A stretch of DNA of 64,000 bases from a virus (taxonomy: Duplodnaviria > Caudoviricetes), in the IMG/VR virus record IMGVR_UViG_3300024999_000096, positions 2,162 through 66,161 of that record. One strand, written 5' to 3'. Positions 1 through 64,000 of the stretch are shown piece after piece (the stretch's first letter is position 1; every line of letters starts with the position of its first letter). The position numbers were made by a program, and so were the translations under genes. The notes under the pieces were generated by a model that was not told where the DNA came from, made no database searches, and was given only the letters and a program-made list of their open reading frames with translations.

Positions 1-289
1 GGATACGGAACAGACTGATGAATATTGTGTTGAATGTGGGAGTGATAGACTAATATTTGATTTTAGAAAACCATACTATAACTTTTGGATATGTGCAGAA
101 TGTGGTCATGATTTTAGAACCGAAAGATTTGATGGAGAAGATTATGAATATGAAGACTAAATAAATTTATCTTCATATTTGTCTTAATTGTGGAGCAGAT
201 GGTTTTTTATTGGAACTATGGGAAACTAGAGAAAAAGCACAAGAGAGAATAGAAAATATAGGTAATATCATTAAAAAAAGGGGGAAATA

Positions 290-2735
290 ATGGACAATCA
301 AGAAGGTTTAAATTTAATATATATGCAAAAGTATAATACAGTTATTATTAAACTTCTTTACGCGATGTCTCCATATTTTAAAGACTTAGAGGATATAAAT
401 GAAGATGAAGTAATTACAACTGCATGTGAGAATTTAACTATATATTTGAATGGATATTATAAAAACTATAACATATAAGAGGAGGAAATAATAAATGAGC
501 AATGAAACGAATAAAATTGTTATTGAAGCATTAGAACATATGGATTATATATTTCAATTAGAAAAGTCCACTGGGGACTTTCCTGAACCAGATTGGATTG
601 AAGCAAAGGTACTTATCTATAAAGCATTGAGTGCATTAAAATCTGACGGAGAGAGTATACAAAATGAATGCGTGAGTTGTGCATGTGCGAAGTGTTTAAA
701 TACTTGTGGTGGAATTAGTTGTTGGAATTGTGTTAATTATCAAATTGTACATAAATGTAATATGTGTTAATAAATTAAGGAAGGATGACAAAAATGAGCA
801 ATTCTAAAGTAAAACAACCCGAATATTCCAAAAGCATCTTACAAGGCATGAAAGAAAAATACAATATCTTAGATGATGATTTTAGTTATATACTGGTTCA
901 TGCCCAAATAATTGCACTCATAGAACAAGATAAAGAAATGATAGATTTTATAAAATGGCAGACAGGCTCAGAAAAATTTATATCAACTGATACTTGGAAA
1001 ATTGTAAGAAAAGCAAAAGAAATACAGGAGAAACTTAAAGAAAAACCTAAACATAATTATAATTATTAAAGAAGGTAGGTAAAATAATATGGGAAGTGGT
1101 TAAAATGATATCGTGATCCCAAATTAGTTTATTTATTTAGTAGAGGGGAGTATAAAATAATGTCCATAGACAACGTATTGAACGAATGGCAATCTAAAAA
1201 TAGACATATGGGTTGTGTGACTGCTGTAAATTGGTTTTGTAAAAGAGTTAGTGGATTTTATCCAGAAAGATTAACAGGATACACCAAAGATGGAGAATTA
1301 TTTGAACATGTGGTAGCAACAAATGGAGTTATAAGAATTGATATTGCCCCATATGCAGATACCTATAGTCTATAAAAAATTGACAGAAAAGAAGTTTGGC
1401 AAGAATAATAGTTTCCTATTGTAATTATTAAATTGTTGAGAGGAGGTGATAAAACTATGTTATTAGTTGATTGGCCTATGCCAGATAAATGTTCACTATG
1501 TCCTTTTTATACTTACTTTGAAAGTGATAGTTATGGTGATTGTCTATTACTTCATGACGATTATAGTGAAATTAATGAAGGATTTGAAGGTAAATTAGAT
1601 AAATGTCCTTTAATTGAAGTTGATTGATTATTAGAATTTGTAGATTTTGAGGGAGGTGAGAAATATAGACAATGATTATGAACTAATTGGTAAGTTAAAA
1701 TATTATTGTCCATTAGAAGATAATTTTAAACTACATAGAAAAAGAATGGATGAATTAGAATATTATATTGAATTTAAAAGGTGGTGTGGAGACAAAGAAG
1801 ACGAGGAAAAAATTGAAAGTAAATGGAATAGGATAAACAATACTTTGATATTATTAATAAATACTATAAAGAAAAGGATGTGCAAATATGGAAAATGAAG
1901 TATTTAATTTAATTAAACATCCAGAAATATTTATCGAGGAATTAAATCATAAAATTAATGAATTAGATGTTAGAATTGCAAGATTGCGATTAGTAGATCA
2001 AATTTCCTCTTATAAGGGAGTTGCAAGATATGAACCCGATGTGCTTTATTTGATGAGCAATTACTTAAAAACTGTTAGAAAAGAATTTAAAATGTTTGAT
2101 AATCTTAGGAATATTGGGCTTTAGACTTTAAATACATTATGATAAAAATTATAAATAATATTTCTGTAACCTATATACAGAAATATTATTTTTTGATATA
2201 ATGTATTCAGAAGGTTAAAACAAAGAAAGTGTGGCGTAAAGTTATGAAGGTTAACTTAACATTGTCAAAATATGATGGAAATGCCGAAAAAGTTTTAAAT
2301 ACTCCTATAACTATTGATGGAAAAGTTGTTGGAATTATCATAAAGATTGCAAATGAGACAGAAGAAAACATTGAAGCAGAAGGCATATTATACGAAGTTG
2401 GAATTGATTTTATTAAAGACAAAGCAAAGCATGATTTTAGTTTTGGAATTAACTAATAGTACACATTCCGAAACAATATTTATGATAAATTGAAAGGAGT
2501 TTTTAAAATGACCGAAACAACTATTACTAAATTTGAGGAAAACATTATGGAATTATTAAGAAAAGCAAATGGATTAGATTCAAAAGACACCTCAAGAGAT
2601 CGGGAAATTAATGAATACTCAGTCAACGGTGCTTATAAAGCGTTGCTTGTGTTTGGTTATTATCATGAATTTGATGTAAAGGTAAAAAAAGAGTATATAG
2701 AAGCAATTAATAATGGAACCTATAGATTATGGTAA
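290..2735 (+). CDS. Cluster of about 10 short hypothetical phage ORFs
   Basis: ORF track; most preceded by an RBS; several Cys-rich. Confidence 0.6.
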
Positions 2736-2835
2736 CACTGGTCTGAGTCAGTATAAAACACCTTAAGCTCAGAGCGTTAGCAGGGTTTACAACAATCCTG
2801 CTAGGTGGTATCAAATAACAGGGAGGATTATTATT

Positions 2836-3213
2836 GTGCTAGATGAACCAAATTCCGTAGATTCCATAAATCTTAACACATTAAAAGGAATTATTGGAGA
2901 AGCAATGTATTGGATAGAAACAATTATTACTTTAGACGAGGCAAGAAATGAAATTGATAAAGTTGAAGAAGTTAAAAGTATGTTTGAAGATTTTTCAGAA
3001 CAAACTAGGGAGTGGCATTTAGGACGCATTAAACGTTTCGTTAATAATCCTAATTTAATTGATCCTATAACAATTGACGATAATTGTTGTGGAAATGTGC
3101 AAATTATTGATGGTTGTCACAGATATTTAGCAAAATTGATTCTAAATCATAATACTATAGATTGTTCATATAGCGGTTTGGTATCTACTTTGGATTATTT
3201 GAAATTACCATGA
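2836..3213 (+). CDS. ParB/Srx N-terminal domain protein
   Basis: DPITI...IIDGCHRYLA motif. Confidence 0.7.
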   Translation: MLDEPNSVDSINLNTLKGIIGEAMYWIETIITLDEARNEIDKVEEVKSMFEDFSEQTREWHLGRIKRFVNNPNLIDPITIDDNCCGNVQIIDGCHRYLAKLILNHNTIDCSYSGLVSTLDYLKLP

Positions 3214-3395
3214 TCCCATCAAAAGTAAACTTTAACGGATTAGAAAGGAATGATTTATTTATGAAGCGATATCCTATTTATGTTAAGATGCTACGAGAAA
3301 TGTATGGATTAAACCATAAAATAGGGGATATAATTGGTATGTCAAACGTAGAACTTGCTCAAGAATATATTTCTAAAGGGTATGCGGAGTTAAGT

Positions 3396-3614
3396 AATTA
3401 ATTCTGTGTTAGTGATTTAAGAAAGGAATGATTTATTATGGCATCTAAACAAATAGCGGAAATAAAGGCTTATGAGTATGATACAAAAGAAGAAATGGAA
3501 AGAGAAATTTATGCCTTAAGAGATTCTAAGGAATGGAAAGTGCAAAATACCTATGAATTAAATGGAAAATGGAGAGCAGAATATTTTAAAATTAATCTGT
3601 GCTAGTGATTTAAG
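3396..3614 (+). repeat. About 25-bp direct repeat AATTAA(T)TCTGTGYTAGTGATTTAAG at 3396-3421 and 3590-3614
   Basis: Read directly; one indel and one substitution between copies. Confidence 0.8.
3438..3605 (+). CDS. 55-aa hypothetical protein (not in ORF track) bounded by a direct repeat
   Basis: RBS GAAAGGA, ATG 3438, MASKQIAEIKAYEY...INLC, TAG 3603-3605. Confidence 0.65.
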   Translation: MASKQIAEIKAYEYDTKEEMEREIYALRDSKEWKVQNTYELNGKWRAEYFKINLC

Positions 3615-4533
3615 CCCATATTCGCTATAACAGCAGACACTTATAACATCATGAATTATGGTGAAGGTGGGTTTATATCATAGTATTGGTTGCTAAATTA
3701 AATCTAAAGGAGAGTGAATTAATGAACGGATGGTTATCTCCAGAAGGTAAATTTTACAGCACTTTCAATTTGCTTTCTCATTATAAAAAGGCTGAAGAAA
3801 TAGCAGATTGGAATGAGATTAGTTTTAATATCATCGATCCCTTAACCAATACTCATCCTTGGTGTGCAGAAAGATTATTGGAAGTCTTAGGTTGGTTTAA
3901 AATTGGAAGTGATGAAAGAATTATAGATTTGGATATTGATACTTTGACGGATAAGCAAATCAAGTTTGTTTTGGTAAATAAATTAGTTTAATTATTGGAG
4001 GTAATTAATTATGAAAATTAAAGTTGATTTATTTTGTTTAAAGGATATTAAGGATATTTCATTCGATTGCACAAGCGACAACATGTATTCGGTAATTTTT
4101 GATACTAATAGTTCATATTTTGGCAGTCATATTGAACATTTAGTCAGAAGATTAAATGATGGCAGTTTTAAAGTAAATGCTCCTTGGAGGTATATTCCAA
4201 AACATCGTGAATTTGTTCCTGAAGTATATAGTCTTATAAGTGAGTTAACATACTGGTGTGAAAATTATTATTCACAATTAGAAAAGGTAAGTAAATAATT
4301 TTAAATTAAAGAAGAAAATTGTCGATTATAAAAACCTCAAACCATTGCTACACTAGGCTTTTACAATCTACCATTTACCATAAAATGTTATTTTTATTTG
4401 GTAGTAATTGTATAACACGAAGTCAAATTTATATCAGGAGTTGTACATAAATATTTCCAAAATTATTGTCCAAACCTATTGCAATTATTTTATTTTTAGT
4501 TTATACTAAGTTAAGAAATAAAAACATTAAGGA

Positions 4534-5862
4534 ATGATGAAAATGTCAAGTTTAAATTATGATGTCGAAAAAAGAGAAATTGGAATTCTAATTGAGCAAA
4601 TCGATAAACAATATTTTACTGTAGGAAAACATCTCCAAAACATTCTTTTAGAAAAGAAACAAGTAAAAAATATTCGTGAGTATATGGAATCTCAAAGGGG
4701 TTATATTTGGGAAGCTTGGAGAGCATCAAATTTAATTCAATCCATCTTATTAAAAAATCCTGTTCCTGAAATAACAGTCTATAGATCAGACAATAAAAGT
4801 CAGTATCGTAAGACACTAGATGGGCAACAACGTATGACTAGTATTTATTTGTTCATTAACAATCATTTTAAACTTGATATGTCTAAAACTATGTTTCCAG
4901 AATTTAAAATTGAGGATGAAATTTTTAAAACAAGTGAAGTATTAACTGGGAAAACCTTCTCAGAACTTCCTGAATTATGGCAAGATATCATTAGAGATTA
5001 TCAACTTCGTATTACAACCATGAATAATTGTACTGAGGAAGATGCTGAAAAAGCATATGTTCAAATGAATTCAGGTGCTAAAGGGCTTAAAGCTTCTGAA
5101 ATCAGAAAGGCAGCTATGGGTATGAATACAAGGAAATTCTTTAGATCAACTTTGGATAGTGATTGGCTTTTACATGCCATGACTCCATTATCAACTAAAG
5201 GTAATGCAGGGGATGAAATTTTATCTCAAATCATCACGATTATACATAATAACAAAGCAATCGAGTTATCGAAAGATAATATCGATAAAGTAATTTACAG
5301 TTTTAGGGATTCAGGATTGCCTGAAGAAATTCAAGAGGATGTTACAAATATATCAATTTATCTTAATCGAGTCACCAATAAGTGGATAAGTGATAAAAAG
5401 AAGGAGGATGAAGCACAAGGAAATAAAAGAGTTAAAAATTATTCAACCTATCGTTATACATGGTTAAATAAAACCCACACAACCATGTTAATGTATTCAG
5501 CCCATAGAGCTATTAAAAATGGTATTGAATTTGAAAAATTTTCAGAATGGGCGTATAAATTCTTTCAATCTCCATCAGTAAAATATAAACAAGGGTTACA
5601 AGACAAAGTTAATGAACTAAAATGTGTTGAATTAAGACTAAGTGCCATTGACGAAGAATTAAGCAAGTTTTATCCAACTGTAGAAATTGATGAACAAATG
5701 GAATCATCCCTACAAACCGAATCTTATGACCATGATATATTAGAAACGTCTCACGAGTTCTTAAATCAAGAAGGTGATGTGTTAGACCAAGAAGAACTTG
5801 ATACAGACAAAGAAGATGCTAAACATATTCTTGATATCATTAACACCACCAATATAGCGTAA
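4534..5862 (+). CDS. DUF262 (GmrSD N-terminal, ParB-like) domain protein
   Basis: QRGYIW, LIQSIL..PVPEI, LDGQQRMTSI and MNSG motifs; acidic tail; no HNH domain seen. Confidence 0.85.
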   Translation: MMKMSSLNYDVEKREIGILIEQIDKQYFTVGKHLQNILLEKKQVKNIREYMESQRGYIWEAWRASNLIQSILLKNPVPEITVYRSDNKSQYRKTLDGQQRMTSIYLFINNHFKLDMSKTMFPEFKIEDEIFKTSEVLTGKTFSELPELWQDIIRDYQLRITTMNNCTEEDAEKAYVQMNSGAKGLKASEIRKAAMGMNTRKFFRSTLDSDWLLHAMTPLSTKGNAGDEILSQIITIIHNNKAIELSKDNIDKVIYSFRDSGLPEEIQEDVTNISIYLNRVTNKWISDKKKEDEAQGNKRVKNYSTYRYTWLNKTHTTMLMYSAHRAIKNGIEFEKFSEWAYKFFQSPSVKYKQGLQDKVNELKCVELRLSAIDEELSKFYPTVEIDEQMESSLQTESYDHDILETSHEFLNQEGDVLDQEELDTDKEDAKHILDIINTTNIA

Positions 5863-5920
5863 AAAGATCAAGAAATATCTTTATATACCATATTTAAAAT
5901 TTAGAGGAGCGTGTATTAAA

Positions 5921-6946
5921 ATGCAAAGAAAACCAATTAAAAAGTCAATGAGTGTAAACCAAATATGTAAAATGATTAAAAGTGGTAAAATTTCTTTTGA
6001 AAATCCTCTACAACGTCCGGCAGGTCAATGGAAGATAGAAGACCAATCTCTTCTTATCGATTCTCTTATAACGATGTGTGTTCCTGATATATTTGCTTTA
6101 AATTATATGGATAAAGATAACAATTATAATCGTATGTTTGACATAATCGACGGAAAACAACGACTGAGTAGTATTGCATCTTATATTGAAAACAAATGGG
6201 CATTAACTAAATTAAACCCAATTCAATTAGAACCAAATGGAGAAATCTATGATATTTCTGGGAAAAAGTTTATGGAATTACCAGAAGATATAAGGGAAGA
6301 AATTAAGGACTATATGTTGGATTTTAAGATAATTGAACTAGAAGGTAATGAAGATGAGAAAAAAGTTGTGAAAGAATTATTTTTACGTTTAAACAACGAG
6401 AAACCAGTATCGCAGGAACATAAAACATTTATAGAAGCTAATTCAAATATACAAGAATTTGTACGAAGAATTATTTTAGAGCATAAACTTTTTAGAGAGA
6501 TATCATATTTCACTCCTTCTAGCATTAAGAAATCAGATAAAGAAATGACAATTATGCAATCAATTATTCTTGTTTCGGGAATTGAATATAAATCATTCAG
6601 AAATAAAGATATCAAAAAGGCATTACTTGAAAATGAGATATCTAAAGAAACATTAGAACTTACTGAAAAACTTTTTGATGATATTGTAAAAATATTTCCT
6701 CAATATCATAGGCAAGTATCTAAAATGAACATACCTATTTTAGTTTACATTCTTTCTAAAATTCTTGAAGAAGATAAAAAACAAACATTTCATTTAATTC
6801 AAAAATATTTTAATGAAGATATGAGAACAGGAGACAAATATAAAAGTTTTTGTATATCTAGCACAGCAAATAAAATCAATGTAATTGGTCGTATAAATAC
6901 ACTTAAAGAAATTTGTGATGTTCAATTGAATCAAGCAGCAAAATAA
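5921..6946 (+). CDS. DUF262 domain protein (paralog)
   Basis: LQRPAGQW, LLIDSL, IIDGKQRLSSI and FLRLNN motifs. Confidence 0.85.
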   Translation: MQRKPIKKSMSVNQICKMIKSGKISFENPLQRPAGQWKIEDQSLLIDSLITMCVPDIFALNYMDKDNNYNRMFDIIDGKQRLSSIASYIENKWALTKLNPIQLEPNGEIYDISGKKFMELPEDIREEIKDYMLDFKIIELEGNEDEKKVVKELFLRLNNEKPVSQEHKTFIEANSNIQEFVRRIILEHKLFREISYFTPSSIKKSDKEMTIMQSIILVSGIEYKSFRNKDIKKALLENEISKETLELTEKLFDDIVKIFPQYHRQVSKMNIPILVYILSKILEEDKKQTFHLIQKYFNEDMRTGDKYKSFCISSTANKINVIGRINTLKEICDVQLNQAAK

Positions 6947-6984
6947 ATTATCTAAGTTATTTATACAGAGAGGGTGAATAATCA

Positions 6985-7956
6985 ATGTTAGAAAAATGTC
7001 GTTATTGTGGGTTTGAGCATGAAGACTTAAAGCATATCTTTTTCCGTAGGAACCATGTAAGTAATCGTGTTTTACCTCATTGCTTACATTGTCTTCGTCG
7101 ATTATACCAAGTGCCCTATAGGCCAGAATTAGATACAAAGAAGGAAGGTAATATATTGGCTATTGATTACAAAAGTGCATTAGAATTATTGGTTATACAA
7201 AATAAAATTATTTTGGCGAAAGATGCTTGTAAAATACTAAAAAGGAAAGATATTTCATCTACTATTCATTCACTTGTAAAAGAAGGTAAAATTAAAACTA
7301 AACTGATTGATGTAAGGGTTCAAAATAATGCGATACGAGCATTGAAGGTTTTATTTGTTAAGGATATCAAAGAAATTGAACTATCACAGTTTGAAAAGAA
7401 TTCATTAGGTAAAATTGCAAATTCAAGTAATATAAAGAAAAATGATCACAAACAATTAAAACAACCTTCAAACCAATCAGAATATATTATAATCAACGGA
7501 AGGGGAGGAATCTTAATAAAGACACACAAAGGAAATTCTGTCGTAAATAAAAATGATATTGCAGATTTACATGAAAAATTACCATTTAGTATAGATAATT
7601 TAATTAACGGCAATATACATAAATTTGCAAAGGATATTGATTATTTTATTGAGAATGAAGAACTATTGTTTACAAAATCTGGGTATATTATACTAACTGA
7701 ATCATTTAATGACAAATTGTCTCAAAGAGTTAAATCACAAATGGTTACGAAATACTTTAAGTATCAAAATATAAATGTAAATAATGATACTTACCATGTT
7801 CATAGTGATGAAACTAATAATCAATTGCCATACGAAAATGAATCTCCAGGATATGTAAAAGTTTTACACGATCAAATTAAAATTCTTAGTGAAAAAATTT
7901 GTCTATTGGAAATAAAATTGTGTGGGTTTGGTTTGGCTTCGCCAACAATTAATTAA
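6985..7956 (+). CDS. Zn-finger plus ORF6N-like DNA-binding protein
   Basis: N-terminal CxxC...CxxC; DIADLH...DYF...LFTKSGYIILTESFNDKLS...YF resembles ORF6N. Confidence 0.6.
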   Translation: MLEKCRYCGFEHEDLKHIFFRRNHVSNRVLPHCLHCLRRLYQVPYRPELDTKKEGNILAIDYKSALELLVIQNKIILAKDACKILKRKDISSTIHSLVKEGKIKTKLIDVRVQNNAIRALKVLFVKDIKEIELSQFEKNSLGKIANSSNIKKNDHKQLKQPSNQSEYIIINGRGGILIKTHKGNSVVNKNDIADLHEKLPFSIDNLINGNIHKFAKDIDYFIENEELLFTKSGYIILTESFNDKLSQRVKSQMVTKYFKYQNINVNNDTYHVHSDETNNQLPYENESPGYVKVLHDQIKILSEKICLLEIKLCGFGLASPTIN

Positions 7957-8216
7957 TAAAGGAGTGCTTAAACAAATGAAAATTGGAACAAACGTAATAA
8001 TCAAATCAAACCTAATCCCTAATAAAATTTATGGAGGAGCAATATTTGTCCCTGAGATGGAAGAATTTTTAGGAAAAGGTGAGGTTATCACGGAGATATT
8101 ATTTCCTAGGTTCAATGCAAATCAAGGAAGTTACGGGTTAAGCATTGATCAAGAGCAAATATTTGAATTTACTGATGAGATGTTAGAGCTGGCTGAAGTG
8201 GCATAAATGCATTGAG

Positions 8217-8240
8217 AAGCAGGATTAATTTCCTGCTTTT
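8217..8240 (+). terminator. Rho-independent terminator
   Basis: AAGCAGGA-ttaatt-TCCTGCTT followed by T run. Confidence 0.75.
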
Positions 8241-8298
8241 TAATATTTGAATCTTAATCTACAATCTGATATAATGCAAGATAAACAATCAAGAAAGG

Positions 8299-8760
8299 GT
8301 GATAATAATGACTGAACGTAAAACTTCAAACAATAAAGATATGTGTAAAAGAACTAAGAAAGACAGGCATAATTATAAACATCTAGAAGTTAGTGTCCCT
8401 CAATCTTATAAAACTCACACAACTAATGACGTTTATCCAAAAGAGTGCTATGGTCAGTGTATAGATTATATTTGGGAAAATGATTTTGAAAATATGATAT
8501 TGGTTCATGGATATTATCTATTTAAAGGATGTGTCAGAATTGATCATGCTTGGGTAGAAATTGACAATGTTTTGTTTGATGGAGTATATCAAAGATTTTA
8601 CGACAAAGAAGTTTATTATAAGGAATTTGGATTAGTAAAGCAATTGGAATTTACAAGAGATCAGGCATTAGAAATTGCTACTGAAACAGAATGGTCTGGC
8701 CCCTGGTGGCCTCAACAAATGGAAAAATTATTTGGAAAAGATTTTATTAAACCATTGTAA
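8299..8760 (+). CDS. Small papain/transglutaminase-fold protein (putative)
   Basis: CYGQC...HAWVE...FD gives Cys-His-Asp order. Confidence 0.45.
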   Translation: MIIMTERKTSNNKDMCKRTKKDRHNYKHLEVSVPQSYKTHTTNDVYPKECYGQCIDYIWENDFENMILVHGYYLFKGCVRIDHAWVEIDNVLFDGVYQRFYDKEVYYKEFGLVKQLEFTRDQALEIATETEWSGPWWPQQMEKLFGKDFIKPL

Positions 8761-8818
8761 TATTGTTAAGGTTGAGATATAATATAATTAATAAATAAAT
8801 ATTTAAGGAGAGATACAT

Positions 8819-11800
8819 ATGTTAAATGATTCAAAAGTAGAAATCAGGCTATATAATAATGAGAAAGGATTTTACTACATAGAAGTAGATATCAATACTA
8901 TTACTGAATTCGGAATTGTAAATAAAGTATCTTGGAATAACAATGGTACTTTTAAGAAATGGGTGAAAAGAGGATATGTACGGACCAACAATGAATTCTA
9001 TTTAATTTGGAATGAAGGAGTTGTTAAGGTATTGAAGGAAACCTTAAAGGGCAAATACAAATCTTCTAAATCTTCTTGTGTTGAGTATAAGAATGATGCA
9101 GAACGAAAGGCAACAGATTGGTCTTATAAAGTTGTTCTATAATTTTTAAGGAGTGGTAATTTATGCAAAAAATATAGAGAGACAAATTAACAAATAAACT
9201 CATGATCAATAGACACTCAAGATATAATACTATTATTGAAAAGGTGTTTGTTTATGAGGTAGATGGTACTACATACGATATCACAAATGAATTTTATGAT
9301 ATTAAGAAAGATATGAGATTATCTGTTTTCTTACTTCACTTTCCTAGATTTAATGAAGGTAAAAATTTCGTTGTTCAAAACAAAAGGCAGAAATCAAAAG
9401 AGAGACCAAACTGTAATTTGTATATTTCTAAAGGCGAGAGAATGAAGATTTGTGCTTGATAAATAACTTCCAATGAAAACCCGATTTCATGCTATATTTG
9501 AAAATGAAAGGATGATAAATCAAATGGAAGCAGAAAACAAATTCAATCAACTATGTGTACTCCAAGGAACAATCTTAGGAGATAATTCAATTCAAGAATT
9601 TGAACAATTCTTCATAGATAATTTCAATGCAAGAGTAAAATTCTGTGAAGAAGTTAAGACAAATGGTAGTGTTAAACGCAATGAAGAAGGTGGGCGTAAT
9701 GATATCTTGTTCTATATCCACGATGATGATATGTCTCATTTTTCAATAAAAAGATTAGCATATGGTATAAGATGGTGGGAAGATGTTGTTTCCTATAATG
9801 ATAATTCTTATTTATATTCTCAGGATGTGTTGAATAGGTATCCGGTAAGGTGGTAAGAAGAAAGGATTGATTGACAATGGCAAAATGGAATTATAACCTT
9901 GGAGAAGAAGGATTAAAATTGCGAGAACTAACCGTAATTTCGAAAGAAGCAGAAACCATTGATCAAATTGAAATATGTTGCAGATCGTTATTAAAACAAT
10001 TAACTGACAAAGATAAGGAATATTATGAAGATAAGATTGAATACTTAATAAATTTAATTGCAGGAGAAGCAGATACTATTAGAAATAATCCAGATGAAAT
10101 TACTAAGGAATGGGGATTTGATGATATAGAGGAATTGGTCAATTCAAGATTATCTGAGTTTTACGATATTTGTGATGGTTGTCGATGTTGGGTAGAGTTT
10201 TAAATTCTCCGATGAGTAATAGATTTCAAAGTAAATTTAAAAGGAGTGATATTCTAATGGAAAAGAAATGTCCGTTCAAACCAATTGTTGTGGTTGAAGC
10301 ATATAAGTGGTCTGGTGGCAGAGATATGAATCAAGGAAGTGTGCAACATACTAATTCTTTTGCAGAATGTGATGAAGATGAATGTATGGCTTGGAATTCT
10401 AGTAATTCTACTTGTAAAAGATTAGATCAAGTAGTTATAATAGAAACTATAGAAAAATCAATTACTGAAAACGAACAAATCAAAGATGCAACTTCGATTA
10501 AATCTCCATGTGGAGCAAAGACCTGTTCTGGATGTCCTGATTATGGTTATGCTAATGAATATCCTTGCCCAGATTGGTGTGAAGAAGAAATTCAATCAAG
10601 AAAGAATCAGAAATTCCCAAATAAATAAGGATGTGATAATTTGAGCATAAACATTGCTTGTAAAGGTTGTAAATTCTCTTCACAATACAAGGGAATTAAC
10701 AATAGATGGTGTTCTCTTAGGAATGGAACTGTAACTAATATTCGTAATTGTAAAGATAGGAAGTAATATTCCATCCTAACAGAAAATTAAAATGCTTTAA
10801 TTAAAAAAGAAAAGAAAGAAGGGATTTATGATGGATTTAGAATTGGAAATTAAAAGAGACGATAAAATTAAAGAATTATTAAATGGATTTAAATCTGGAT
10901 TGGGAGAAAGGGTTAAAACCCATATTGAATCAAGTAGATTCCCATATACTTATGCTTATGATTTCAAACGCCTTGGTGGTGGTTCTAGAAGTGATACAGG
11001 AACCTATTTGAGAGAAAGTTATAAAGATGATATTGAAGAATACGCAAAAGAAATATTATCAAGAGCATTTAGTTTTATGTTTAATAATTATGCAGAAGAT
11101 TTTCTATATGATATCCTTGATGAAAAAAGTGATACAAGAGCAAGAAATGTTTATAGTTTTATAAGGGATGTTTATATTAAAAACTAATCCCAAGAAAGAC
11201 TCATTTTAAACGATGAAAATGAAAGAAGGTATTTATTATGAAAAATATACAAATGATGAATTAAAGCAACTTATAGGCAATATTAACGAAGAAATAATAC
11301 AGAAAAAGAATGAATTAAGTTTATTACATGACAATGTAAAACTATATAAAAACTTATGTAATCATAGTGATTTAACTATTAATGATTGGGGATCTGCTGA
11401 TTGTAAAATATGTGGGAAACATCTTAGTTGGTATTGCCCTACTTCCCCAACTTTAGAATGCGATTATGAACAAGAAGATGGAAGTTATAACGAAGATTCT
11501 TGCAGATATTGCGGAGATCCAGAAGAAAGGAAGTAATAAAAATGTCTAAATGTTTAAGATGTGGTCATTGTTGTAAAGGTTATCTATGCTTTGTGCCAAA
11601 ACACAAAATCAGTAACTTATCTCCTGATTTTCTAGAAACTTTAAATGAAGATAATTTAGATGATTATATCAATGAAAATATTGAAGAACAAGGTTCTATT
11701 TGTAAATGGTTAATTGTAGATGAGCAAGGATTACATAGTTGTTCTGCTTATGAAAGAAGATCAAGTATGTGTAGGGATTATAATTCTTTGATTGGAGTAT

Positions 11801-13878
11801 GTCGTATTGGTCAGGCATATTGGAAAGATAAAAATGATATTCCTGAAGAAATCAAAAGTATATTAGGAGGTAAATCAAAATGAGAAGCGTTGTAGATATT
11901 GTGGAAACCAGAAACAAACTGAAGGACTCAGTTGATAAAATCAATATAAGATTGAGAGAAATTGAAAATGGCAGAAAATTTACTGAGTTAAACCAAAGAG
12001 AACAAGATTTAGTAGGAAAACTTTTCAACTTGATGTGTCACTATAAAGACCAAGTAACTGCATTAAGTTTTGTTTTAAACGAAGATAATAAAATTAATGA
12101 TTATAAGTGGCATCCTATTTTTAAAGAATTTGAAGAATTTTTAGTAAAATTAAATGATTAATTGCAAAATCCCAAGAAATACTTATTTTATTGTACAAGG
12201 AAGTGATTATAAGTGAATGTTCCAAAATGTAAAGAATGTGAATTTCATAAAATATATCCTTATTCAATTGGAACTACGGATAGACATTGGTGTAGTCATA
12301 CTAAAGTAAAATATTTTAATTATTTGGATAGAAATATATCATCTAGTGAATTGAAAACAAGTCCTAAATGGTGTCCCGAGAGAACATAAATTAACAATTT
12401 CAATAGATCAAGGGAGGAGAAGTAAAATGGAAGAAAGAACATATTCACTAATTTGTAATGCGATTAACTGGTTAAAGAATCCTTGTGCAACAGATGAGGT
12501 TAAAATTCAAGAAGCATTAGATTCTTTAAAAAGTATTCCTGAAATGAAATGGTTTTATAGTCAACTATATGAAAATAAGTGAGGAGGAAATAAAATGTCA
12601 TTACCAGAAGCAACTATGAACTGCCCTATTTGTGATAGTCCTGAACATACTTTGTTCCCCATTTTAGAAGGAAATTATAGTGGCTCATATGTATGTTCTA
12701 CTTGTAATCAAATGTTGTGGAAGAACAGAAATGATCCAAATTATAAAATACAAAAATATAGGTGGAATAAGAAGTTGCAAGATTATATTCCAATTGGATA
12801 ACAATTTTCCGTAATCTCATTTCAAAAAATCAAGCTATGAGCCACTTTCAGGGTTCACTACACCCTATAAAAATTGCATTTTATTTGAAATATTGAGTTT
12901 AAAATTTAGGAGGAGTGTTTTTAATGATGAAAAATTTTTATTTAACAGACTCGATGGATAGGTCAGAAAAAATCATAGCAATTAAAGAATTTTTAAATGA
13001 CTACATTAATGAAGTAGAAAATTCTGATAGTGATTATGTAAAGTTTAATTGTGAGGAAACAGTCGAAATATATAAAATAATTTTACAAGTTATGAATTTG
13101 TAGGAAGAAAAATTTATGAAAATTAAAGTAATCCGCAATTGTAAATCATGCATATATCATTACTGGAAAGATATTGAAGATGATCAATGTTATGAAGTAG
13201 GTGGTTGTCTTCAATTTTCTCCTATTGGATTAAGATTAGAAGATGTTGAAGTTATTATAGAATAATCGGAGATACCTCTTGCTATTTCGTTAGATTCATG
13301 ATAATATAAATCTATAAATAAAATATTAGGAGGTACATAAAATGTCAACCGCAAGAGAAAAACACATTGCAGATATTAATTCCTTATTAGTCAAATACGG
13401 TGCTGTTTTAGACAGATGGGGTATGTATCACATCGGAAATTATAAATTTGATACACGAGCAGTAAATCTTAAAATCTTTTCTGGTAAGATTAAAATTGTT
13501 TCTACTCCAATTGGTAAATTAACTTTAGAAGAATTAGAGAAAAGATTAAAAATTTATGCAAAGGAGGAAATATTATAAAATGTATAGTGAAAGTTTAAAA
13601 GATTGGTATAAACCAGTAAGAGTTTTTGAGTTAACGTGGAAAGACGGAAGAACTGAAATAATTAAAGGATATTCTATTGCAGATGCTTTCGATTGTGCTG
13701 GATATAACATTAAAGATATGAGAAAATTAGGTTTGTTTTCTTGGAAGCAGATAAAATAGAATTACCATTTAATCTTCAAAATTATAAGGATGTGATAAAT
13801 ATGATTTATGTTGGAATATATTTAGTTCTAACAGCATTAATTTTAGCATTTAATCACGGAGCACACATGAACGGTTAA
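8819..13878 (+). CDS. Run of short hypothetical ORFs, many Cys-rich
   Basis: ORF track plus RBS; separated by the recurring IR-N6 motif. Confidence 0.6.
11542..11883 (+). CDS. YkgJ-like CxxCxxCC cysteine-cluster protein
   Basis: CLRCGHCC...CKWL...CSAYERRSSMCRDY. Confidence 0.7.
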   Translation: MSKCLRCGHCCKGYLCFVPKHKISNLSPDFLETLNEDNLDDYINENIEEQGSICKWLIVDEQGLHSCSAYERRSSMCRDYNSLIGVCRIGQAYWKDKNDIPEEIKSILGGKSK

Positions 13879-13931
13879 ATTATTCAAACTAAAAATAATT
13901 TAAACTCATAGAAAGGAAGTGATTCATATAA

Positions 13932-14159
13932 ATGAGGATGCGCGGATACACACTCAAAGAAATGTCACAGATATTAACACAACACGGTTGGAAACCATCT
14001 CATAGAAAAAGTTCCCATATAACTTTCCAAAATGATGATTCAATTAATCACATTACTTTGCCAGATCATGGTAAATCCATTGAGATTTGTAGGCCATTGG
14101 CAAAGAAGATACTCAAACAAGCAGGATTATTAGAATTTGCTTATGGATGTGAATATTAA
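13932..14159 (+). CDS. hicA: HicA-family mRNA interferase (no HicB adjacent)
   Basis: ILTQHGW...SSHITF...ITLPDH...ILKQAGL. Confidence 0.8.
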   Translation: MRMRGYTLKEMSQILTQHGWKPSHRKSSHITFQNDDSINHITLPDHGKSIEICRPLAKKILKQAGLLEFAYGCEY

Positions 14160-14250
14160 TACATATTATAAAAATAAAATATTTAAATCATGCATTATCT
14201 CTTTAAATTGTAATATATTAAATCATAAATAAATTTAAGGAGTGATAATA

Positions 14251-14370
14251 ATGAAAAGAAAACTCTTCATTGCTCTTCTAATCATCTTATCTATCGCGAT
14301 GTATGTTAGTGTCAATGATGATGGTAAAGAAGCTTACAGGTCTAATTCTGGGCTTACAGTTAAGATATGA
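14251..14370 (+). CDS. 39-aa putative secreted/membrane peptide (not in ORF track)
   Basis: RBS AAGGAGTG; MKRKLFIALLIILSIAMYVSVNDDGKEAYRSNSGLTVKI. Confidence 0.6.
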   Translation: MKRKLFIALLIILSIAMYVSVNDDGKEAYRSNSGLTVKI

Positions 14371-14390
14371 TGATAGGATGGTGATTGTAA

Positions 14391-15071
14391 ATGGCTAGAG
14401 TAAAGAAATCTGAAACTTTTACAAAAACATGTAAAGAATGTGGTACTCCTGCTATTAAAAATTCTATTGAATGTGCCTCATGTGGTGCTGAATTAAAAAC
14501 TAGTAATGGTATGGGTACAGTGGAACCGATAAGAAACAAAAAAGATATTGAAGCAATGAAGGTATATCTTAAATCAAAATCTCTAAGAGACTGGGCATTG
14601 TTTGTGTTAGGAATTAATTCAGCCTTGCGGATTTCTGATTTACTTGATTTAGAGGTATCAGATGTTTGCGATGAGTCAGGAAAGATTAGAGATCGGATAA
14701 AAGTACGTGAAATTAAGACTGGAAAAGGAAAGGACTTTCCATTTAGCAAAAAGGTAATAGAGTCATTAAATGAATATATTTCTACAACACAACCTAAAAC
14801 AACCTTATTTCCTTCTAGAAAAGGAGGTACTGTGATTACGAGACAGCATACCCACCGTATACTAAGTGAAGCAGCACATGCAGTAGGTATTAAGGAAACT
14901 ATATCTAATCACAGCATGAGGAAATCATGGGCATTCCATGCTTATGAATCTGGTGTAGATATTACTAGAATACAATCTGCTTTAAATCACTCCAGTCCAA
15001 AGGAAACCTTGCGTTATATTGGAATCACTCAGAATGAATTAGACAATGTCTACTTAGATTTAAATTTATAA
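14391..15071 (+). CDS. Tyrosine recombinase (catalytic domain) with N-terminal zinc ribbon
   Basis: Catalytic set intact: LRISD, KTGK, HSMRK, LNHSS, LRYIG; N-terminal CKEC/CASC. Confidence 0.9.
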   Translation: MARVKKSETFTKTCKECGTPAIKNSIECASCGAELKTSNGMGTVEPIRNKKDIEAMKVYLKSKSLRDWALFVLGINSALRISDLLDLEVSDVCDESGKIRDRIKVREIKTGKGKDFPFSKKVIESLNEYISTTQPKTTLFPSRKGGTVITRQHTHRILSEAAHAVGIKETISNHSMRKSWAFHAYESGVDITRIQSALNHSSPKETLRYIGITQNELDNVYLDLNL

Positions 15072-15113
15072 AAAATCTAAAAAATAAATATATGAAAGGT
15101 GGTTCAATACATA

Positions 15114-15686
15114 ATGTGCGAAAGAATCTATACCAATTCAGAACTTACCATAATTAAAAACTTCAAAAAAATCCAATCCTCATATATGTGCCTATTGTAA
15201 TAAATCTATTCCTTCTACTGAAACTGTAACAATTGATCATAAAATTCCAGTGTGCAAAGGAGGAAAAACTATTCCAGAAAATCTAACAATATCTTGCTAT
15301 CCATGTAATCGTGAGAAAGATGATATGACTGTTGAAGAATATGTAATTTATAAACAAAAGCAAGATAATATGTTAGAAAATTATGAGGTAAACATTGTTA
15401 TAAATGAATTAGTTGTTATGCATAATAATATCATCAAAAGAATTGGGGCAGTAAATGATGAATACAATTTAGTAGACAAAGAAATAACTTCTTTACAACA
15501 TGATATAATGTGGAGTAAATTTAATGCTTCTGAAGGATATTTATTGGCGAAGGTTATGGTGGATGTACGGCTAGTGATAAATTCTTTGATAGTATTGTGG
15601 AAATTGAAGATGAAACATTTGATGATGCCGTTAAGGAATATAAACAATGGTGGGGAATTCATGATTATCCTCAGTTAGTTAAATAA
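15114..15686 (+). pseudogene. HNH endonuclease gene, frameshifted and apparently 3'-fused
   Basis: ATG 15114 frame stops early; CAYC...TIDHKIPVCKGG...ENLTISCYPCN lies in the +1 frame after the A7 run at 15165-15171. Confidence 0.7.
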
Positions 15687-15709
15687 GAATTGAAGGGAAG
15701 GTACATAAG

Positions 15710-18700
15710 ATGAGTTACAAAGAATGTTTAGGATTGGCAGGAGCAGAGGTATTAGTATTTAAAAATTTCGGAAGTTATCAAGGAGATTGGTGGGCAAAAG
15801 TTAATTACCAAGGAGAAACAGGATGGGTACATGGTAGTTTTGGATCATGTTCAGGATGTGATGCTTTTGAAGCAGAATTTTGGGGAGAAAGTCATTACGA
15901 AGATGAAGAAAACTACAACGAGTATCATGATTATTATGATTTAAAAGACGGATGTGCAAAATGTGACGAATTGAAAATTAAGTTGATTGAATTTGGAAAA
16001 GGATATTTGGATGGAATTATGAGTCAAGAAGATGCTGTTAAAATAGCTTCAGAAAATCTTGAATGGGATATGGACGCTCAAGAAATGATTGATTTTGTTA
16101 AATTAAATAATATTGGAGGGATTGAATAATGAAAGAGGAAAAATTATTATTACAATTTGTAGATGGTGGGATTGTAGATATTAAACAAGATAATTGGAGT
16201 TCGCCAGGATGCGAAACATGTGATTATGGCAGTAGCTATGTAAATGAATTGAGTGTCTATTTGACAAAATATAAAATTACAGCAGAAGTAGATCAGATGT
16301 ATAATTATCTTTTGAGTGATGGAGATTTGTTTAAGATTTTTCTTCGTAATATTGAAGAGATAAAAACAATGACCGAAATGGAATTTATTAAATGGTTTGA
16401 ATCCCAAATTAAATCTTATACAGATGACAATGGAGCAGGAGTAGAGTATAGGTATACAAATAATTAGTTAAAACTTAGCATTCGCGGTAAAATAATTAAG
16501 AAAGGATTCATATATGCAAGCACAACTAAAACCACAAACTCAAAATATAAAACTTATCCAACCTAAAGTATTTAATTTCCGTAAACATTGGTCTAAAAAA
16601 GTAAAACCATATTTATTTCATAAAGATGTTCAATATGCTTTAGATTATGGTATGAATTTAATGATGGAATTATGGCGATATGAAAATAAAATCACTAATG
16701 AAAAATTAGAATCAATAAATGAATACATGAAAGATTGGTACTCATGGATTCCAGGTAGTCCTCCATATCATAAAACATCCTCTGATTATTGGTGTTATCA
16801 TCGAAAACCATTGAAACATTCAGTAGGTTGGTATCAATGTAGGCATTGTTGTCATTGGATTTGCTATTTTTGCATCGAATTAGGAATGAAAATATATCCT
16901 CAACTTGATTGGTATATTATATCTGGTAGAAGACATTCTGTAGCAGTTGGATTTAAGTATGGTCAACCTTATATGATATTTGATATACTGAATTTCGAGG
17001 ATATGTCAGCAGAGAATATCTTAGATTTTGCTGATAAAAAGATGACTAAGAAAAATTATGAAAAGAAATGGAAGAATAAAAGGTAAATAGAAGGAAGAAA
17101 GGATGATTAATTATGCGTGAACTAGATGAACTTATCAACTTGATCACTGAAATCAATAGTGATCGGTATTTATCTTATCAAGAAAGAAAAGATAAACTAA
17201 AAGAACTTAATTTAACATATGAAGAAATGGAATCTATTTTAATGTCTGCGTGTGAAGTCTGGACTAGCATAAAGGAGGAAAATTAAATGTTAAGTGCTAA
17301 ATTTGAATTTGATTTCTCTGATGATAAACTTATTTCTAGACTTATCAAGGAATATAATGAATGTCAAAGTAAAGATTCAGATATTGTTTTAAATCTTAAA
17401 GGTCATGAACTGCAAGCTATATTAATTAATTTGGTTTCAGGTAGAATACCTTATCAAGTATGTATGAATTACTTTATGCCCGAATTAGCAAATAAGCAAT
17501 CGAAAAATTAAATCCAAACAAACTGCGATTTAAATGGGAAATAGGGGGTGATAAAATGTATCTATGCAAATATATAAAATATACTTATAAAGGATATGAA
17601 TGTCCATATAAAGAGCAAAATGATCATCTTACAATTAAGGCAATAAATAAAAATGATTACAAAAATTATATTATAAATCATGTTAATTGTCCTAATGACG
17701 TTAAGCATGATAAAAATGGGTCGGCTATATGTTATATTATTGAAGAATAAACACTTAAAAAGTCAGTTTGTTTGGATTTACGAAAGGAGAAATTTACTAT
17801 GCCATTACTAAGTTTTAAAGAAATGTTAAAGGAGATACAAGAAGAAGGGTTTTGTAATCTTCCTCTGAATTGTATAAGTGGTGAAGAATATGAAGAATGG
17901 TTATGAAGAATGGTTAAGAAAAGATAAAACTGAGGAGGAACAAATCAAATGAAAATAACTACAATTATGGAAACAACAAAGCAAGAGAAAACTATCATCT
18001 ATGATGCTCTACAAGTCTACATCAATCATCTCACCAAAATGCTATCAGACAGTCCAGAAGGTACTTCTAAGACACTAATCATTACAACACTAACAAATAC
18101 CAATCGCCTATTATCTGAGATGGAATTAAGCATGTAAAGGAGCATAAACAAAATGTCTGAAACAGAATTATTAATCCAAGAAACTATTATCTATTTATTG
18201 GAAATTAGAAAAGATTATTCTAATAGTGTTGCAATGGATGATGTAGGTAAAGTAAGGACGCTAACCAATGCTGTAGAATTATTGCATCAGTATTTAGGTT
18301 TAATGCATTAAAGAAAAGAGCAAAGTAATATTATGATGTCAAATACATGTATTTCTTGTTTAAGATATGATAATTGCTATTCTAAAGGTAAACTATGTGA
18401 TATTCTAAACAATGATTATCATTATTATGAAGAAGATCCAATATCAAAAGATTGGAATAATGGTCATTGGGATGATAGTGGAGAATAATTAAAGAAAGGA
18501 ATCAGATGAATTAAATTATGAGAATAAAAATAATCAAAGCAAGTTCAGATTCATTATGGTATTCTGAAAAACACGAAAATTGTATTGGTAAAGAATATGT
18601 AGTTTTAAATTCTGGGACAAATAAATATGGTTTATATTATATAGTTAAACATAGTGGGATATTTAGTTATACCGTTGAAGTAGAAGATTGTATTTTAGTC

Positions 18701-21700
18701 AATTAAAATTCCACACTTATCGGATAATAAGAAAGAAGGTTAAAGATAATGATTCGTGTTAATTATACACAAGAAGGAAATCCTATTTCAGATTGGGAAG
18801 TAAATAAATTTGTTTCTGAATTAATAAAGTTTAACAAAAAACATGAAATGAAAAATATGATAAATATATCTACTGAAAATGTAGTACATGCTTTTAGATT
18901 TGCTGTAGTAAATAAAGATATTGCATTAGATGATATTACTTTTTATCATGATGGAGAAAAATTAAATCTAACTAAATATGGTACTTGTGACCCGTGGCCT
19001 AAAGATTATCTGTGCTTTCAAGATAATTTAATGAGAGCAATGGTAAAAGCACAATGTAAAATAAGAAAGGAAGAAAATAAATGAGTATAATTCATACAAT
19101 ACCAAGTCCTAAATGGCCAAAACCATTAATGGAGGGATGTGCAATGAAACAGTTTAAAAAATGCTCAATCCTTAAAGAAACAAACACTCACTATTCAGAC
19201 TCATCAGATAAACTTTGCAACATTCTTCCATTTGGAGAAATGGATCGTACAGATGGTAAATATACACATGGAGATATAATGCCAATGACTGATGAAGATA
19301 AGGCAAGAGATAGAGAGGAGATTAAAATATATGTGGAAAATAAAGAAATCGCTTTTAAACTAATATGTTCTTGTGGGAATGTAATTAGGGGCATTGTTGG
19401 AGGAAAATATGATAGTGATAAATTACATTGTGATTGTGGTTTAGTTTGGAAAGTAAATAAACCTTATAGAGAGGATGATAAATAATATGAAACAATGTAT
19501 AGATTCAAACCAATTAAAAGAATTAAATCCAGACCAATTTAGAAACCTATGTAAGTTAGTAGGAGATAAATATCATTATGATAATACAGATGAGCAAATC
19601 AATAAAGCATTTCAGAAAGAATATTTGACAATGTATATTTCAATATTGGAAAAGACTAATATTGGTAAAATGTTAGAAATATTATTAGGTTGTAGTTGTA
19701 TAGATTGTACAATGAGACTACTAGATGAACGAGTGAGAGGTAAAATCTATGGTATGGAATTGCGTGATGCTCTATGGGTGTTAATTAAAGAATATTTGAA
19801 TACAGATTAAATTCGTTCTTTCATGCTACTTGGGAATAAGAAAGGAAGTGATAAAATGTTCTCAGTTTACAATTACTTAAACAATGGCAAACAACCAATA
19901 TTTAAAGAATGCACAGATGAAAATAATGAGAAATATGAAGGTGCTTTTTGTCCATATTGTGGTGAGCAAATGTATTATACTGAATGTTATTTGAAAACTC
20001 CTATTAAAAATGAAGAATATGATCCAAATGATATATGTAGTAGTCAGACAATCGCATTTAATAAAATTATAGATTGTATTAAATTACCAGAAGAAAATTA
20101 TAATGGTTGTGGGGCTAAATTTTCATTAGATAATGAAGAAATAGGTTATTATGAATATACTAGTAAAGGTTATGTAACTACTTCTTGTTCTTCGATTTTG
20201 GAAGGAGAGTAAGTCATGAAATTATTTATATTAGTTTACCGCATTGGAGATAAAATGTTTCAAACAATTAATAATAGTCATGACCTTGAAAATAATTTGA
20301 CAATGATTAACAACACAGATGATTCAGAAGTAGTTTCAATTGAAACCATTAGATAACAATATCCATTAAATTCTTTAATTGAATTGACGGAGAGGAGAAT
20401 TTGTATGACAAAACTAGAAAAAATATTAGAGTTAGGTAAGTATAATGCTGATGAACTGATTACTTTTGGATGTCCTATGGATTTTGGAATGAGAGGGGAC
20501 ACTTCTTTATGTCCTACTGGTTGTAAAACGTGTTGGAATGAAGAATGTGAAGAGTCCCAGAAAAGCATTGATTTATTGGAGGAATTATATGAAAATATAT
20601 GTTACAAATGCAGAAGTATTAAAGTTAAAGGAGTTTATTAAAATAATCAATGATAAATTTGCAACACTATTATCCAGAAAAATTGCTAAAGCTCAATATG
20701 AATCAATGATAAGAAGAACTAAAAGTATTCGTGGTTATGACAGATGAATTATCCGATGGAATTGTCATTTTAATTTCCGAGAATTAAAATTATAAAAACC
20801 AAAAAGGAGACATAAACAATATGAAAAATCTAGAGTTGTTAGCAATTATATTAACAATGACTACAATTGGTTTTCTATCGTGTATTATTTCTACAAAACT
20901 GGCAAATAAAATAAATAAGAAGAAACATGAGGCTAATCAAAGTTTGAATATGTATATATTAGATTCTTTTAAGGTAACTGATCACGATAAATCTATAGAT
21001 GATGTTTATAAAAACTAATTTAAGTAAATTAATTATTTTTTATTGACATGTATTTGATAATGTAGTATAATTATTAAATAAGGAATTATGAGGAGGTGAA
21101 AATATGTTTGAAGATATTAAATGCTTATTTAAAGGTTGTAAATGGGTTTATGATAATGACTTTGCGGATGGATTAAATGGTAGAATATGTGGAAAAACAT
21201 ATATTTGTTCGCGTTGTGGTCTAATAAAGGATATTACAATCCCTGATGGTAGAGTTTATATTAGACAGGGTGTTAAACCTTATAGGAAGGCTAATACATA
21301 AATAAAATATCTAAGTAAAAATTCTATTTTGTTATGGAGAAGGGATGAGAGAAATACATGAGTCAACCAGAAAAGTTTTATCAATTATATCTTAGAGAAA
21401 GAGTTATTCTTGATGATATAGATGATTATATTGATCAATGGCATAATGGAGACAGCAAAGAGCAAATTTATAAATTCTTAGGTATGAGTCAAGACATTTA
21501 TAGATTATGGGTTGAAACAAATTGTTTGCCAAAAACAAATAATGATGAGGGAGGTTTTACATATGATCAAAGTAATTGAGACAAATCTATCAATAGATGA
21601 AGAAAACACAATCAAAGACCATCAATCCAGAGTAATTGAAGTTGAATCTTGGGAGCAATATGTTCAAGAAATAAAAGATTGCAAAGTAGTTATAAGAAAT

Positions 21701-22839
21701 GCTTTTCTTGGGACATTACATGGTACTACAATTCCTACTGATGCAAAAATTTATGATTTAACTTATGATGAAAATCATTTGGATTGTGAAGTTATTAATC
21801 GGTTTGGGATTGCAAGCAGGAAATTGGCTTATAGAATTAAATAATTTAAAGGAGACTGAACAATATGTCCAAAACAACAAAAATGAATCCATACTGGATT
21901 ACACCTCCTTACATAGACTTTGACGAACAAGATGATTTCTTAAATGAGATAATAGATGATGAAGAATCTAGAGCAAAAGAATTAGATTCACTTGTCTTAA
22001 CATGGCCTGATAGAAATTTGATGCCATTGTCGAAAGGGAAAATGAAGATTATTAAGGGACTTAAGAAATAAAATTGAGGAATAAAGGAGGTGAAATTAAT
22101 GAGTTGTGAGTATAGATTAGATGAATTAAGATTATGTGCAATCTTAGATATTGAATGTAATAATCCAGAAAAAAATAACCCTGATAACTATAATATTGAG
22201 ACTGGATTTCCCTGTATTTGTGGAATGTTTGAATATAAAAAATAATATTAAAGGAGAGATTACATAATGAAAATTGAATTAACTATGTCTCAAATGGAAG
22301 CGATTGAAGAGGGTAGAGGGTTAACCATAGACAATGAGAAATGGAAATTAATAGATCAAGATAATGAATATGGTATGGATGAGAATGGTAAATATCTTGA
22401 ATATATTTATAAAAGACCATCGGATGAAAGATTTTTCAGGATAGTTTTATGTCTTGGTAGATATGGATATGAAGATTATGGATTTGAATTTGGTTCACAA
22501 GATAGATTTGCTTATGAAGTAGAGAAAAGAGAAATTGTTAGGGAAGAATGGGTGTATGGGGAATGAAAATTGTAGCGAATATATAAATAATTTATTTGCA
22601 TTATTTTGGCATGTGTGTTATACTTAGGTGTGATAGAGATGAGGTGAATAATATTGGATTGTTTAAATTGCAAAACTGAAATGCATTATATAGGTGATTC
22701 TCAAGAGTATATTGGTGGAGCAAATGTAAGAGTATATGTTGAAATATGTCCACAATGTGAATCTGATGTACAAATTATGTATAAAAAACCATTTGATAAA
22801 GAAATTTTGTATAAGGTTATATGGAGGGCATATGAGTAA
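15710..22839 (+). CDS. Run of about 25 short hypothetical ORFs
   Basis: ORF track and RBS. Confidence 0.6.
21043..21071 (+). promoter_or_regulatory. Consensus sigma-A promoter
   Basis: TTGACA-17 bp-TATAAT. Confidence 0.85.
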
Positions 22840-22910
22840 ATTTTTGATTGTGTATGGGTTTACATAGGTAAGAAATAATTTATAAAACTAAGGAAGGATT
22901 GATTTGAAAA

Positions 22911-23111
22911 ATGATACTGGAACAAACACAAAATGAAATACCAAAAAACTATTGTATTATGTCTCTGAAACTTGCAGGTATATTAATGACTAAAGGTTTT
23001 AAATTAAAAGATACTGCGCCAAATAAAAAATATCCTCATATGAAAGTATTCTATTTTACATATAGTGAAGAATTAGCAAAAATAGTAGAAGATTACATGA
23101 GAAACAAATAA
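22911..23111 (+). CDS. DUF5659-like small protein
   Basis: SLKLAGILMTKGF...N...P...VFYF..SEEL pattern. Confidence 0.6.
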   Translation: MILEQTQNEIPKNYCIMSLKLAGILMTKGFKLKDTAPNKKYPHMKVFYFTYSEELAKIVEDYMRNK

Positions 23112-23137
23112 GAGAAAATAAAATCAAGAAAATTTTT

Positions 23138-23300
23138 CTGTTTTGCATTTTTGCAAACAGGAGTATATTATTCTCTCTTATTTAAGACTTAGTCTCTCTT
23201 ATTACACCTTAATGAGCCCCCTATTTTTTAGGGGTGTAAAATAAGGTAATACCTTACATCGTACCCCCTAAAATTAGTGGGTATAAACTTTTACCTTATA
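23138..23300. repeat. Palindrome-rich non-coding region, candidate replication origin
   Basis: CTGTTTTGCA/TGCAAACAG, CCCCTA/TAGGGG, TAAGGT/ACCTTA, TACCCCCTAA/TTAGTGGGTA and TCTCTCTTATT x2. Confidence 0.5.
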
Positions 23301-23351
23301 ATATACATATATTTACAATAAATTATAGAAAGTTGAGAACAAGCAAACAAA

Positions 23352-24725
23352 ATGACAAACAAACAAATTTTATGGTCAAAGATTCCAAATATGTTTTTCT
23401 ATTCTACTAAAGAGGGAGAAGATAGTATTTTAAAACATACTAAATTTAACAATAAAACATTATTAATATTTGATTATCTATATATGAATCGTAATATGAG
23501 AGAAATAATAAAATTCACTTTAGAAAATATGATTGTAGAATGTGGATTTACATGCAGTGCTAAGAAAGGAGAATCAAATTCAAAATTTAAAAATATATTG
23601 TCAATATTACATAAGATAAAAGTTATTGAATATGAAGGTGATTTTGATAGTGTATCTCCCAAGGAATTAATAATTTGCAAACTTTCAATTGATTTTACTA
23701 ATAAATATACTGAGTTACATGATAATGAAAAAGATAAAATACATAATCAACAGATAGAAAAGACTGATAATTTAAAGTTATTAATGTATTATTGCTATCT
23801 TAAATGTAGGATGTATAAGCGTCCAAAGAATGATCAGTTAGTTGTTTCAGGTGGTAAGGCTGAAGTAGCATATCCGACATTTAAATTAATAAATGAAGAT
23901 TTAGGAATCACAGATGATACAATTGATAAATATAATAATATTCTAGTTGATTTAGATATGATTAGATATAAGTCGGCAGGCACTTGGTATTATAAAACTG
24001 ATCCTAACAAAATAGTAAGAGAAAGTGTTAATTTTTATACTCTGTTTACAGACGAAGAAACAGCACAACATAATTTAAACGAAGGAATCAAATTCTATAA
24101 AAAGATGGAGAGAAATTCTAATAAAGTATTTACTGGGAATAAGAATTACAAAAATAACAATAAAATATTGAATGGTGAATTGGGTTCTATTATTAAGAAA
24201 GAATTGCATGGAAACGCTACCGAGAAAGATATTGCCAGAAAGAATGAGATATTATATTCGATTAATGCAAATGAGGAGCAACATGGTATTCAAGCTTTAT
24301 TAGGCTCTAATCCTAATACATTACTTTCTGATATTTATAGTGATTTTAATAGTGAAAAGAAAGCAGAAAAATATTATGAACTAGAAAAATCATTAGGATT
24401 ACTTGATACTGGAGAAGAATTTGGAGTTGACTTTGAGTATTATAAATGGGTAATGATGAATTATGACAAGGAAGAACATGATTATTATGTAAACTGTGTT
24501 AATAAAAACAAAAGAGATAAAATAAATAATGTAGATGTAATATATTTCGAGGAACAAAAACCTAAACCAAAAGGATTGCATTTCAGTGGAAAGAAGAAGA
24601 ATAATGAGGAAGAAACCATAAAAGAAACTGAAATGAGCGATGCTGATTTTATAGAGGATATGGGTTGGAAACCAGAAGTAGATTTTGATGATTGGACTGA
24701 GGAAGACGAGGAATTGTTTAGTTAA
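23352..24725 (+). CDS. Putative replication initiator (tandem winged-helix-like) protein
   Basis: AYPTFKLINEDLGITDDTIDKYNNILVDLDMI is HTH-like; acidic tail; context. Confidence 0.45.
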   Translation: MTNKQILWSKIPNMFFYSTKEGEDSILKHTKFNNKTLLIFDYLYMNRNMREIIKFTLENMIVECGFTCSAKKGESNSKFKNILSILHKIKVIEYEGDFDSVSPKELIICKLSIDFTNKYTELHDNEKDKIHNQQIEKTDNLKLLMYYCYLKCRMYKRPKNDQLVVSGGKAEVAYPTFKLINEDLGITDDTIDKYNNILVDLDMIRYKSAGTWYYKTDPNKIVRESVNFYTLFTDEETAQHNLNEGIKFYKKMERNSNKVFTGNKNYKNNNKILNGELGSIIKKELHGNATEKDIARKNEILYSINANEEQHGIQALLGSNPNTLLSDIYSDFNSEKKAEKYYELEKSLGLLDTGEEFGVDFEYYKWVMMNYDKEEHDYYVNCVNKNKRDKINNVDVIYFEEQKPKPKGLHFSGKKKNNEEETIKETEMSDADFIEDMGWKPEVDFDDWTEEDEELFS

Positions 24726-24758
24726 TATAATTTTTAAAAAACTATAGAAAGGTGCGAG

Positions 24759-25559
24759 TTGATTATAGTTAACACAGGAATTTACAAAATAGAAAATATT
24801 GCGAATGGTAAGGTTTATATAGGACAAAGTATTAATTTATACACAAGATTGTTAGGACATAAAAGTACATTAAAAACCAATAAACATTTCAACAGATATT
24901 TACAAAGATCATGGAACAAGTATGGAGAAGACAATTTTACTTTTAATATCTTAGAGAAGTGTGACACAGATGATCTTAATGATAGAGAACAATACTGGAT
25001 AGAAAAATACAATAGCTGTGATAGGTTAAAAGGATACAATATCGATCATGGTGGAAATAGAGATTATATGTCTGATGAGCATAAACTCAATATGAGTATT
25101 GCTAAAAATGGAGTACATAATAAAACTCCATCTGTTTATATTACATATTCAGAAATACTTGAAATTTTAAAGCGTTCAAGTAAAAATAAAAAGATTTTAT
25201 TATTTACAATGTTTATTTATAGTAAAAGATATTCTGATAAAAACGGTGTATTTTATATGTCATACAAACATATGGCCGAAACTACTGGTATAAAAGAAAG
25301 AAAAACTTTTACAAATATAGTAAACAAATTTGAAAGACTTGGACTAATAAAAAGAGTAACAAAGGATTCAAATATAACTAATAGTTACAAAATTATATTT
25401 GATGCTACATATAATAATGATAAAAAGTTTCTTGTTGAAGAAGGTGATAATTGTAGAGAATCATTTCATAAATGTTTATTGGAATGGTTTACGCCTAAAG
25501 AAATTAAAATATCATGTGGAAAAAGACATTATTATGAAATAATTAAAAGCGTTACATAA
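24759..25559 (+). CDS. GIY-YIG endonuclease with C-terminal HTH-like domain
   Basis: GIYKIENIANGKVYIGQS...R...H...LQRSWNKYG...REQYWI...GYN. Confidence 0.9.
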   Translation: MIIVNTGIYKIENIANGKVYIGQSINLYTRLLGHKSTLKTNKHFNRYLQRSWNKYGEDNFTFNILEKCDTDDLNDREQYWIEKYNSCDRLKGYNIDHGGNRDYMSDEHKLNMSIAKNGVHNKTPSVYITYSEILEILKRSSKNKKILLFTMFIYSKRYSDKNGVFYMSYKHMAETTGIKERKTFTNIVNKFERLGLIKRVTKDSNITNSYKIIFDATYNNDKKFLVEEGDNCRESFHKCLLEWFTPKEIKISCGKRHYYEIIKSVT

Positions 25560-25577
25560 TTTCGGGAAAACCAAAAT

Positions 25578-27235
25578 TTGGGAATTCCCTATAATAAGGA
25601 GATGATAAATAAAATGACTAATCCAGAAACAAAAGAATACAATAAATTATCTATCACTCAAAAAGAAGAATTACAATCATGGATCAAAGGAAGATTCACA
25701 CATCGCAAAACTATAAACACCAATCATACATCATATGGGTATAAACACGTTTTTGAAAATGATCGGCATGGATTTTATATTTCCAATGAACAATTCAAAG
25801 GTGCTATGTTAGAGGCAGGATATTATCCAAGAGATAAATCATCTAAAAATTGGAGTTTTTATGTTAAGTTTTTCGCCTTAGCAAATGATGATTATTGTTA
25901 ATACTGAGGAGCAATTAGAAGCATTAAAAAAAGGAGGAAATATTAAATGACAGACATAAACAAAATTTATAAATCCAAAGGTTATCAAAACCGTAAAGAA
26001 TTTATTGAAAGTTTAGTTGAAGATGTTGATGTTCCTTTGAAAAAAGCATTGGATATTTTAGATAATAAATATTTTGATGAATTAGTTTTGTTATTGAGTC
26101 ATGAGATTGATGTTAAAGGAGGTGAGTAAATAATTGAGTTACATTTATAATGAAAAAGAAATAAAATCAAAAGAAGACGCAATTATTGTATTAGAAGAAA
26201 TTAGAGCATATCAAAGTCTCGAAGGACTTCCTTTTGATTTTGGTAATGGATTAATTAAAAACGATTTATCTTATGGCACAGAGCATGTATATTGGAAAAT
26301 GGATGCTCAAGTTTTAGAAGATATGATTGAAGATTGGGAAGAAGATATTGAACGGGTTAACTGGTTGAAATCTCAATCAAAAAATAAATATAAAAAGAAA
26401 AGACTAAACAGGCATTATAGAAAAGTAATTGATAAGAAAAAGTTAATTAAATTATCTAAAACCTCATGGTGGATAGTATATTATAACGAGAAAGAAAACA
26501 GATATATTCGATGTTATTATAATGGTAGAAAAAGTTATGCAAAATGGTGTTCTAAGAGAGCAGTAAGGAATAGCAATGATTTTTCGTTAATAGGAGCTGG
26601 ATATAGGAAATGTTTTAATTATTGGTATACTGTGTTTTAAGATAATTACCCTAGAAAATGTATGTTTTAAGGGAGTGAAAAGATGGAAGAGACAGAGGAA
26701 ATATTTACTTGCGGAGAATGTGGAAAGCAATTTAAAGTTTATATAGTGTTTTGCGAACATGAATTAACATGCAATGGGATACAAGAAGATAAAATAAAAG
26801 GAGAGTAAAAATATGAATATGCCAAACCTAGTCAGACATGGTTTATATCGAAGTTTTGAATCTGGTTTTAATAGCGAGGCTATTAATATGTTATACAATA
26901 TTCCAACCAAGAAAAATCCAGAAGAAATTTCAGAAATGGTAAGAGAAACTTGGACTTATATTAAAGAAGAAAATAAAAATAATCATGTTGTGAGTCATTT
27001 CTTTTATATGCTTGGATGTGCTGTCGATAGGTCATGGGTGAAAGATATATCATTTGATATTGTTCAGTATGGATTAAATTATAAAGATGATGAAGTTATA
27101 GATTTAACTATCCAATTAATTGAATCATGGAATGATAAAGATATGCTTGATTTGTTGTACAATACTGAAATTAAAGCAGAGTGGCTTCAGGAATATAAAA
27201 TTGCAGTATTGAAACAGTTTGATTATTTTATGTAA
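25578..27235 (+). CDS. Hypothetical ORFs (4-5)
   Basis: ORF track. Confidence 0.55.
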
Positions 27236-27285
27236 ACCCATCAAAGTCTAGTTTTAATCTAAATATAAATAGAGGAGAAATTAAT

Positions 27286-27669
27286 GTGACAGAAATAAAA
27301 TTTAGGACTTATTTTGAAAATAAATTCTGGTATTTTACCTTAAACGAAATTATGGAAAGAGTAGCTACGTATCATGGAGATTGGGATATTCAAGCTTTAA
27401 GAGCAGAAAAACAGCAATTTTCAGGATTAAAAGATCAAAGTAATAATAAAAACGAAGTATATGAAGGAGATATTATTGAGGAAATTGGATGGGAGGGTGA
27501 CTATTATCTTGTTGAATTTATAGATTGTGCTTTTTATGCAAAATCATTAAAGAAACATGTTCCAGCAGGTTTGCGTACTAGGCATGTTAAATTAGATGAA
27601 TTGATGGATATTCAAGTTGTTGGTAATAAGTTTGACAATCCAGATTTACTAAAGAAAGGAGAGAATTAA
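27286..27669 (+). CDS. yopX: YopX family protein
   Basis: EIKFR...QFSGLKD...EVYEGDII...VVGNKFDNPDLL. Confidence 0.85.
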   Translation: MTEIKFRTYFENKFWYFTLNEIMERVATYHGDWDIQALRAEKQQFSGLKDQSNNKNEVYEGDIIEEIGWEGDYYLVEFIDCAFYAKSLKKHVPAGLRTRHVKLDELMDIQVVGNKFDNPDLLKKGEN

Positions 27670-28521
27670 AATGAGTGAGGTAGTATATTACAAAGGAAAA
27701 TTAATACCAGTTGATTTCTTAATTAATGAAACTTTAGAGGAAAGATGTAAAAGAATAATTGCAGATGTAGATTTAGAAGATTATGAATCATATCAAGAAA
27801 TGTTAATGGATGATTATAATTATTACGAAGATTATGTCATACATAATGACATTTTATATTCTGTAAAAAAGGATAGATTAGATCCTGAGCAAAGTATGTT
27901 TATGGCAAAGACAGATTATGATACTGGCATAGTTGATTTTGAAGTTAGATATTATAATGGTGGGACTAGTTTTGATGAAGCTATTGATTATGCATTTAGG
28001 AATGAGAAGTAGGAAGGAAGGGATAAATAAGTGGCATATCAAGATTATTCTAACGAAACAGAACAATATCAAGACATGATAGATTATTTTCATAATATCA
28101 AAGTTGGAGATAAAATTAAGTTTATTCTTGAGAAACAAAAATATACGGTAAAAGCAAAGTCGGATAGATATTTAATATGCACTAAACCATTCAATTTAAA
28201 AAAGACAGTATTGTATACAATAATTGATATACAAAGACTGGTAAGAGGTACAAACAATATGATATTTAACCCTTATGATTATAGTGTTCAAGAGGATATT
28301 GATAAGTGTTTAGTAGATTTAGATTATCATAATAATGGTGTTGAAGTTACTCATAGAAATTGTATTAAGTTAGATATTCAAGTCCCATGAATTCCATATT
28401 TTAACTGATAATTTAGTTTCAAGAATCAAGCTATAGGCGGTTTGTACGCTTGTGAAATTATAGAAATGAGGCAATTATTATAGAATTGATTAAATATACA
28501 AATATAAACTAAATAATAAAA

Positions 28522-29388
28522 TTGAGAGAAGGAATAATTATTAATGTATTAAGTTTGTTTGACGGTATCTCTTGTGGAAGAGTAGCACTAGAAAGAGCAG
28601 GGATTAAGGTAGATACATACTACGCAAGTGAAGTAGATAAATATGCAATTCAAATAGCACAGAAAAATTATCCAAATACAATACAAATAGGAGATGTAAC
28701 TAAGGTTTCTGGTTTAGAAGGTATAGATTTGTTAATTGGTGGTAGTCCATGTCAAGGGTTTAGTCTGGCAGGAAAGAAACTAAATTTTGAAGATCATAGA
28801 AGTAAATTGTTTTTTGAGTATGTAAGAATTTTAAAAGAATTAAAACCTAAGTATTTTTTGTTAGAGAATGTGCAGATGAAAAAAGAGTGGGTTGATATTA
28901 TTACTGAACATATAAAGGTAGAACCAATTTGTATTGATAGTTCCCTAGTGTCTGCACATCAAAGAAAAAGACTGTATTGGACTAATATTTCCAATGTAAG
29001 ACAACCTACAAATAAAAATATTACTCTAAATGATATTTTCGATTACCATGAACAGACAAAATGGGAACAAGGATTTGATTTTAAGTATTTATTTAAAGAT
29101 ATTAATGGTTATGTTAAAATAAATAGAAAAGGTAGTATGAAAACAAATCAAACAAAAGCTAGTTGTCTCACAGGTGGGCATCGCGGAGATGGAAATCATA
29201 GTGATATGGATTTAATTTATTATAATGATGGGGCAATAAGAAGATATTCCACAATTGAATGCGAAAGATTACAAACCTTACCTGACAATTATACATATGG
29301 AATAAGTAATACTCAGAGATATAAATCATTGGCTAATGGGTGGACGGTTGATGTAATAGCTCACATTTTAAGTTTTATTCGTTCATAA
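28522..29388 (+). CDS. DNA (cytosine-5) methyltransferase
   Basis: LSLFDGI, GGSPCQGFS, LLENV, QRKRLYW, ERLQTLP and LANGWT motifs. Confidence 0.95.
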   Translation: MREGIIINVLSLFDGISCGRVALERAGIKVDTYYASEVDKYAIQIAQKNYPNTIQIGDVTKVSGLEGIDLLIGGSPCQGFSLAGKKLNFEDHRSKLFFEYVRILKELKPKYFLLENVQMKKEWVDIITEHIKVEPICIDSSLVSAHQRKRLYWTNISNVRQPTNKNITLNDIFDYHEQTKWEQGFDFKYLFKDINGYVKINRKGSMKTNQTKASCLTGGHRGDGNHSDMDLIYYNDGAIRRYSTIECERLQTLPDNYTYGISNTQRYKSLANGWTVDVIAHILSFIRS

Positions 29389-29406
29389 ATACAAAAATAA
29401 TTATTC

Positions 29407-29443
29407 AAACCATCTTGTAATATATTGCAGGATGGTTTATAAT
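29407..29443 (+). promoter_or_regulatory. Hairpin/terminator overlapping a sigma-A promoter
   Basis: AAACCATCTTGTAAT/ATTGCAGGATGGTTT inverted repeat; TTGTAA-17-TATAAT. Confidence 0.6.
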
Positions 29444-29733
29444 GTATATAGAAAGTAAATTAGAGGAGTGGGGAAAATATGAATAAATCACAATTACCAA
29501 CAGTGGCAAAAAAGATATTGAAAAAACTAAATGCAAGTGAAACCAAAGACATCCTGCTTAGTGTCAAAGGAGACAAATATGAGGTCTATGAATACAGTGA
29601 AGATGGCAAGCTTGAACATTCCACCTCTATGAATTTTGATTACAGCAGCACTCCTTTACCAACACAGCAAGAAATTGAAGAGCGTTTATACAATTTCTTT
29701 ATAAAAGTACGATGAACTTATATTTTCATAGGT

Positions 29734-29997
29734 ATGATAATAAATTTAAGAAAGAGAGTGATACATATGGAATTTGGAAAATGGATTAAAACTTCGGAGC
29801 AATTGCCACAAAAACCACCATGTCTTCAAACACACAAATATCTAGCAACCGTAGCTAATAATCAAGTTGTTTCTATGAATTATGTTACAACAAAAGTTAG
29901 AGGTAAAGAAGTCACAAGATGGGAATATCAAGGCAGAATATCTCCTTGGGAGATAATTGCATGGATGGTATATCCAGAGCCTTATAAGGAAGATTAA
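29734..29997 (+). CDS. DUF551-like phage protein
   Basis: WIKTSEQLP...IIAWMVYPEPY. Confidence 0.65.
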   Translation: MIINLRKRVIHMEFGKWIKTSEQLPQKPPCLQTHKYLATVANNQVVSMNYVTTKVRGKEVTRWEYQGRISPWEIIAWMVYPEPYKED

Positions 29998-30031
29998 AGT
30001 CTTTAAAATGATGTTTTGAAAGGAGTGAAAA

Positions 30032-33000
30032 ATGAAATTATATGAACTTATTCAAAAACTTGAAAAATTAGAGCAAGAAGGTAAAAGAGATTACGAAGTT
30101 AAAGTTGCTGTCTATAATGATGAATATGCCATAGATGAAAAAATTAATTATGATGACCACCATAAGATGGTATATCTTTAAAATTCAAAAACATGAAGAA
30201 TGATGTATTATGCGGAAGTATCACAATCATGGTAAATGAAAGGATGATAATTTATGAAAGTAGTATATTTTATAAACAAAGAACATGACGAAGAAAATGA
30301 AATAGAAGTATCTAACATTTATTTTTCTCACAAGAGAGGAATTGTTTTAATTGAATTTTTAGATGGAGAGAAAAAAGAAATGTATATCGAGAGAATTGTT
30401 TCAATAAAGGGTTAAAAGAATGGATTTAAGCTATTTGGAGGTATCACAATCTTATGGAAATATTAATAAACACAACTAAAGGTATCAATAAAGAATTTCT
30501 AAAACTAAATCCTAAAGATTGGCTAAAAATTATGAACACCAATCTAGATGTTGGAATAGTGATTTGCAGAAAAACTGATGAAGTTTTAAAATCTATGGTA
30601 TACAATGATACTGCTACAATTTATTTTGAATATGAAGATAAAACAATGTTCTATAGACATTATGATATCAATATATCTGATTTAAAGTATTATCTAGATA
30701 TACTTATAGAGCAAGATAATCTATGGTGTATGAATTACATCACATATCTTATGAATCGAAGTTTCAGAATCAATGATATTTTAATATTTGAGAATGAGAA
30801 GAAGGGAATAGTTCTTCCTCCAAAAGAAACATATAGGAATGGAGTTCATTATAGATTAATTAGGAAAGATGGTAGTTTTGGAGTAAAGGAATTGAGTTTA
30901 CATGGTGGACAACATCCAGAAGTAGAAAGGAGTGAATATTAATTTGCATTATATTGTTGTATATTATAAAGGTGCTGAATTAGTAAAGCAATTTTATTTT
31001 AATAATGATCTTGAAAAAGCCAAAAGTTTTGTTACAGAAAACAAAATTGCAGAAGCAGTTAAAGGAATCCGTATAGGAATATCTGTTAGTCATATTGATG
31101 AGAACTGTCCTTATGAAATCATGGAATAGAATCATACATTCATCGTATGCTAAATATTGGTTTGAAAATCAAAGCATTTAGAAGTATAATAAAGCAAAAG
31201 GAAGGTGTAAATATGGAAAATGAATCCATAATTAAATTAATATCAGTGATATGTCCTGAATGTAAAGAACTTCAGAAACAAGAAATTATAATTGAATCTG
31301 GAGAAGAATTACCTACCGATATTCATTGTGTGGATTGTAAAAAGAAATTTAGAATATTACCTAATTCTAGAATTTCTCTTGTTTTACCACCATATGGGTT
31401 GAGTAAGTAAAAATGCCCCCAACAAAGGAGGAATTGTTAGGATGGAAAAGATCAAAATATCTCAGACAAAACTCATTGATACATTAAGAAAAGCTAGTTG
31501 GAATGAAGAGGAAATTCTTGCAATAATTATAGCTGTAAGAGAGTGCAAAGATGACATTGAAGTAGTTTAATAATCCAAAGAAACAAAAGATTGAAAGGAA
31601 GTTGTTAATTAATGAAAGACGGACAAATATTTAAAACTAATAAAAATAAAGTATTTATGTTTACAAAGACTCTATATGGTTATGATGATTATTACGCAAA
31701 TGATCCAGATGAATTTAATAGACTATTAAGTGCAGGACTTATCAAGAGATTTAAAGAGGGAGAATTATCAGATTATTTATATGATTATTTACCTGAAAGT
31801 CCAAAGTAAAAACATACGAAAGTAGAGTTTGAAAGGAGAGACAAACAATGCCAACAGATAGTTATATGGATGAATATTATGACAGTATTTATCATGCCAA
31901 GAACAAAAGAAAGAATGAAGTAAAAAGAAATTTAGTCGATAAGTTCTCAAAAATGTCACTTGAAGAAAAGATGAATTTTCTTGTAAACGAGTATATTAAG
32001 AAACAAGTATCTAATCAGGGTTGAAATAGATAGTTTATTGGAGGATAAAAATGAAATCATATACAATTTATAAATGTGAAATTTGTGGAACAGAAAGTAT
32101 TCATAAAAAAGACATAGAATATTGTGAGAGTAAAGGAAAACCAAAACAATTAGTAAAAGTTGGTGAAAGAATAAAATTTAAAGATTGTAAAGAGTCATCA
32201 ATAGCCAAAAAATATTTGGATGAATATATTCCTTATTATGACAGTAAAGAAATTTATGATTTTTATCGTAGGTGTTATATATCTGGAGAAATATTAAAAG
32301 AATATGAAGTTATAAAAATAGAAGATTTAGGACATCGTTTAATTTATTACTTAGGTGAAAACGGAGCATCAACTTGGATGTTCACACCTGATTTTTTAAA
32401 TTATCATACGTATCCAACTATAGATGACAATAACTTAATGCAAAAAATATTGGATTTATATAATTAATTTATTACATTAAAACAACCATTTCAAACCATA
32501 TAAATCTAATTACACACTAGAAAATGGAAGAATATTGTTGTATAATAGACCCAAGTGAGGTGAAATTCATGCAAAATATTATCAATGCGATTAAAGAATC
32601 AAATAATTCAGATGATGTCAAAAATATCTTAAAACCTTTATCAAAGAAGAATGTAATTCAAATTGCAAATGATTTGGATGTTAAAATTAGAGGGAACGAG
32701 AATAAAACTGAGGTGATTAGTAATATTATTTTAGAAATTATTAAAGGAGAGTGAATCAAATGTTTTCTGTTTTTGCAAAAGATTTTATCCATGGAACAGT
32801 AGTCCAACATAATATGACTATAGAAGAAGTTATTCAATTATTATTGGATTGGAATACTGGAAAAGATATTGTTATTAAGAATTTTATCATAAGAAATGTA
32901 AGTATTGAAACAATTAGCGTAAAGGAAACAGATGAGGATTGGAAAAATGTTTATTAATGTAAATTTTAAAACATTTATCTATGACAACAAAAAAGAAAAG

Positions 33001-33290
33001 CGAAAACATGAAATTGAAATGATTTCAGATGGATGGAGAATTGATAGTGAAGAAAAATTAAAAATTTGTTGGAGAAAGAGTGAAATAATTTTAGATAAAA
33101 AGGATGAGTAAAATTGAAAATAGATATCAAACAAGTAGGGCTGTGGTGGAAATGGAACGAGTATTGCAATAATTGTGGTAAGCAAATTAGAGATGATAGT
33201 TTTTCATCAAGTGCTGAACCTGACGAAGATAAGCCTGATTATTGCTTAGAGTGTGTGAGAAAAATGTTAGATGGTATTATTGATAAGTCT
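30032..33290 (+). CDS. Run of short hypothetical ORFs
   Basis: ORF track and RBS. Confidence 0.55.
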
Positions 33291-33391
33291 TAAGTATAAA
33301 TGCAAAAATAAAATTTATTAAAGTAGTTGACTTATGAATTAATGGTATGGTAGAATAGGGTAAGAATAAATTTTGAGAGGTGGAAGATAAA

Positions 33392-33616
33392 ATGGAAAAG
33401 AAAAAAGTTAGATTTACTATGGTGGTCACTAGGGAGTATGAGATTGATTTAGCCGATTATCAAAATATGGGTAGTGAAAAACATCCAATGCCTCCTTGTC
33501 AAACGATTGAAGAAGCATCTAACTTTGATTGTTAATGTATTGCGGAAGATCCATTTGCCTTTATTGATGATAAAAATACTGAATTAAAAGTTACTTTTGA
33601 GGTATTACCAGAGTAA
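33392..33616 (+). pseudogene. Small ORF interrupted by an in-frame TAA at 33533-33535
   Basis: Good promoter/RBS; coding-like frame continues to TAA 33614-33616. Confidence 0.5.
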
Positions 33617-34085
33617 AGAAAGATGGAATTTAATTCGTAAAATACAGGAGGTTAAAATTTGAAAACCTTTGAGGATAAAATCGAAGATTATTTTAATGAG
33701 TTTATTAATCACCCAAGTTCAGATAATTATTATTTCTTTCGAGGATATGTTTCAGCAATGTTTGTTTCGAGAAATATTTCAGAAGATCAATTTGATGAAT
33801 ACTTAGAAAAAGCAAGATTAGTTTACTATAAATGACGAATTTGAAAGGATATGAACTATTATGATTGAATGTCCCTTTTGCAATAGTTTATCAATTTGTA
33901 ATGCTGACGATGAGGATTATTTATTTTACTGTGAGGACTGCGAGGAATCATTTGGGAGATATTGTGAAGTAGCAAAATGTCCATTTAAATATGAAAACGA
34001 AAAATTATGTAATCATTTTAATAATGGAGTTTGTATAATTGAATAAAAATTAAGATTTATCGTATTTTAAGGAGGAAAATGAAAA

Positions 34086-34736
34086 ATGGATGACCGTACA
34101 ACTATTGGGCATGAAAGTTTCGCAATGCTAGGTATCACAAGGAGTTCATGTAATTTTGGTCAAAATCTATTTGGAAGTTCTGTTCAACATAATCACACAA
34201 TCAAACTCAAGATTGCTCCTGCTAAAATTGACAGACATTTAAATAGAGATTGGTTCCATGCTAATTCAAAACCTTATATTGAGGTTGAGATGTCATATTC
34301 ACAATTTGCAGAAGCAATTACTTCTATGAATATGGGTGATGGAGTACCTGTTACACTTAGGCGTTTAGATGGTAAAATGATTGAAGATTGCCCACAATTT
34401 GATAAACGACAGGAATTTGAGCAAGAATTTGAAAAGGAAATGCAAAAGATTGGAAAGTCACTTAAAGTTTTAACCGAACAGGCAGAATTACTATTAAGTG
34501 AGAAAAAACCACCGACTAAAGCAGACAAAGAAACTATTCTTAAGGGGATTAAGGCTCTTAGACAAGAAATTGAAAGTAATGTTCCTTTTATTCAAAGTAG
34601 CTTCAATGAGCAAATGGATAAAACTGTTCTCGAAGCAAAGGGAGAATTTGAAGGTTTCATGATGCATAAAGTAATTTCCACAGGATTAGAGGGATTACAG
34701 AAGGAATTTAAAATGCTTGGAGATAATGAAGAATAA
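34086..34736 (+). CDS. Phage hypothetical protein (216 aa)
   Basis: Strong RBS; coiled-coil-like C-terminus. Confidence 0.7.
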   Translation: MDDRTTIGHESFAMLGITRSSCNFGQNLFGSSVQHNHTIKLKIAPAKIDRHLNRDWFHANSKPYIEVEMSYSQFAEAITSMNMGDGVPVTLRRLDGKMIEDCPQFDKRQEFEQEFEKEMQKIGKSLKVLTEQAELLLSEKKPPTKADKETILKGIKALRQEIESNVPFIQSSFNEQMDKTVLEAKGEFEGFMMHKVISTGLEGLQKEFKMLGDNEE

Positions 34737-35139
34737 TCCGAGGAAATTATTCTTTTCTGGGAATTTAAAATTAGAAAGGATTTGATTAATTATGTATAAT
34801 AAACCAATTCCATTTATAAACTTCTTCAAAACCAAAAGAGTCATAGAACTTGCCGATTTAGTAACTACTGAAATTGAGGCAACCGAACAATATTATGTTC
34901 ACAAATGCAGATATACTAATGAGTATGGAGAATCATATTCAAATGGAGATATTATTAGTAAAACTGAATTTTACATGATTCTGCCTAGAGCAAAAAGACC
35001 AATTGTGTTAAGTGATACTTACATTGATTTAGGATTTAATTTGAATTAAGATATTTATAAATTCAAATATAATTATTGTATTTTGTCTAACAACATGATA
35101 CAATAATTATATTAAATCTCTAAGGAGGAATTACATAAA

Positions 35140-36018
35140 ATGATCAGACACATAGGATTTGCTTGCATGAGCAAAAAATGTAATACCAAATATCAAACAT
35201 TCAGACTAGCTTCATTTAGTGAATACCGATTAAAACAAGCAATTACTCACAATCTTAAGGAAACCGAACGTACAATTCAACATTGTATTTCAGAAGGAAT
35301 TAAATTATTTAGATTAAGTTCTGATCTTGTTCCTTTTGCTAGTCATGAAATTATGAAAGATATTGATTATATGTCTTGGATGCAATCAGATTTAAAAAGA
35401 ATTGGAGGTATAGCAAAAAATAATAATATGATATTATCAATGCATCCATCTCAAATGTGTGTATTATCAAGCAATAAAGATGAAGTTGTAAATAATTCTA
35501 TCAAGGATTTAATGTATCATTATGATATTCTCAATGCTATGGGCCTGAGTGAATTCAACATTATTATTCATGTTGGTGGAGTTTATGGTAATAAGCAGGA
35601 AGCAATGCAAAGGTTTGTTAATGTTTTTAAAAGTTTACCTGTGGATTTAAGGAATCATATCTTGCTAGAGAATGATGACAAAAGTTATACGATTAGTGAT
35701 ATAATGGAAATACACAAGGAAAATGGTGTGAGAGTTGTGCTAGATTTGCACCACATGTACTGTAATAATGATGGTACTGAATTAGATTTAGAAGCGATAT
35801 TTGCCACTTGTGGGGCTGGAAAAGTACCTAAGATTCATCTTAGTTCACCAAAGAGTGTTGAAGCGTTCAGAAGCCATTCTGAAATTATTGATTTTGATTA
35901 TTGTAAGGATTTCTTTGAGAAGTATAAGGGATTAGAATTTAATGTAATGATTGAGGCGAAGGATAAGGATTTAGCTGTAGAGAAGTTTATTGAGGATTAT
36001 AGGAGGGAAATTAGATGA
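35140..36018 (+). CDS. uvsE: UV DNA damage endonuclease
   Basis: IGFACM, LFRLSSDLVPFASH, SMHPSQ, IIIHVGG, LENDDK, LDLHH, PKIHLSSP and MIEAKDKD motifs. Confidence 0.95.
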   Translation: MIRHIGFACMSKKCNTKYQTFRLASFSEYRLKQAITHNLKETERTIQHCISEGIKLFRLSSDLVPFASHEIMKDIDYMSWMQSDLKRIGGIAKNNNMILSMHPSQMCVLSSNKDEVVNNSIKDLMYHYDILNAMGLSEFNIIIHVGGVYGNKQEAMQRFVNVFKSLPVDLRNHILLENDDKSYTISDIMEIHKENGVRVVLDLHHMYCNNDGTELDLEAIFATCGAGKVPKIHLSSPKSVEAFRSHSEIIDFDYCKDFFEKYKGLEFNVMIEAKDKDLAVEKFIEDYRREIR

Positions 36019-36968
36019 AAATGTATAAATACATCAATGAGCCACATGATGATATTCAAAAAGAGGTATTGTGGAAAACTGCTTCAATACTTGCCAGTTA
36101 TTTAAAACCTGAAGATGATACAAAATTAAGAGAAGAATTTAATGTTTATAGGGATACTCATGCTGAAAAAGATGAAGAATTTGAGCCTTGGTATGTGTGG
36201 GTTATGAATAGACTTGATGTAAGTGTTACGATTAAAAAGTAATCCCAGAAAAGTGTGGTTTTAAACCAAATAAGGAAAGGAGTGATTTTAGTGTCAATTA
36301 CCCTAATTAAAGTTGCGGAACATATTATATTTAGTGGAGTAAAAACAAGTGAAGAATTTAATGAAAAAAATTAAAGGCCAGTGGGAATACAGAAAAGGTA
36401 AAACCATTTCAGATATCAATTTAGCAGTACAAAAAGGATTAAAATTGGGTAGAGGTAAGACTGAAAGAGAAATTGATTGTATTGCTATGTATTTAGAAAC
36501 TGTTTTGAAGAAAGTAAAAGCTCCTACTAAAAAGGGAAAGATAAACATGACATTTTTAGTTAAGGTTGAAAACACAGATGATGAAACAATTGCAGGATTA
36601 TTAGAATACGGAACAGTAGATGATATATTAGTGGGTAATATTTGCATAATGACAGCAGATAAAGAATCTAAAGACAAAATTAAATTATGCTATGGAGTTT
36701 TAAGCGTAGAAGAGGATGAAGATTTTAAAGCTATGAATAAGTAAATTCATTTGTTTGAAAGGAGGATAATTAAAATGAAAATTGATTTAAAATTACAAAG
36801 CGACACATATAATACACATTGTGAAAATTTAGTTTTAAGTTTTGAAATTATTGAAGATAAAGATTATGTGTGGGTTCAGCTTGGAGATAGAGAAGTTGGA
36901 GTTAAAAAAGATGAATTTAAGAAACTGTTGTCTATTATCTAATATTAAAGAAAGGTGTGTTTATATTA

Positions 36969-37292
36969 ATGAATGTAGGAGATATTTACAATGCTGAGTG
37001 GAGTCAAGAAGTAGGTAAGAGTGAAGAATGTCTAGTGATGATTAATAATGTTCTTTCTAAGGAAATGGTTATTGTTGCTCCATTGATGAAATGTACTTCA
37101 AAAGAATATAGTGAAACAAGATTTGCAAATGGAATGCGGTTTGCCATCGAGAAAGGACAAGGAGGTATGACTGAAGATAGTATAATGTTAGTTGATCATT
37201 CTCGATGTGTTAATGTATCAGTTCTAAAGAATAAAATTGGTAGAGTAGATAAAGAATTGAGAGAATTTATATCTAAAAAATTACAGGGTTAA
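36969..37292 (+). CDS. Degenerate PemK/MazF-fold protein
   Basis: GDIY...VIVAPL...GGMTEDS...KIGRV; the catalytic RP motif is missing. Confidence 0.6.
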   Translation: MNVGDIYNAEWSQEVGKSEECLVMINNVLSKEMVIVAPLMKCTSKEYSETRFANGMRFAIEKGQGGMTEDSIMLVDHSRCVNVSVLKNKIGRVDKELREFISKKLQG

Positions 37293-37342
37293 CTTCCCGT
37301 CAATATCTAGTTTTAAAGTGTAAGAAAGAAAGGAAGAGTTTA

Positions 37343-40300
37343 ATGAATTTAAGTATAGAGGAATCAATTGAATTGTTTAAAAAGGTTGAAGAAAATAGAA
37401 ATTATGATAAATATCGTTTTATGGTAGATCAAATTGTTCGTTCAGGAAAAGTTTACGAAAGCACTTATGACTATCTTAAAGAAAAGATTGAAAATGGAGA
37501 ACTCCCTCCTGAAGACGCTTTTGTTTTATTTGTCTCCAATATCAGAAATACTCTAAAAGTTTTAACTAATATTGAATATTTAATTGCATCAAAATTAGAA
37601 AACAAATCAATCTAAGAATTGATGCTATTATATTGGAAGGAAGTTTGTCGAATGATAATTATTATATTAATACTTATTTTAATACTATTTATTGTTGGTT
37701 GTTTCTTTTTTGGAAACGATATAGAATGTCAACAGAGACATGATAAATGTGTGAAAGAGTATCCTTTTTGGTGGGATTAAAAATTATTTATAGTGGATTA
37801 AAACTTTGATTTTGTTTGAGGAGGGAATAAGAAATGGGAAAATTAACATTAGCTGAATTCGAAGCAATAGACAGAATTAAAATTGATGCCTTAATATCTT
37901 TACTTATCAATGAAGACATTATTGATAAAAGTGAATTATCAAGACTTATGAAAAATAGTATTAATAACCTTGTTGATTGCAGTAGCAAAGAAAACATCAA
38001 AGCAGAAATTAGTATATTTTTAATGAATTTATAAAATATAGGAGGAATTAATAAATGAAAAAAGAAAAAGAAGGAAGTTTTCTATGGGTTTTGCAAGAAG
38101 TCGCTAAATACGAGAGTGCTTTGGCCAGTTGTGCTATTGAAGGAAATAAGTTTGGAAGAAAACATTTGGATGCTGTTAAAGGAATGGAATTAGTTGAGAA
38201 ATATAAATATTTGAAGCAGGTTTTTGATTTGTTAGAAGAAAAATATAGTTGATTTTTTTTGGTAAATTAATGCTTGACATATTGTAAGGAATGTATGAGA
38301 GGAGCTTAGATTATAAATGGAAGAAATTAAAGAAATACAATCAATTTTTATTGCGAAAGATGGAAAGAAATTTAAAAGTAAGATTGCTTGTCAAAATTAT
38401 GAGGATAAATTAGATAGAACTGAGTATAAAAACAAAATTAAAACAATGGATCTGGATGAATTAAATATTCAAATGGTAAACTTTTTAGGTGAGAAAAACA
38501 AACAATATGCTAATGATTTAAATGATGCTTTTGAGATTGCAGAAAAAAGAGGTTTATTTAGCGGAGAAGAGTATTATTTATACAAAGATTATACTAATAA
38601 CTGGTGTATCGGGCATATGGAATGGGAGTCAATACAAGATGATATTGTAGCTGATACAATTCCAGAAGCAATTTGTAAGTTTTTATTATTACAATTTCAT
38701 GAATTGCTTTGATATAAATAACTTATGTGGAATGAGAGGAGTAAAAAATAATGTTATGTATAAGAAATGAAACTTGTCATAAAGATGAATTATTCTGCTG
38801 TTACTCATGCGAAGTGATATGTGCAACAAAAAATGATTGCAATGATGAAGAGTGTATAAATAACCCAAACAACATTCTAAAGAAAAAAGAGCAAGATATT
38901 AAACAAAAAGAAGACATTAAATGGTTATTGGCAGAATTGTTGAAAGCAGGTAGATATGCAGAGGTAGATTTTGAAAAGATTACTGAGGTGGCAAAACGTA
39001 ATGGATATGAAATTAATGAAGATTTGGATTTGGAAGAAATATAAAAGGAGGGAAATAATGTTTAAGAAATTTAACTATAATTTAAATCATAGTCCTGTTG
39101 GAGCAATATGGGGTTTCTCATTAGTAGCATTTATATGTTGTTTATTCGTATATTTGATTAAAGTAGAAGGTGTTATGGATAAAAATGAAATGATTATGGC
39201 TACTTTGTGGTGTGTAACAATAGCAAATTTCATTACTTCTACCTATATATTATTTACTGGTGAAATTAAACAAGTAAATGTCAATTATGTGTGTCCAACT
39301 GCTAGAAAACATATGAGTGAACAAGAAATAGAGGAAATTGAAGGAGAAAATAATGTTTAAAGATTATAGAGGATTTGACACAGAAAAATTATATAAAGGT
39401 GCTGTGGTTTATGTTCATGATTCTTGTGAATGCAATGAAAATATTACAGGGTTTTATTTAGTAAACACTTGCATAAGAGATTCTTTATCGCTAGTAAATG
39501 ATGATGGGGATATTTTTCAAGTACATATTGACAAATTTACAGAAACCAATGATGAAACTGGTGATTATGCTCCTTATAGTAGATTATCGTTAGAGATGCC
39601 AAAATTAGAATTGTAGATGAAGTGGGGGGAATTTAATCTAAGTTAAAATTGAAAGGGTGTTTTATAAATGGGATGTTATGATATGGTAGTTGGAAATTTT
39701 GTTTGCCCGTATTGTAATAATGTTGAGAGGGTAGTGTTAGAACAAACTAAGTCAGGAGCATGTCAATTTGATGATTATGGGTTAGGTGAATGTGCTCCAG
39801 GTTTCTATAGCGATAATGTAGATAAGGGAAATCGTAGTTGTGGAAAATGTAAGATTGAATATGATTATAAAGTGACATATGAATCAGGAGTTATGACTTC
39901 TATTAAAATTAAGGATAAAATATTTGATATTACTTATACATATCGCAAACCGGAAGAATGCGTTGCTAAAGTCTATACTGAAGATGATCTGCAAAAAATG
40001 AGTAGTAGATTAAAATGGTTAAAAGAAGTTTTGGAATTTAATATTGAAAGAATAAAACAAGCAGAAAAAGTTATTAATGACATTAATCCTAAGATTGATT
40101 TGTTAAAATCTAAGATTAGTAGTCAAGTAAATCAGAAATATGGGTTGTAATTTGTAAAATTAGAAAAATTGCAAAATAACCCAACCTTGTAACCCTACTG
40201 TAGCAACACTTTTAAAACCAATATTTACCATAAAAATCAAATTTTAAAGGTTTTTGGAAAGGAGAAATAATTTTGGAATGTCCATATTGTGGTTATGAAT

Positions 40301-41439
40301 TAAAATGCACAGATTACTATGGTAAGCGTCAAATAGCAGAACATTATTGGTCGTACCCTCAGTCTTGGATAGAGAAAGAAGGAGATATTTTCAAATGTGA
40401 TAATGAAGGGTGCGACATGTATCAAGAAAGCTTTTATACTGATTCAAGGGGCGAGTTATATGAAAGGTATCCATGTTGATTTAATCAGATAAATGAGTTA
40501 TTTTGAATGTTTTAAGAAAGGGGATAATACTTTGAAAGTTAAAGAAATGTTTAATATTGATAAAGATGAGATCAAAGAAATATTAACGGAATATTTATCT
40601 AAAAAGGGATTTAATAATATTACAAGTCTAAAAATTACTGTTGGAAATAATTCCCATGATCTTATTAGTGGTTGTGGTTATATAGGTATGCATATAGATG
40701 TTGAAAATACCAAAGATATCAATTGAATGAACATATTCGAAGGATAATGGAGTGATTTTATGCAAATGAGGATTACAAACTATGGAATTTAAAGAATATA
40801 ATGAATTAATTGAAAAGGTAAGAAATAAGGGACGTAAAGATTTTGCTATGGAATTGGAAGAAATAATTAAAAAGTATCATCATCCATTAACTTTATGGGA
40901 TACAGAGAGTTTATTAGATGATTTATGCGACAAGATTAGAAAGGAGAGTAATAAAAATGATAAATGATGATCCATGTCCTTACTGTCAAAGTCTTGATGT
41001 AAATATTGAAGATGTAATTTGGGTATCGTTTAATAATGAGGGCGAAGGAATTACAGAAATAAGGCATTATTGTCAGACTTGTAAAAATTCATATCCAGTT
41101 ATGATAACTTTTGATTATAAAGTTACTAAAAGAGAATATGGGAAATAAATAAATTAGAAAGGAGAATAATTAAAAATGAAACCAATATTCCAGTGTGATT
41201 TTTGTACCATGTTACTCCCAAAAGAAGAAATGGAAATCCATGAGAAAGTTTGTGATTATAATGTAATAAATAAAACTTGTTTGACTTGTAAGAATGCTAG
41301 GATGCGAGATGGGAGATTACAATATTGCAGAGTTGGAGAACAAATGAATGTGCAACATGGGTTTATGATTAAGATTTATCCAGTTGTTGGTTGTGACAAG
41401 TGGGAATTTGGGATTCCAAATGATATTAAAGGGATTTGA
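37343..41439 (+). CDS. Run of short hypothetical ORFs, many Zn-finger-like
   Basis: ORF track. Confidence 0.55.
38317..38712 (+). CDS. Phage ABA-sandwich-like protein
   Basis: YANDLNDAFEIAEK...ADTIPEAICK. Confidence 0.5.
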   Translation: MEEIKEIQSIFIAKDGKKFKSKIACQNYEDKLDRTEYKNKIKTMDLDELNIQMVNFLGEKNKQYANDLNDAFEIAEKRGLFSGEEYYLYKDYTNNWCIGHMEWESIQDDIVADTIPEAICKFLLLQFHELL

Positions 41440-41569
41440 GGTGGTTTGGTTTGAAGGTTGGAAGGAGGAGATTAGAATGTAGAAATAAAAGTTTTTAGTT
41501 AGGTATAGGACAAAATGAAATTGTCTATAATATAATCACAAGGAAATAAAAAGGAGTGTGATTATAGTT

Positions 41570-41956
41570 ATGCAAAGAGGAGAGATATACTTAGCTACAG
41601 TTAAAAATAATATTGGAGGATCAGTGCAAACAATTTGTCAAAGACCAATGATAATTATTTCAAACCATATGAGTTTGTTACATTCACCTGTTATTCACGC
41701 AATTCCGCTATCTAGTAAGGTTTTTAAGAAGTGGATACCCACGCACGTTTCTGTGCCAATGGCTAGTAGTGGGCTATTGAAAGATTCTGTTGCACTTTGC
41801 GAACAGGTGATGCTTCTTCCGAAAGAGGTTTTTAGCAAAAAAATAGGAGTATGCAGTAATTTTGTTATAAATAAATTGGAAGAGGGTTTGATGGTACAGT
41901 TTGGATTGTTTAACCATAATCAAAATTCAAAAAATAATGTTGCGTATGCAAATTAA
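41570..41956 (+). CDS. mazF: MazF/PemK endoribonuclease
   Basis: MQRGEIY...GGSVQ...RPMIIISN...AIPLSSK...PTHV...GLLKDSVALCEQV. Confidence 0.85.
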   Translation: MQRGEIYLATVKNNIGGSVQTICQRPMIIISNHMSLLHSPVIHAIPLSSKVFKKWIPTHVSVPMASSGLLKDSVALCEQVMLLPKEVFSKKIGVCSNFVINKLEEGLMVQFGLFNHNQNSKNNVAYAN

Positions 41957-41977
41957 GAAGGAGAGATATATTAATAA

Positions 41978-42664
41978 ATGGATTTTATAGTCTATTTAAC
42001 TAGAGGAACCTTAAACATATTTAACATCAATGTAAATACAATTAATGAGGTATTTAATAACGAGCATTATTCAAAAATCAACAATTTAATAAAAACACAT
42101 AGAAAAAAAGAAATACAAACTAATGCAGAACATGTTTTTCAGTTAGTAGAAAATGGAATTACTCTTGCTTATAGTGAGATACTTAAATATATAATTGTTT
42201 TATTTATAGCAAAATGTTTGTGTTTAAGTATTTCACTTCCAGTATTCTTTGTCATGACTATTTTCACTATTCTTAGAGCTTCCGCAGGAGGGGTACATTT
42301 ATCTACCTTTAATAAATGTTTTGGGGCAATGATAATATGTTTTCTTTCTTTAGGATGGATAGTAACTCAAATACATATAAACTATTTACATTTAATAATT
42401 GGATATATAATAAGTATATATTTAGCTTATAAATATGCTCCTCAAGAAAGAGAAGATAAATCAGATAAAGATTGTGATAATGGTAATATAAAAAAGTATA
42501 GAAGTATATTGTTTGTTACAGTTTGTTGTTTTTTAAGTATTGTGCTTTTAAATTCACATCAAATAGTTAGTATAAGTGTCTTTTTTGGAATATTGCTCGA
42601 AACATTTACAATTACGCCCATTGGAACTAGATTTTTTAAGTGGATCGATGGAGGACATATATGA
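41978..42664 (+). CDS. agrB: AgrB-family AIP-processing membrane peptidase
   Basis: LRASAGGVHLSTFNKC (catalytic His/Cys motif) and YKYAP; multi-pass membrane protein. Confidence 0.9.
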   Translation: MDFIVYLTRGTLNIFNINVNTINEVFNNEHYSKINNLIKTHRKKEIQTNAEHVFQLVENGITLAYSEILKYIIVLFIAKCLCLSISLPVFFVMTIFTILRASAGGVHLSTFNKCFGAMIICFLSLGWIVTQIHINYLHLIIGYIISIYLAYKYAPQEREDKSDKDCDNGNIKKYRSILFVTVCCFLSIVLLNSHQIVSISVFFGILLETFTITPIGTRFFKWIDGGHI

Positions 42665-43281
42665 TCGAAGTAGTAGTTATTGCTTGTTTGGTTGCAAAAC
42701 TCAAAGGATATAAATGGTCTGAAATATTTAAAGTTTTTAAACATTGGAGTGCTTACTCAATTATATTAACCTGTATACTGAACATATATATTGTGTATTT
42801 GATGATTCACGGAGAATATTGGTTTTTACAATATAGTAGTTGTATAAAAAATGTTACATTTCTATTTTACATATTGTTAATTGTTAAATATAAACTAATT
42901 AATATTTCTGTATTTAAAAATATTAACATAAAAAAGAATGGACAATTAATTACGTCACTTACATCTCCAGTTATTATAGGAGCATTATGTGCAACCGTAG
43001 GATCTAAATTAAATGAATTAGCTATGTTTTATAATAATGGTAAAATGCCTGTATTCCCAAGCAATAGTATCAGTATTGGGTTTTCAAAGATTGATATGTT
43101 TGAAAAAGCGTCAGTATTTAATGATTTTCATATATTGGGGAACTACACGACAAAATTAATATTTTTAACCGATACTTGGGATATTTTTTATGTAATAATG
43201 AGTCCAGGTGATATATTGATAAAGTTATTTGCTGGAATGATTTTATATTATTCAATTAAACAAAGTAAAGTTTTACTATAA
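42661..43281 (+). CDS. DUF5317-family membrane protein
   Basis: LNELAMFYNNGKMPV...LIFLTD...SPGDILI; ATGA overlap with agrB. Confidence 0.75.
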   Translation: MIEVVVIACLVAKLKGYKWSEIFKVFKHWSAYSIILTCILNIYIVYLMIHGEYWFLQYSSCIKNVTFLFYILLIVKYKLINISVFKNINIKKNGQLITSLTSPVIIGALCATVGSKLNELAMFYNNGKMPVFPSNSISIGFSKIDMFEKASVFNDFHILGNYTTKLIFLTDTWDIFYVIMSPGDILIKLFAGMILYYSIKQSKVLL

Positions 43282-43296
43282 ATATAAAAATAATGT

Positions 43297-43325
43297 TTGA
43301 CAATTAGACAAATATGTATTATACT
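43297..43325 (+). promoter_or_regulatory. Sigma-A promoter
   Basis: TTGACA-17-TATACT. Confidence 0.8.
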
Positions 43326-43354
43326 CAATATATAAGGTGAAGGAGGAAATACAT

Positions 43355-44164
43355 ATGAAAGATTTAACTAATATCATTACATGCTTCTTTTTTCTCGCGG
43401 TTCCAGATTTTATCTTTATGGTAATGTTGCTAATAAAATTTATGAATAAAAGAGAATTATTGGATGTTTATAGATTAAAAGAAAATATTAAATGGTATAT
43501 AATTTTGATTATACCACCTTCTCTACTAGTAAGTGTTCTAATTTATGGATTTAAATTTCAAAGAAATATTTCTTCAATAATAAGTTTAATTTTGCTATAC
43601 TTTATTTCAATTTATGTATTTGAAAAGACAAAGATAGAAGAAGTAAAACTTTTAAGAATAAAAATTCTTATAAGATTTATTCCTTTGTATATAAGTCTAA
43701 TAGCAATCGATCTGGCAACTGCACCTGTTTTGTTTTATTTTTTACATTTAGATTTTCAAAAAATTTATAATGATATACATTTACTTTTGATATGTTCTCT
43801 TGCATCAAGAATTATAGAGTTTTCAATTATTACATTTATACTTACATATAAGCAGAGAAAATTTCAGGTTAATTTATTAGAGTATATTTATAAAAATACC
43901 TTTTTTAGAAGATTTGTTATAATTACAATGATCTTATTAATGATATTCGAAATATGCATACTAAAATTGGCTATATATAATAATTTTTTAAATATTTTAA
44001 AATCATTAACAGGACAAATAGTTATTGTTATAGGTTTTATTTATCTGATACCTTCCATTGTTATAATAGGTTTATATTTAATAATAAATCATTGTGTTTC
44101 TCTTCTAAATAGTGTGAAGCAGACTTCTAATCTACCTTCTAATGAAGATGATATGTCTGTTTAG
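43355..44164 (+). CDS. Multi-pass membrane protein, candidate AIP receptor (AgrC-like sensor module without kinase)
   Basis: About 7 TM segments; immediately upstream of agrD; no HisKA/HATPase motifs. Confidence 0.55.
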   Translation: MKDLTNIITCFFFLAVPDFIFMVMLLIKFMNKRELLDVYRLKENIKWYIILIIPPSLLVSVLIYGFKFQRNISSIISLILLYFISIYVFEKTKIEEVKLLRIKILIRFIPLYISLIAIDLATAPVLFYFLHLDFQKIYNDIHLLLICSLASRIIEFSIITFILTYKQRKFQVNLLEYIYKNTFFRRFVIITMILLMIFEICILKLAIYNNFLNILKSLTGQIVIVIGFIYLIPSIVIIGLYLIINHCVSLLNSVKQTSNLPSNEDDMSV

Positions 44165-44195
44165 CAAATAATTATTAAGTAAGGAGGTGAAAAAT

Positions 44196-44315
44196 ATGAA
44201 AAATAAAGTATTAGCAAGTGGTTTGGTAATTATTGCTTCTATTGCTGTATATGCAGCAACCATGCCTTGTCTGGCTGCATGGCATCAACCAAAAACCCCT
44301 AAGTGTATCGCGTAA
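44196..44315 (+). CDS. agrD: AgrD cyclic autoinducing peptide precursor (not in ORF track)
   Basis: RBS AAGGAGGTG; MKNKVLASGLVIIASIAVYAATMPCLAAWHQPKTPKCIA has an amphipathic leader plus C-x4-HQPxxP as in clostridial AgrD. Confidence 0.9.
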   Translation: MKNKVLASGLVIIASIAVYAATMPCLAAWHQPKTPKCIA

Positions 44316-44332
44316 TACATACCCAATCATCT

Positions 44333-44361
44333 AAGGAGGGAGTTTTATACTCTCTCCTTTT
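44333..44361 (+). terminator. Rho-independent terminator after agrD
   Basis: AAGGAGGGAGT-tttat-ACTCTCTCCTT-TT. Confidence 0.75.
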
Positions 44362-44389
44362 GAATTATAAAATAATTTTAAATACCCTA

Positions 44390-44418
44390 TTGACATATTT
44401 GCCACCACAATGTATTAT
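44390..44418 (+). promoter_or_regulatory. Sigma-A promoter
   Basis: TTGACA-17-TATTAT. Confidence 0.75.
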
Positions 44419-44483
44419 AGTAGTATAAAGTAAGAATTCAAAAAATTTATATTTACTTAATAAAGAAAGGTGGATGAATTAAT

Positions 44484-45296
44484 ATGTTTTTTAATGCAAA
44501 GAAGAAGATCGAGGTAGTTAAATCAAATGAGGTAAAGGATTTTAAGAAGCTTTCAAATCTAGTGAAGATCGCAGTAGGGCATAATACTATTAAAGAATTT
44601 GCAGGTCGTTGTGGAATCCCTAATTATTTCGAAAGTATATTAGGAATCATAAACGAAAAAATAACTACATACCCAGAACTTTGGCTCCTTCAAAAAATTT
44701 CTAATGGATCAGAATTGCGAGTATCCTTTGATGAATTAAGAATTGCTTGTGGTTATAGTTTGAATGATGGAGATGTTAATTTAAAAGATATAAAACCATT
44801 TTGGGGAGGAATCTATTGGTGCGACTTCAAAAATTACGTCGATAGTGTCACTGGAGGCATACATCCTGCCGTAATCACGCAGAACAATATAGGAAATGAC
44901 AGGGCCACGATCACTTGGGCTGTGCCTTTGACTAGTAAAATAAGTAAGAATTTTCAACCTACTCATATAAAAATTTCTAAAAATTGTGGATTGGAAAAAG
45001 ATTCTGAAATTATTATAGAGCAAATGAGAGTTATTACGAAACGCGATCTATTAATTGATGGGCATGTTAATTTTATTTGTGAATGCCCAGAAGACATTAT
45101 GCGTCAAGTGTCGATTGGCATTATGAAACAGGCAGGAATGGTGCATGCCAAAGCTAAAGAGTCTACAGTGAGCAGATTTTTAGATAAACTTAATGAATAT
45201 GTTAATAAAGAGGAAGAAAGTCGTCTCAACCGCATCAGAAGCAATAACTTTAATACAGCAATTCCTCAATCCCAAAGAGTTGCATCTTTAGCATGA
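44484..45296 (+). CDS. XRE-HTH-like plus MazF/PemK fusion protein
   Basis: N-terminal TIKEFAGRCGI...LLQKIS...VSFDELRIACGY; C-terminal GIYWCDF...GGIHPAVITQN...VPLTSK...PTHI...EQMRVI. Confidence 0.75.
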   Translation: MFFNAKKKIEVVKSNEVKDFKKLSNLVKIAVGHNTIKEFAGRCGIPNYFESILGIINEKITTYPELWLLQKISNGSELRVSFDELRIACGYSLNDGDVNLKDIKPFWGGIYWCDFKNYVDSVTGGIHPAVITQNNIGNDRATITWAVPLTSKISKNFQPTHIKISKNCGLEKDSEIIIEQMRVITKRDLLIDGHVNFICECPEDIMRQVSIGIMKQAGMVHAKAKESTVSRFLDKLNEYVNKEEESRLNRIRSNNFNTAIPQSQRVASLA

Positions 45297-45396
45297 AAAT
45301 AAAATAGATGGTCATTATATCACTTACTAATTATTGTCACAATTGTTGTAATGACCATCTCTACACAACAAATAAAATTAGAAAGAGGAGTATTTA

Positions 45397-46207
45397 TATG
45401 CAAACACTATCCCTTTCCCATATCCTCCTAAACACAATCTTCACATCGCTCCCAGAAGAAGGATTCGTCGCAATAATAACATTAATCTTCCTAAAACTAA
45501 ATAATCTCCTAGACATCTACATGTGGAATAAAAGCCTAAAATGGATTGCATTAGCTGTACTTCCAGTATCCATAATGATAAATATCCTTCGTTACATAAT
45601 TATAGTACCAAAGCAAAATATGATGATTTCAACTATGATTATCATGATTTTACTCATGGAATTTATAGTCCTAAACAATAGTTTCAATATAACTATTTCC
45701 CTAATACTAAAAACAGCAATATTCACAATCGCAGGATTTGTCATTGTAGGGCTAGTAGAATTATCATATTGTCCTCTTATATTATCAATAGTGGATAAAC
45801 CAATCTCATTTTTCAATGACAATGTTTTCTATAATTTTCTATTAGGTATCCCTGCGAGAGTATTATATTTATGTGTAATTTCGTTTGTTGTAATGAGAAG
45901 AAATAATTCAGTTCATGTTAATTTATTCAATTCCATATTTAAAAACAAATTCTTTATGTGTAGTCTTATAACAATAGTATTGGCTAGGATATCTGCAATT
46001 GTATATATTGCAAAATTAGTAAACAATAATCATATTTTATTCAATCTACAAATTGTGGATCAATTAATAATTATGGTTGTAACAATGTCCATTCCAGTAA
46101 TATTAGTTACTTGGTTATTAATGTTTGTAAATAATCTATTGTGTAAGGAAGAAATTAAATTTCAAAATTATGAGAATATGGTTAATTCAAGTGGAAAGGT
46201 AGTATAA
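45397..46207 (+). CDS. Second multi-pass membrane protein, probable paralog of 43355-44164
   Basis: Shared pattern (SLPEEGF/AVPDFIF; LLDIY/LLDVY; KW; VNLFNSIFKNKFF/VNLLEYIYKNTFF); no kinase domain. Confidence 0.65.
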
Positions 46208-46227
46208 CTAAATATATAAAATAATAT

Positions 46228-46377
46228 TTGACATAGCATTACCCAAAATGCTATAATCATAAATAGAAACATAAATAATAAAAGTAATCAGGCATTCTTC
46301 TTGACGTATCGGCATATTATATATTATAATAGCATTGCGTATTATTAACCAATACATAGCAACATAACTTGTTGCTG
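46228..46377 (+). promoter_or_regulatory. Tandem promoters with operator-like inverted repeats
   Basis: TTGACA-18-TATAAT containing ATAGCATT-N6-AATGCTAT; TTGACG-18-TATAAT; AGCAACA-N5-TGTTGCT. Confidence 0.65.
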
Positions 46378-46403
46378 ATATGTCAAAAGGAGGAATAAAT
46401 ATT

Positions 46404-47759
46404 ATGAAACAAGATCGTCAAATTCTTGAGGATATTCTTAATTTAGTCATTGAAGATTATGCTAATGACAATCAAATTCAAGAGCAGGTTGTAGGTAAAT
46501 TATTAGAAAGAGGTATCCCAAGGGGTAGAACTACAGGTATATTCACTAAAGCAATTCCTTTAGTCTATGTTGAAGAAATTGAACTATGTTTATTTACAAA
46601 ATACCTTTATGGTTATACTCACCGAACAGAAATAAATCCAGATGAGTTCTTTACAGAGATTGAATTGTCTTCTGCTGATTATTACAAAAAACTTGATAAA
46701 GAAAAGGTTAAATACATTTTACTTCATAATGTTGATCAAATAGATGATAGTCAGTGGTTATGTACAAAAGAAACTTATCAAAATATTAATCTTTATATGG
46801 GTAATGGATTATTGACATATAATCCAAACACTCAAAGACAACTCTTAAAAAGACGAAGTGGAAACAGAATTGTTGAATCTATTAATATTGACAGTAAGAA
46901 AGTATCAGAAATTACAGAGTCAATGATAGATGGTTCTTTTTGTACTAATGCTATTATGTGGAACATTCGTAAAATAAATGGGCAAGAAAAGTTTAAGTAT
47001 GATCTTAAAACTAGAACGTTATTAATTGAACCTGATAACATGTCTACTCTGGTTGACATAATTGATGGTGCGAATCGCACTTGTGGTATGTTAAAAACTG
47101 TTGAAACTAAAAATGATATAGATCGAGTAACATCAATTTATATTCACCACGTTACTGAAGAGCGTGCCAATGAAATAATTCGACAAGAAAGCAAAAGTAC
47201 GCAAATTGAAACTGAATGGGTTGATTTTAAAAATACAGCTAATCCAAATATGGAAGTAGCAAAAGCTATTAATTCTAGGCAAAGGGCAAATGAAATGTTT
47301 AATCGCATAGCCTTAAATGAAAAGGAATTGATTGTCGAAAGCAAATTCATGACATTTGATACTTTGTCAAAATCTATTGAATTTCTTTATGATCTTAAAG
47401 AGGAACCAGTTATCAGAACGTCACAAGTTGAAGATGATATTGTAGAGATATTTAATAATGTTATTGGTATTTATTACTCAAAATTCAAAGCAGAATTATC
47501 TAATACCAAAGAAACTTCATATCTTGCACATAATAACATGTTTATGGGGTATATTATTTTAGGAGATTTATTAAAGCAAAAGTATGGCGATGACTGGAAA
47601 CCTGAATTAGTAAAAGTATTAAACTCTTTAGACTTTGATAAATCAAATAAAATTTGGAAGAAAATTGGAATCGAAAACCATGTAAATTTATCTACATTCA
47701 AAAAGATTTCTGATTATTTTAAAGATGTTGTTTATCAACATGAGAAGGAGGTATCATAA
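46404..47759 (+). CDS. DndB/DGQHR-like protein, SPbeta YopQ(SroE)-like
   Basis: LTYNPNTQR...IIDGANR; about 450 aa; translationally coupled to an integrase-like gene. Confidence 0.65.
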   Translation: MKQDRQILEDILNLVIEDYANDNQIQEQVVGKLLERGIPRGRTTGIFTKAIPLVYVEEIELCLFTKYLYGYTHRTEINPDEFFTEIELSSADYYKKLDKEKVKYILLHNVDQIDDSQWLCTKETYQNINLYMGNGLLTYNPNTQRQLLKRRSGNRIVESINIDSKKVSEITESMIDGSFCTNAIMWNIRKINGQEKFKYDLKTRTLLIEPDNMSTLVDIIDGANRTCGMLKTVETKNDIDRVTSIYIHHVTEERANEIIRQESKSTQIETEWVDFKNTANPNMEVAKAINSRQRANEMFNRIALNEKELIVESKFMTFDTLSKSIEFLYDLKEEPVIRTSQVEDDIVEIFNNVIGIYYSKFKAELSNTKETSYLAHNNMFMGYIILGDLLKQKYGDDWKPELVKVLNSLDFDKSNKIWKKIGIENHVNLSTFKKISDYFKDVVYQHEKEVS

Positions 47760-57876: not shown

Positions 57877-59835
57877 ATGAGTAATGTAGATCGAATTAAA
57901 GAGTTAGTAACACAACTTAATATAGCCTGTAACGCCTATTACAACCTGAATAAACCTATTATGGAGAATAGAGAATACAATCTACTCTTTGATGAATTAG
58001 AGTCCTTAGAACAGAAATCAGGAGTAATTATGAGTGATTCACCTACACGCAGAGCTGGATATCCTGTAGTGTCAGATTTACCAAAAGTTAAACATGAAAT
58101 TCCATTGTTGTCTTTAGGAAAAGTCAAAGAAATCCCTAAACTAGTAAAATGGTTGGGAGATAAACAAGGTGTATTAATGTTAAAGATGGATGGAGGTACT
58201 GGGGCTGTACATTATAAAAAGGAATTTAAACAATTAGTTACTAGGGGTGATTCTGAAACAAATATTGGTGAAGATATTTCTCATAATGTACATAGCATAA
58301 AAAATATTCCACTAAATATTGATGATAATGATGATATCATAATTGTTGGTGAGAATTTCATGAAATATTCTTCATTCAATGAAATTAACTCAAAAATATT
58401 AAATCAAGATGATAAATATGCAAATCCAAGGAATTTAGCAAATGGTTCTACTGGTTTGTTAAACAGCAAAATATGTAAAGAACGTAATATAGAATTTTGT
58501 GCATTTAATATTATCAAAGGAAATAAATTCAAAACAAAACAAGAACAATTAGAATGGTTAAAATCACAAGGTTTCTATGTCGTTCAATATTGGATGGTTA
58601 CAAAAAGCAATCTTGAAGAAACAATGAATCAAATTATAGAAAATATTCCCAACCTTGATTTCCCAATTGACGGCCTAGTTTTATCGTTTAATGATATAGA
58701 ATATGGATTATCTTTAGGCCAAGTTGCTCACCATCCAAAGCATTCTGTTTCATTTAAATTCGAGGATTCATGGTTTAAGACGAAATATTTATACACAGAA
58801 TGGAATACAAGTAGGTTCGGTAAAATCATAGGCACAGGAATATTTCAACCTGTCAACATTGAAGGTTCAGAAGTTGAGAGAGCAACAACACATAACTTAA
58901 ATAGATTTTGGGATTTAAAACTTGGAAAGGATGATATCATTGAAATAACGAAGAGAAACAAAATTATCCCTGCTATTGAGAATAATATTACCAGAAGTAA
59001 TACAGAACAATTGCCTACAAAATGTCCTACGTGTGGTGGTGATGTAGAAGTTAGATTAGTTGTAAAAACTCATGATTTATTTTGTCTTAATCATGATTGT
59101 GAAGCTAAATTAACACAAAAACTCAAGCATTTTGTGAGTAAACAATGTTTTAATATTGATGATCTTGGCGAAGCAACTTTGGAAATGTTCATTGATAAAG
59201 GGTTTGTTGAAAATTATATGGATATCTTCAAATTAGAAAAACATAAGAAAGAATTAGTGAAGCTTAGTGGATTTGGGGTTAAATCTTTCAACAACTTAAT
59301 GACTGCTTTAGAAAAATCAAAGCAGATAAGTATGACTTCACTGATTGCTTCCCTTGGTATAAAGAATGTAGGATTTGGATCATCAAAGAGACTTGCTAAA
59401 CATTTTAATAATGACATTGATTTATTCTTAAAAGCAACAAAATCCTATATGAACTTTGTAAATATTAATGATTTTGGAGATATTACTGCAACTTCAATTT
59501 ATGAATATTTCCAAAATGAAGAGAATATGAATATGTTTTTGGAATTATTGGAATATGTGAATATTATTAAAGAAGAAAAGAAGGAAATGTTGAATGTGGA
59601 AGAAAATCCGTTTCTAGGAATGCATGTGTACCCATCTGGAGTCTTTTCAATGAAGAAGGCAGAATTGAAAATCAAACTTGAAGAAATTGGAGCAATTGTA
59701 GAAAGTGGCTATAAAAAGAGTTTAGATATGTTAATTTGCGGCGGTGATATGAGTAAGTCGGGTAAAGCTTTAAAAGCTGAGAAAGACGGAGTAAAAATGG
59801 TTTCTGAGGAATTTCTCATGCAATATTTAAAGTAA
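57877..59835 (+). CDS. ligA: NAD-dependent DNA ligase
   Basis: KMDG, TRGD..GEDI, NPRN, DGLV, Zn finger CPTC...C...C, HhH and BRCT. Confidence 0.95.
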   Translation: MSNVDRIKELVTQLNIACNAYYNLNKPIMENREYNLLFDELESLEQKSGVIMSDSPTRRAGYPVVSDLPKVKHEIPLLSLGKVKEIPKLVKWLGDKQGVLMLKMDGGTGAVHYKKEFKQLVTRGDSETNIGEDISHNVHSIKNIPLNIDDNDDIIIVGENFMKYSSFNEINSKILNQDDKYANPRNLANGSTGLLNSKICKERNIEFCAFNIIKGNKFKTKQEQLEWLKSQGFYVVQYWMVTKSNLEETMNQIIENIPNLDFPIDGLVLSFNDIEYGLSLGQVAHHPKHSVSFKFEDSWFKTKYLYTEWNTSRFGKIIGTGIFQPVNIEGSEVERATTHNLNRFWDLKLGKDDIIEITKRNKIIPAIENNITRSNTEQLPTKCPTCGGDVEVRLVVKTHDLFCLNHDCEAKLTQKLKHFVSKQCFNIDDLGEATLEMFIDKGFVENYMDIFKLEKHKKELVKLSGFGVKSFNNLMTALEKSKQISMTSLIASLGIKNVGFGSSKRLAKHFNNDIDLFLKATKSYMNFVNINDFGDITATSIYEYFQNEENMNMFLELLEYVNIIKEEKKEMLNVEENPFLGMHVYPSGVFSMKKAELKIKLEEIGAIVESGYKKSLDMLICGGDMSKSGKALKAEKDGVKMVSEEFLMQYLK

Positions 59836-59851
59836 AAATAATGATAGATAT

Positions 59852-59879
59852 GGAGATAGGGTAAAACCTATTTCCTGTT
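59852..59879 (+). terminator. Possible terminator hairpin after ligA
   Basis: GGAGATAGG-gtaaaa-CCTATTTCC. Confidence 0.5.
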
Positions 59880-60097
59880 CCCATAAGCTATCGATTTTAA
59901 TTGAAAGGAATGAATTAAAATTAGTTTCTGGATAGACGAAGGGCTTATCGGTTCTATATGTAGAAAGTGTGATAATTGGATATTTTATGATTGGTATTTG
60001 TGTGAATTTGCTCCTAGTGATAAGAATGAAGATGGAGCATTATCTCTTCCAATAATAGAGTGTAATAATTTTAAACAGAGAAAGGTAGGATTTACAA

Positions 60098-60871
60098 ATG
60101 AAGGGTGCAATTTTAGGAGATATTATTGGTTCAAAATTTGAATTCAGTAAACTTCGTTATAATAAATCAGAAGATTTTCAATTACTTTCAAAAGGATGTA
60201 CTTTTACAGATGATACAGTTATGACAATTGCAACAGCAGATGCTATTCTTAATAATATTGATTTTGCTAAAAGTTATCATATGTGGGGAAGTTTATATCC
60301 AGATAGAGGATACGGATGCAATTTTGCTAGTTGGTTATCTAATAAAAGTTATGAACCATATAATAGTTATGGAAATGGTTCTGCTATGAGGGTTAGTCCT
60401 GTAGGTTGGTTGTATAATGATTTAGAGACTGTTTTTGCAAAAGCGGAAGAATCTGCAAGTGTTAGTCATAATCATCCAGAAGGAATTAAAGGAGCAATGG
60501 CAGTTGCAGGTTGTATATATCTTGCTAGATATCAAACGCCAAAAAAGATTATTAAAGAAATGATTGAAACATATTTTGAGTATAATTTAAATAAAACAAT
60601 TGCAGAAATTCGTCCCACTTATGATTTCGATGAAACATGTCAAGGAAGTGTACCAGAATCTATTATTTGTTTTCTTGAAGGAAATAGTTATGAAGATGTA
60701 GTAAGAAAGGCAGTAAGTCTTGGAGGAGATACAGATACTCAAGGATGTATAGCAGGGAGTATTGCAGAAGCATTTTATGGTATGCCTGATAAATTGGTTA
60801 TTAAACTTGATGATTATTTACCAGAAAATATGTTGGACATAGTTGATCAATTTAATAAAACGGTCAAATAA
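60098..60871 (+). CDS. ADP-ribosylglycohydrolase (DraG/ARH family)
   Basis: GAILGDIIGS, FTDDT, SYGNGSAMRVSP, SHNHPEG and GGDTDT motifs. Confidence 0.95.
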   Translation: MKGAILGDIIGSKFEFSKLRYNKSEDFQLLSKGCTFTDDTVMTIATADAILNNIDFAKSYHMWGSLYPDRGYGCNFASWLSNKSYEPYNSYGNGSAMRVSPVGWLYNDLETVFAKAEESASVSHNHPEGIKGAMAVAGCIYLARYQTPKKIIKEMIETYFEYNLNKTIAEIRPTYDFDETCQGSVPESIICFLEGNSYEDVVRKAVSLGGDTDTQGCIAGSIAEAFYGMPDKLVIKLDDYLPENMLDIVDQFNKTVK

Positions 60872-60906
60872 GTTACCAATTTTAATTGATGAAAGGAGGA
60901 GTAAAA

Positions 60907-62899
60907 ATGAAATGTATATGTGGCAATGTCTTACAATTTTCAGACAACAGCATTAAAACTGAAGATGGTAGATATGGAGAGGTTCGTCCTGTATATTATT
61001 GCGATATATGCAATATCGTTTACGATGGTTATGACCTAGATTGTGAAGATAAGTATACTATTATTTCAAAGAAGTATATAAAATGGTTCAATAAACATAC
61101 TGAAGAACTTTTAAATGAATATCTTCTAGAGATAAATAATACTCAAGAGATTTCGATGGATTATAGAAAGGATGATTTATAAATCATGTTGATGAAGGAA
61201 GATGAAATTAAAAAATATCTTGACAATGTAATTACTCATTGGAGAAATCGTAAGAAAAAATATGAAGACATAATAGAAAAAGAACCAGATGTATGCACTG
61301 ATATGACAGAACAATTTGAAGAAATTTTAAAGGCGAGTTGTTATATAGATGCTTATCAAAGTGTAAGAGTGAGTTTATTTGGTGAATTGTTACCAAATAT
61401 TTAAACTCCCAATTTTATATACGTAGAAAAGAAAGGATGATTAGAATGTTTCCATTTAAATTTATATTGAATAAGGAAATCATGGAGGATGTTGATGGAA
61501 CAATATTTGAAGCAGAAGAAAACGCAGATTGTTTAACTATTAATGTAAGTTGGAAAGATGAAAGTGGTTGGGAGGATAATGTTGACTATGGAATAAGTCA
61601 AGTAGAAGATAATATTAATAAGAAAAGATGGTTGATTGTAGAATAAGAAAGGATGATAAAATAATGACAAAAACAGATATTTTACTTTATGGAGCGTTAC
61701 TTGAAAGTGACATGTATGCTGATGGATATGGATCAACTAAGGAAGATACAAAATTATTACAAAAAGCTTTAATGAAAGTTTATGGAGTATCAGATACAAA
61801 TTTAGAAGAAGCATTAAAAGCAGAAGAACAAATCCATGAAGATATGAAAAAGTTGGTTGTAGAATTTAGGTTTAAGATAAATGAGTATTTAGGTTAAAAG
61901 GATTATTTTATACTAAGTTAGAAAGGATAAACAAATGAATCAAAGCGATATTGCTATAATAATTATTGTATGGATGTTAATTTCTTTATGCTCTTGGGGA
62001 TGTTTAACTAAGTGGATATTTAGACCTTCACATTATGTAGTAGGACATATAATTTTTGCAATATCTACACTACCTTTTACAATGATTGTTATTTTACTAT
62101 TTATTTTATTAAAGTTGTTCGACTTGTTTCTATATATTTGCAGTATAAAATTGCCCCATAAATTTTAACTTTCAAGGGTTTAGAAGGAGAATTATATGAT
62201 TTTAAACGGAAGAGAATTTAGAAAAGAAATCAACTTTATTGAAAACTATACTCCTTCAAAGAAGAGAGCAGATGAAATTGTAGATGATATCGAACAAAAA
62301 ATACTTGATAATAAGTTGAAAGGAAGATGTGTTTATACCATATCTAGAGAGGATATGATTAAGCACAGAAAAGAGATAGAAGATGAAATTCAACATAGAT
62401 TTACATATTTGCATACTGGATTTCAATTTATATCGTTAACTTCTATCATAGGAGAAGCACAGTTTATAATTGAATGGTAGACCTTTAAACTTATGGGTTT
62501 ATGGGAAAGTAATAATAAAATAAATAAGGGAGAGAAGAAATAATGAGTAAAATTGGATTAAATGATTCTATAATGGATGTAATGGTTAAAATGAGTGATG
62601 GAAATCCTGGTGCAATAACATGTTTGATGGACATTATGCAAAAGCAAGACTGGTATGGTGGAGCAGATAGTTTTATCATGATATTATCTTTTGACACTTT
62701 AGAATTATATGGATCTAATTTGTACATATTGTGGAGTGATTGCTGTGATAGAGATTTAGTTAAGTTGGAATTAGTATTGAGAAATTGGCAAATGGGGAAT
62801 TTAACAAAAGAAGAAATACATAAAAATTTATCTCAAGGTAGAGGAACTCCGTTTACAAATTTAAAATCATTAGACGAATTATTTAGTGAAGAATATTAA
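60907..62899 (+). CDS. Run of short hypothetical ORFs
   Basis: ORF track. Confidence 0.55.
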
Positions 62900-62951
62900 A
62901 TCAAATGAAATCAAAAGAACATTTCAAGCTAAATAAAGGAGGAAATAATTA

Positions 62952-63458
62952 ATGAAAGTATTTCTAGGTGGAACTTGTAATGGTAGCATATGGAGAGATA
63001 AGTTGATTCCAATGCTTAATATAGATTATTTCAATCCAGTTGTAGAGGATTGGACAGAAGAGTGCATGGTAGAAGAGAGAAAACAACGTGAAACGTGTGA
63101 TTATTGTTTATACGTAATTACTCCATCTATGAGTGGGGTTTATAGTATTGCAGAAGTTGTAGATGATAGCAATAAGCGTCCAACAATAACTATATTCTGT
63201 GTATTAGATTCTGAAGTCCCTATAATTACAAAAGTATCAAATCCAATGTGTTATATTGGGAGTCCTGATATTAATCTATTTATAGATAAGATAAATTATC
63301 CTAATGAAAAAATCAACTTTTCTATTGGAGAAATGAAATCTTTAAATCAAGTCGGCTTAATGGTTGAGCGTAATGGTGGTAAATACTTTAAAAGTCTAGA
63401 AGAAGTTACAAATTATATCAATAAAGAATATAAAAATTTATTGAATAAACTACAATAA
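62952..63458 (+). CDS. Nucleoside 2-deoxyribosyltransferase-like protein
   Basis: KVFLGGTCN.S.WR...FNPVVEDW...GVYSIAE. Confidence 0.8.
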   Translation: MKVFLGGTCNGSIWRDKLIPMLNIDYFNPVVEDWTEECMVEERKQRETCDYCLYVITPSMSGVYSIAEVVDDSNKRPTITIFCVLDSEVPIITKVSNPMCYIGSPDINLFIDKINYPNEKINFSIGEMKSLNQVGLMVERNGGKYFKSLEEVTNYINKEYKNLLNKLQ

Positions 63459-63699
63459 AATTGCATTTTGATCGTACTTAAAGGAGGTGAAAGTTAATGG
63501 AAACAATTAATGAGTTAAAAGTGGATAGAAGTAATTTAAGATATGCACTTCAATGTTTATTAGATGAATATCGGCAATATGTTGATAATGCATGTCATTG
63601 TGAAGAGTTTGAGAATGAAGAGGATGATGAAGTAGAACAATTATGTCCATATTGTTATGCTAAACACGTATTAAAATAAATCAAGAAAGGAAAAATTAA

Positions 63700-64000
63700 A
63701 TGAATAATACAATATTTTTACCTAAAACCATAAAAGTAGGTTATCAATCACGTACTGATACATATACAGGTCAATTAGCATATGTTATTTATTATGATCA
63801 AAAGAATAAATTAAGAAAGGAGACCTCTTGGAATAGTTGGAGAGATGATAAAATTCTACCACAAGAATTTTCTAATGAACCAACTTCTGGATTTGTTTTA
63901 AATAAGAAGGTAGGCGATTATTCAAGTCATTGGAATCATAGACAGGCATATTGCAGAGTATATGATCCTAGAGGGTTTGAGTTCGAAGTCACTATAGAAA
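63700..64000 (+). CDS. Phage protein, runs off the window end
   Basis: RBS; MNNTIFLPKTIKVGYQSRTDTYTGQLAYVIYYD... open to the end. Confidence 0.7.
   Translation, partial: MNNTIFLPKTIKVGYQSRTDTYTGQLAYVIYYDQKNKLRKETSWNSWRDDKILPQEFSNEPTSGFVLNKKVGDYSSHWNHRQAYCRVYDPRGFEFEVTIE

Follow-up and report, generated by a model that had tools for sequence, protein, structure and literature searches.

Arms set around a short spacer define the core sites of the Xer, Cre and Flp recombinases. The dif and pdif sites are made of two different 11-bp arms, for XerC and XerD, and in Acinetobacter plasmids many copies of pdif delimit small gene modules, around which their orientation alternates. The attC sites of integrons act in folded, single-stranded form; their outer core sites are conserved, structure counts over sequence, and they need an IntI integrase and an attI site. 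Differing spacers make engineered lox variants mutually incompatible, and for tyrosine recombinases insertion or excision between sites with different spacers is not expected; we know of no case in nature where dozens of heterospecific loxP- or FRT-type sites form an array.

The window, which is the whole stretch of 64,000 nucleotides analysed here, from an uncultivated large phage, carries a repeated intergenic dyad that resembles each of these systems in part. With Xer/dif and pdif sites it shares the inverted, recombinase-type arms and the 6-bp spacer, but both of its arms have 10 bp and follow one common consensus. Like attC sites, the dyads are imperfect inverted repeats adjoining the stop codons of small genes that are co-directional and promoterless, but they are conserved in sequence and not in structure, and the local recombinase is a minimal one of 226 aa that matches IntI4 over 57 residues only. 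Symmetric arms flanking a short spacer are likewise seen in loxP and FRT, and unlike spacers would make the dyads incompatible with one another; for the dyads, recombination is a candidate role.

Two phage elements are also comparable. The PeSLs of T4-type phages combine a sigma-70 early promoter with a stem-loop terminator and, in the portions of the two reports used here, provide homology for recombination (Arbiol et al., 2010, PMC2839356; Comeau et al., 2014, PMC4122927). By these accounts, PeSLs and dyads are both short conserved intergenic motifs repeated in a large phage's hyperplastic regions of small ORFs, and both stand at points where unrelated genes are swapped between related genomes; unlike the PeSLs as there described, the dyads have neither promoter hexamers nor a stable stem-loop, and most swap junctions of the present region are dyad-free. 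In SPbeta, the master repressor MrpR has as its operator SPBRE, an A-rich box of 15 bp found in promoter regions, with about ten bound places in the part of the study drawn on (Kohm et al., 2023, PMC10516654). Going by that part, SPBRE and the dyad are both repeated intergenic elements of SPbeta-like phages that encode a MrpR-family repressor of recombinase fold, but their sequences differ, the dyad has roughly twice as many copies, and the window has a separate SPBRE-like promoter box. SPBRE lies just upstream of the -35 (a position derived from phi3T), whereas the dyad is not at promoters.

A 10-6-10 dyad in the linkers of small genes

The element is an imperfect 10-6-10 dyad of 26 bases, TCCCATAAAA-N6-TTTTATGGGA, with TCCCATAAAA as its half-site consensus. 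About 23-26 copies occur in the window where 0.6 are expected; a weight matrix, trained partly on the window's own dyads, scores 23 + strand sites higher than 14 bits, where third-order Markov simulations give 0.6. CC-N4-AAA-N6-TTT is found 10 times (0.7 expected), CC[CG]A-N11-TTTTA seven times on the + strand (0.28 expected; 0-3 at other spacings), and CCNANNAAANNNNNNTTTNAW 11 times against 0.67±0.89 in shuffles, none of 100 of which gets to 11. The enrichment at one exact spacing is 15- to 40-fold. The symmetry also appears when selection bias is avoided by anchoring on the 686 distinct occurrences of AAA-N6-TTT: CC is most frequent exactly 6 nt upstream (53, other offsets 1-26), GG at exactly the same distance downstream (48, other offsets 18-36), and the two occur jointly 12 times against 3.6 expected. 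Relative to gene direction, the strong half may be the upstream or the downstream one, upstream about twice as often (19 vs 7 among window scores over 16), and about one third of the sites are strong on the antisense strand only.

The dyads lie in the short linkers of co-directional small genes, after a stop codon and ahead of the following ribosome-binding site, which in several copies begins 0-4 nt past the dyad. Intergenic strand-hits make up 22/24, 22/28, 25/30 and 21/27 of the total in four genomes. The flanking positions show the composition of stop codons and ribosome-binding sites only, with no host-type promoter signal attached, and the dyads themselves carry no promoter hexamers. No site above 10 bits occurs between 40226 and 56968, which includes the 41.6-50 kb regulatory block that the original prediction had described as free of sites.

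That prediction had listed 47 cores of the form TnAAW-N6-WTTnA, all of which are found in the sequence as described. Their placement between stop codon and ribosome-binding site, the CC upstream and GG downstream, and an architecture of inverted arms separated by 6 bp, which matches a tyrosine-recombinase core site in size, hold as well, and all 12 sites said to start with a stop codon begin with that of an ORF. However, only 18 of the 47 fit the core exactly, and window-wide the core is at chance level (76 vs 69.1±8.3 in 100 second-order Markov simulations), with spacers of 3, 7 and 8 giving as many matches or more (92, 83 and 76). In intergenic DNA with 12 nt upstream (119 segments, 11,127 nt), the anticipated 6-nt spacing is enriched about twofold (28 matches vs 14.9±4.0, reached by 2 of 300 dinucleotide shuffles), and spacer 7 is equally enriched (27 vs 14.8±4.0); spacers 2-5 and 8-10 are not (19, 13, 10, 9, 15, 6 and 11). 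The 6-nt spacing is real, yet about half of the core matches are background, and the core signal derives from the longer motif. Among the listed sites 22 score above 10 bits, whereas 25 stay at background level, several of them being an A/T run beside a TTGAAAGGAG-type ribosome-binding context. The signal was real, but was overcounted and probably misread.

Table 1. Dyads and two protein genes of the window (scores are weight-matrix bits on the + strand/- strand)
Feature	Position	Strand	Score	Remarks
Dyad	3214..3239	+	22.4/9.2	TCCCATCAAA-AGTAAA-CTTTAACGGA; stop codon immediately before
Dyad	4376..4401	+	16.6/10.8	Same 26-mer in relative G004, with unrelated downstream flank there
Dyad	9469..9494	+	22.4/12.0	Fits strict pattern
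Dyad	11188..11213	+	26.8/1.0	Spacer GACTCA, also in G005 and G003; near-identical direct copy at 12170 (family D8)
Dyad	12170..12195	+	25.8/9.6	Fits strict pattern
Dyad	12863..12888	+	20.5/10.7	Spacer ATTGCA; same-spacer sites in G003, G004, G005
Small tyrosine recombinase, 226 aa	14391..15071	+		Pfam Phage_integrase 8.6e-27
Dyad	17513..17538	+	16.9/2.8	Left of inverted pair around 64-aa gene 17556-17750
Dyad	17751..17776	-	-2.5/16.8	Right of inverted pair; strong half on -
Dyad	20555..20580	.	24.9/19.9	Both halves good
Dyad	20752..20777	+	17.0/-8.1
Dyad	26649..26674	.	22.6/17.0	Right arm extends into ribosome-binding site
Dyad	27236..27261	+	25.3/1.0
Dyad	28383..28408	+	24.0/4.3	Over stop codon of 28031-28390
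Weaker dyad	31417..31442	.	14.5/16.4
Dyad	31574..31599	+	16.9/11.0	Right arm overlaps ribosome-binding site
Dyad	33824..33849	.	16.0/16.1	G004 orthologue keeps spacer GACGAA; downstream gene different
Near-perfect dyad	34737..34762	.	24.8/25.4	TCCGAGGAAA-TTATTC-TTTTCTGGGA
Dyad	36243..36268	+	25.4/1.7	Spacer GTGTGG
Dyad	37295..37320	+	20.5/2.6
Dyad	40226..40251	+	20.1/9.6	Spacer ATCAAA; same or near-same in G001, G003, G004, L017, L019
MrpR-like repressor, recombinase fold	47759..48763	+		Pfam MrpR_N_CB 4.4e-18; candidate binder judged less likely
Dyad	56968..56993	+	22.8/0.9	L006 has same spacer, with unrelated flanks on both sides
Dyad	62154..62179	+	19.7/13.7
Weaker dyad	62481..62506	-	7.1/15.6	Strong half on -
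Dyad	63451..63476	-	13.1/18.6	Strong half on -

Conservation and mosaicism among relatives

Four related phage genomes (150-230 kb) hold 19-26 matrix sites each, and strict matches number 6-10 in every relative examined against 0-1 for a reversed control; the more distant relative G007 has 4-5 dyads, three of them perfect palindromes. The same consensus recurs in six related genomes with positionally conserved sites. The region was predicted to be hypervariable and is indeed extremely mosaic, in gene-sized modules, with the gene order of the relatives mostly colinear despite massive replacement. Orthologous dyads persist as islands amid the replaced genes. For example, site 36243 is found with the same spacer in six of the seven aligned genomes, with differing genes upstream and downstream. 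Being conserved islands in fast-changing DNA, the dyads thus end up at the junctions of replaced modules.

The dyads are not what chiefly drives the mosaicism. Several sites have a homology edge inside, as at 34737, where homology to L019 stops at 34755 and homology to L014 begins at 34743, the overlap being the inner arms and the spacer, but 176 of 195 homology breaks fall at gene boundaries without a dyad, and so the dyads do not build the hypervariable region as had been proposed. Homology continues across none of 19 dyad boundaries and across 31 of 207 others, a difference that is not significant (p=0.083) among relatives that are not independent of each other. Spacers within each genome examined are all different, unlike what simple insertion and excision of the proposed 1-3-gene cassettes would give, and genome pairs have 2-8 in common against about 0.3 expected by our own estimate. 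Counted by eye in 12 orthologous pairs, the central 6 bp are kept at 70 of 72 positions and the arms at 174 of 240; an automated, flank-anchored set of 34 pairs (spacer 0.69, arms 0.75) did not reproduce this excess.

Candidate binders and possible roles of the dyads

The reading tentatively preferred, with somewhat less than even confidence, is that the dyads are binding sites of a putative DNA-binding protein and not cassette sites of integron or pdif type. They would form an inherited family of dyad-symmetric, double-stranded-DNA binding sites, about 20-26 per genome, in the early, accessory arm of a lineage of SPbeta-like jumbo phages. The binder would be a two-fold symmetric protein, conserved in the lineage or supplied by the host, and might act on gene expression at small-gene boundaries as a repressor, as a roadblock or by chromatin organisation of long terminator-less operons; no terminator-like hairpin is found on the + strand between 20.5 and 40.5 kb. 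The dyads may besides supply short homology for exchange, comparable to the PeSL motifs. Against such a role stand the lack of a promoter at the dyads on which a classical operator could act and the by-eye retention of spacers over arms, where a simple operator would predict the opposite.

That the dyads have no dedicated function, being chance A/T-rich matches or decaying mobile or duplicated sequence, is scarcely conceivable and, for the ~23 core sites, refuted: the 28% G+C of the genome, the background level of over half the earlier list and the lack of window-wide enrichment of the literal core would suit it, but not the enrichment at one spacing, the conservation of consensus and positions in relatives or the confinement of the dyads to intergenic DNA. 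An element acting as RNA, in processing, stability or as a termination hairpin, or as a promoter of a phage polymerase, is very improbable and largely refuted. The location of the dyads in co-directional linkers, the commoner upstream strong half, a YonO-like polymerase encoded by the lineage and a few well-folding copies (34737 down to -9.0 kcal/mol) speak for it; however, the mean minimum free energy is -1.8 against -1.5 kcal/mol for shuffles (mean z -0.15), the top-scoring dyads have a fold energy of 0.0, Watson-Crick counts equal the shuffle expectation at each variable pair, so that no compensatory change is seen, and Rfam gives no match at any dyad. Sites strong only in antisense would be intolerable for a promoter or RNA motif, and the closeness of the ribosome-binding site leaves several dyads no space for a transcript start. 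The lack of pairing covariation and of a stable fold in the arms also counts against the integron-like array originally predicted. As there is no stable hairpin and no arm covariation, and either half may be strong, the form in which a two-fold symmetric protein would recognise the dyad is double-stranded DNA.

Such a protein might be the 14391-15071 recombinase or a host Xer-like enzyme, with the dyads as core-type recombination sites, which is unlikely. As spacers are unique, the partner of each site would be limited to its own allele on a different copy of the genome (sister, concatemer neighbour or co-infecting relative), and the outcome would be in-register exchange of flanking modules at gene boundaries, or help in resolving or circularising genomes. 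The arm-6-arm geometry fits a recombination site equally well as a binding site, and the recombinase, a catalytic domain with a short N-terminus and a weak zinc-ribbon match, aligns to the chains of XerA and XerD, its best solved relatives, with R, K, HxxR, H and Y all in place. Members of the family occur in the window, G002 (L018), the L013 contig, G003, G004, G005 and G007, and of the 8 genomes checked 7 have a small recombinase that is catalytically complete; its 65-74% identity between the window and G003-G005 goes with the constant dyad consensus, whereas the repressor reaches only 27%. The overlapping homology ends at 34737, the interrupted homology at all 19 dyad boundaries, the colinearity of the relatives and the 64-aa gene bracketed by inverted dyads (17509-17534 / 17755-17780, 26 nt, 85% complementary) are in favour as well. 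However, G001 (230 kb, rated 100% complete) has 19 dyads but no Phage_integrase match in six frames. The recombinase is also a member of a very large chromosomal family in Bacillota, 'site-specific integrase / YoeC' proteins of ~186 aa (1757 of 1913 candidates at E<=1e-10), and its gene lies in the variable region as any accessory gene would. The continuity difference is weakened by its lack of significance and the non-independent relatives, most breaks need no dyad, and neighbouring dyads never have a common spacer, so cassette insertion or excision is not expected. A metagenome contig variant joining 26670 to 27287, which skips one gene and the next dyad, has 18 other letters at the joint and is no clean product of sites 26649 and 27236. 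Perfect sites in 185,579 species genomes amounted to 100 scattered matches, many of them long hairpins, and no clade had a single dif-like copy, a scan not informative on the host clade. Distinctly unlikely is the alternative already raised in the original prediction, that the dyads are operators of the MrpR-like repressor, silencing the accessory region in lysogeny. The 47759-48763 protein is of the MrpR/YopR family (match of ~3e-11 to PDB YopR/MrpR chains), with T and F/Q at the HxxR motif position in this alignment, taken together with Table 3 of the SPbeta study (PMC10516654), its genes are arranged as the SPbeta-like yopQ-yopR pair, an arm-spacer-arm site would suit a recombinase fold, and SPbeta MrpR, in the part of that study used, likewise binds a repeated intergenic element. 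But the dyad consensus is the same where the repressor is 92% (G001) or 27-28% (G003-G005) identical to that of the window, the repressor and its promoters lie within the dyad-free 40.3-56.9 kb, and promoters lack dyads; moreover, SPbeta MrpR is monomeric in solution by the same account (PMC10516654), and no dyad is seen in its 15-bp site. A likelier operator of the repressor, judged on sequence, is another element: an A-rich, SPBRE-like box next to the -35 at host-type promoters, which agrees with the SPbeta operator both in type of sequence and in position. This box, in a pattern derived from phi3T, stands 2-5 nt upstream of the -35; of 145 strong promoters in five genomes, 52 have it, compared with about 2% of random 32-mers.

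Enrichment and consensus of the dyad

The dyad, an imperfect 10-6-10 inverted repeat with the half-site TCCCATAAAA, is real and lineage-wide. Its consensus reads T-C-C-n-A-(T/G)-n-A-A-A, six unconstrained bases, and T-T-T-y-A-W-n-G-G-A. The original prediction relied on a shorter core, TnAAW-N6-WTTnA, listed at 47 sites and interpreted as an integron/pdif-like cassette array. This literal core is not enriched over the window as a whole (76 matches against 69±8 expected), and a spacer of 6 performs no better there than spacers of 3, 7 or 8. Within intergenic DNA it is enriched about twofold, at spacers 6 (28 matches) and 7 (27 matches) only, against about 15±4 expected. The core pattern itself is matched at just 18 of the 47 listed sites; of these 47, the weight matrix supports 22 and leaves 25 at background. 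Rather, the enrichment signal of the core is due to the longer motif. For example, the counts are 10 against 0.7 expected for CC-N4-AAA-N6-TTT, 7 against 0.28 for CC[CG]A-N11-TTTTA, and 11 against 0.67 for a 21-nt pattern, the last count being reached in 0 of 100 shuffles. The weight matrix, built from 59 dereplicated copies of the window and its relatives and hence partly trained on the window itself, scored 23 + strand sites at more than 14 bits, as against 0.6 in simulations. Two further details of the prediction held well: all 12 stop codons said to form the left arm are true stops, and the regulatory block described as free of sites is so, with zero between 40.3 and 56.9 kb.

Symmetry was assessed around AAA-N6-TTT, an anchor that is itself symmetric and so selects for neither arm. 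CC peaks precisely 6 nt upstream of it and GG precisely 6 nt downstream, and the two together were counted 12 times against 3.6 expected. Among the relatives, many dyads are strong in the right half alone or are near-perfect palindromes. The stronger half is the upstream one about twice as often, perhaps because the RBS crowds the downstream half. Strict matches number 6-10 per relative genome (0-1 in the reversed control) and matrix sites 19-26 per genome, mostly intergenic and chiefly in the small-gene arm. Three perfect palindromes of the dyad type are also present in G007, which comes from a different sample set and is more distantly related, sharing proteins with the relative G001 at about 30-70% identity in translated matches. 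An IMG/VR scan with the perfect dyad pattern returned 18 stretches, few of which are relatives (G006-G009).

The phage lineage and its mosaic genomes

The window, with 28% G+C, is 64 kb out of a 66,161-bp virus contig, and nearly all of its genes lie on the + strand, mostly as small ORFs without a known family. Besides the proteins listed in the table, Pfam matches include a C5 methyltransferase, UvdE, NAD ligase, a GIY-YIG endonuclease and two GmrSD_N proteins. The DndB-like and MrpR-like genes have an identical order in phi3T and SPbeta, as the pair yopQ-yopR. The relatives are known solely from IMG/VR contigs, the longest of them 230 kb. Among the proteins of G001, which has a completeness rating of 100%, are a PolIII alpha subunit, a ribonucleotide reductase with an intein, a CWB2 wall-binding protein and the repressor also found in the window. 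Based on the gene content of the window and of G001, the window is the accessory/early arm of an SPbeta-like jumbo phage, the host of which is a low-G+C Bacillota. G001 also encodes a 551-aa protein (locus L021:9189-10844) with an RdRP-family match (1.5e-09), which is what a YonO-like single-chain RNA polymerase would give. Downstream of it are a NUMOD3 homing-endonuclease-type ORF and a 320-aa ORF (L021:11026-11694 adjoins), so the polymerase gene may be interrupted.

Features of the window and their positions
Feature	Position	Remarks	Source
MrpR-family repressor, recombinase fold	47759-48763	adjoins DndB-like protein	Pfam
Phage_integrase protein, 226 aa (small recombinase)	14391-15071		Pfam
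A-box promoters	33327, 57793	also 43297 and 46228 by eye; also in relatives G001 and G003-G005	
Lysis-lysogeny block	41558-48763	two MazF-like, AgrB, DUF5317, DndB-like, MrpR-like	
Inverted dyad pair	17509-17534/17755-17780	26-nt inverted repeat, 85% complementary, 220 nt apart	
Direct-orientation dyad pair	11186-11208/12168-12190	91% identity over 23 nt; brackets three-ORF module	
Unusually long intergenic gaps	12802-12914, 28391-28521	each adjoins a dyad	
Pistol self-cleaving ribozyme (+)	2737-2810	54.4 bits vs gathering score 34.5, E=3.8e-07	Rfam
Direct repeats	3242-3259/3420-3437	100%	
Direct repeats	3396-3421/3589-3614	85%	

The public runs containing the window are groundwater and sediment metagenomes, with no RNA run among those listed, and the phage collection gave no match in nucleotide searches. 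Contigs of four groundwater/sediment DNA runs over 20501-40500 have very high summed depth and vary at more than 1,500 positions. Their joints run to dozens, one of which shows a module relocated from 25928 to directly after UvdE at 36005; the same groundwater samples hold many co-existing strains of the lineage. In three relatives (G003-G005), a 27%-identical type replaces the repressor together with its DndB-like neighbour while the upstream genes keep 65-83% nucleotide identity, which looks like an immunity-type swap.

At the nucleotide level, each relative has only 11-15 of the 64 kb in common with the window, in gene-sized blocks that are colinear for the most part with a few modules relocated. 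Homology ends within the dyads at 34737, 36243 and 59879. The assembled contigs of the four runs on 20501-40500 include one variant in which 26670, within a dyad, is joined to 27287 across 18 other letters, and another that skips 36001-36235 and ends just ahead of a dyad. Over 14 relatives or loci, breaks were scored at every gene boundary that adjoins a shared gene, with mechanical ORF calls. Boundaries with a dyad gave 19 breaks and 0 continuations and those without gave 176 and 31 (Fisher p=0.083, the relatives being non-independent). Hence the dyads lie at junctions, but nine in ten junctions (176 of 195 breaks) have none.

The spacers are never duplicated among the 19-26 sites of a genome and 2-8 of them are common to genome pairs; hence the dyads are inherited positional orthologues. 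Many of these orthologues are flanked by unrelated DNA. For example, the dyad at 36243 after the UvdE module (spacer GTGTGG) is found in six of seven aligned genomes with varying genes on both sides, and seven window dyads have a same-spacer copy in a relative where both 200-nt flanks score like random pairs. No clear preference for either neighbour was seen by eye, as the site is retained with its upstream gene in about 6-7 of 9 cases and with its downstream gene in about 4-5 of 10. A count by eye over orthologous dyads found 70 of 72 spacer positions and 174 of 240 arm positions kept, which suggested a better-kept spacer. Automated flank-anchored conservation, in a set that includes likely false pairs from generic RBS leaders, did not reproduce this, at 0.69 for the spacer and 0.75 for the arms. 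In pairs anchored on the upstream flank alone (n=22), identity drops along the site, with 0.87 for the left arm, 0.75 for the spacer and 0.71 for the right arm, beyond which it is lost.

Candidate binders of the dyad

No co-variation was found between the arms, where Watson-Crick counts equal the shuffle expectation, and 30-nt dyad segments fold at -1.8 kcal/mol against -1.5 for shuffles (mean z -0.15), several top-scoring dyads having no predicted structure (energy 0.0). An RNA hairpin, terminator or processing site is ruled out by this lack of fold and covariation and by the antisense-strong copies, and Rfam has nothing at the dyads. A promoter is ruled out by the symmetry, the use of both orientations, the absence of hexamers and an RBS that is too close in several copies. 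The symmetry on DNA, the occurrence in both orientations and the reading by sequence instead of structure point to a predicted site on duplex DNA for a two-fold symmetric protein, and not to an RNA element or promoter.

The reading placed first, a tentative one, is that such a protein would bind the dyads in a regulatory or architectural role. Ranked second, and rather unlikely, is the dyad as a recombination site, used by the small recombinase or by a Xer enzyme of the host. The small recombinase has the complete catalytic set (R, K, HxxR, H, Y) and was detected in seven of eight genomes. However, the complete G001 has no Phage_integrase match at all, and the protein looks like an accessory gene from a very large family of chromosomal integrases of Bacillota of about 186 aa, some named YoeC (1757 matches at E<=1e-10 among 1913 candidates). 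Partner sites of the lox/FRT type have the same central region; within a genome of the lineage no two dyads do, and orthologous dyads of different genomes do in 2-8 cases per genome pair. The contig joint from 26670 carries 18 extra letters. As a separate matter, the small recombinase was rejected as the counterpart of SPbeta YopP. It is improbable, though conceivable, that the lineage naturally carries an array of some 20-26 lox/dif-like sites that are incompatible with one another, each with its own conserved 6-bp centre. The 226-aa tyrosine recombinase or host Xer would then exchange only the same site between genome copies, would reshuffle modules in register in mixed infections without gene deletion, and might resolve or circularise genomes at a duplicated site. 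If true, with the small recombinase as binder, this would be a new way to safe, in-register recombination.

Still less likely than a recombination site, and ranked third, is the alternative offered by the original prediction, in which the dyads are operators of the integrase-fold, MrpR-like repressor. The dyad half-site frequencies are equal in G001 and in G003-G005, whose repressors are 92% and 27-28% identical to that of the window, respectively, and the consensus is thus constant despite very different repressors. Zero dyads are located near the repressor gene, and the dyad sequence differs from the A-rich SPBRE box, the operator of SPbeta MrpR, and has no adjoining -35/-10 hexamers. The MrpR-like repressor therefore seems an unlikely binder. 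The SPBRE box as derived from phi3T is A-rich and lies a few bases upstream of -35, consistent with the 15-bp motif in promoter regions described in PMC10516654. In 52 of 145 strong host-type promoters of five genomes, TTGACA is preceded at 2-5 nt by an A-box of the AAAATAAA(A/T)T type, against a background of about 2% of random 32-mers. Judged by sequence, this A-box is likely the better operator candidate for the MrpR-like repressor, which suggests that the SPBRE operator type is conserved far outside Bacillus and gives a handle on lysogeny control in the lineage. SPbeta MrpR is without HxxR in Table 3 of PMC10516654. The window repressor likewise has T and F/Q at these positions in a phmmer alignment, and is probably a non-enzyme.

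Comparison with known elements and local features

Integron attC sites are single-strand hairpins that conserve their structure, the paired arms co-varying as the sequence changes, and beside them an integron has an IntI-type integrase together with attI and a cassette promoter. In contrast, the dyad has neither pairing covariation nor a stable fold, and the only recombinase of the window matches IntI4 at residues 157-213 only (E=2.5e-6); on these grounds, the array is not integron-like. The resemblance to Xer/dif and pdif is one of geometry only, i.e., inverted arms around a 6-bp centre, with arms of about 10 bp rather than 11. The arms of dif and pdif match the host's own dif and have distinct XerC and XerD halves; one consensus is common to both halves of the dyad. 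A host-dif scan of genome contigs for perfect sites gave 100 scattered matches, many of them long hairpins, and no clade with a single-copy site.

The closest known analogue in genome ecology is PeSL of T4-type phages, which joins a sigma-70 early promoter to a terminator stem-loop (PMC2839356, PMC4122927). The dyad has neither flanking hexamers nor a stable hairpin, and no + strand terminator-like sites were found in 20.5-40.5 kb. PeSL is located at the indel or replacement junctions of hyperplastic regions; dyads are seen as islands with replaced flanks, but most breaks are dyad-less. Searches of the literature on SPbeta-type repressors and operators, YonO and PeSL turned up no description of the dyad, a motif that is not searchable as text. 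PeSL has been almost the sole worked example for the regulation and reshuffling of fast-turnover ORFan regions in large phages. The dyad is a second punctuation element, built differently and found in a groundwater lineage of uncultivated SPbeta-like jumbo phages. It is of the protein type, its gap is fixed at 6 bp, and it persists while the genes on either side change. If the binder is a regulator, the dyads mark out a regulon that takes in about two dozen boundaries of accessory genes.

Several local features were also observed. The inverted dyad pair encloses an entire 64-aa gene (17556-17750) with its RBS and is a possible invertible switch. The first dyad of the direct-orientation pair stands, in the relative G005, right ahead of the homologue of the second ORF. 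The two long gaps have AATCAAGCTAT in common, followed by G+C-richer DNA (by eye), with no Rfam match, and may hold an undescribed structured RNA. The Pistol ribozyme, the sole Rfam match in the window, occupies the gap ahead of the gene at 2836. The short direct repeats, 100% and 85% identical and spaced by about 180-190 nt around the small genes at 3210-3605, suggest that a small gene and its leader were locally duplicated in tandem.

Follow-up and report, generated by a model that had tools for sequence, protein, structure and literature searches.

The window analysed here is a stretch of 64,000 nt from the record IMGVR_UViG_3300024999_000096 (positions 2,162-66,161), which derives from a large uncultured phage of the Caudoviricetes. 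Within it lies a cassette of seven genes, all on the plus strand, in the order MazF1, AgrB, DUF5317, TM-A, AgrD, N-domain-MazF fusion and TM-B (Table 1). Domain calls come from a scan of nine proteins against Pfam and NCBIfam. The cassette would constitute phage-borne, agr-type peptide signalling without a phosphorelay. That is, seven-helix membrane proteins beside a toxin fusion stand in place of the usual sensor kinase, and the peptide is therefore probably sensed without phosphorylation. At the DNA level, the 4.8-kb cassette has no match among GenBank phages or PLSDB plasmids, and a tblastn search of phages with the AgrB query returned no match. In openly accessible articles we found no description of such a unit, and nothing on DUF5317.

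Table 1. Genes and sequence features of the cassette, with positions counted from the first letter of the window.
Feature	Position	Strand	Basis
MazF1, stand-alone MazF/PemK-type endoribonuclease toxin homologue; first cassette gene	41558..41956	+	PF02452, E 2.8e-14
AgrB, peptidase cutting and cyclising AgrD	41978..42664	+	PF04647, E 2.3e-22
DUF5317 membrane protein	42661..43281	+	PF17248, E 8.2e-12
Promoter-like site ahead of TM-A	43297..43325	+	TTGACA, 17 nt, TATACT; 11/12 consensus
TM-A, 269 aa, seven-helix, kinase-less; candidate cognate peptide sensor	43355..44164	+	Model and hhalign
AgrD precursor, 39 aa	44196..44315	+	TIGR04223, E 3.3e-6, above cut-off
Hairpin 3' of agrD, likely terminator or processing site	44333..44359	+	11-bp stem
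Promoter-like site ahead of the MazF-fusion gene	44390..44418	+	TTGACA, 17 nt, TATTAT; 11/12
N-domain-MazF fusion, 270 aa	44484..45296	+	PF02452, E 2.1e-16, residues 108-214
TM-B, 269-aa TM-A paralogue; orphan sensor or constant partner	45398..46207	+	Conservation across phages

Peptide production is the most conventional part of the cassette. By family membership, AgrB makes a cyclic peptide from AgrD. His107 and Cys114, which we take to be the catalytic pair after S. aureus AgrB, are invariant in the seven phage AgrBs. AgrD scores 27.1 bits against TIGR04223 (cut-off 19), and its start is preceded by a GGAGGTG ribosome-binding site. The predicted ring consists of five residues, C-L-A-A-W, followed by an H-Q-P-K-T-P tail; this placement follows the general AgrD layout. 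By eye, the seven phage AgrDs all have a conserved [HNY]-Q-[PS] tail, with Cys or Ser at the fifth position ahead of it, and the AgrD-like ORFs of two further loci (L012 and L080) have different tails. Relatives carry the rings CFAVW, SAIIW and SAFLW, so that four variants occur among four close relatives. The proposed coupling of DUF5317 (45.8 bits, cut-off 25) to agrB holds: the two reading frames share 4 nt, at the agrB stop and the DUF5317 start, in the window as well as in L002, L003 and L004, and the bacterial loci L080 and L081 have the same subtype beside AgrB. This gene coupling suggests that DUF5317 aids AgrB.

The longest ORFs for TM-A and TM-B open earlier (at 43337 and 45308, respectively) than the starts that we adopt. 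The ATG at 43355 is preceded by GAAGGAGG and the ATG at 45398 by AGAGGAG, and homologues of TM-B begin at the Met of 45398. With these starts, both proteins are intact and come to 269 aa. They are 21% identical by BLASTP over 253 residues with 4 gap positions (composition-adjusted E 1e-10), and the proteins P0037 and P0039 are matched by the two queries alike. The AlphaFold2 model of TM-A (pLDDT 91, pTM 0.84) has seven long helices. The pair of paralogous multi-TM proteins of about 270 aa described in the earlier note is thus real. Their placement on either side of agrD needs qualification, since only TM-A is immediately upstream of agrD, and the MazF-fusion gene stands between agrD and TM-B.

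An alignment of 41 family members (A1) bears out the motifs that had been noticed in the two proteins. Helix 1 carries P17 (98%) and E18 (98%), with P-D in TM-A itself, and the L-L-D motif comprises L35 (83%), L36 (83%) and D37 (98%); the K-N motif preceding helix 6 is less well kept (K182, 71%). Near-invariant residues are P17, E18, D37 and P233, and the alignment contains no conserved His or metal motif. Conservation peaks in helix 1 and the K/R-rich first loop, a pattern compatible with an unchanging partner on the cytoplasmic side; the numbers of K/R per loop suggest an N-out, C-in topology.

The TM-A/TM-B family consists of mostly viral, uncharacterised, seven-helix membrane proteins. In an Atlas search, the top cluster was viral (637 members, 76% viruses). 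The second-ranked entry, 'putative sensory transduction protein kinase' (score 0.92), is a lead only. At the sensitivity of a single-protein query, TM-B has no relative among 185,579 species genomes, and neither TM-A nor TM-B matched the PDB by sequence. GPCR and GABA-receptor matches of the A1 profile in the PDB (E 0.0056 or higher) were compositional only and were rejected. Across the 41 members, no Pfam or NCBIfam family matched more than one, and none was a kinase. Fold searches with the TM-A model gave best scores of E 4.3 in the PDB (Foldseek), E 1.7 in BFVD and Z 7.7 in VIA wide, the last from partial helical matches. There is apparently no AgrC sensor structure to match, so these nulls say nothing on the sensor hypothesis.

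Absence of a kinase is a property of the whole family. Among 1.84 billion representatives, all 40 matching relatives are 76-313 aa long, and full-length relatives are constant at 253-313 aa. A search among proteins of 147-471 aa gave 42 matches, all 154-279 aa and devoid of a Pfam domain, and proteins of 549-2000 aa yielded no family match. TM-A and TM-B themselves have no Pfam match, lack a dimerisation/His domain and HATPase_c_5, and end about 20 residues past helix 7. A kinase route is also missing from the phages: HATPase_c and HATPase_c_5 are absent from all five records of related phages, of which two are estimated as 100% complete. In addition, LytTR (PF04397) is absent from the cassette and from the phage records G000, G001 (estimated complete) and G002. 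Within peptide types, dN/dS of the membrane proteins is 0.12-0.30 (TM-A 0.22 within a peptide type, TM-B 0.12-0.30), that is, purifying selection, and two copies are kept in the two estimated-complete phage genomes. The earlier note's expectation that homologues consistently lack the kinase therefore stands, and the decay that it named as a possible refutation is ruled out by these dN/dS values.

What the family does resemble is the sensor part of AgrC-type kinases. By hhalign, A1 aligned to the N-terminal 215 aa of 27 HATPase_c_5 kinases with a probability of 76% (E 2.3e-5) over 138 columns spanning helices 1-5. Against the full-length kinases the probability was 91.7% (E 7.7e-7), in the same register and over the sensor part only. 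The real comparison scored 41.5, compared to 16-18.5 for reversed profiles and at most 18.5 for twenty window-shuffles; AgrB as a control gave a probability of 0.4%, and the reversed and shuffled controls stayed below 1%. Split into subsets, the kinases gave 5.9% (the 8 that are AgrB-adjacent) and 19% (the other 19); AgrB lies within 1.5 kb in 9/30 kinase loci. The two groups share aligned charges, acidic in helices 1 and 4 and one basic residue in helix 5. The suggested likeness to AgrC sensor domains thus holds for helices 1-5, but not for helices 6-7, which the similarity leaves out. The homology is moderate; on this basis we take the first five helices to be distantly related to the AgrC-type sensor module, minus its kinase.

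Gene order is conserved well beyond the window. In 9/9 distinct loci (the window, L002, L003, L004, L007, L010, L011, L012 and L080), the gene immediately 5' of an AgrD-like ORF encodes a family member, and in all seven phage loci the MazF fusion directly follows agrD. The bacterial L080 has an XRE HTH protein (HTH_3, E 6e-17) in the regulator's place and no MazF; its seven-helix protein matches the family with a probability of 78% over 216 columns. L010 and L011 each carry a single seven-helix gene together with MazF1 and/or the fusion.

Within this layout, TM-A varies with the peptide. Identities for AgrB, DUF5317, TM-A and AgrD are 87, 95, 67 and 90% between the window and L003, and 46-61, 54-57, 34-58 and 29-41% for other pairs. 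Between peptide types, where dS is near saturation, dN/dS is highest for TM-A (0.50-0.60) and AgrD (0.50-0.73), compared to 0.10-0.30 for other genes. TM-A belongs to the same recombination block as agrB-agrD, so this co-variation is partly plain linkage. TM-B, on the other hand, keeps 71-92% identity in four phages with AgrD identities of 29-90%, and forms a shallow clade beside the single agrD-adjacent copy of L010. Of the two membrane proteins, only TM-A therefore tracks the peptide; TM-B stays conserved whatever the peptide.

Two promoter-like sites would divide the cassette into units. Both hexamers of the site ahead of TM-A, and the -35 hexamer of the site ahead of the fusion gene, are invariant in four aligned phages; the regional total of such sites is not above that of shuffled sequence (44 vs 40.6). 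The palindrome AATTATAAAATAATT lies just upstream of the second site. An operator common to both promoters was considered and rejected, as they have only an extended -10 in common. Between the units, the conserved hairpin 3' of agrD (-17.4 kcal/mol) was not called by a terminator scan because its T-run is short. The intergenic stretch 44316-44483 is unusually conserved (85% mean identity in four phages). Downstream, the fusion gene and TM-B are separated by 101 nt.

Both MazF proteins are recognisable by sequence. MazF1 matches MazF/EndoA in the PDB (to E 4.6e-13), keeps an Arg at the position of the GG-V-R-P Arg of solved MazF, and has a Ser at the presumed catalytic Thr/Ser position. It lies upstream of the cassette in L002, L003, L004, L007 and L010, and its identity does not follow the agr block. 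The fusion comprises a conserved 105-aa N-terminal domain, a MazF domain (PDB matches to E 8e-14) and a 55-aa C-terminal extension. PF02452 is present in each of its 35 homologues, which measure 257-272 aa. With the catalytic positions that we assume from B. subtilis MazF, the window fusion keeps the Thr/Ser but has a His in place of the Arg (25/31 Arg and 6/31 His in the alignment), which makes its RNase output uncertain in this phage. No MazE-type antitoxin was recognised beside MazF1 or the fusion, either among the nine scanned proteins or on reading the flanking ORFs.

The N-terminal domain of the fusion had been labelled an HTH, a label that we could not confirm. It has no Pfam match, and a PDB profile search gave nothing relevant, as did a search with the C-terminal 57 aa of the whole fusion. 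Compared by hhalign to three HTH_3 XRE domains, it gave a probability of 3-4% (E 0.01) in the expected register, and it is possibly an XRE-like HTH. The Atlas score of this domain as a query (0.75) is uninformative.

Several known systems help to place the cassette. Compared to AgrC of staphylococcal and clostridial agrBDCA (HPK10, HATPase_c_5), TM-A is likewise a polytopic membrane module encoded beside agrB and agrD, is remotely similar over helices 1-5, and diverges together with the peptide. Among staphylococcal specificity groups, the sensor half of AgrC diverges with the peptide too. However, TM-A and TM-B have seven helices in 269 aa and neither the dimerisation/His nor the ATPase domain, the phage records contain no LytTR response regulator (AgrA; three records) or kinase ATPase domain (five records), and the seven-helix gene precedes agrD here, whereas in agrBDCA agrD precedes agrC. 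In the arbitrium system (AimP/AimR), the phage peptide is linear and imported into the cell, where a cytoplasmic receptor binds it. The cassette shares with arbitrium a phage-encoded secreted peptide with phage-specific variants, which suggests density sensing among related phages, but its peptide would be cyclised by AgrB and its candidate receptor lies in the membrane.

For the output, the logic (though only the logic) is adopted from the LytTR regulatory systems HdrRM and BrsRM of Streptococcus mutans, in which, as PMC6193735 describes, a regulator is paired with a membrane inhibitor and no phosphorylation is involved. The cassette similarly combines a soluble regulator with a membrane protein that would control it. 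Unlike those systems, its regulator is the N-domain-MazF fusion rather than a LytTR protein, its membrane protein is seven-helix and sensor-like, and the unit includes a dedicated AgrB/AgrD peptide.

Phage-borne agrB and agrD are also found in phiCDHM1 (agr3) and the Brevibacillus phages Davies, Emery and Abouo, and Hargreaves et al. 2014 (PMC3901668) noted three phages that encode AgrB and AgrD along with membrane proteins in which a HATPase domain is missing. Davies encodes two such proteins before AgrB and a small, weakly LytTR-matching protein after it. The AgrC of phiCDHM1, on the other hand, is of the kinase type, and the phiCDHM1 and Brevibacillus cassettes lack MazF, DUF5317 and a second orphan copy. 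Davies gp44 and gp45 were tried as family members and rejected, as they have no similarity to A1 (probability 0.2%). As regards first sighting, the possible new receptor type of the earlier note was thus an overstatement; what stands is a consistently kinase-less, selected family with remote similarity to the AgrC sensor.

Taking this together, we favour the reading that TM-A senses the phage's own cyclic peptide without a kinase and passes the signal on to the MazF fusion through protein contact, with TM-B a derived orphan sensor or constant partner. We put its probability at roughly 0.45. Direct contact is proposed because TM-A lacks a kinase and the phage encodes none. TM-A would bind the peptide as its cognate sensor and, via a conserved cytoplasmic face (the L-L-D loop past helix 1), touch the protein encoded directly after agrD. 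The MazF fusion would be held at the membrane or released, and transcription and/or RNA cleavage would be switched as phage or lysogen density rises. TM-B may have arisen as a copy whose own agrD was lost, and would now serve either to sense, as an orphan, a peptide of foreign origin (host or another phage) or as an invariant partner of TM-A. A bolder version is doubtful: a phosphorylation-free pathway in which the MazF endoribonuclease-regulator fusion is under the direct control of a seven-helix sensor descended from the AgrC module, as a private channel of large phages with specificity groups, while TM-B eavesdrops on the peptide of another phage or the host.

Among the alternatives, the strongest, although unlikely, is that TM-A (perhaps also TM-B) is an accessory of biosynthesis, export or self-immunity, e.g. 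a factor that removes the leader or exports the peptide in cooperation with AgrB. A host kinase elsewhere would then sense the peptide, and the phage would listen in on host quorum sensing or manipulate it. A processing or export partner would be expected to co-vary with AgrD and AgrB just as well, and TM-A and agrD sit in one unit behind a common promoter-like site, bounded by the hairpin. There are also precedents in part: PMC10602386 describes orphan agrBD loci of C. difficile that signal through unlinked two-component systems, and a preprint (bioRxiv 10.1101/516914) describes a second membrane protein, MroQ, that S. aureus needs for Agr activity. However, the family resembles the sensor part of kinases and not a protease or transporter; a CAAX-protease match is weak and confined to 1/41 members, no family recurs, and a conserved His or metal motif is lacking. 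Moreover, DUF5317 already fills the AgrB-coupled accessory slot, TM-B is strongly conserved although it has no agrD of its own, and a regulator-like gene is always adjacent.

It is improbable that TM-A and TM-B are decoys that bind host or foreign peptides, or heterodimerise with a host AgrC-type kinase, and thereby jam host quorum sensing, the MazF genes being an unrelated addiction or host-takeover module. Likeness to a kinase sensor without an output domain would fit, as would a TM-B that stays constant whatever the phage's own peptide (as for a host target) and the independence of MazF1 identity from the agr block. Against this, a host-directed decoy has no need to co-diversify with the phage's own AgrD, as TM-A does, and the adjacency of seven-helix gene, AgrD and regulator is kept in distant lineages, and the bacterial L080 keeps it with an XRE protein instead of the fusion.

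Still less probable is a toxin-antitoxin or abortive-infection module in which TM-A and TM-B are membrane-bound, antitoxin-like inhibitors of two antitoxin-less MazFs and the peptide is a trigger or merely linked. Like MazEF, the cassette has a MazF-fold endoribonuclease domain; unlike MazEF, it shows no MazE gene among the proteins scanned and ORFs read, one MazF is fused at both ends, and the catalytic Arg of that protein is a His in this phage. The lack of a recognised MazE-type gene would fit such inhibitors. The fusion gene and TM-B apparently form one unit (behind the second promoter-like site), most fusion proteins keep the catalytic Arg, and a claim published in PMC5930309 holds that quorum (EDF) peptides modulate MazF. 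Yet the L080 unit, with an XRE protein and no MazF, implies that the family is independent of MazF, and L010 and L011 have one seven-helix gene but MazF1 and/or the fusion; this explanation also overlaps with sensing by contact rather than excluding it. Finally, decayed remnants of full-length AgrC kinases, which the proteins recall in stopping where a kinase dimerisation domain would begin, are refuted by the low dN/dS, the constant lengths, the two retained copies and the lack of any kinase-fused relative among the representatives and the 549-2000 aa proteins.

The meaning of the cassette depends on whether the favoured reading, contact signalling from TM-A to the MazF fusion, is true. The specificity groups of peptide and TM-A, together with the orphan TM-B, make it a tractable system of a short synthetic peptide, two promoters and three proteins. 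The agr system is the textbook case of Gram-positive peptide quorum sensing and is defined by the AgrC kinase and the AgrA regulator; if true, the AgrC sensor module can work through an output other than a phosphorelay. The connection between quorum peptides and the MazF toxin has long been disputed, and the cassette would provide a natural genetic link between the two. To our knowledge, phage-phage communication has so far been known mainly from arbitrium, to which a channel based on a membrane receptor would be added.

The earlier note saw in this phage two paralogous membrane proteins, TM-A and TM-B, flanking agrD within a cassette that we delimit below together with the features associated with it. 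The paralogy holds. The two proteins, both set at 269 aa because ribosome-binding sites locate their starts, share 21% identity over 253 residues (E 1e-10) and have family matches in common. The motifs picked out in the note proved to be genuine family features (P17/E18 and D37 98% conserved, L35/L36 83%), and the multi-spanning topology agrees with an AlphaFold2 model of TM-A, which has seven long helices (pLDDT 91, pTM 0.84). Judging from K/R counts, loops 1, 3 and 5 and the C-terminal tail would lie inside the cell.

Coordinates of the cassette genes and associated features, in the numbering of each record
Feature	Record	Coordinates	Strand	Remark
MazF1 (stand-alone MazF/PemK homologue)	window	41558-41956	+	
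AgrB	window	41978-42664	+	
DUF5317	window	42661-43281	+	start overlaps agrB stop by 4 nt
TM-A	window	43355-44164	+	269 aa
AgrD	window	44196-44315	+	
agrD-fusion spacer	window	44316-44483		hairpin; promoter-like site; palindrome AATTATAAAATAATT just 5' of the -35; conserved leader
N-domain-MazF fusion	window	44484-45296	+	270 aa; MazF domain at residues 108-214
C-extension of fusion	window	45123-45296		55 aa
TM-B	window	45398-46207	+	269 aa
DndB-like protein, MrpR-like recombinase	window	46380-48763		directly 3' of cassette
DNA ligase, ADP-ribosylglycohydrolase	window	57877-60871		
Extra ORF	L002 (close phage)	905-2506		
Extra ORFs	L004 (close phage)	909-1568, 1778-2488		
Extra ORF	L007 (distant phage)	3535-5271		
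Extra ORF	L010 (distant phage)	3720-5273		
XRE-TM7-AgrD, convergent AgrB-DUF5317	L080 (bacterial; G182:C37)	6109-10063		flanked by two further XRE genes and a large helicase
AgrD to AgrB	L081 (bacterial; G007:C10)	6423-9968	-	
gp44-gp48	L013 (phage Davies)	26243-28658		beside integrase

The family is intact and kinase-less. Among 1.84 billion representative proteins, 40 relatives were identified, all of 76-313 aa and none of kinase length, which bears out the expectation that homologues consistently lack the kinase. A word-indexed search of proteins of 147-471 aa gave 42 relatives of 154-279 aa that lack Pfam domains; a profile search found no relatives among proteins of 549-2000 aa, a negative to which the tool itself assigns little weight. 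Values of dN/dS are 0.22-0.26 for TM-A and 0.12-0.30 for TM-B, and four records, including two complete genomes, each retain two family copies. That TM-A and TM-B are decayed kinases is ruled out by the short relatives, the low dN/dS and the maintenance of both copies. Neither HATPase_c nor HATPase_c_5 was found in any of five phage records searched, nor LytTR in any of three.

The family is also linked to agrD. The gene order of the window recurs in the close phages L002, L003 and L004, with additional ORFs inserted downstream of MazF1 in L002 and L004, and more distant phages retain DUF5317, a family member (TM7), AgrD, the MazF fusion and then AgrB; L007 has a TM-B-type copy in addition, and L010 and L011 a single TM7 gene. 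On a 2.8-kb contig of a Bacillota MAG (L012) a family member precedes an AgrD-like ORF, and the bacterial contig L080 encodes a TM7 member (hhalign probability 78%, 216 columns) on the same strand as an XRE HTH protein and an AgrD-like ORF, with AgrB-DUF5317 convergent. Altogether, a family member lies immediately 5' of an AgrD-like ORF in nine of nine distinct loci, the AgrD assignment being by motif only in L011 and L012 and by phmmer against small databases in L007, L010 and L080 (E 2.5e-5 to 2.5e-4). A regulator-like gene is adjacent in eight of the nine, L012 being too short to judge. The extra ORFs (219-578 aa), which separate MazF1 from the remaining cassette in four relatives and are absent from the window and L003, look like mobile insertions, and the L080 cassette region may itself be a mobile element.

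Whether the family resembles peptide-sensing domains received a divided answer. Searches of Pfam, NCBIfam and PDB sequences and three fold searches gave no such similarity, no solved AgrC sensor having been found for comparison, but a remote profile match covers helices 1-5. For a comparison set we turned to the class to which the Bacillota MAG of L012 belongs: 121 genomes supplied 30 loci encoding HATPase_c_5 kinases, and AgrB lies within 1.5 kb in nine of these, so the set includes genuine agr kinases. We kept 27 kinases with ORFs of 420-490 aa (L025, L041 and L044 were excluded as short or truncated) and aligned their first 215 residues. The family alignment (41 sequences) combined the two window proteins with 32 scan matches, the remaining eight of the 40 being seven fragments and one match identical to TM-A, and with seven of the 42 from the word-indexed search. 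Between these two alignments hhalign gave a probability of 76% (E 2.3e-5, 138 columns); the match to full-length kinases reached 91.7% (E 7.7e-7), kept that register and was confined to the sensor part. Reversing either profile gave scores of 16-18.5, and none of 20 window-shuffled versions of the family alignment exceeded 18.5, whereas the true alignment scored 41.5; an AgrB control, also a membrane protein, gave a probability of 0.4%. With the eight AgrB-adjacent kinases alone the probability fell to 5.9%, with the other 19 alone to 19%, and helices 6-7 had no match to the kinase sensors. Common descent with an AgrC-type sensor module thus has moderate support from profile comparison.

The close phages (n=4) have one predicted ring each: CLAAW, CFAVW, SAIIW and SAFLW. 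AgrB, DUF5317, TM-A and AgrD co-vary (87, 95, 67 and 90% identity between the window and L003, far lower in other pairs), and between peptide types dN/dS is highest in TM-A (0.50-0.60) and AgrD (0.50-0.73), with dS near saturation. The co-variation with AgrD is partly linkage, because a sliding-window comparison reveals recombination breakpoints, one of them within the fusion gene. TM-B, at 71-92% identity in all pairs, tracks the downstream block instead. In a FastTree phylogeny of 53 members, rooted on L080, agrD-adjacent genes are dispersed, and the TM-B copies form a single shallow clade beside the lone agrD-adjacent gene of L010, which suggests that TM-B is a derived copy of receptor type whose peptide gene was lost.

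Promoter-like sites with 11/12 consensus matches precede TM-A and the fusion gene; the four phages share an invariant -35 hexamer at each site and an invariant -10 hexamer at the TM-A site. A hairpin (11-bp stem, -17.4 kcal/mol) lies 3' of agrD; a division into transcription units may be drawn from such features. The agrD-fusion spacer is 85% identical across the four phages, although identity between the adjoining AgrD proteins is only 29-90%, and this suggests regulatory sequence.

All 35 homologues of the fusion (257-272 aa) contain PF02452. Its N-terminal 105 residues are well conserved and align with XRE domains in the expected register, without significance. Among 31 fusion sequences the catalytic position is Arg in 25 and His in the window and five relatives. 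Most of the 31 end in a small hydrophobic tail (for example -V-A-F-A, -A-S-L-A, -V-A-S-F-A or -V-A-Y-A), and four terminate in -L-Q-T-G-K instead. This tail might be an antitoxin-like segment or, speculatively, a protease tag (degron).

The suggestion that DUF5317 is an accessory coupled to agrB stands for the phage-like subtype and fails for the family as a whole. DUF5317 occurs in 37 of 200 genomes of the class, and AgrB was near it in only two of 30 fetched loci, by an HMM built from phage AgrBs and of limited sensitivity. These two, L080 and L081, are the loci closest to phage DUF5317, so that the subtype is probably an agr accessory. In L081, AgrD is followed by a GGDEF+HD-GYP enzyme (564 aa), DUF5317, a small membrane protein of 156 aa whose helix 1 bears an A-P-E-S motif, and lastly AgrB.

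The 64-kb window belongs to a 66-kb IMG/VR virus record with a CheckV completeness of 44%, has a GC content of 27-31% and carries every ORF of at least 150 aa on the plus strand. PHROGs matches include an anti-repressor, integrase-like recombinases, a homing endonuclease, a DNA methyltransferase and an NAD-dependent ligase (phrog_3869, E 7e-158), the last accompanied by an ADP-ribosylglycohydrolase (phrog_6572, E 3e-59). Related cassettes sit on viral contigs of 54-230 kb (those of 178 and 230 kb rated 100% complete), and near-identical DNA was found in runs labelled groundwater metagenome, mostly from one study and with no RNA run among them. GC skew is positive in each 2-kb bin and drops to 0.04-0.16 over the cassette (42-48 kb), where AT skew is likewise at its minimum, a dip consistent with a mosaic insert. 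The DndB-like protein (phrog_5732, E 7e-60; PF14072 at E 9e-7, below cut-off) and MrpR-like recombinase (PF22822, E 4e-18) are found behind the cassette in L002 and L007 as well; in L003 and L004 another gene pair of comparable size takes this position.

Kinase-less phage layouts have a precedent. PMC3901668 reports agrB, agrD and a kinase-type agrC in phiCDHM1, and notes that in three phages (Davies, Emery and Abouo, now classed as Brevibacillus phages) AgrB and a putative AgrD accompany membrane proteins without a HATPase domain. In Davies we confirmed the combination of AgrB (gp46) and HATPase-less membrane proteins (gp44, gp45) in gp44-gp48; gp47 has 39 aa, and gp48 (121 aa) has a weak LytTR match (E 0.0074) and no receiver domain. 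The Davies membrane proteins show no detectable relationship to the TM-A/TM-B family, making this another kinase-less layout with a membrane protein of a different type. The literature searched yielded no paper describing the agr unit of the window.

As to mechanism, TM-A would sense the phage's own peptide and act on the MazF fusion through contact to control it, along the lines of the LytTR regulatory systems (PMC6193735), with TM-B as an orphan or constant partner. The main rival instead gives TM-A a role in maturation or export of the peptide. The cassette is a genuine agr variant, conserved and free of kinases, with the MazF fusion as its candidate output and an orphan receptor-like paralogue. 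In the bacterial cassette L081, the layout would couple the agr peptide to c-di-GMP.

What the first reader, a model, noticed from the sequence alone, without database searches (positions are those of the whole stretch)
44196..44315. Unannotated AgrD with predicted AIP ring C-L-A-A-W
A 39-aa ORF below the track cutoff, with a perfect RBS and a downstream terminator. The sequence ...ATMP-CLAAW-HQPKTPK matches the clostridial layout (compare C. perfringens CLWFT-HQP). This predicts a five-residue thiolactone (or S-to-N shifted) cyclo-CLAAW. It may be a phage-private signal or an interferer of host agr.
Basis: partly seen in the sequence, partly recalled or inferred. Interest (0 to 1): 0.8.

Follow-up and report, generated by a model that had tools for sequence, protein, structure and literature searches.

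The report
Phage agr signal with kinase-less receptor
The small gene is a real precursor of a cyclic quorum-sensing peptide carried by a large phage of clostridium-like bacteria, and it sits beside a receptor-like membrane protein that lacks the usual kinase and changes in step with the peptide, which points to a private phage signalling channel that works without the textbook phosphorelay.

Summary
The 39-codon ORF at 44196-44315 is real and is an AgrD precursor. It scores above the curated NCBIfam AgrD cutoff. It has a strong ribosome-binding site, a conserved terminator hairpin and an AgrB gene upstream. Its leader and tail are under purifying selection. It lies in a seven-gene cassette found in every related phage contig that reaches far enough: small MazF, AgrB, DUF5317, MemA, AgrD, N-domain::MazF, MemB. 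A 178-kb relative rated complete has no histidine kinase, receiver or LytTR gene. MemA and MemB belong to an unnamed family of seven-helix membrane proteins. Profile comparison shows this family is homologous to the sensor domain of AgrC-type kinases, but it has no kinase part. In Clostridia genomes, 16 of 25 loci of this family have an AgrD-like gene directly downstream. Twenty-nine unique phage loci carry 20 different rings (Cys or Ser type). MemA identity falls from 92% to 52% as rings diverge, while AgrB stays near 84%. Best reading: a phage-private, pherotype-diversified agr signal sensed by a kinase-less receptor, with output unknown. Earlier notes of this scan record kinase-less agr cassettes on other phages, and my literature searches found no description of them.

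The parts
41558..41956 (+). Small MazF/PemK-like protein (132 aa), the first gene of the conserved cassette
   Evidence: PF02452 E 2.8e-14. Present upstream of AgrB in the related loci.
41978..42664 (+). AgrB (228 aa), the AgrD-processing membrane peptidase/cyclase
   Evidence: PF04647 E 2.3e-22, 79.7 bits against a cutoff of 23. His107 and Cys114, 7 residues apart, are invariant in the three phage AgrBs. Their catalytic role is recalled from S. aureus AgrB.
42661..43281 (+). DUF5317 membrane protein (206 aa counted from the ATG shared with relatives). Its start overlaps the AgrB stop.
   Evidence: PF17248 E 8e-12. Present between AgrB and MemA in all 29 unique loci. Function unknown.
43297..43325 (+). 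Promoter-like site TTGACA-17-TATACT upstream of MemA-agrD
   Evidence: 11 of 12 consensus matches. The scan found no more sites than shuffles do (44 against 41.3), so this is a consensus match only.
43355..44164 (+). MemA: seven-helix membrane protein (269 aa from the ATG used by relatives; the ORF is open from a GTG at 43337). Kinase-less homologue of the AgrC sensor domain and candidate cognate receptor.
   Evidence: No Pfam, NCBIfam or PHROG family. AF2 pLDDT 92.4. hhalign against AgrC-type kinase sensor domains: 73.9% unselected, 97.9% with a subset. Co-varies with the ring.
44183..44189 (+). Ribosome-binding site GGAGGTG
   Evidence: Read from the sequence.
44196..44315 (+). agrD: leader residues 1-24, predicted ring C25-L-A-A-W29, follower H30-QPKTPKCIA
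   Evidence: TIGR04223 27.4 bits against a cutoff of 19. Relatives. pN/pS is 0.40 for the leader, 1.12 for the ring and 0.59 for the tail.
44333..44359 (+). Terminator-like hairpin after agrD
   Evidence: dG -17.4, z -3.4. Conserved in 29 of 29 unique loci.
44390..44418 (+). Promoter-like site TTGACA-17-TATTAT ahead of the MazF fusion gene
   Evidence: 11 of 12 consensus matches; a consensus match only.
44484..45296 (+). N-domain::MazF fusion (270 aa): unknown N-terminal domain of about 105 aa, a PemK/MazF domain and a conserved C-terminal helical tail
   Evidence: PF02452 E 2e-16 at residues 108-214. PHROG 1936. The family has 35 clusters, all 257-272 aa.
45398..46207 (+). MemB: paralogue of MemA (269 aa from the ATG used by relatives; the ORF is open from 45308)
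   Evidence: BLASTP against MemA: E 1e-10, 21% identity over 253 residues. Does not co-vary with the ring.

Best explanation
The ORF is a functional agrD gene of a large phage (relatives reach 178 kb) that infects low-GC, clostridium-like bacteria.

Inferred from family knowledge: the 39-aa propeptide inserts into the membrane by its hydrophobic leader. The phage's own AgrB recognises the conserved follower HQPKTPKCIA, removes it, and closes a five-residue ring between Cys25 and the carboxyl of Trp29 (CLAAW). An unidentified protease then removes the leader. If the cut falls directly before Cys, as in the clostridial peptides studied so far, the thiolactone should rearrange to the all-amide cyclo(CLAAW).

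Shown here by homology and co-variation: the phage has no AgrC kinase and no AgrA. The gene immediately upstream of agrD, MemA, is a seven-helix protein homologous to the membrane sensor domain of AgrC-type kinases, but it ends after the last helix. MemA is the hypervariable partner of the ring across 20 pherotypes, while AgrB stays constant.

My reading: MemA is the cognate receptor of a phage-private signal. The way its signal is passed on is unknown and does not use phosphotransfer by any phage-encoded kinase. Candidate partners are the paralogue MemB and the adjacent N-domain::MazF protein.
For: AgrD identity. TIGR04223 scores above its cutoff. An independent HMM built from bacterial peptides finds only this frame among 1669. 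There is an RBS and a conserved hairpin. AgrB lies upstream with an invariant His/Cys pair. Crude pN/pS over 45 pairs of 10 Cys-type genes is 0.40 for the leader, 0.59 for the tail and 1.12 for the ring.

Cassette. The same gene order is seen in the 178-kb and 54-kb viral records and in the 46 metagenome loci, as far as each contig reaches.

No phosphorelay. LytTR, HATPase_c_5, HATPase_c and Response_reg were not found at E <= 0.1 in the window's record, in the relative rated 100% complete, or in a third record.

MemA family. It has 189 cluster representatives at E <= 1e-3, and the best 150 are all 326 aa or shorter. No family recurred among 73 members scanned against Pfam: six families hit one member each. 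It is homologous to the N-terminal membrane domain of HATPase_c_5 kinases. Against all 27 kinases taken, hhalign gives probability 73.9%, E 2.8e-5, score 41.2 over 144 collinear columns. Controls score lower: 22.1 and 23.5 for the reversed profiles, at most 25.7 in 20 block shuffles, 0.8% against AgrB and 0.5% against DUF5317. Against a subset of 10 kinases it gives 97.9%, E 4e-13 over 154 columns. Five of those 10 kinase genes lie next to agrB. ESM Atlas look-alike clusters are named 'putative sensory transduction protein kinase' and 'Regulator' (a lead only).

Genetic coupling in bacteria. The family is found in 16 of 399 Clostridia genomes. An AgrD-like ORF lies directly downstream in 16 of 25 loci.

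Co-diversification. There are 20 rings in 29 unique loci. Among pairs whose AgrB is at least 80% identical, MemA identity is 91.8, 74.4, 55.9 and 52.3% for 0, 1, 2 and 3 ring differences (8, 11, 29 and 25 pairs). Over the same classes AgrB is 84.5, 84.8, 84.6 and 83.5%. The N-domain of the MazF fusion, equally close to agrD on the other side, falls only from 84.5 to 72.0%. The most variable MemA segment is loop 4, residues 135-146 (entropy 0.95). The positive-inside rule applied to the model's helices places this loop outside the cell.
Against: No expression or peptide data exist: no RNA run holds the region.

MemA abuts agrD, so some co-variation must come from linkage. DUF5317, which lies between AgrB and MemA, also declines (89 to 66%). 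The pairs are not phylogenetically independent.

The 97.9% hhalign figure uses kinases that I selected by their single-sequence scores. The unselected figure is 73.9%.

Co-variation would also be expected of a processing or export factor that handles the ring.

In canonical operons the gene directly upstream of agrD is the enzyme, not the receptor.

MemA has only a tail of about 25 cytoplasmic residues, and no output partner has been shown.

Structure searches gave no informative match.

Ring size and the N-terminal cut are assumed from other species.
Confidence: 0.6

Rival explanations
1. MemA is a biosynthetic, export or self-protection factor for the peptide rather than a receptor. For example, it could remove the leader or move the ring across the membrane. 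The signal would then be read by host proteins.
For: MemA occupies the position directly upstream of agrD and is tightly coupled to it, where enzymes usually sit. In a Clostridiaceae MAG the MemA-AgrD pair stands 33 kb from the only AgrB. The leader protease of clostridial agr systems is unknown. In S. aureus it is a membrane protease, MroQ (PMC9388083; search listing and start of abstract only). Co-variation with the ring would fit a factor that handles the ring.
Against: The family is homologous to kinase sensor domains and not to AgrB (0.8%) or DUF5317 (0.5%). Only one Pro and one acidic residue are nearly invariant among 73 members, so there is no catalytic constellation. The variable hot spot is an outward-facing loop. 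AgrB is always present in the phage cassette.
Confidence: 0.2
2. The main role of the phage peptide is cross-talk with the host: activating or blocking a host AgrC or VirS-type kinase. MemA and MemB would act as decoys, or as dominant-negative partners of the host kinase.
For: The phage encodes no kinase or regulator. Clostridia genomes that carry the Mem family hold 5-7 HATPase_c_5 kinase genes each. The follower motif HQPKTPKC is shared with an AgrD-like peptide of a Clostridiaceae MAG. phiCDHM1 set the precedent of phage agr genes without a regulator (PMC3901668, passages).
Against: Twenty ring alleles tightly matched to MemA alleles within one phage clade look like private pherotypes, not mimicry of one host signal. 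The host and its AgrD are unknown, so mimicry could not be tested.
Confidence: 0.15
3. The ORF is not translated, or it is a decayed remnant with no function.
For: No RNA or protein data are available.
Against: The RBS, the conserved terminator, purifying selection on leader and tail, conservation of the frame in 29 of 29 unique loci, and the HMM hit all argue against it.
Confidence: 0.02

Closest known systems
Staphylococcus aureus agrBDCA (canonical agr quorum sensing)
   Same: An AgrB peptidase/cyclase and an AgrD precursor made of leader, five-residue ring and Pro-containing follower. A hypervariable block couples the peptide to a polytopic sensor domain, giving specificity groups. The staphylococcal details are recalled.
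   Different: No DHp or ATPase domain on the sensor, and no AgrA. The gene order is B-DUF5317-sensor-D. AgrB is not part of the hypervariable block. MazF-type genes flank the module. The element is a phage.
agr3 locus of Clostridioides difficile phage phiCDHM1 (agrC-agrB-agrD)
   Same: A phage-borne agrB and agrD with no response regulator (PMC3901668, passages).
   Different: [quoted passage not shown] There is no detectable similarity: tblastn of the phage AgrB and of MemA against 50,697 phage records gave no match at E <= 1e-3. The phage here is about three times larger.
Clostridium perfringens agr operon (CPE1563-CPE1562-agrB-agrD, sensed by VirS/VirR)
   Same: The clostridial AgrD layout, with the ring followed by H-Q-P-x-x-P. 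agrBD is co-transcribed with two genes for hypothetical proteins (PMC2706048, passages).
   Different: I could not fetch CPE1563 or CPE1562, so whether they are DUF5317 or Mem homologues is untested. VirS is a full kinase (recalled).
Clostridium thermocellum orphan AgrD Clo1313_2818 (Ser-lactone pentapeptide)
   Same: A Ser-type five-residue ring followed by Y-Q-P, shown by mass spectrometry, with no agr operon beside it (PMC5322536, passages). This resembles the bacterial Mem-AgrD pairs L019 and L027 and the Ser-type phage alleles.
   Different: I did not see its neighbouring genes, so a Mem-family neighbour is a prediction and not a result.
Arbitrium (AimP/AimR) phage peptide communication
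   Same: It works in a similar way: a phage-encoded secreted peptide with many phage-specific variants, each paired with its own receptor (recalled).
   Different: Arbitrium uses a linear hexapeptide imported into the cell and a cytoplasmic TPR receptor. Here the signal is an AgrB-made cyclic peptide and the receptor a membrane protein. A lysis-lysogeny role is not shown here.

Membership tests
AgrD (NCBIfam TIGR04223, cyclic lactone autoinducer peptide) | Profile score above the curated cutoff | tested here: met
   27.4 bits against a cutoff of 19, E 2.7e-6, residues 4-37.
AgrD (NCBIfam TIGR04223, cyclic lactone autoinducer peptide) | Ring-forming Cys or Ser placed five residues before the follower | tested here: met
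   C25-LAAW-H30QP. All 29 unique relatives have Cys (10 loci, 6 rings) or Ser (19 loci, 14 rings) at this position.
AgrD (NCBIfam TIGR04223, cyclic lactone autoinducer peptide) | C-terminal follower with a conserved proline motif (P-X-X-P, where AgrB binds; PMC3901668) | tested here: met
   Q31-P32-K-T-P35. Q31, P32, T34 and P35 are invariant in the 6-sequence alignment.
AgrD (NCBIfam TIGR04223, cyclic lactone autoinducer peptide) | Partner AgrB in the same locus with the catalytic His and Cys | tested here: met
   PF04647 at 79.7 bits. H107 and C114 are invariant. Their catalytic role is recalled.
AgrD (NCBIfam TIGR04223, cyclic lactone autoinducer peptide) | A cyclic (thio)lactone or lactam product is made and secreted | not testable with these tools
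   Needs expression and mass spectrometry.
AgrC / HPK10 receptor histidine kinases (tested for MemA and MemB) | Polytopic N-terminal sensor domain of the AgrC type | tested here: met
   hhalign gives 73.9% (E 2.8e-5) against 27 kinases and 97.9% (E 4e-13) against a chosen subset of 10. Controls give at most 5.9% probability.
AgrC / HPK10 receptor histidine kinases (tested for MemA and MemB) | Cytoplasmic DHp and HATPase_c_5 kinase module | tested here: not met
   The proteins end about 25 residues after helix 7. There is no Pfam hit. The family's best 150 members are all 326 aa or shorter. No HATPase_c_5 or HATPase_c match was found in three phage records.
Canonical agr system (agrBDCA) | AgrA response regulator (receiver plus LytTR) | tested here: not met
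   No LytTR or Response_reg match at E <= 0.1 in G000, in G001 (178 kb, rated 100% complete) or in G002.
MazF/PemK endoribonuclease toxins (41558-41956 and 44484-45296) | PemK/MazF domain above the Pfam cutoff | tested here: met
   53.7 and 60.5 bits against a cutoff of 23.1.
MazF/PemK endoribonuclease toxins (41558-41956 and 44484-45296) | Cognate MazE-type antitoxin gene adjacent | not tested
   No antitoxin family appeared among the neighbours scanned. The N- and C-terminal extensions of the fusion were not tested as an in-cis antitoxin.

The most novel reading that the evidence does not exclude
The cassette is a phosphorelay-free agr pathway. A variable, kinase-less AgrC-like receptor (MemA) senses the phage's own cyclic peptide. 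Possibly together with the conserved paralogue MemB, it then gates the adjacent N-domain::MazF endoribonuclease by direct protein contact. A phage population of at least 20 pherotypes would thus use peptide density to switch host RNA cleavage, growth arrest or its own lysis-lysogeny choice. The same receptor-peptide pair, with XRE regulators in place of MazF, would be an overlooked signalling module of Clostridia. It could explain 'orphan' AgrD peptides such as that of C. thermocellum.
Probability: 0.2. Interest if true: 0.9.

Novelty: new variant of a known kind. Interest (0 to 1): 0.72.

Why it matters
The only published phage agr locus I found is that of phiCDHM1. That locus has a normal kinase, and no function has been shown for it.

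Here a whole clade of large environmental phages carries an agr module with three unusual properties:

- The receptor has lost the kinase.
- The peptide and receptor have diversified into at least 20 matched alleles.
- The module is always flanked by MazF-type toxin genes.

This is a natural data set of receptor-ligand specificity pairs, including natural mosaics such as L075. It also makes a concrete question testable: how can an AgrC-type sensor signal without phosphotransfer?

The same sensor-peptide pair occurs in Clostridia genomes, often with no AgrC or AgrB beside it. It offers a candidate partner for clostridial AgrD peptides whose receptor is unknown.

Tried and rejected
- **Complex prediction (MemB with N-domain::MazF).** The job never ran, so there is no result.
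- **Structure searches with the pLDDT 92.4 MemA model.** Foldseek against the PDB gave nothing at E <= 0.001. VIA-align wide gave a best Z of 7.8, within the range common for helical models. A profile search of PDB sequences gave 0 hits at E <= 1. None of this says the fold is new.
- **First AF2 run.** With 6 sequences the model was poor (pLDDT 53.5).
- **DUF5317 as an LspA-like leader peptidase.** hhalign gave 0.6%, so I rejected it.
- **DUF5317 as the membrane anchor of a c-di-GMP enzyme.** This was a recollection, also prompted by earlier scan notes. The word-based search for longer forms found none (weak evidence). In 300 Clostridia genomes, 59 carry DUF5317, mostly in frames of about 170-255 aa, with 10 places in frames of 454-633 aa. 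The three long proteins I fetched show only DUF5317 at E <= 1e-4. The idea is not supported.
- **N-domain of the MazF fusion as an XRE helix-turn-helix.** There was no Pfam hit at E <= 1. BLASTP against the bacterial XRE neighbours gave E >= 0.17. hhalign gave 6.6%. The ESM Atlas score was 0.75. The resemblance is one of pattern only.
- **DNA and protein searches of phage and plasmid collections.** No match.
- **RNA evidence.** No RNA holder was listed, and read laying was not used.
- **The search for related loci with the broad Mem alignments.** Relatives cannot be drawn for a virus record.
- **Literature.** 'DUF5317' gave 0 papers. Searches on agrC, sensor domain and kinase domain, and on phage-encoded AgrD, gave listings in which no title or abstract describes a kinase-less AgrC-like family. 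I judged these at listing level, apart from the passages cited in the report. Supplements such as the AgrD tables of PMC8251862 were not opened.

Full report
**1. The observation**

An ATG at 44196 opens a frame that ends with the stop at 44313-44315 and encodes MKNKVLASGLVIIASIAVYAATMPCLAAWHQPKTPKCIA. GGAGGTG lies 6 nt upstream of the ATG.

An 11-bp hairpin at 44333-44359, followed by UUUU, folds at -17.4 kcal/mol (z -3.4). The strict terminator scan did not list it. A comparable hairpin (-14 to -24 kcal/mol) follows agrD in 29 of 29 unique related loci, and the stem sequences change while pairing is kept.

NCBIfam's AgrD model scores 27.4 bits against a cutoff of 19. Pfam has no hit. As an independent test I built an HMM from 16 bacterial AgrD-like peptides only. 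Among the window's 1669 stop-to-stop frames of at least 20 aa it finds this frame alone (E 1.2e-4; the next best is 0.82). The same 39-aa protein already exists, unnamed, in public protein collections.

**2. The setting**

The window lies in a 66-kb viral record rated 44% complete. It has 28% GC and genes on one strand. Phage-type genes include a NAD-dependent ligase, a C5 methyltransferase, a GIY-YIG endonuclease, an anti-repressor and integrases.

Around agrD the genes run in this order:
- small MazF (41558-41956)
- AgrB (41978-42664)
- DUF5317 (42661-43281)
- MemA, a 269-aa membrane protein (43355-44164)
- agrD
- a 270-aa protein with an unknown N-domain fused to MazF (44484-45296)
- MemB, a paralogue of MemA (45398-46207)

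The same order is found in a 178-kb viral record rated 100% complete and in a 54-kb record. It is also found in 46 metagenome loci retrieved with an AgrB alignment, as far as each contig reaches.

None of the three viral records has a LytTR, HATPase_c_5, HATPase_c or Response_reg match at E <= 0.1. Each has exactly two Mem genes.

**3. The peptide family**

Thirty-six loci hold AgrB, MemA and AgrD, and 29 of them are unique. Each has a hydrophobic leader, a Cys or Ser, four variable residues ending in Trp or Phe, and a conserved follower (H/N/Y)Q(P/S)xx(P/D)xC(I/V)(A/S).

There are 20 different rings. Six are Cys-type, among them CLAAW, CFAVW, CFAAW, CLAVF, CFAVF and CTFAW. Fourteen are Ser-type, such as SAFLW, SFALW and SLAVW.

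In the 10 Cys-type genes a crude count over 45 pairs gives pN/pS of 0.40 for the leader, 0.59 for the follower and 1.12 for the ring. The frame is therefore constrained as a protein, while the ring is free or driven to change.

The AgrB has the family domain and an invariant His and Cys seven residues apart. That spacing matches the catalytic pair of S. aureus AgrB as I recall it.

The five-residue ring is an inference from this layout. Clostridial AIPs characterised so far have five- or six-membered rings, lack an N-terminal tail and rearrange to lactams (PMC8251862, passages and section 10). A Ser-lactone pentapeptide followed by Y-Q-P is proven in C. thermocellum (PMC5322536, passages). The N-terminal cut site here is unknown.

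**4. What MemA is**

MemA and MemB match no Pfam, NCBIfam or PHROG family. A profile of six phage copies finds 189 cluster representatives at E <= 1e-3 among 1.84 billion. The best 150 are all 326 aa or shorter. Of 73 members scanned against Pfam, six families hit one member each and none recurs.

With the 73-sequence alignment, AlphaFold gives a confident model (pLDDT 92.4) with seven long helices. K/R-rich loops 1, 3 and 5 put the N-terminus outside and the short C-tail inside. No informative structural neighbour was found.

I took the N-terminal membrane domains of 27 HATPase_c_5 kinases from five Clostridia genomes that also carry the Mem family. Compared with that unselected set, the Mem profile gives probability 73.9%, E 2.8e-5 and score 41.2 over 144 collinear columns.

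Controls score lower:
- 22.1 and 23.5 for reversed profiles
- at most 25.7 in 20 block shuffles
- 19.0 against AgrB (0.8%)
- 16.8 against DUF5317 (0.5%)

Ten of the 27 kinases carry the signal. A profile of those ten gives 97.9%, E 4e-13 over 154 columns, and 0.1% when reversed. This subset was chosen by score, so the unselected figure is the conservative one. Five of the ten kinase genes lie beside agrB, so they are agr-locus kinases. ESM Atlas look-alike clusters carry the automatic names 'putative sensory transduction protein kinase' and 'Regulator' (a lead only).

I conclude that the Mem family is a stand-alone homologue of the AgrC-type sensor domain that lacks the kinase.

**5. Genetic coupling outside phages**

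In a sample of 399 Clostridia genomes, 16 carry the family, at 25 places.

- Sixteen of the 25 loci have an AgrD-like ORF directly downstream of the Mem gene, often overlapping it or within 40 nt.
- Four full-length loci have none (L011, L012, L013, L015).
- Five are weak or truncated matches.

I scanned 47 of the 93 flanking ORFs of at least 90 aa. AgrB is adjacent in 6 loci, an XRE-type HTH protein in 7 and a LytTR protein in 1. In one Clostridiaceae MAG the Mem-AgrD pair lies 33 kb from the genome's only AgrB.

**6. Co-diversification**

Between the window and the 178-kb relative the identities are:

| Protein | Identity |
|---|---|
| AgrB | 87% |
| DUF5317 | 95% |
| MemA | 67% |
| AgrD | 90% (both ring changes fall in CLAAW versus CFAVW) |

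Across the 29 unique loci I took the pairs whose AgrB is at least 80% identical and grouped them by the number of ring differences:

| Ring differences | 0 | 1 | 2 | 3 |
|---|---|---|---|---|
| Pairs | 8 | 11 | 29 | 25 |
| MemA identity (%) | 91.8 | 74.4 | 55.9 | 52.3 |
| AgrB identity (%) | 84.5 | 84.8 | 84.6 | 83.5 |
| MemB identity (%) | 66 | 75 | 77 | 71 |

- MemB shows no trend.
- The N-domain of the MazF fusion lies as close to agrD as MemA does, on the other side. It falls only from 84.5 to 72.0%.
- Both halves of MemA fall alike.
- DUF5317 also falls (89 to 66%), so some linkage effect exists.
- The pairs are not independent.

The most variable MemA segment is the outward-facing loop 4. 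Locus L075 is a natural mosaic. Its MemA N-half matches CLAAW-type alleles and its C-half matches the CFAVF and CLAVF types. Its ring, CFAVF, follows the C-half.

**7. Mechanism**

Shown:
- a constrained agrD with its AgrB
- no phage kinase or regulator
- a kinase-less AgrC-type sensor homologue that is the hypervariable partner of the ring
- the same sensor-peptide pairing in bacteria

Inferred:
- AgrB makes cyclo-CLAAW.
- MemA binds it from outside the cell.
- The channel is private to each pherotype.

Unknown: the output. The constant neighbours MemB and N-domain::MazF are candidates. In bacteria the usual neighbour is an XRE regulator. I could not test contacts because the complex-prediction queue was full throughout.

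**8. Comparison and novelty**

AgrD itself is a new member of a known family. Phage-borne agr is known from phiCDHM1, which has a full kinase (PMC3901668, passages). Neither the phage AgrB nor MemA finds any match among 50,697 phage records.

My literature searches found no description of a kinase-less AgrC-like family or of this cassette (listing level, plus the passages cited).

Earlier notes of this scan describe kinase-less agr cassettes on Paenibacillus and Brevibacillus phages and a variant with a phosphodiesterase. Those are unchecked AI notes on other DNA. They agree in kind and were not tested here. They appeared after I had reached my reading, and they prompted only the DUF5317 checks, which came out negative.

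I class the finding as a new variant of a known kind.

Noticed in passing
window 44304-44306 (Cys37 of AgrD) and related loci: The follower ends in a conserved Cys two residues from the C-terminus (xC(I/V)(A/S)) in 28 of 29 unique loci. L087 is the exception. Several bacterial Mem-linked peptides also have PKC at this place. I have no explanation for a conserved Cys in a part that AgrB discards.
   Followed up: no
window 41558-41956 and 44484-45296: Two MazF/PemK-type genes always flank the agr module, and no recognisable antitoxin gene was seen. The fusion form makes a tight family of 35 clusters, all 257-272 aa, seen on contigs up to 175 kb.
   Followed up: partly
window 46380-48763: A DndB-like protein (phrog_5732, E 7e-60) is directly followed by an MrpR-like recombinase. 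The pair looks like a plasmid-type maintenance or resolution module, so the phage may persist as a plasmid prophage.
   Followed up: no
L089:5883-9693: One related locus carries three Mem-family copies instead of two.
   Followed up: no
L008, L009, L014, L015, L016, L017, L029: Bacterial Mem-AgrD pairs commonly have an XRE-type HTH gene next to them, convergent with the pair in most of these loci. The forms of about 200 aa seem to carry a second, degenerate HTH-like repeat. These are candidate output regulators of the kinase-less sensor.
   Followed up: partly
window 4534-6946: Two adjacent paralogous genes have a GmrSD_N (DUF262-type) domain, which suggests a defence or anti-defence function.
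   Followed up: no
window 35140-36018, 57877-59835, 60098-60871: The phage carries a UvdE UV-damage endonuclease, a full NAD-dependent DNA ligase and an ADP-ribosylglycohydrolase.
   Followed up: no
window 1-64000: No tRNA gene was found in 64 kb. Almost all plausible genes are on the + strand, and GC skew is positive throughout.
   Followed up: no
window 41500-46300: The only public runs holding half or more of the sampled words of this stretch are three DNA runs, all labelled groundwater metagenome and all from one study. A fourth groundwater run of that study holds 0.49 of the words. The best holders may be the window's own source.
   Followed up: no
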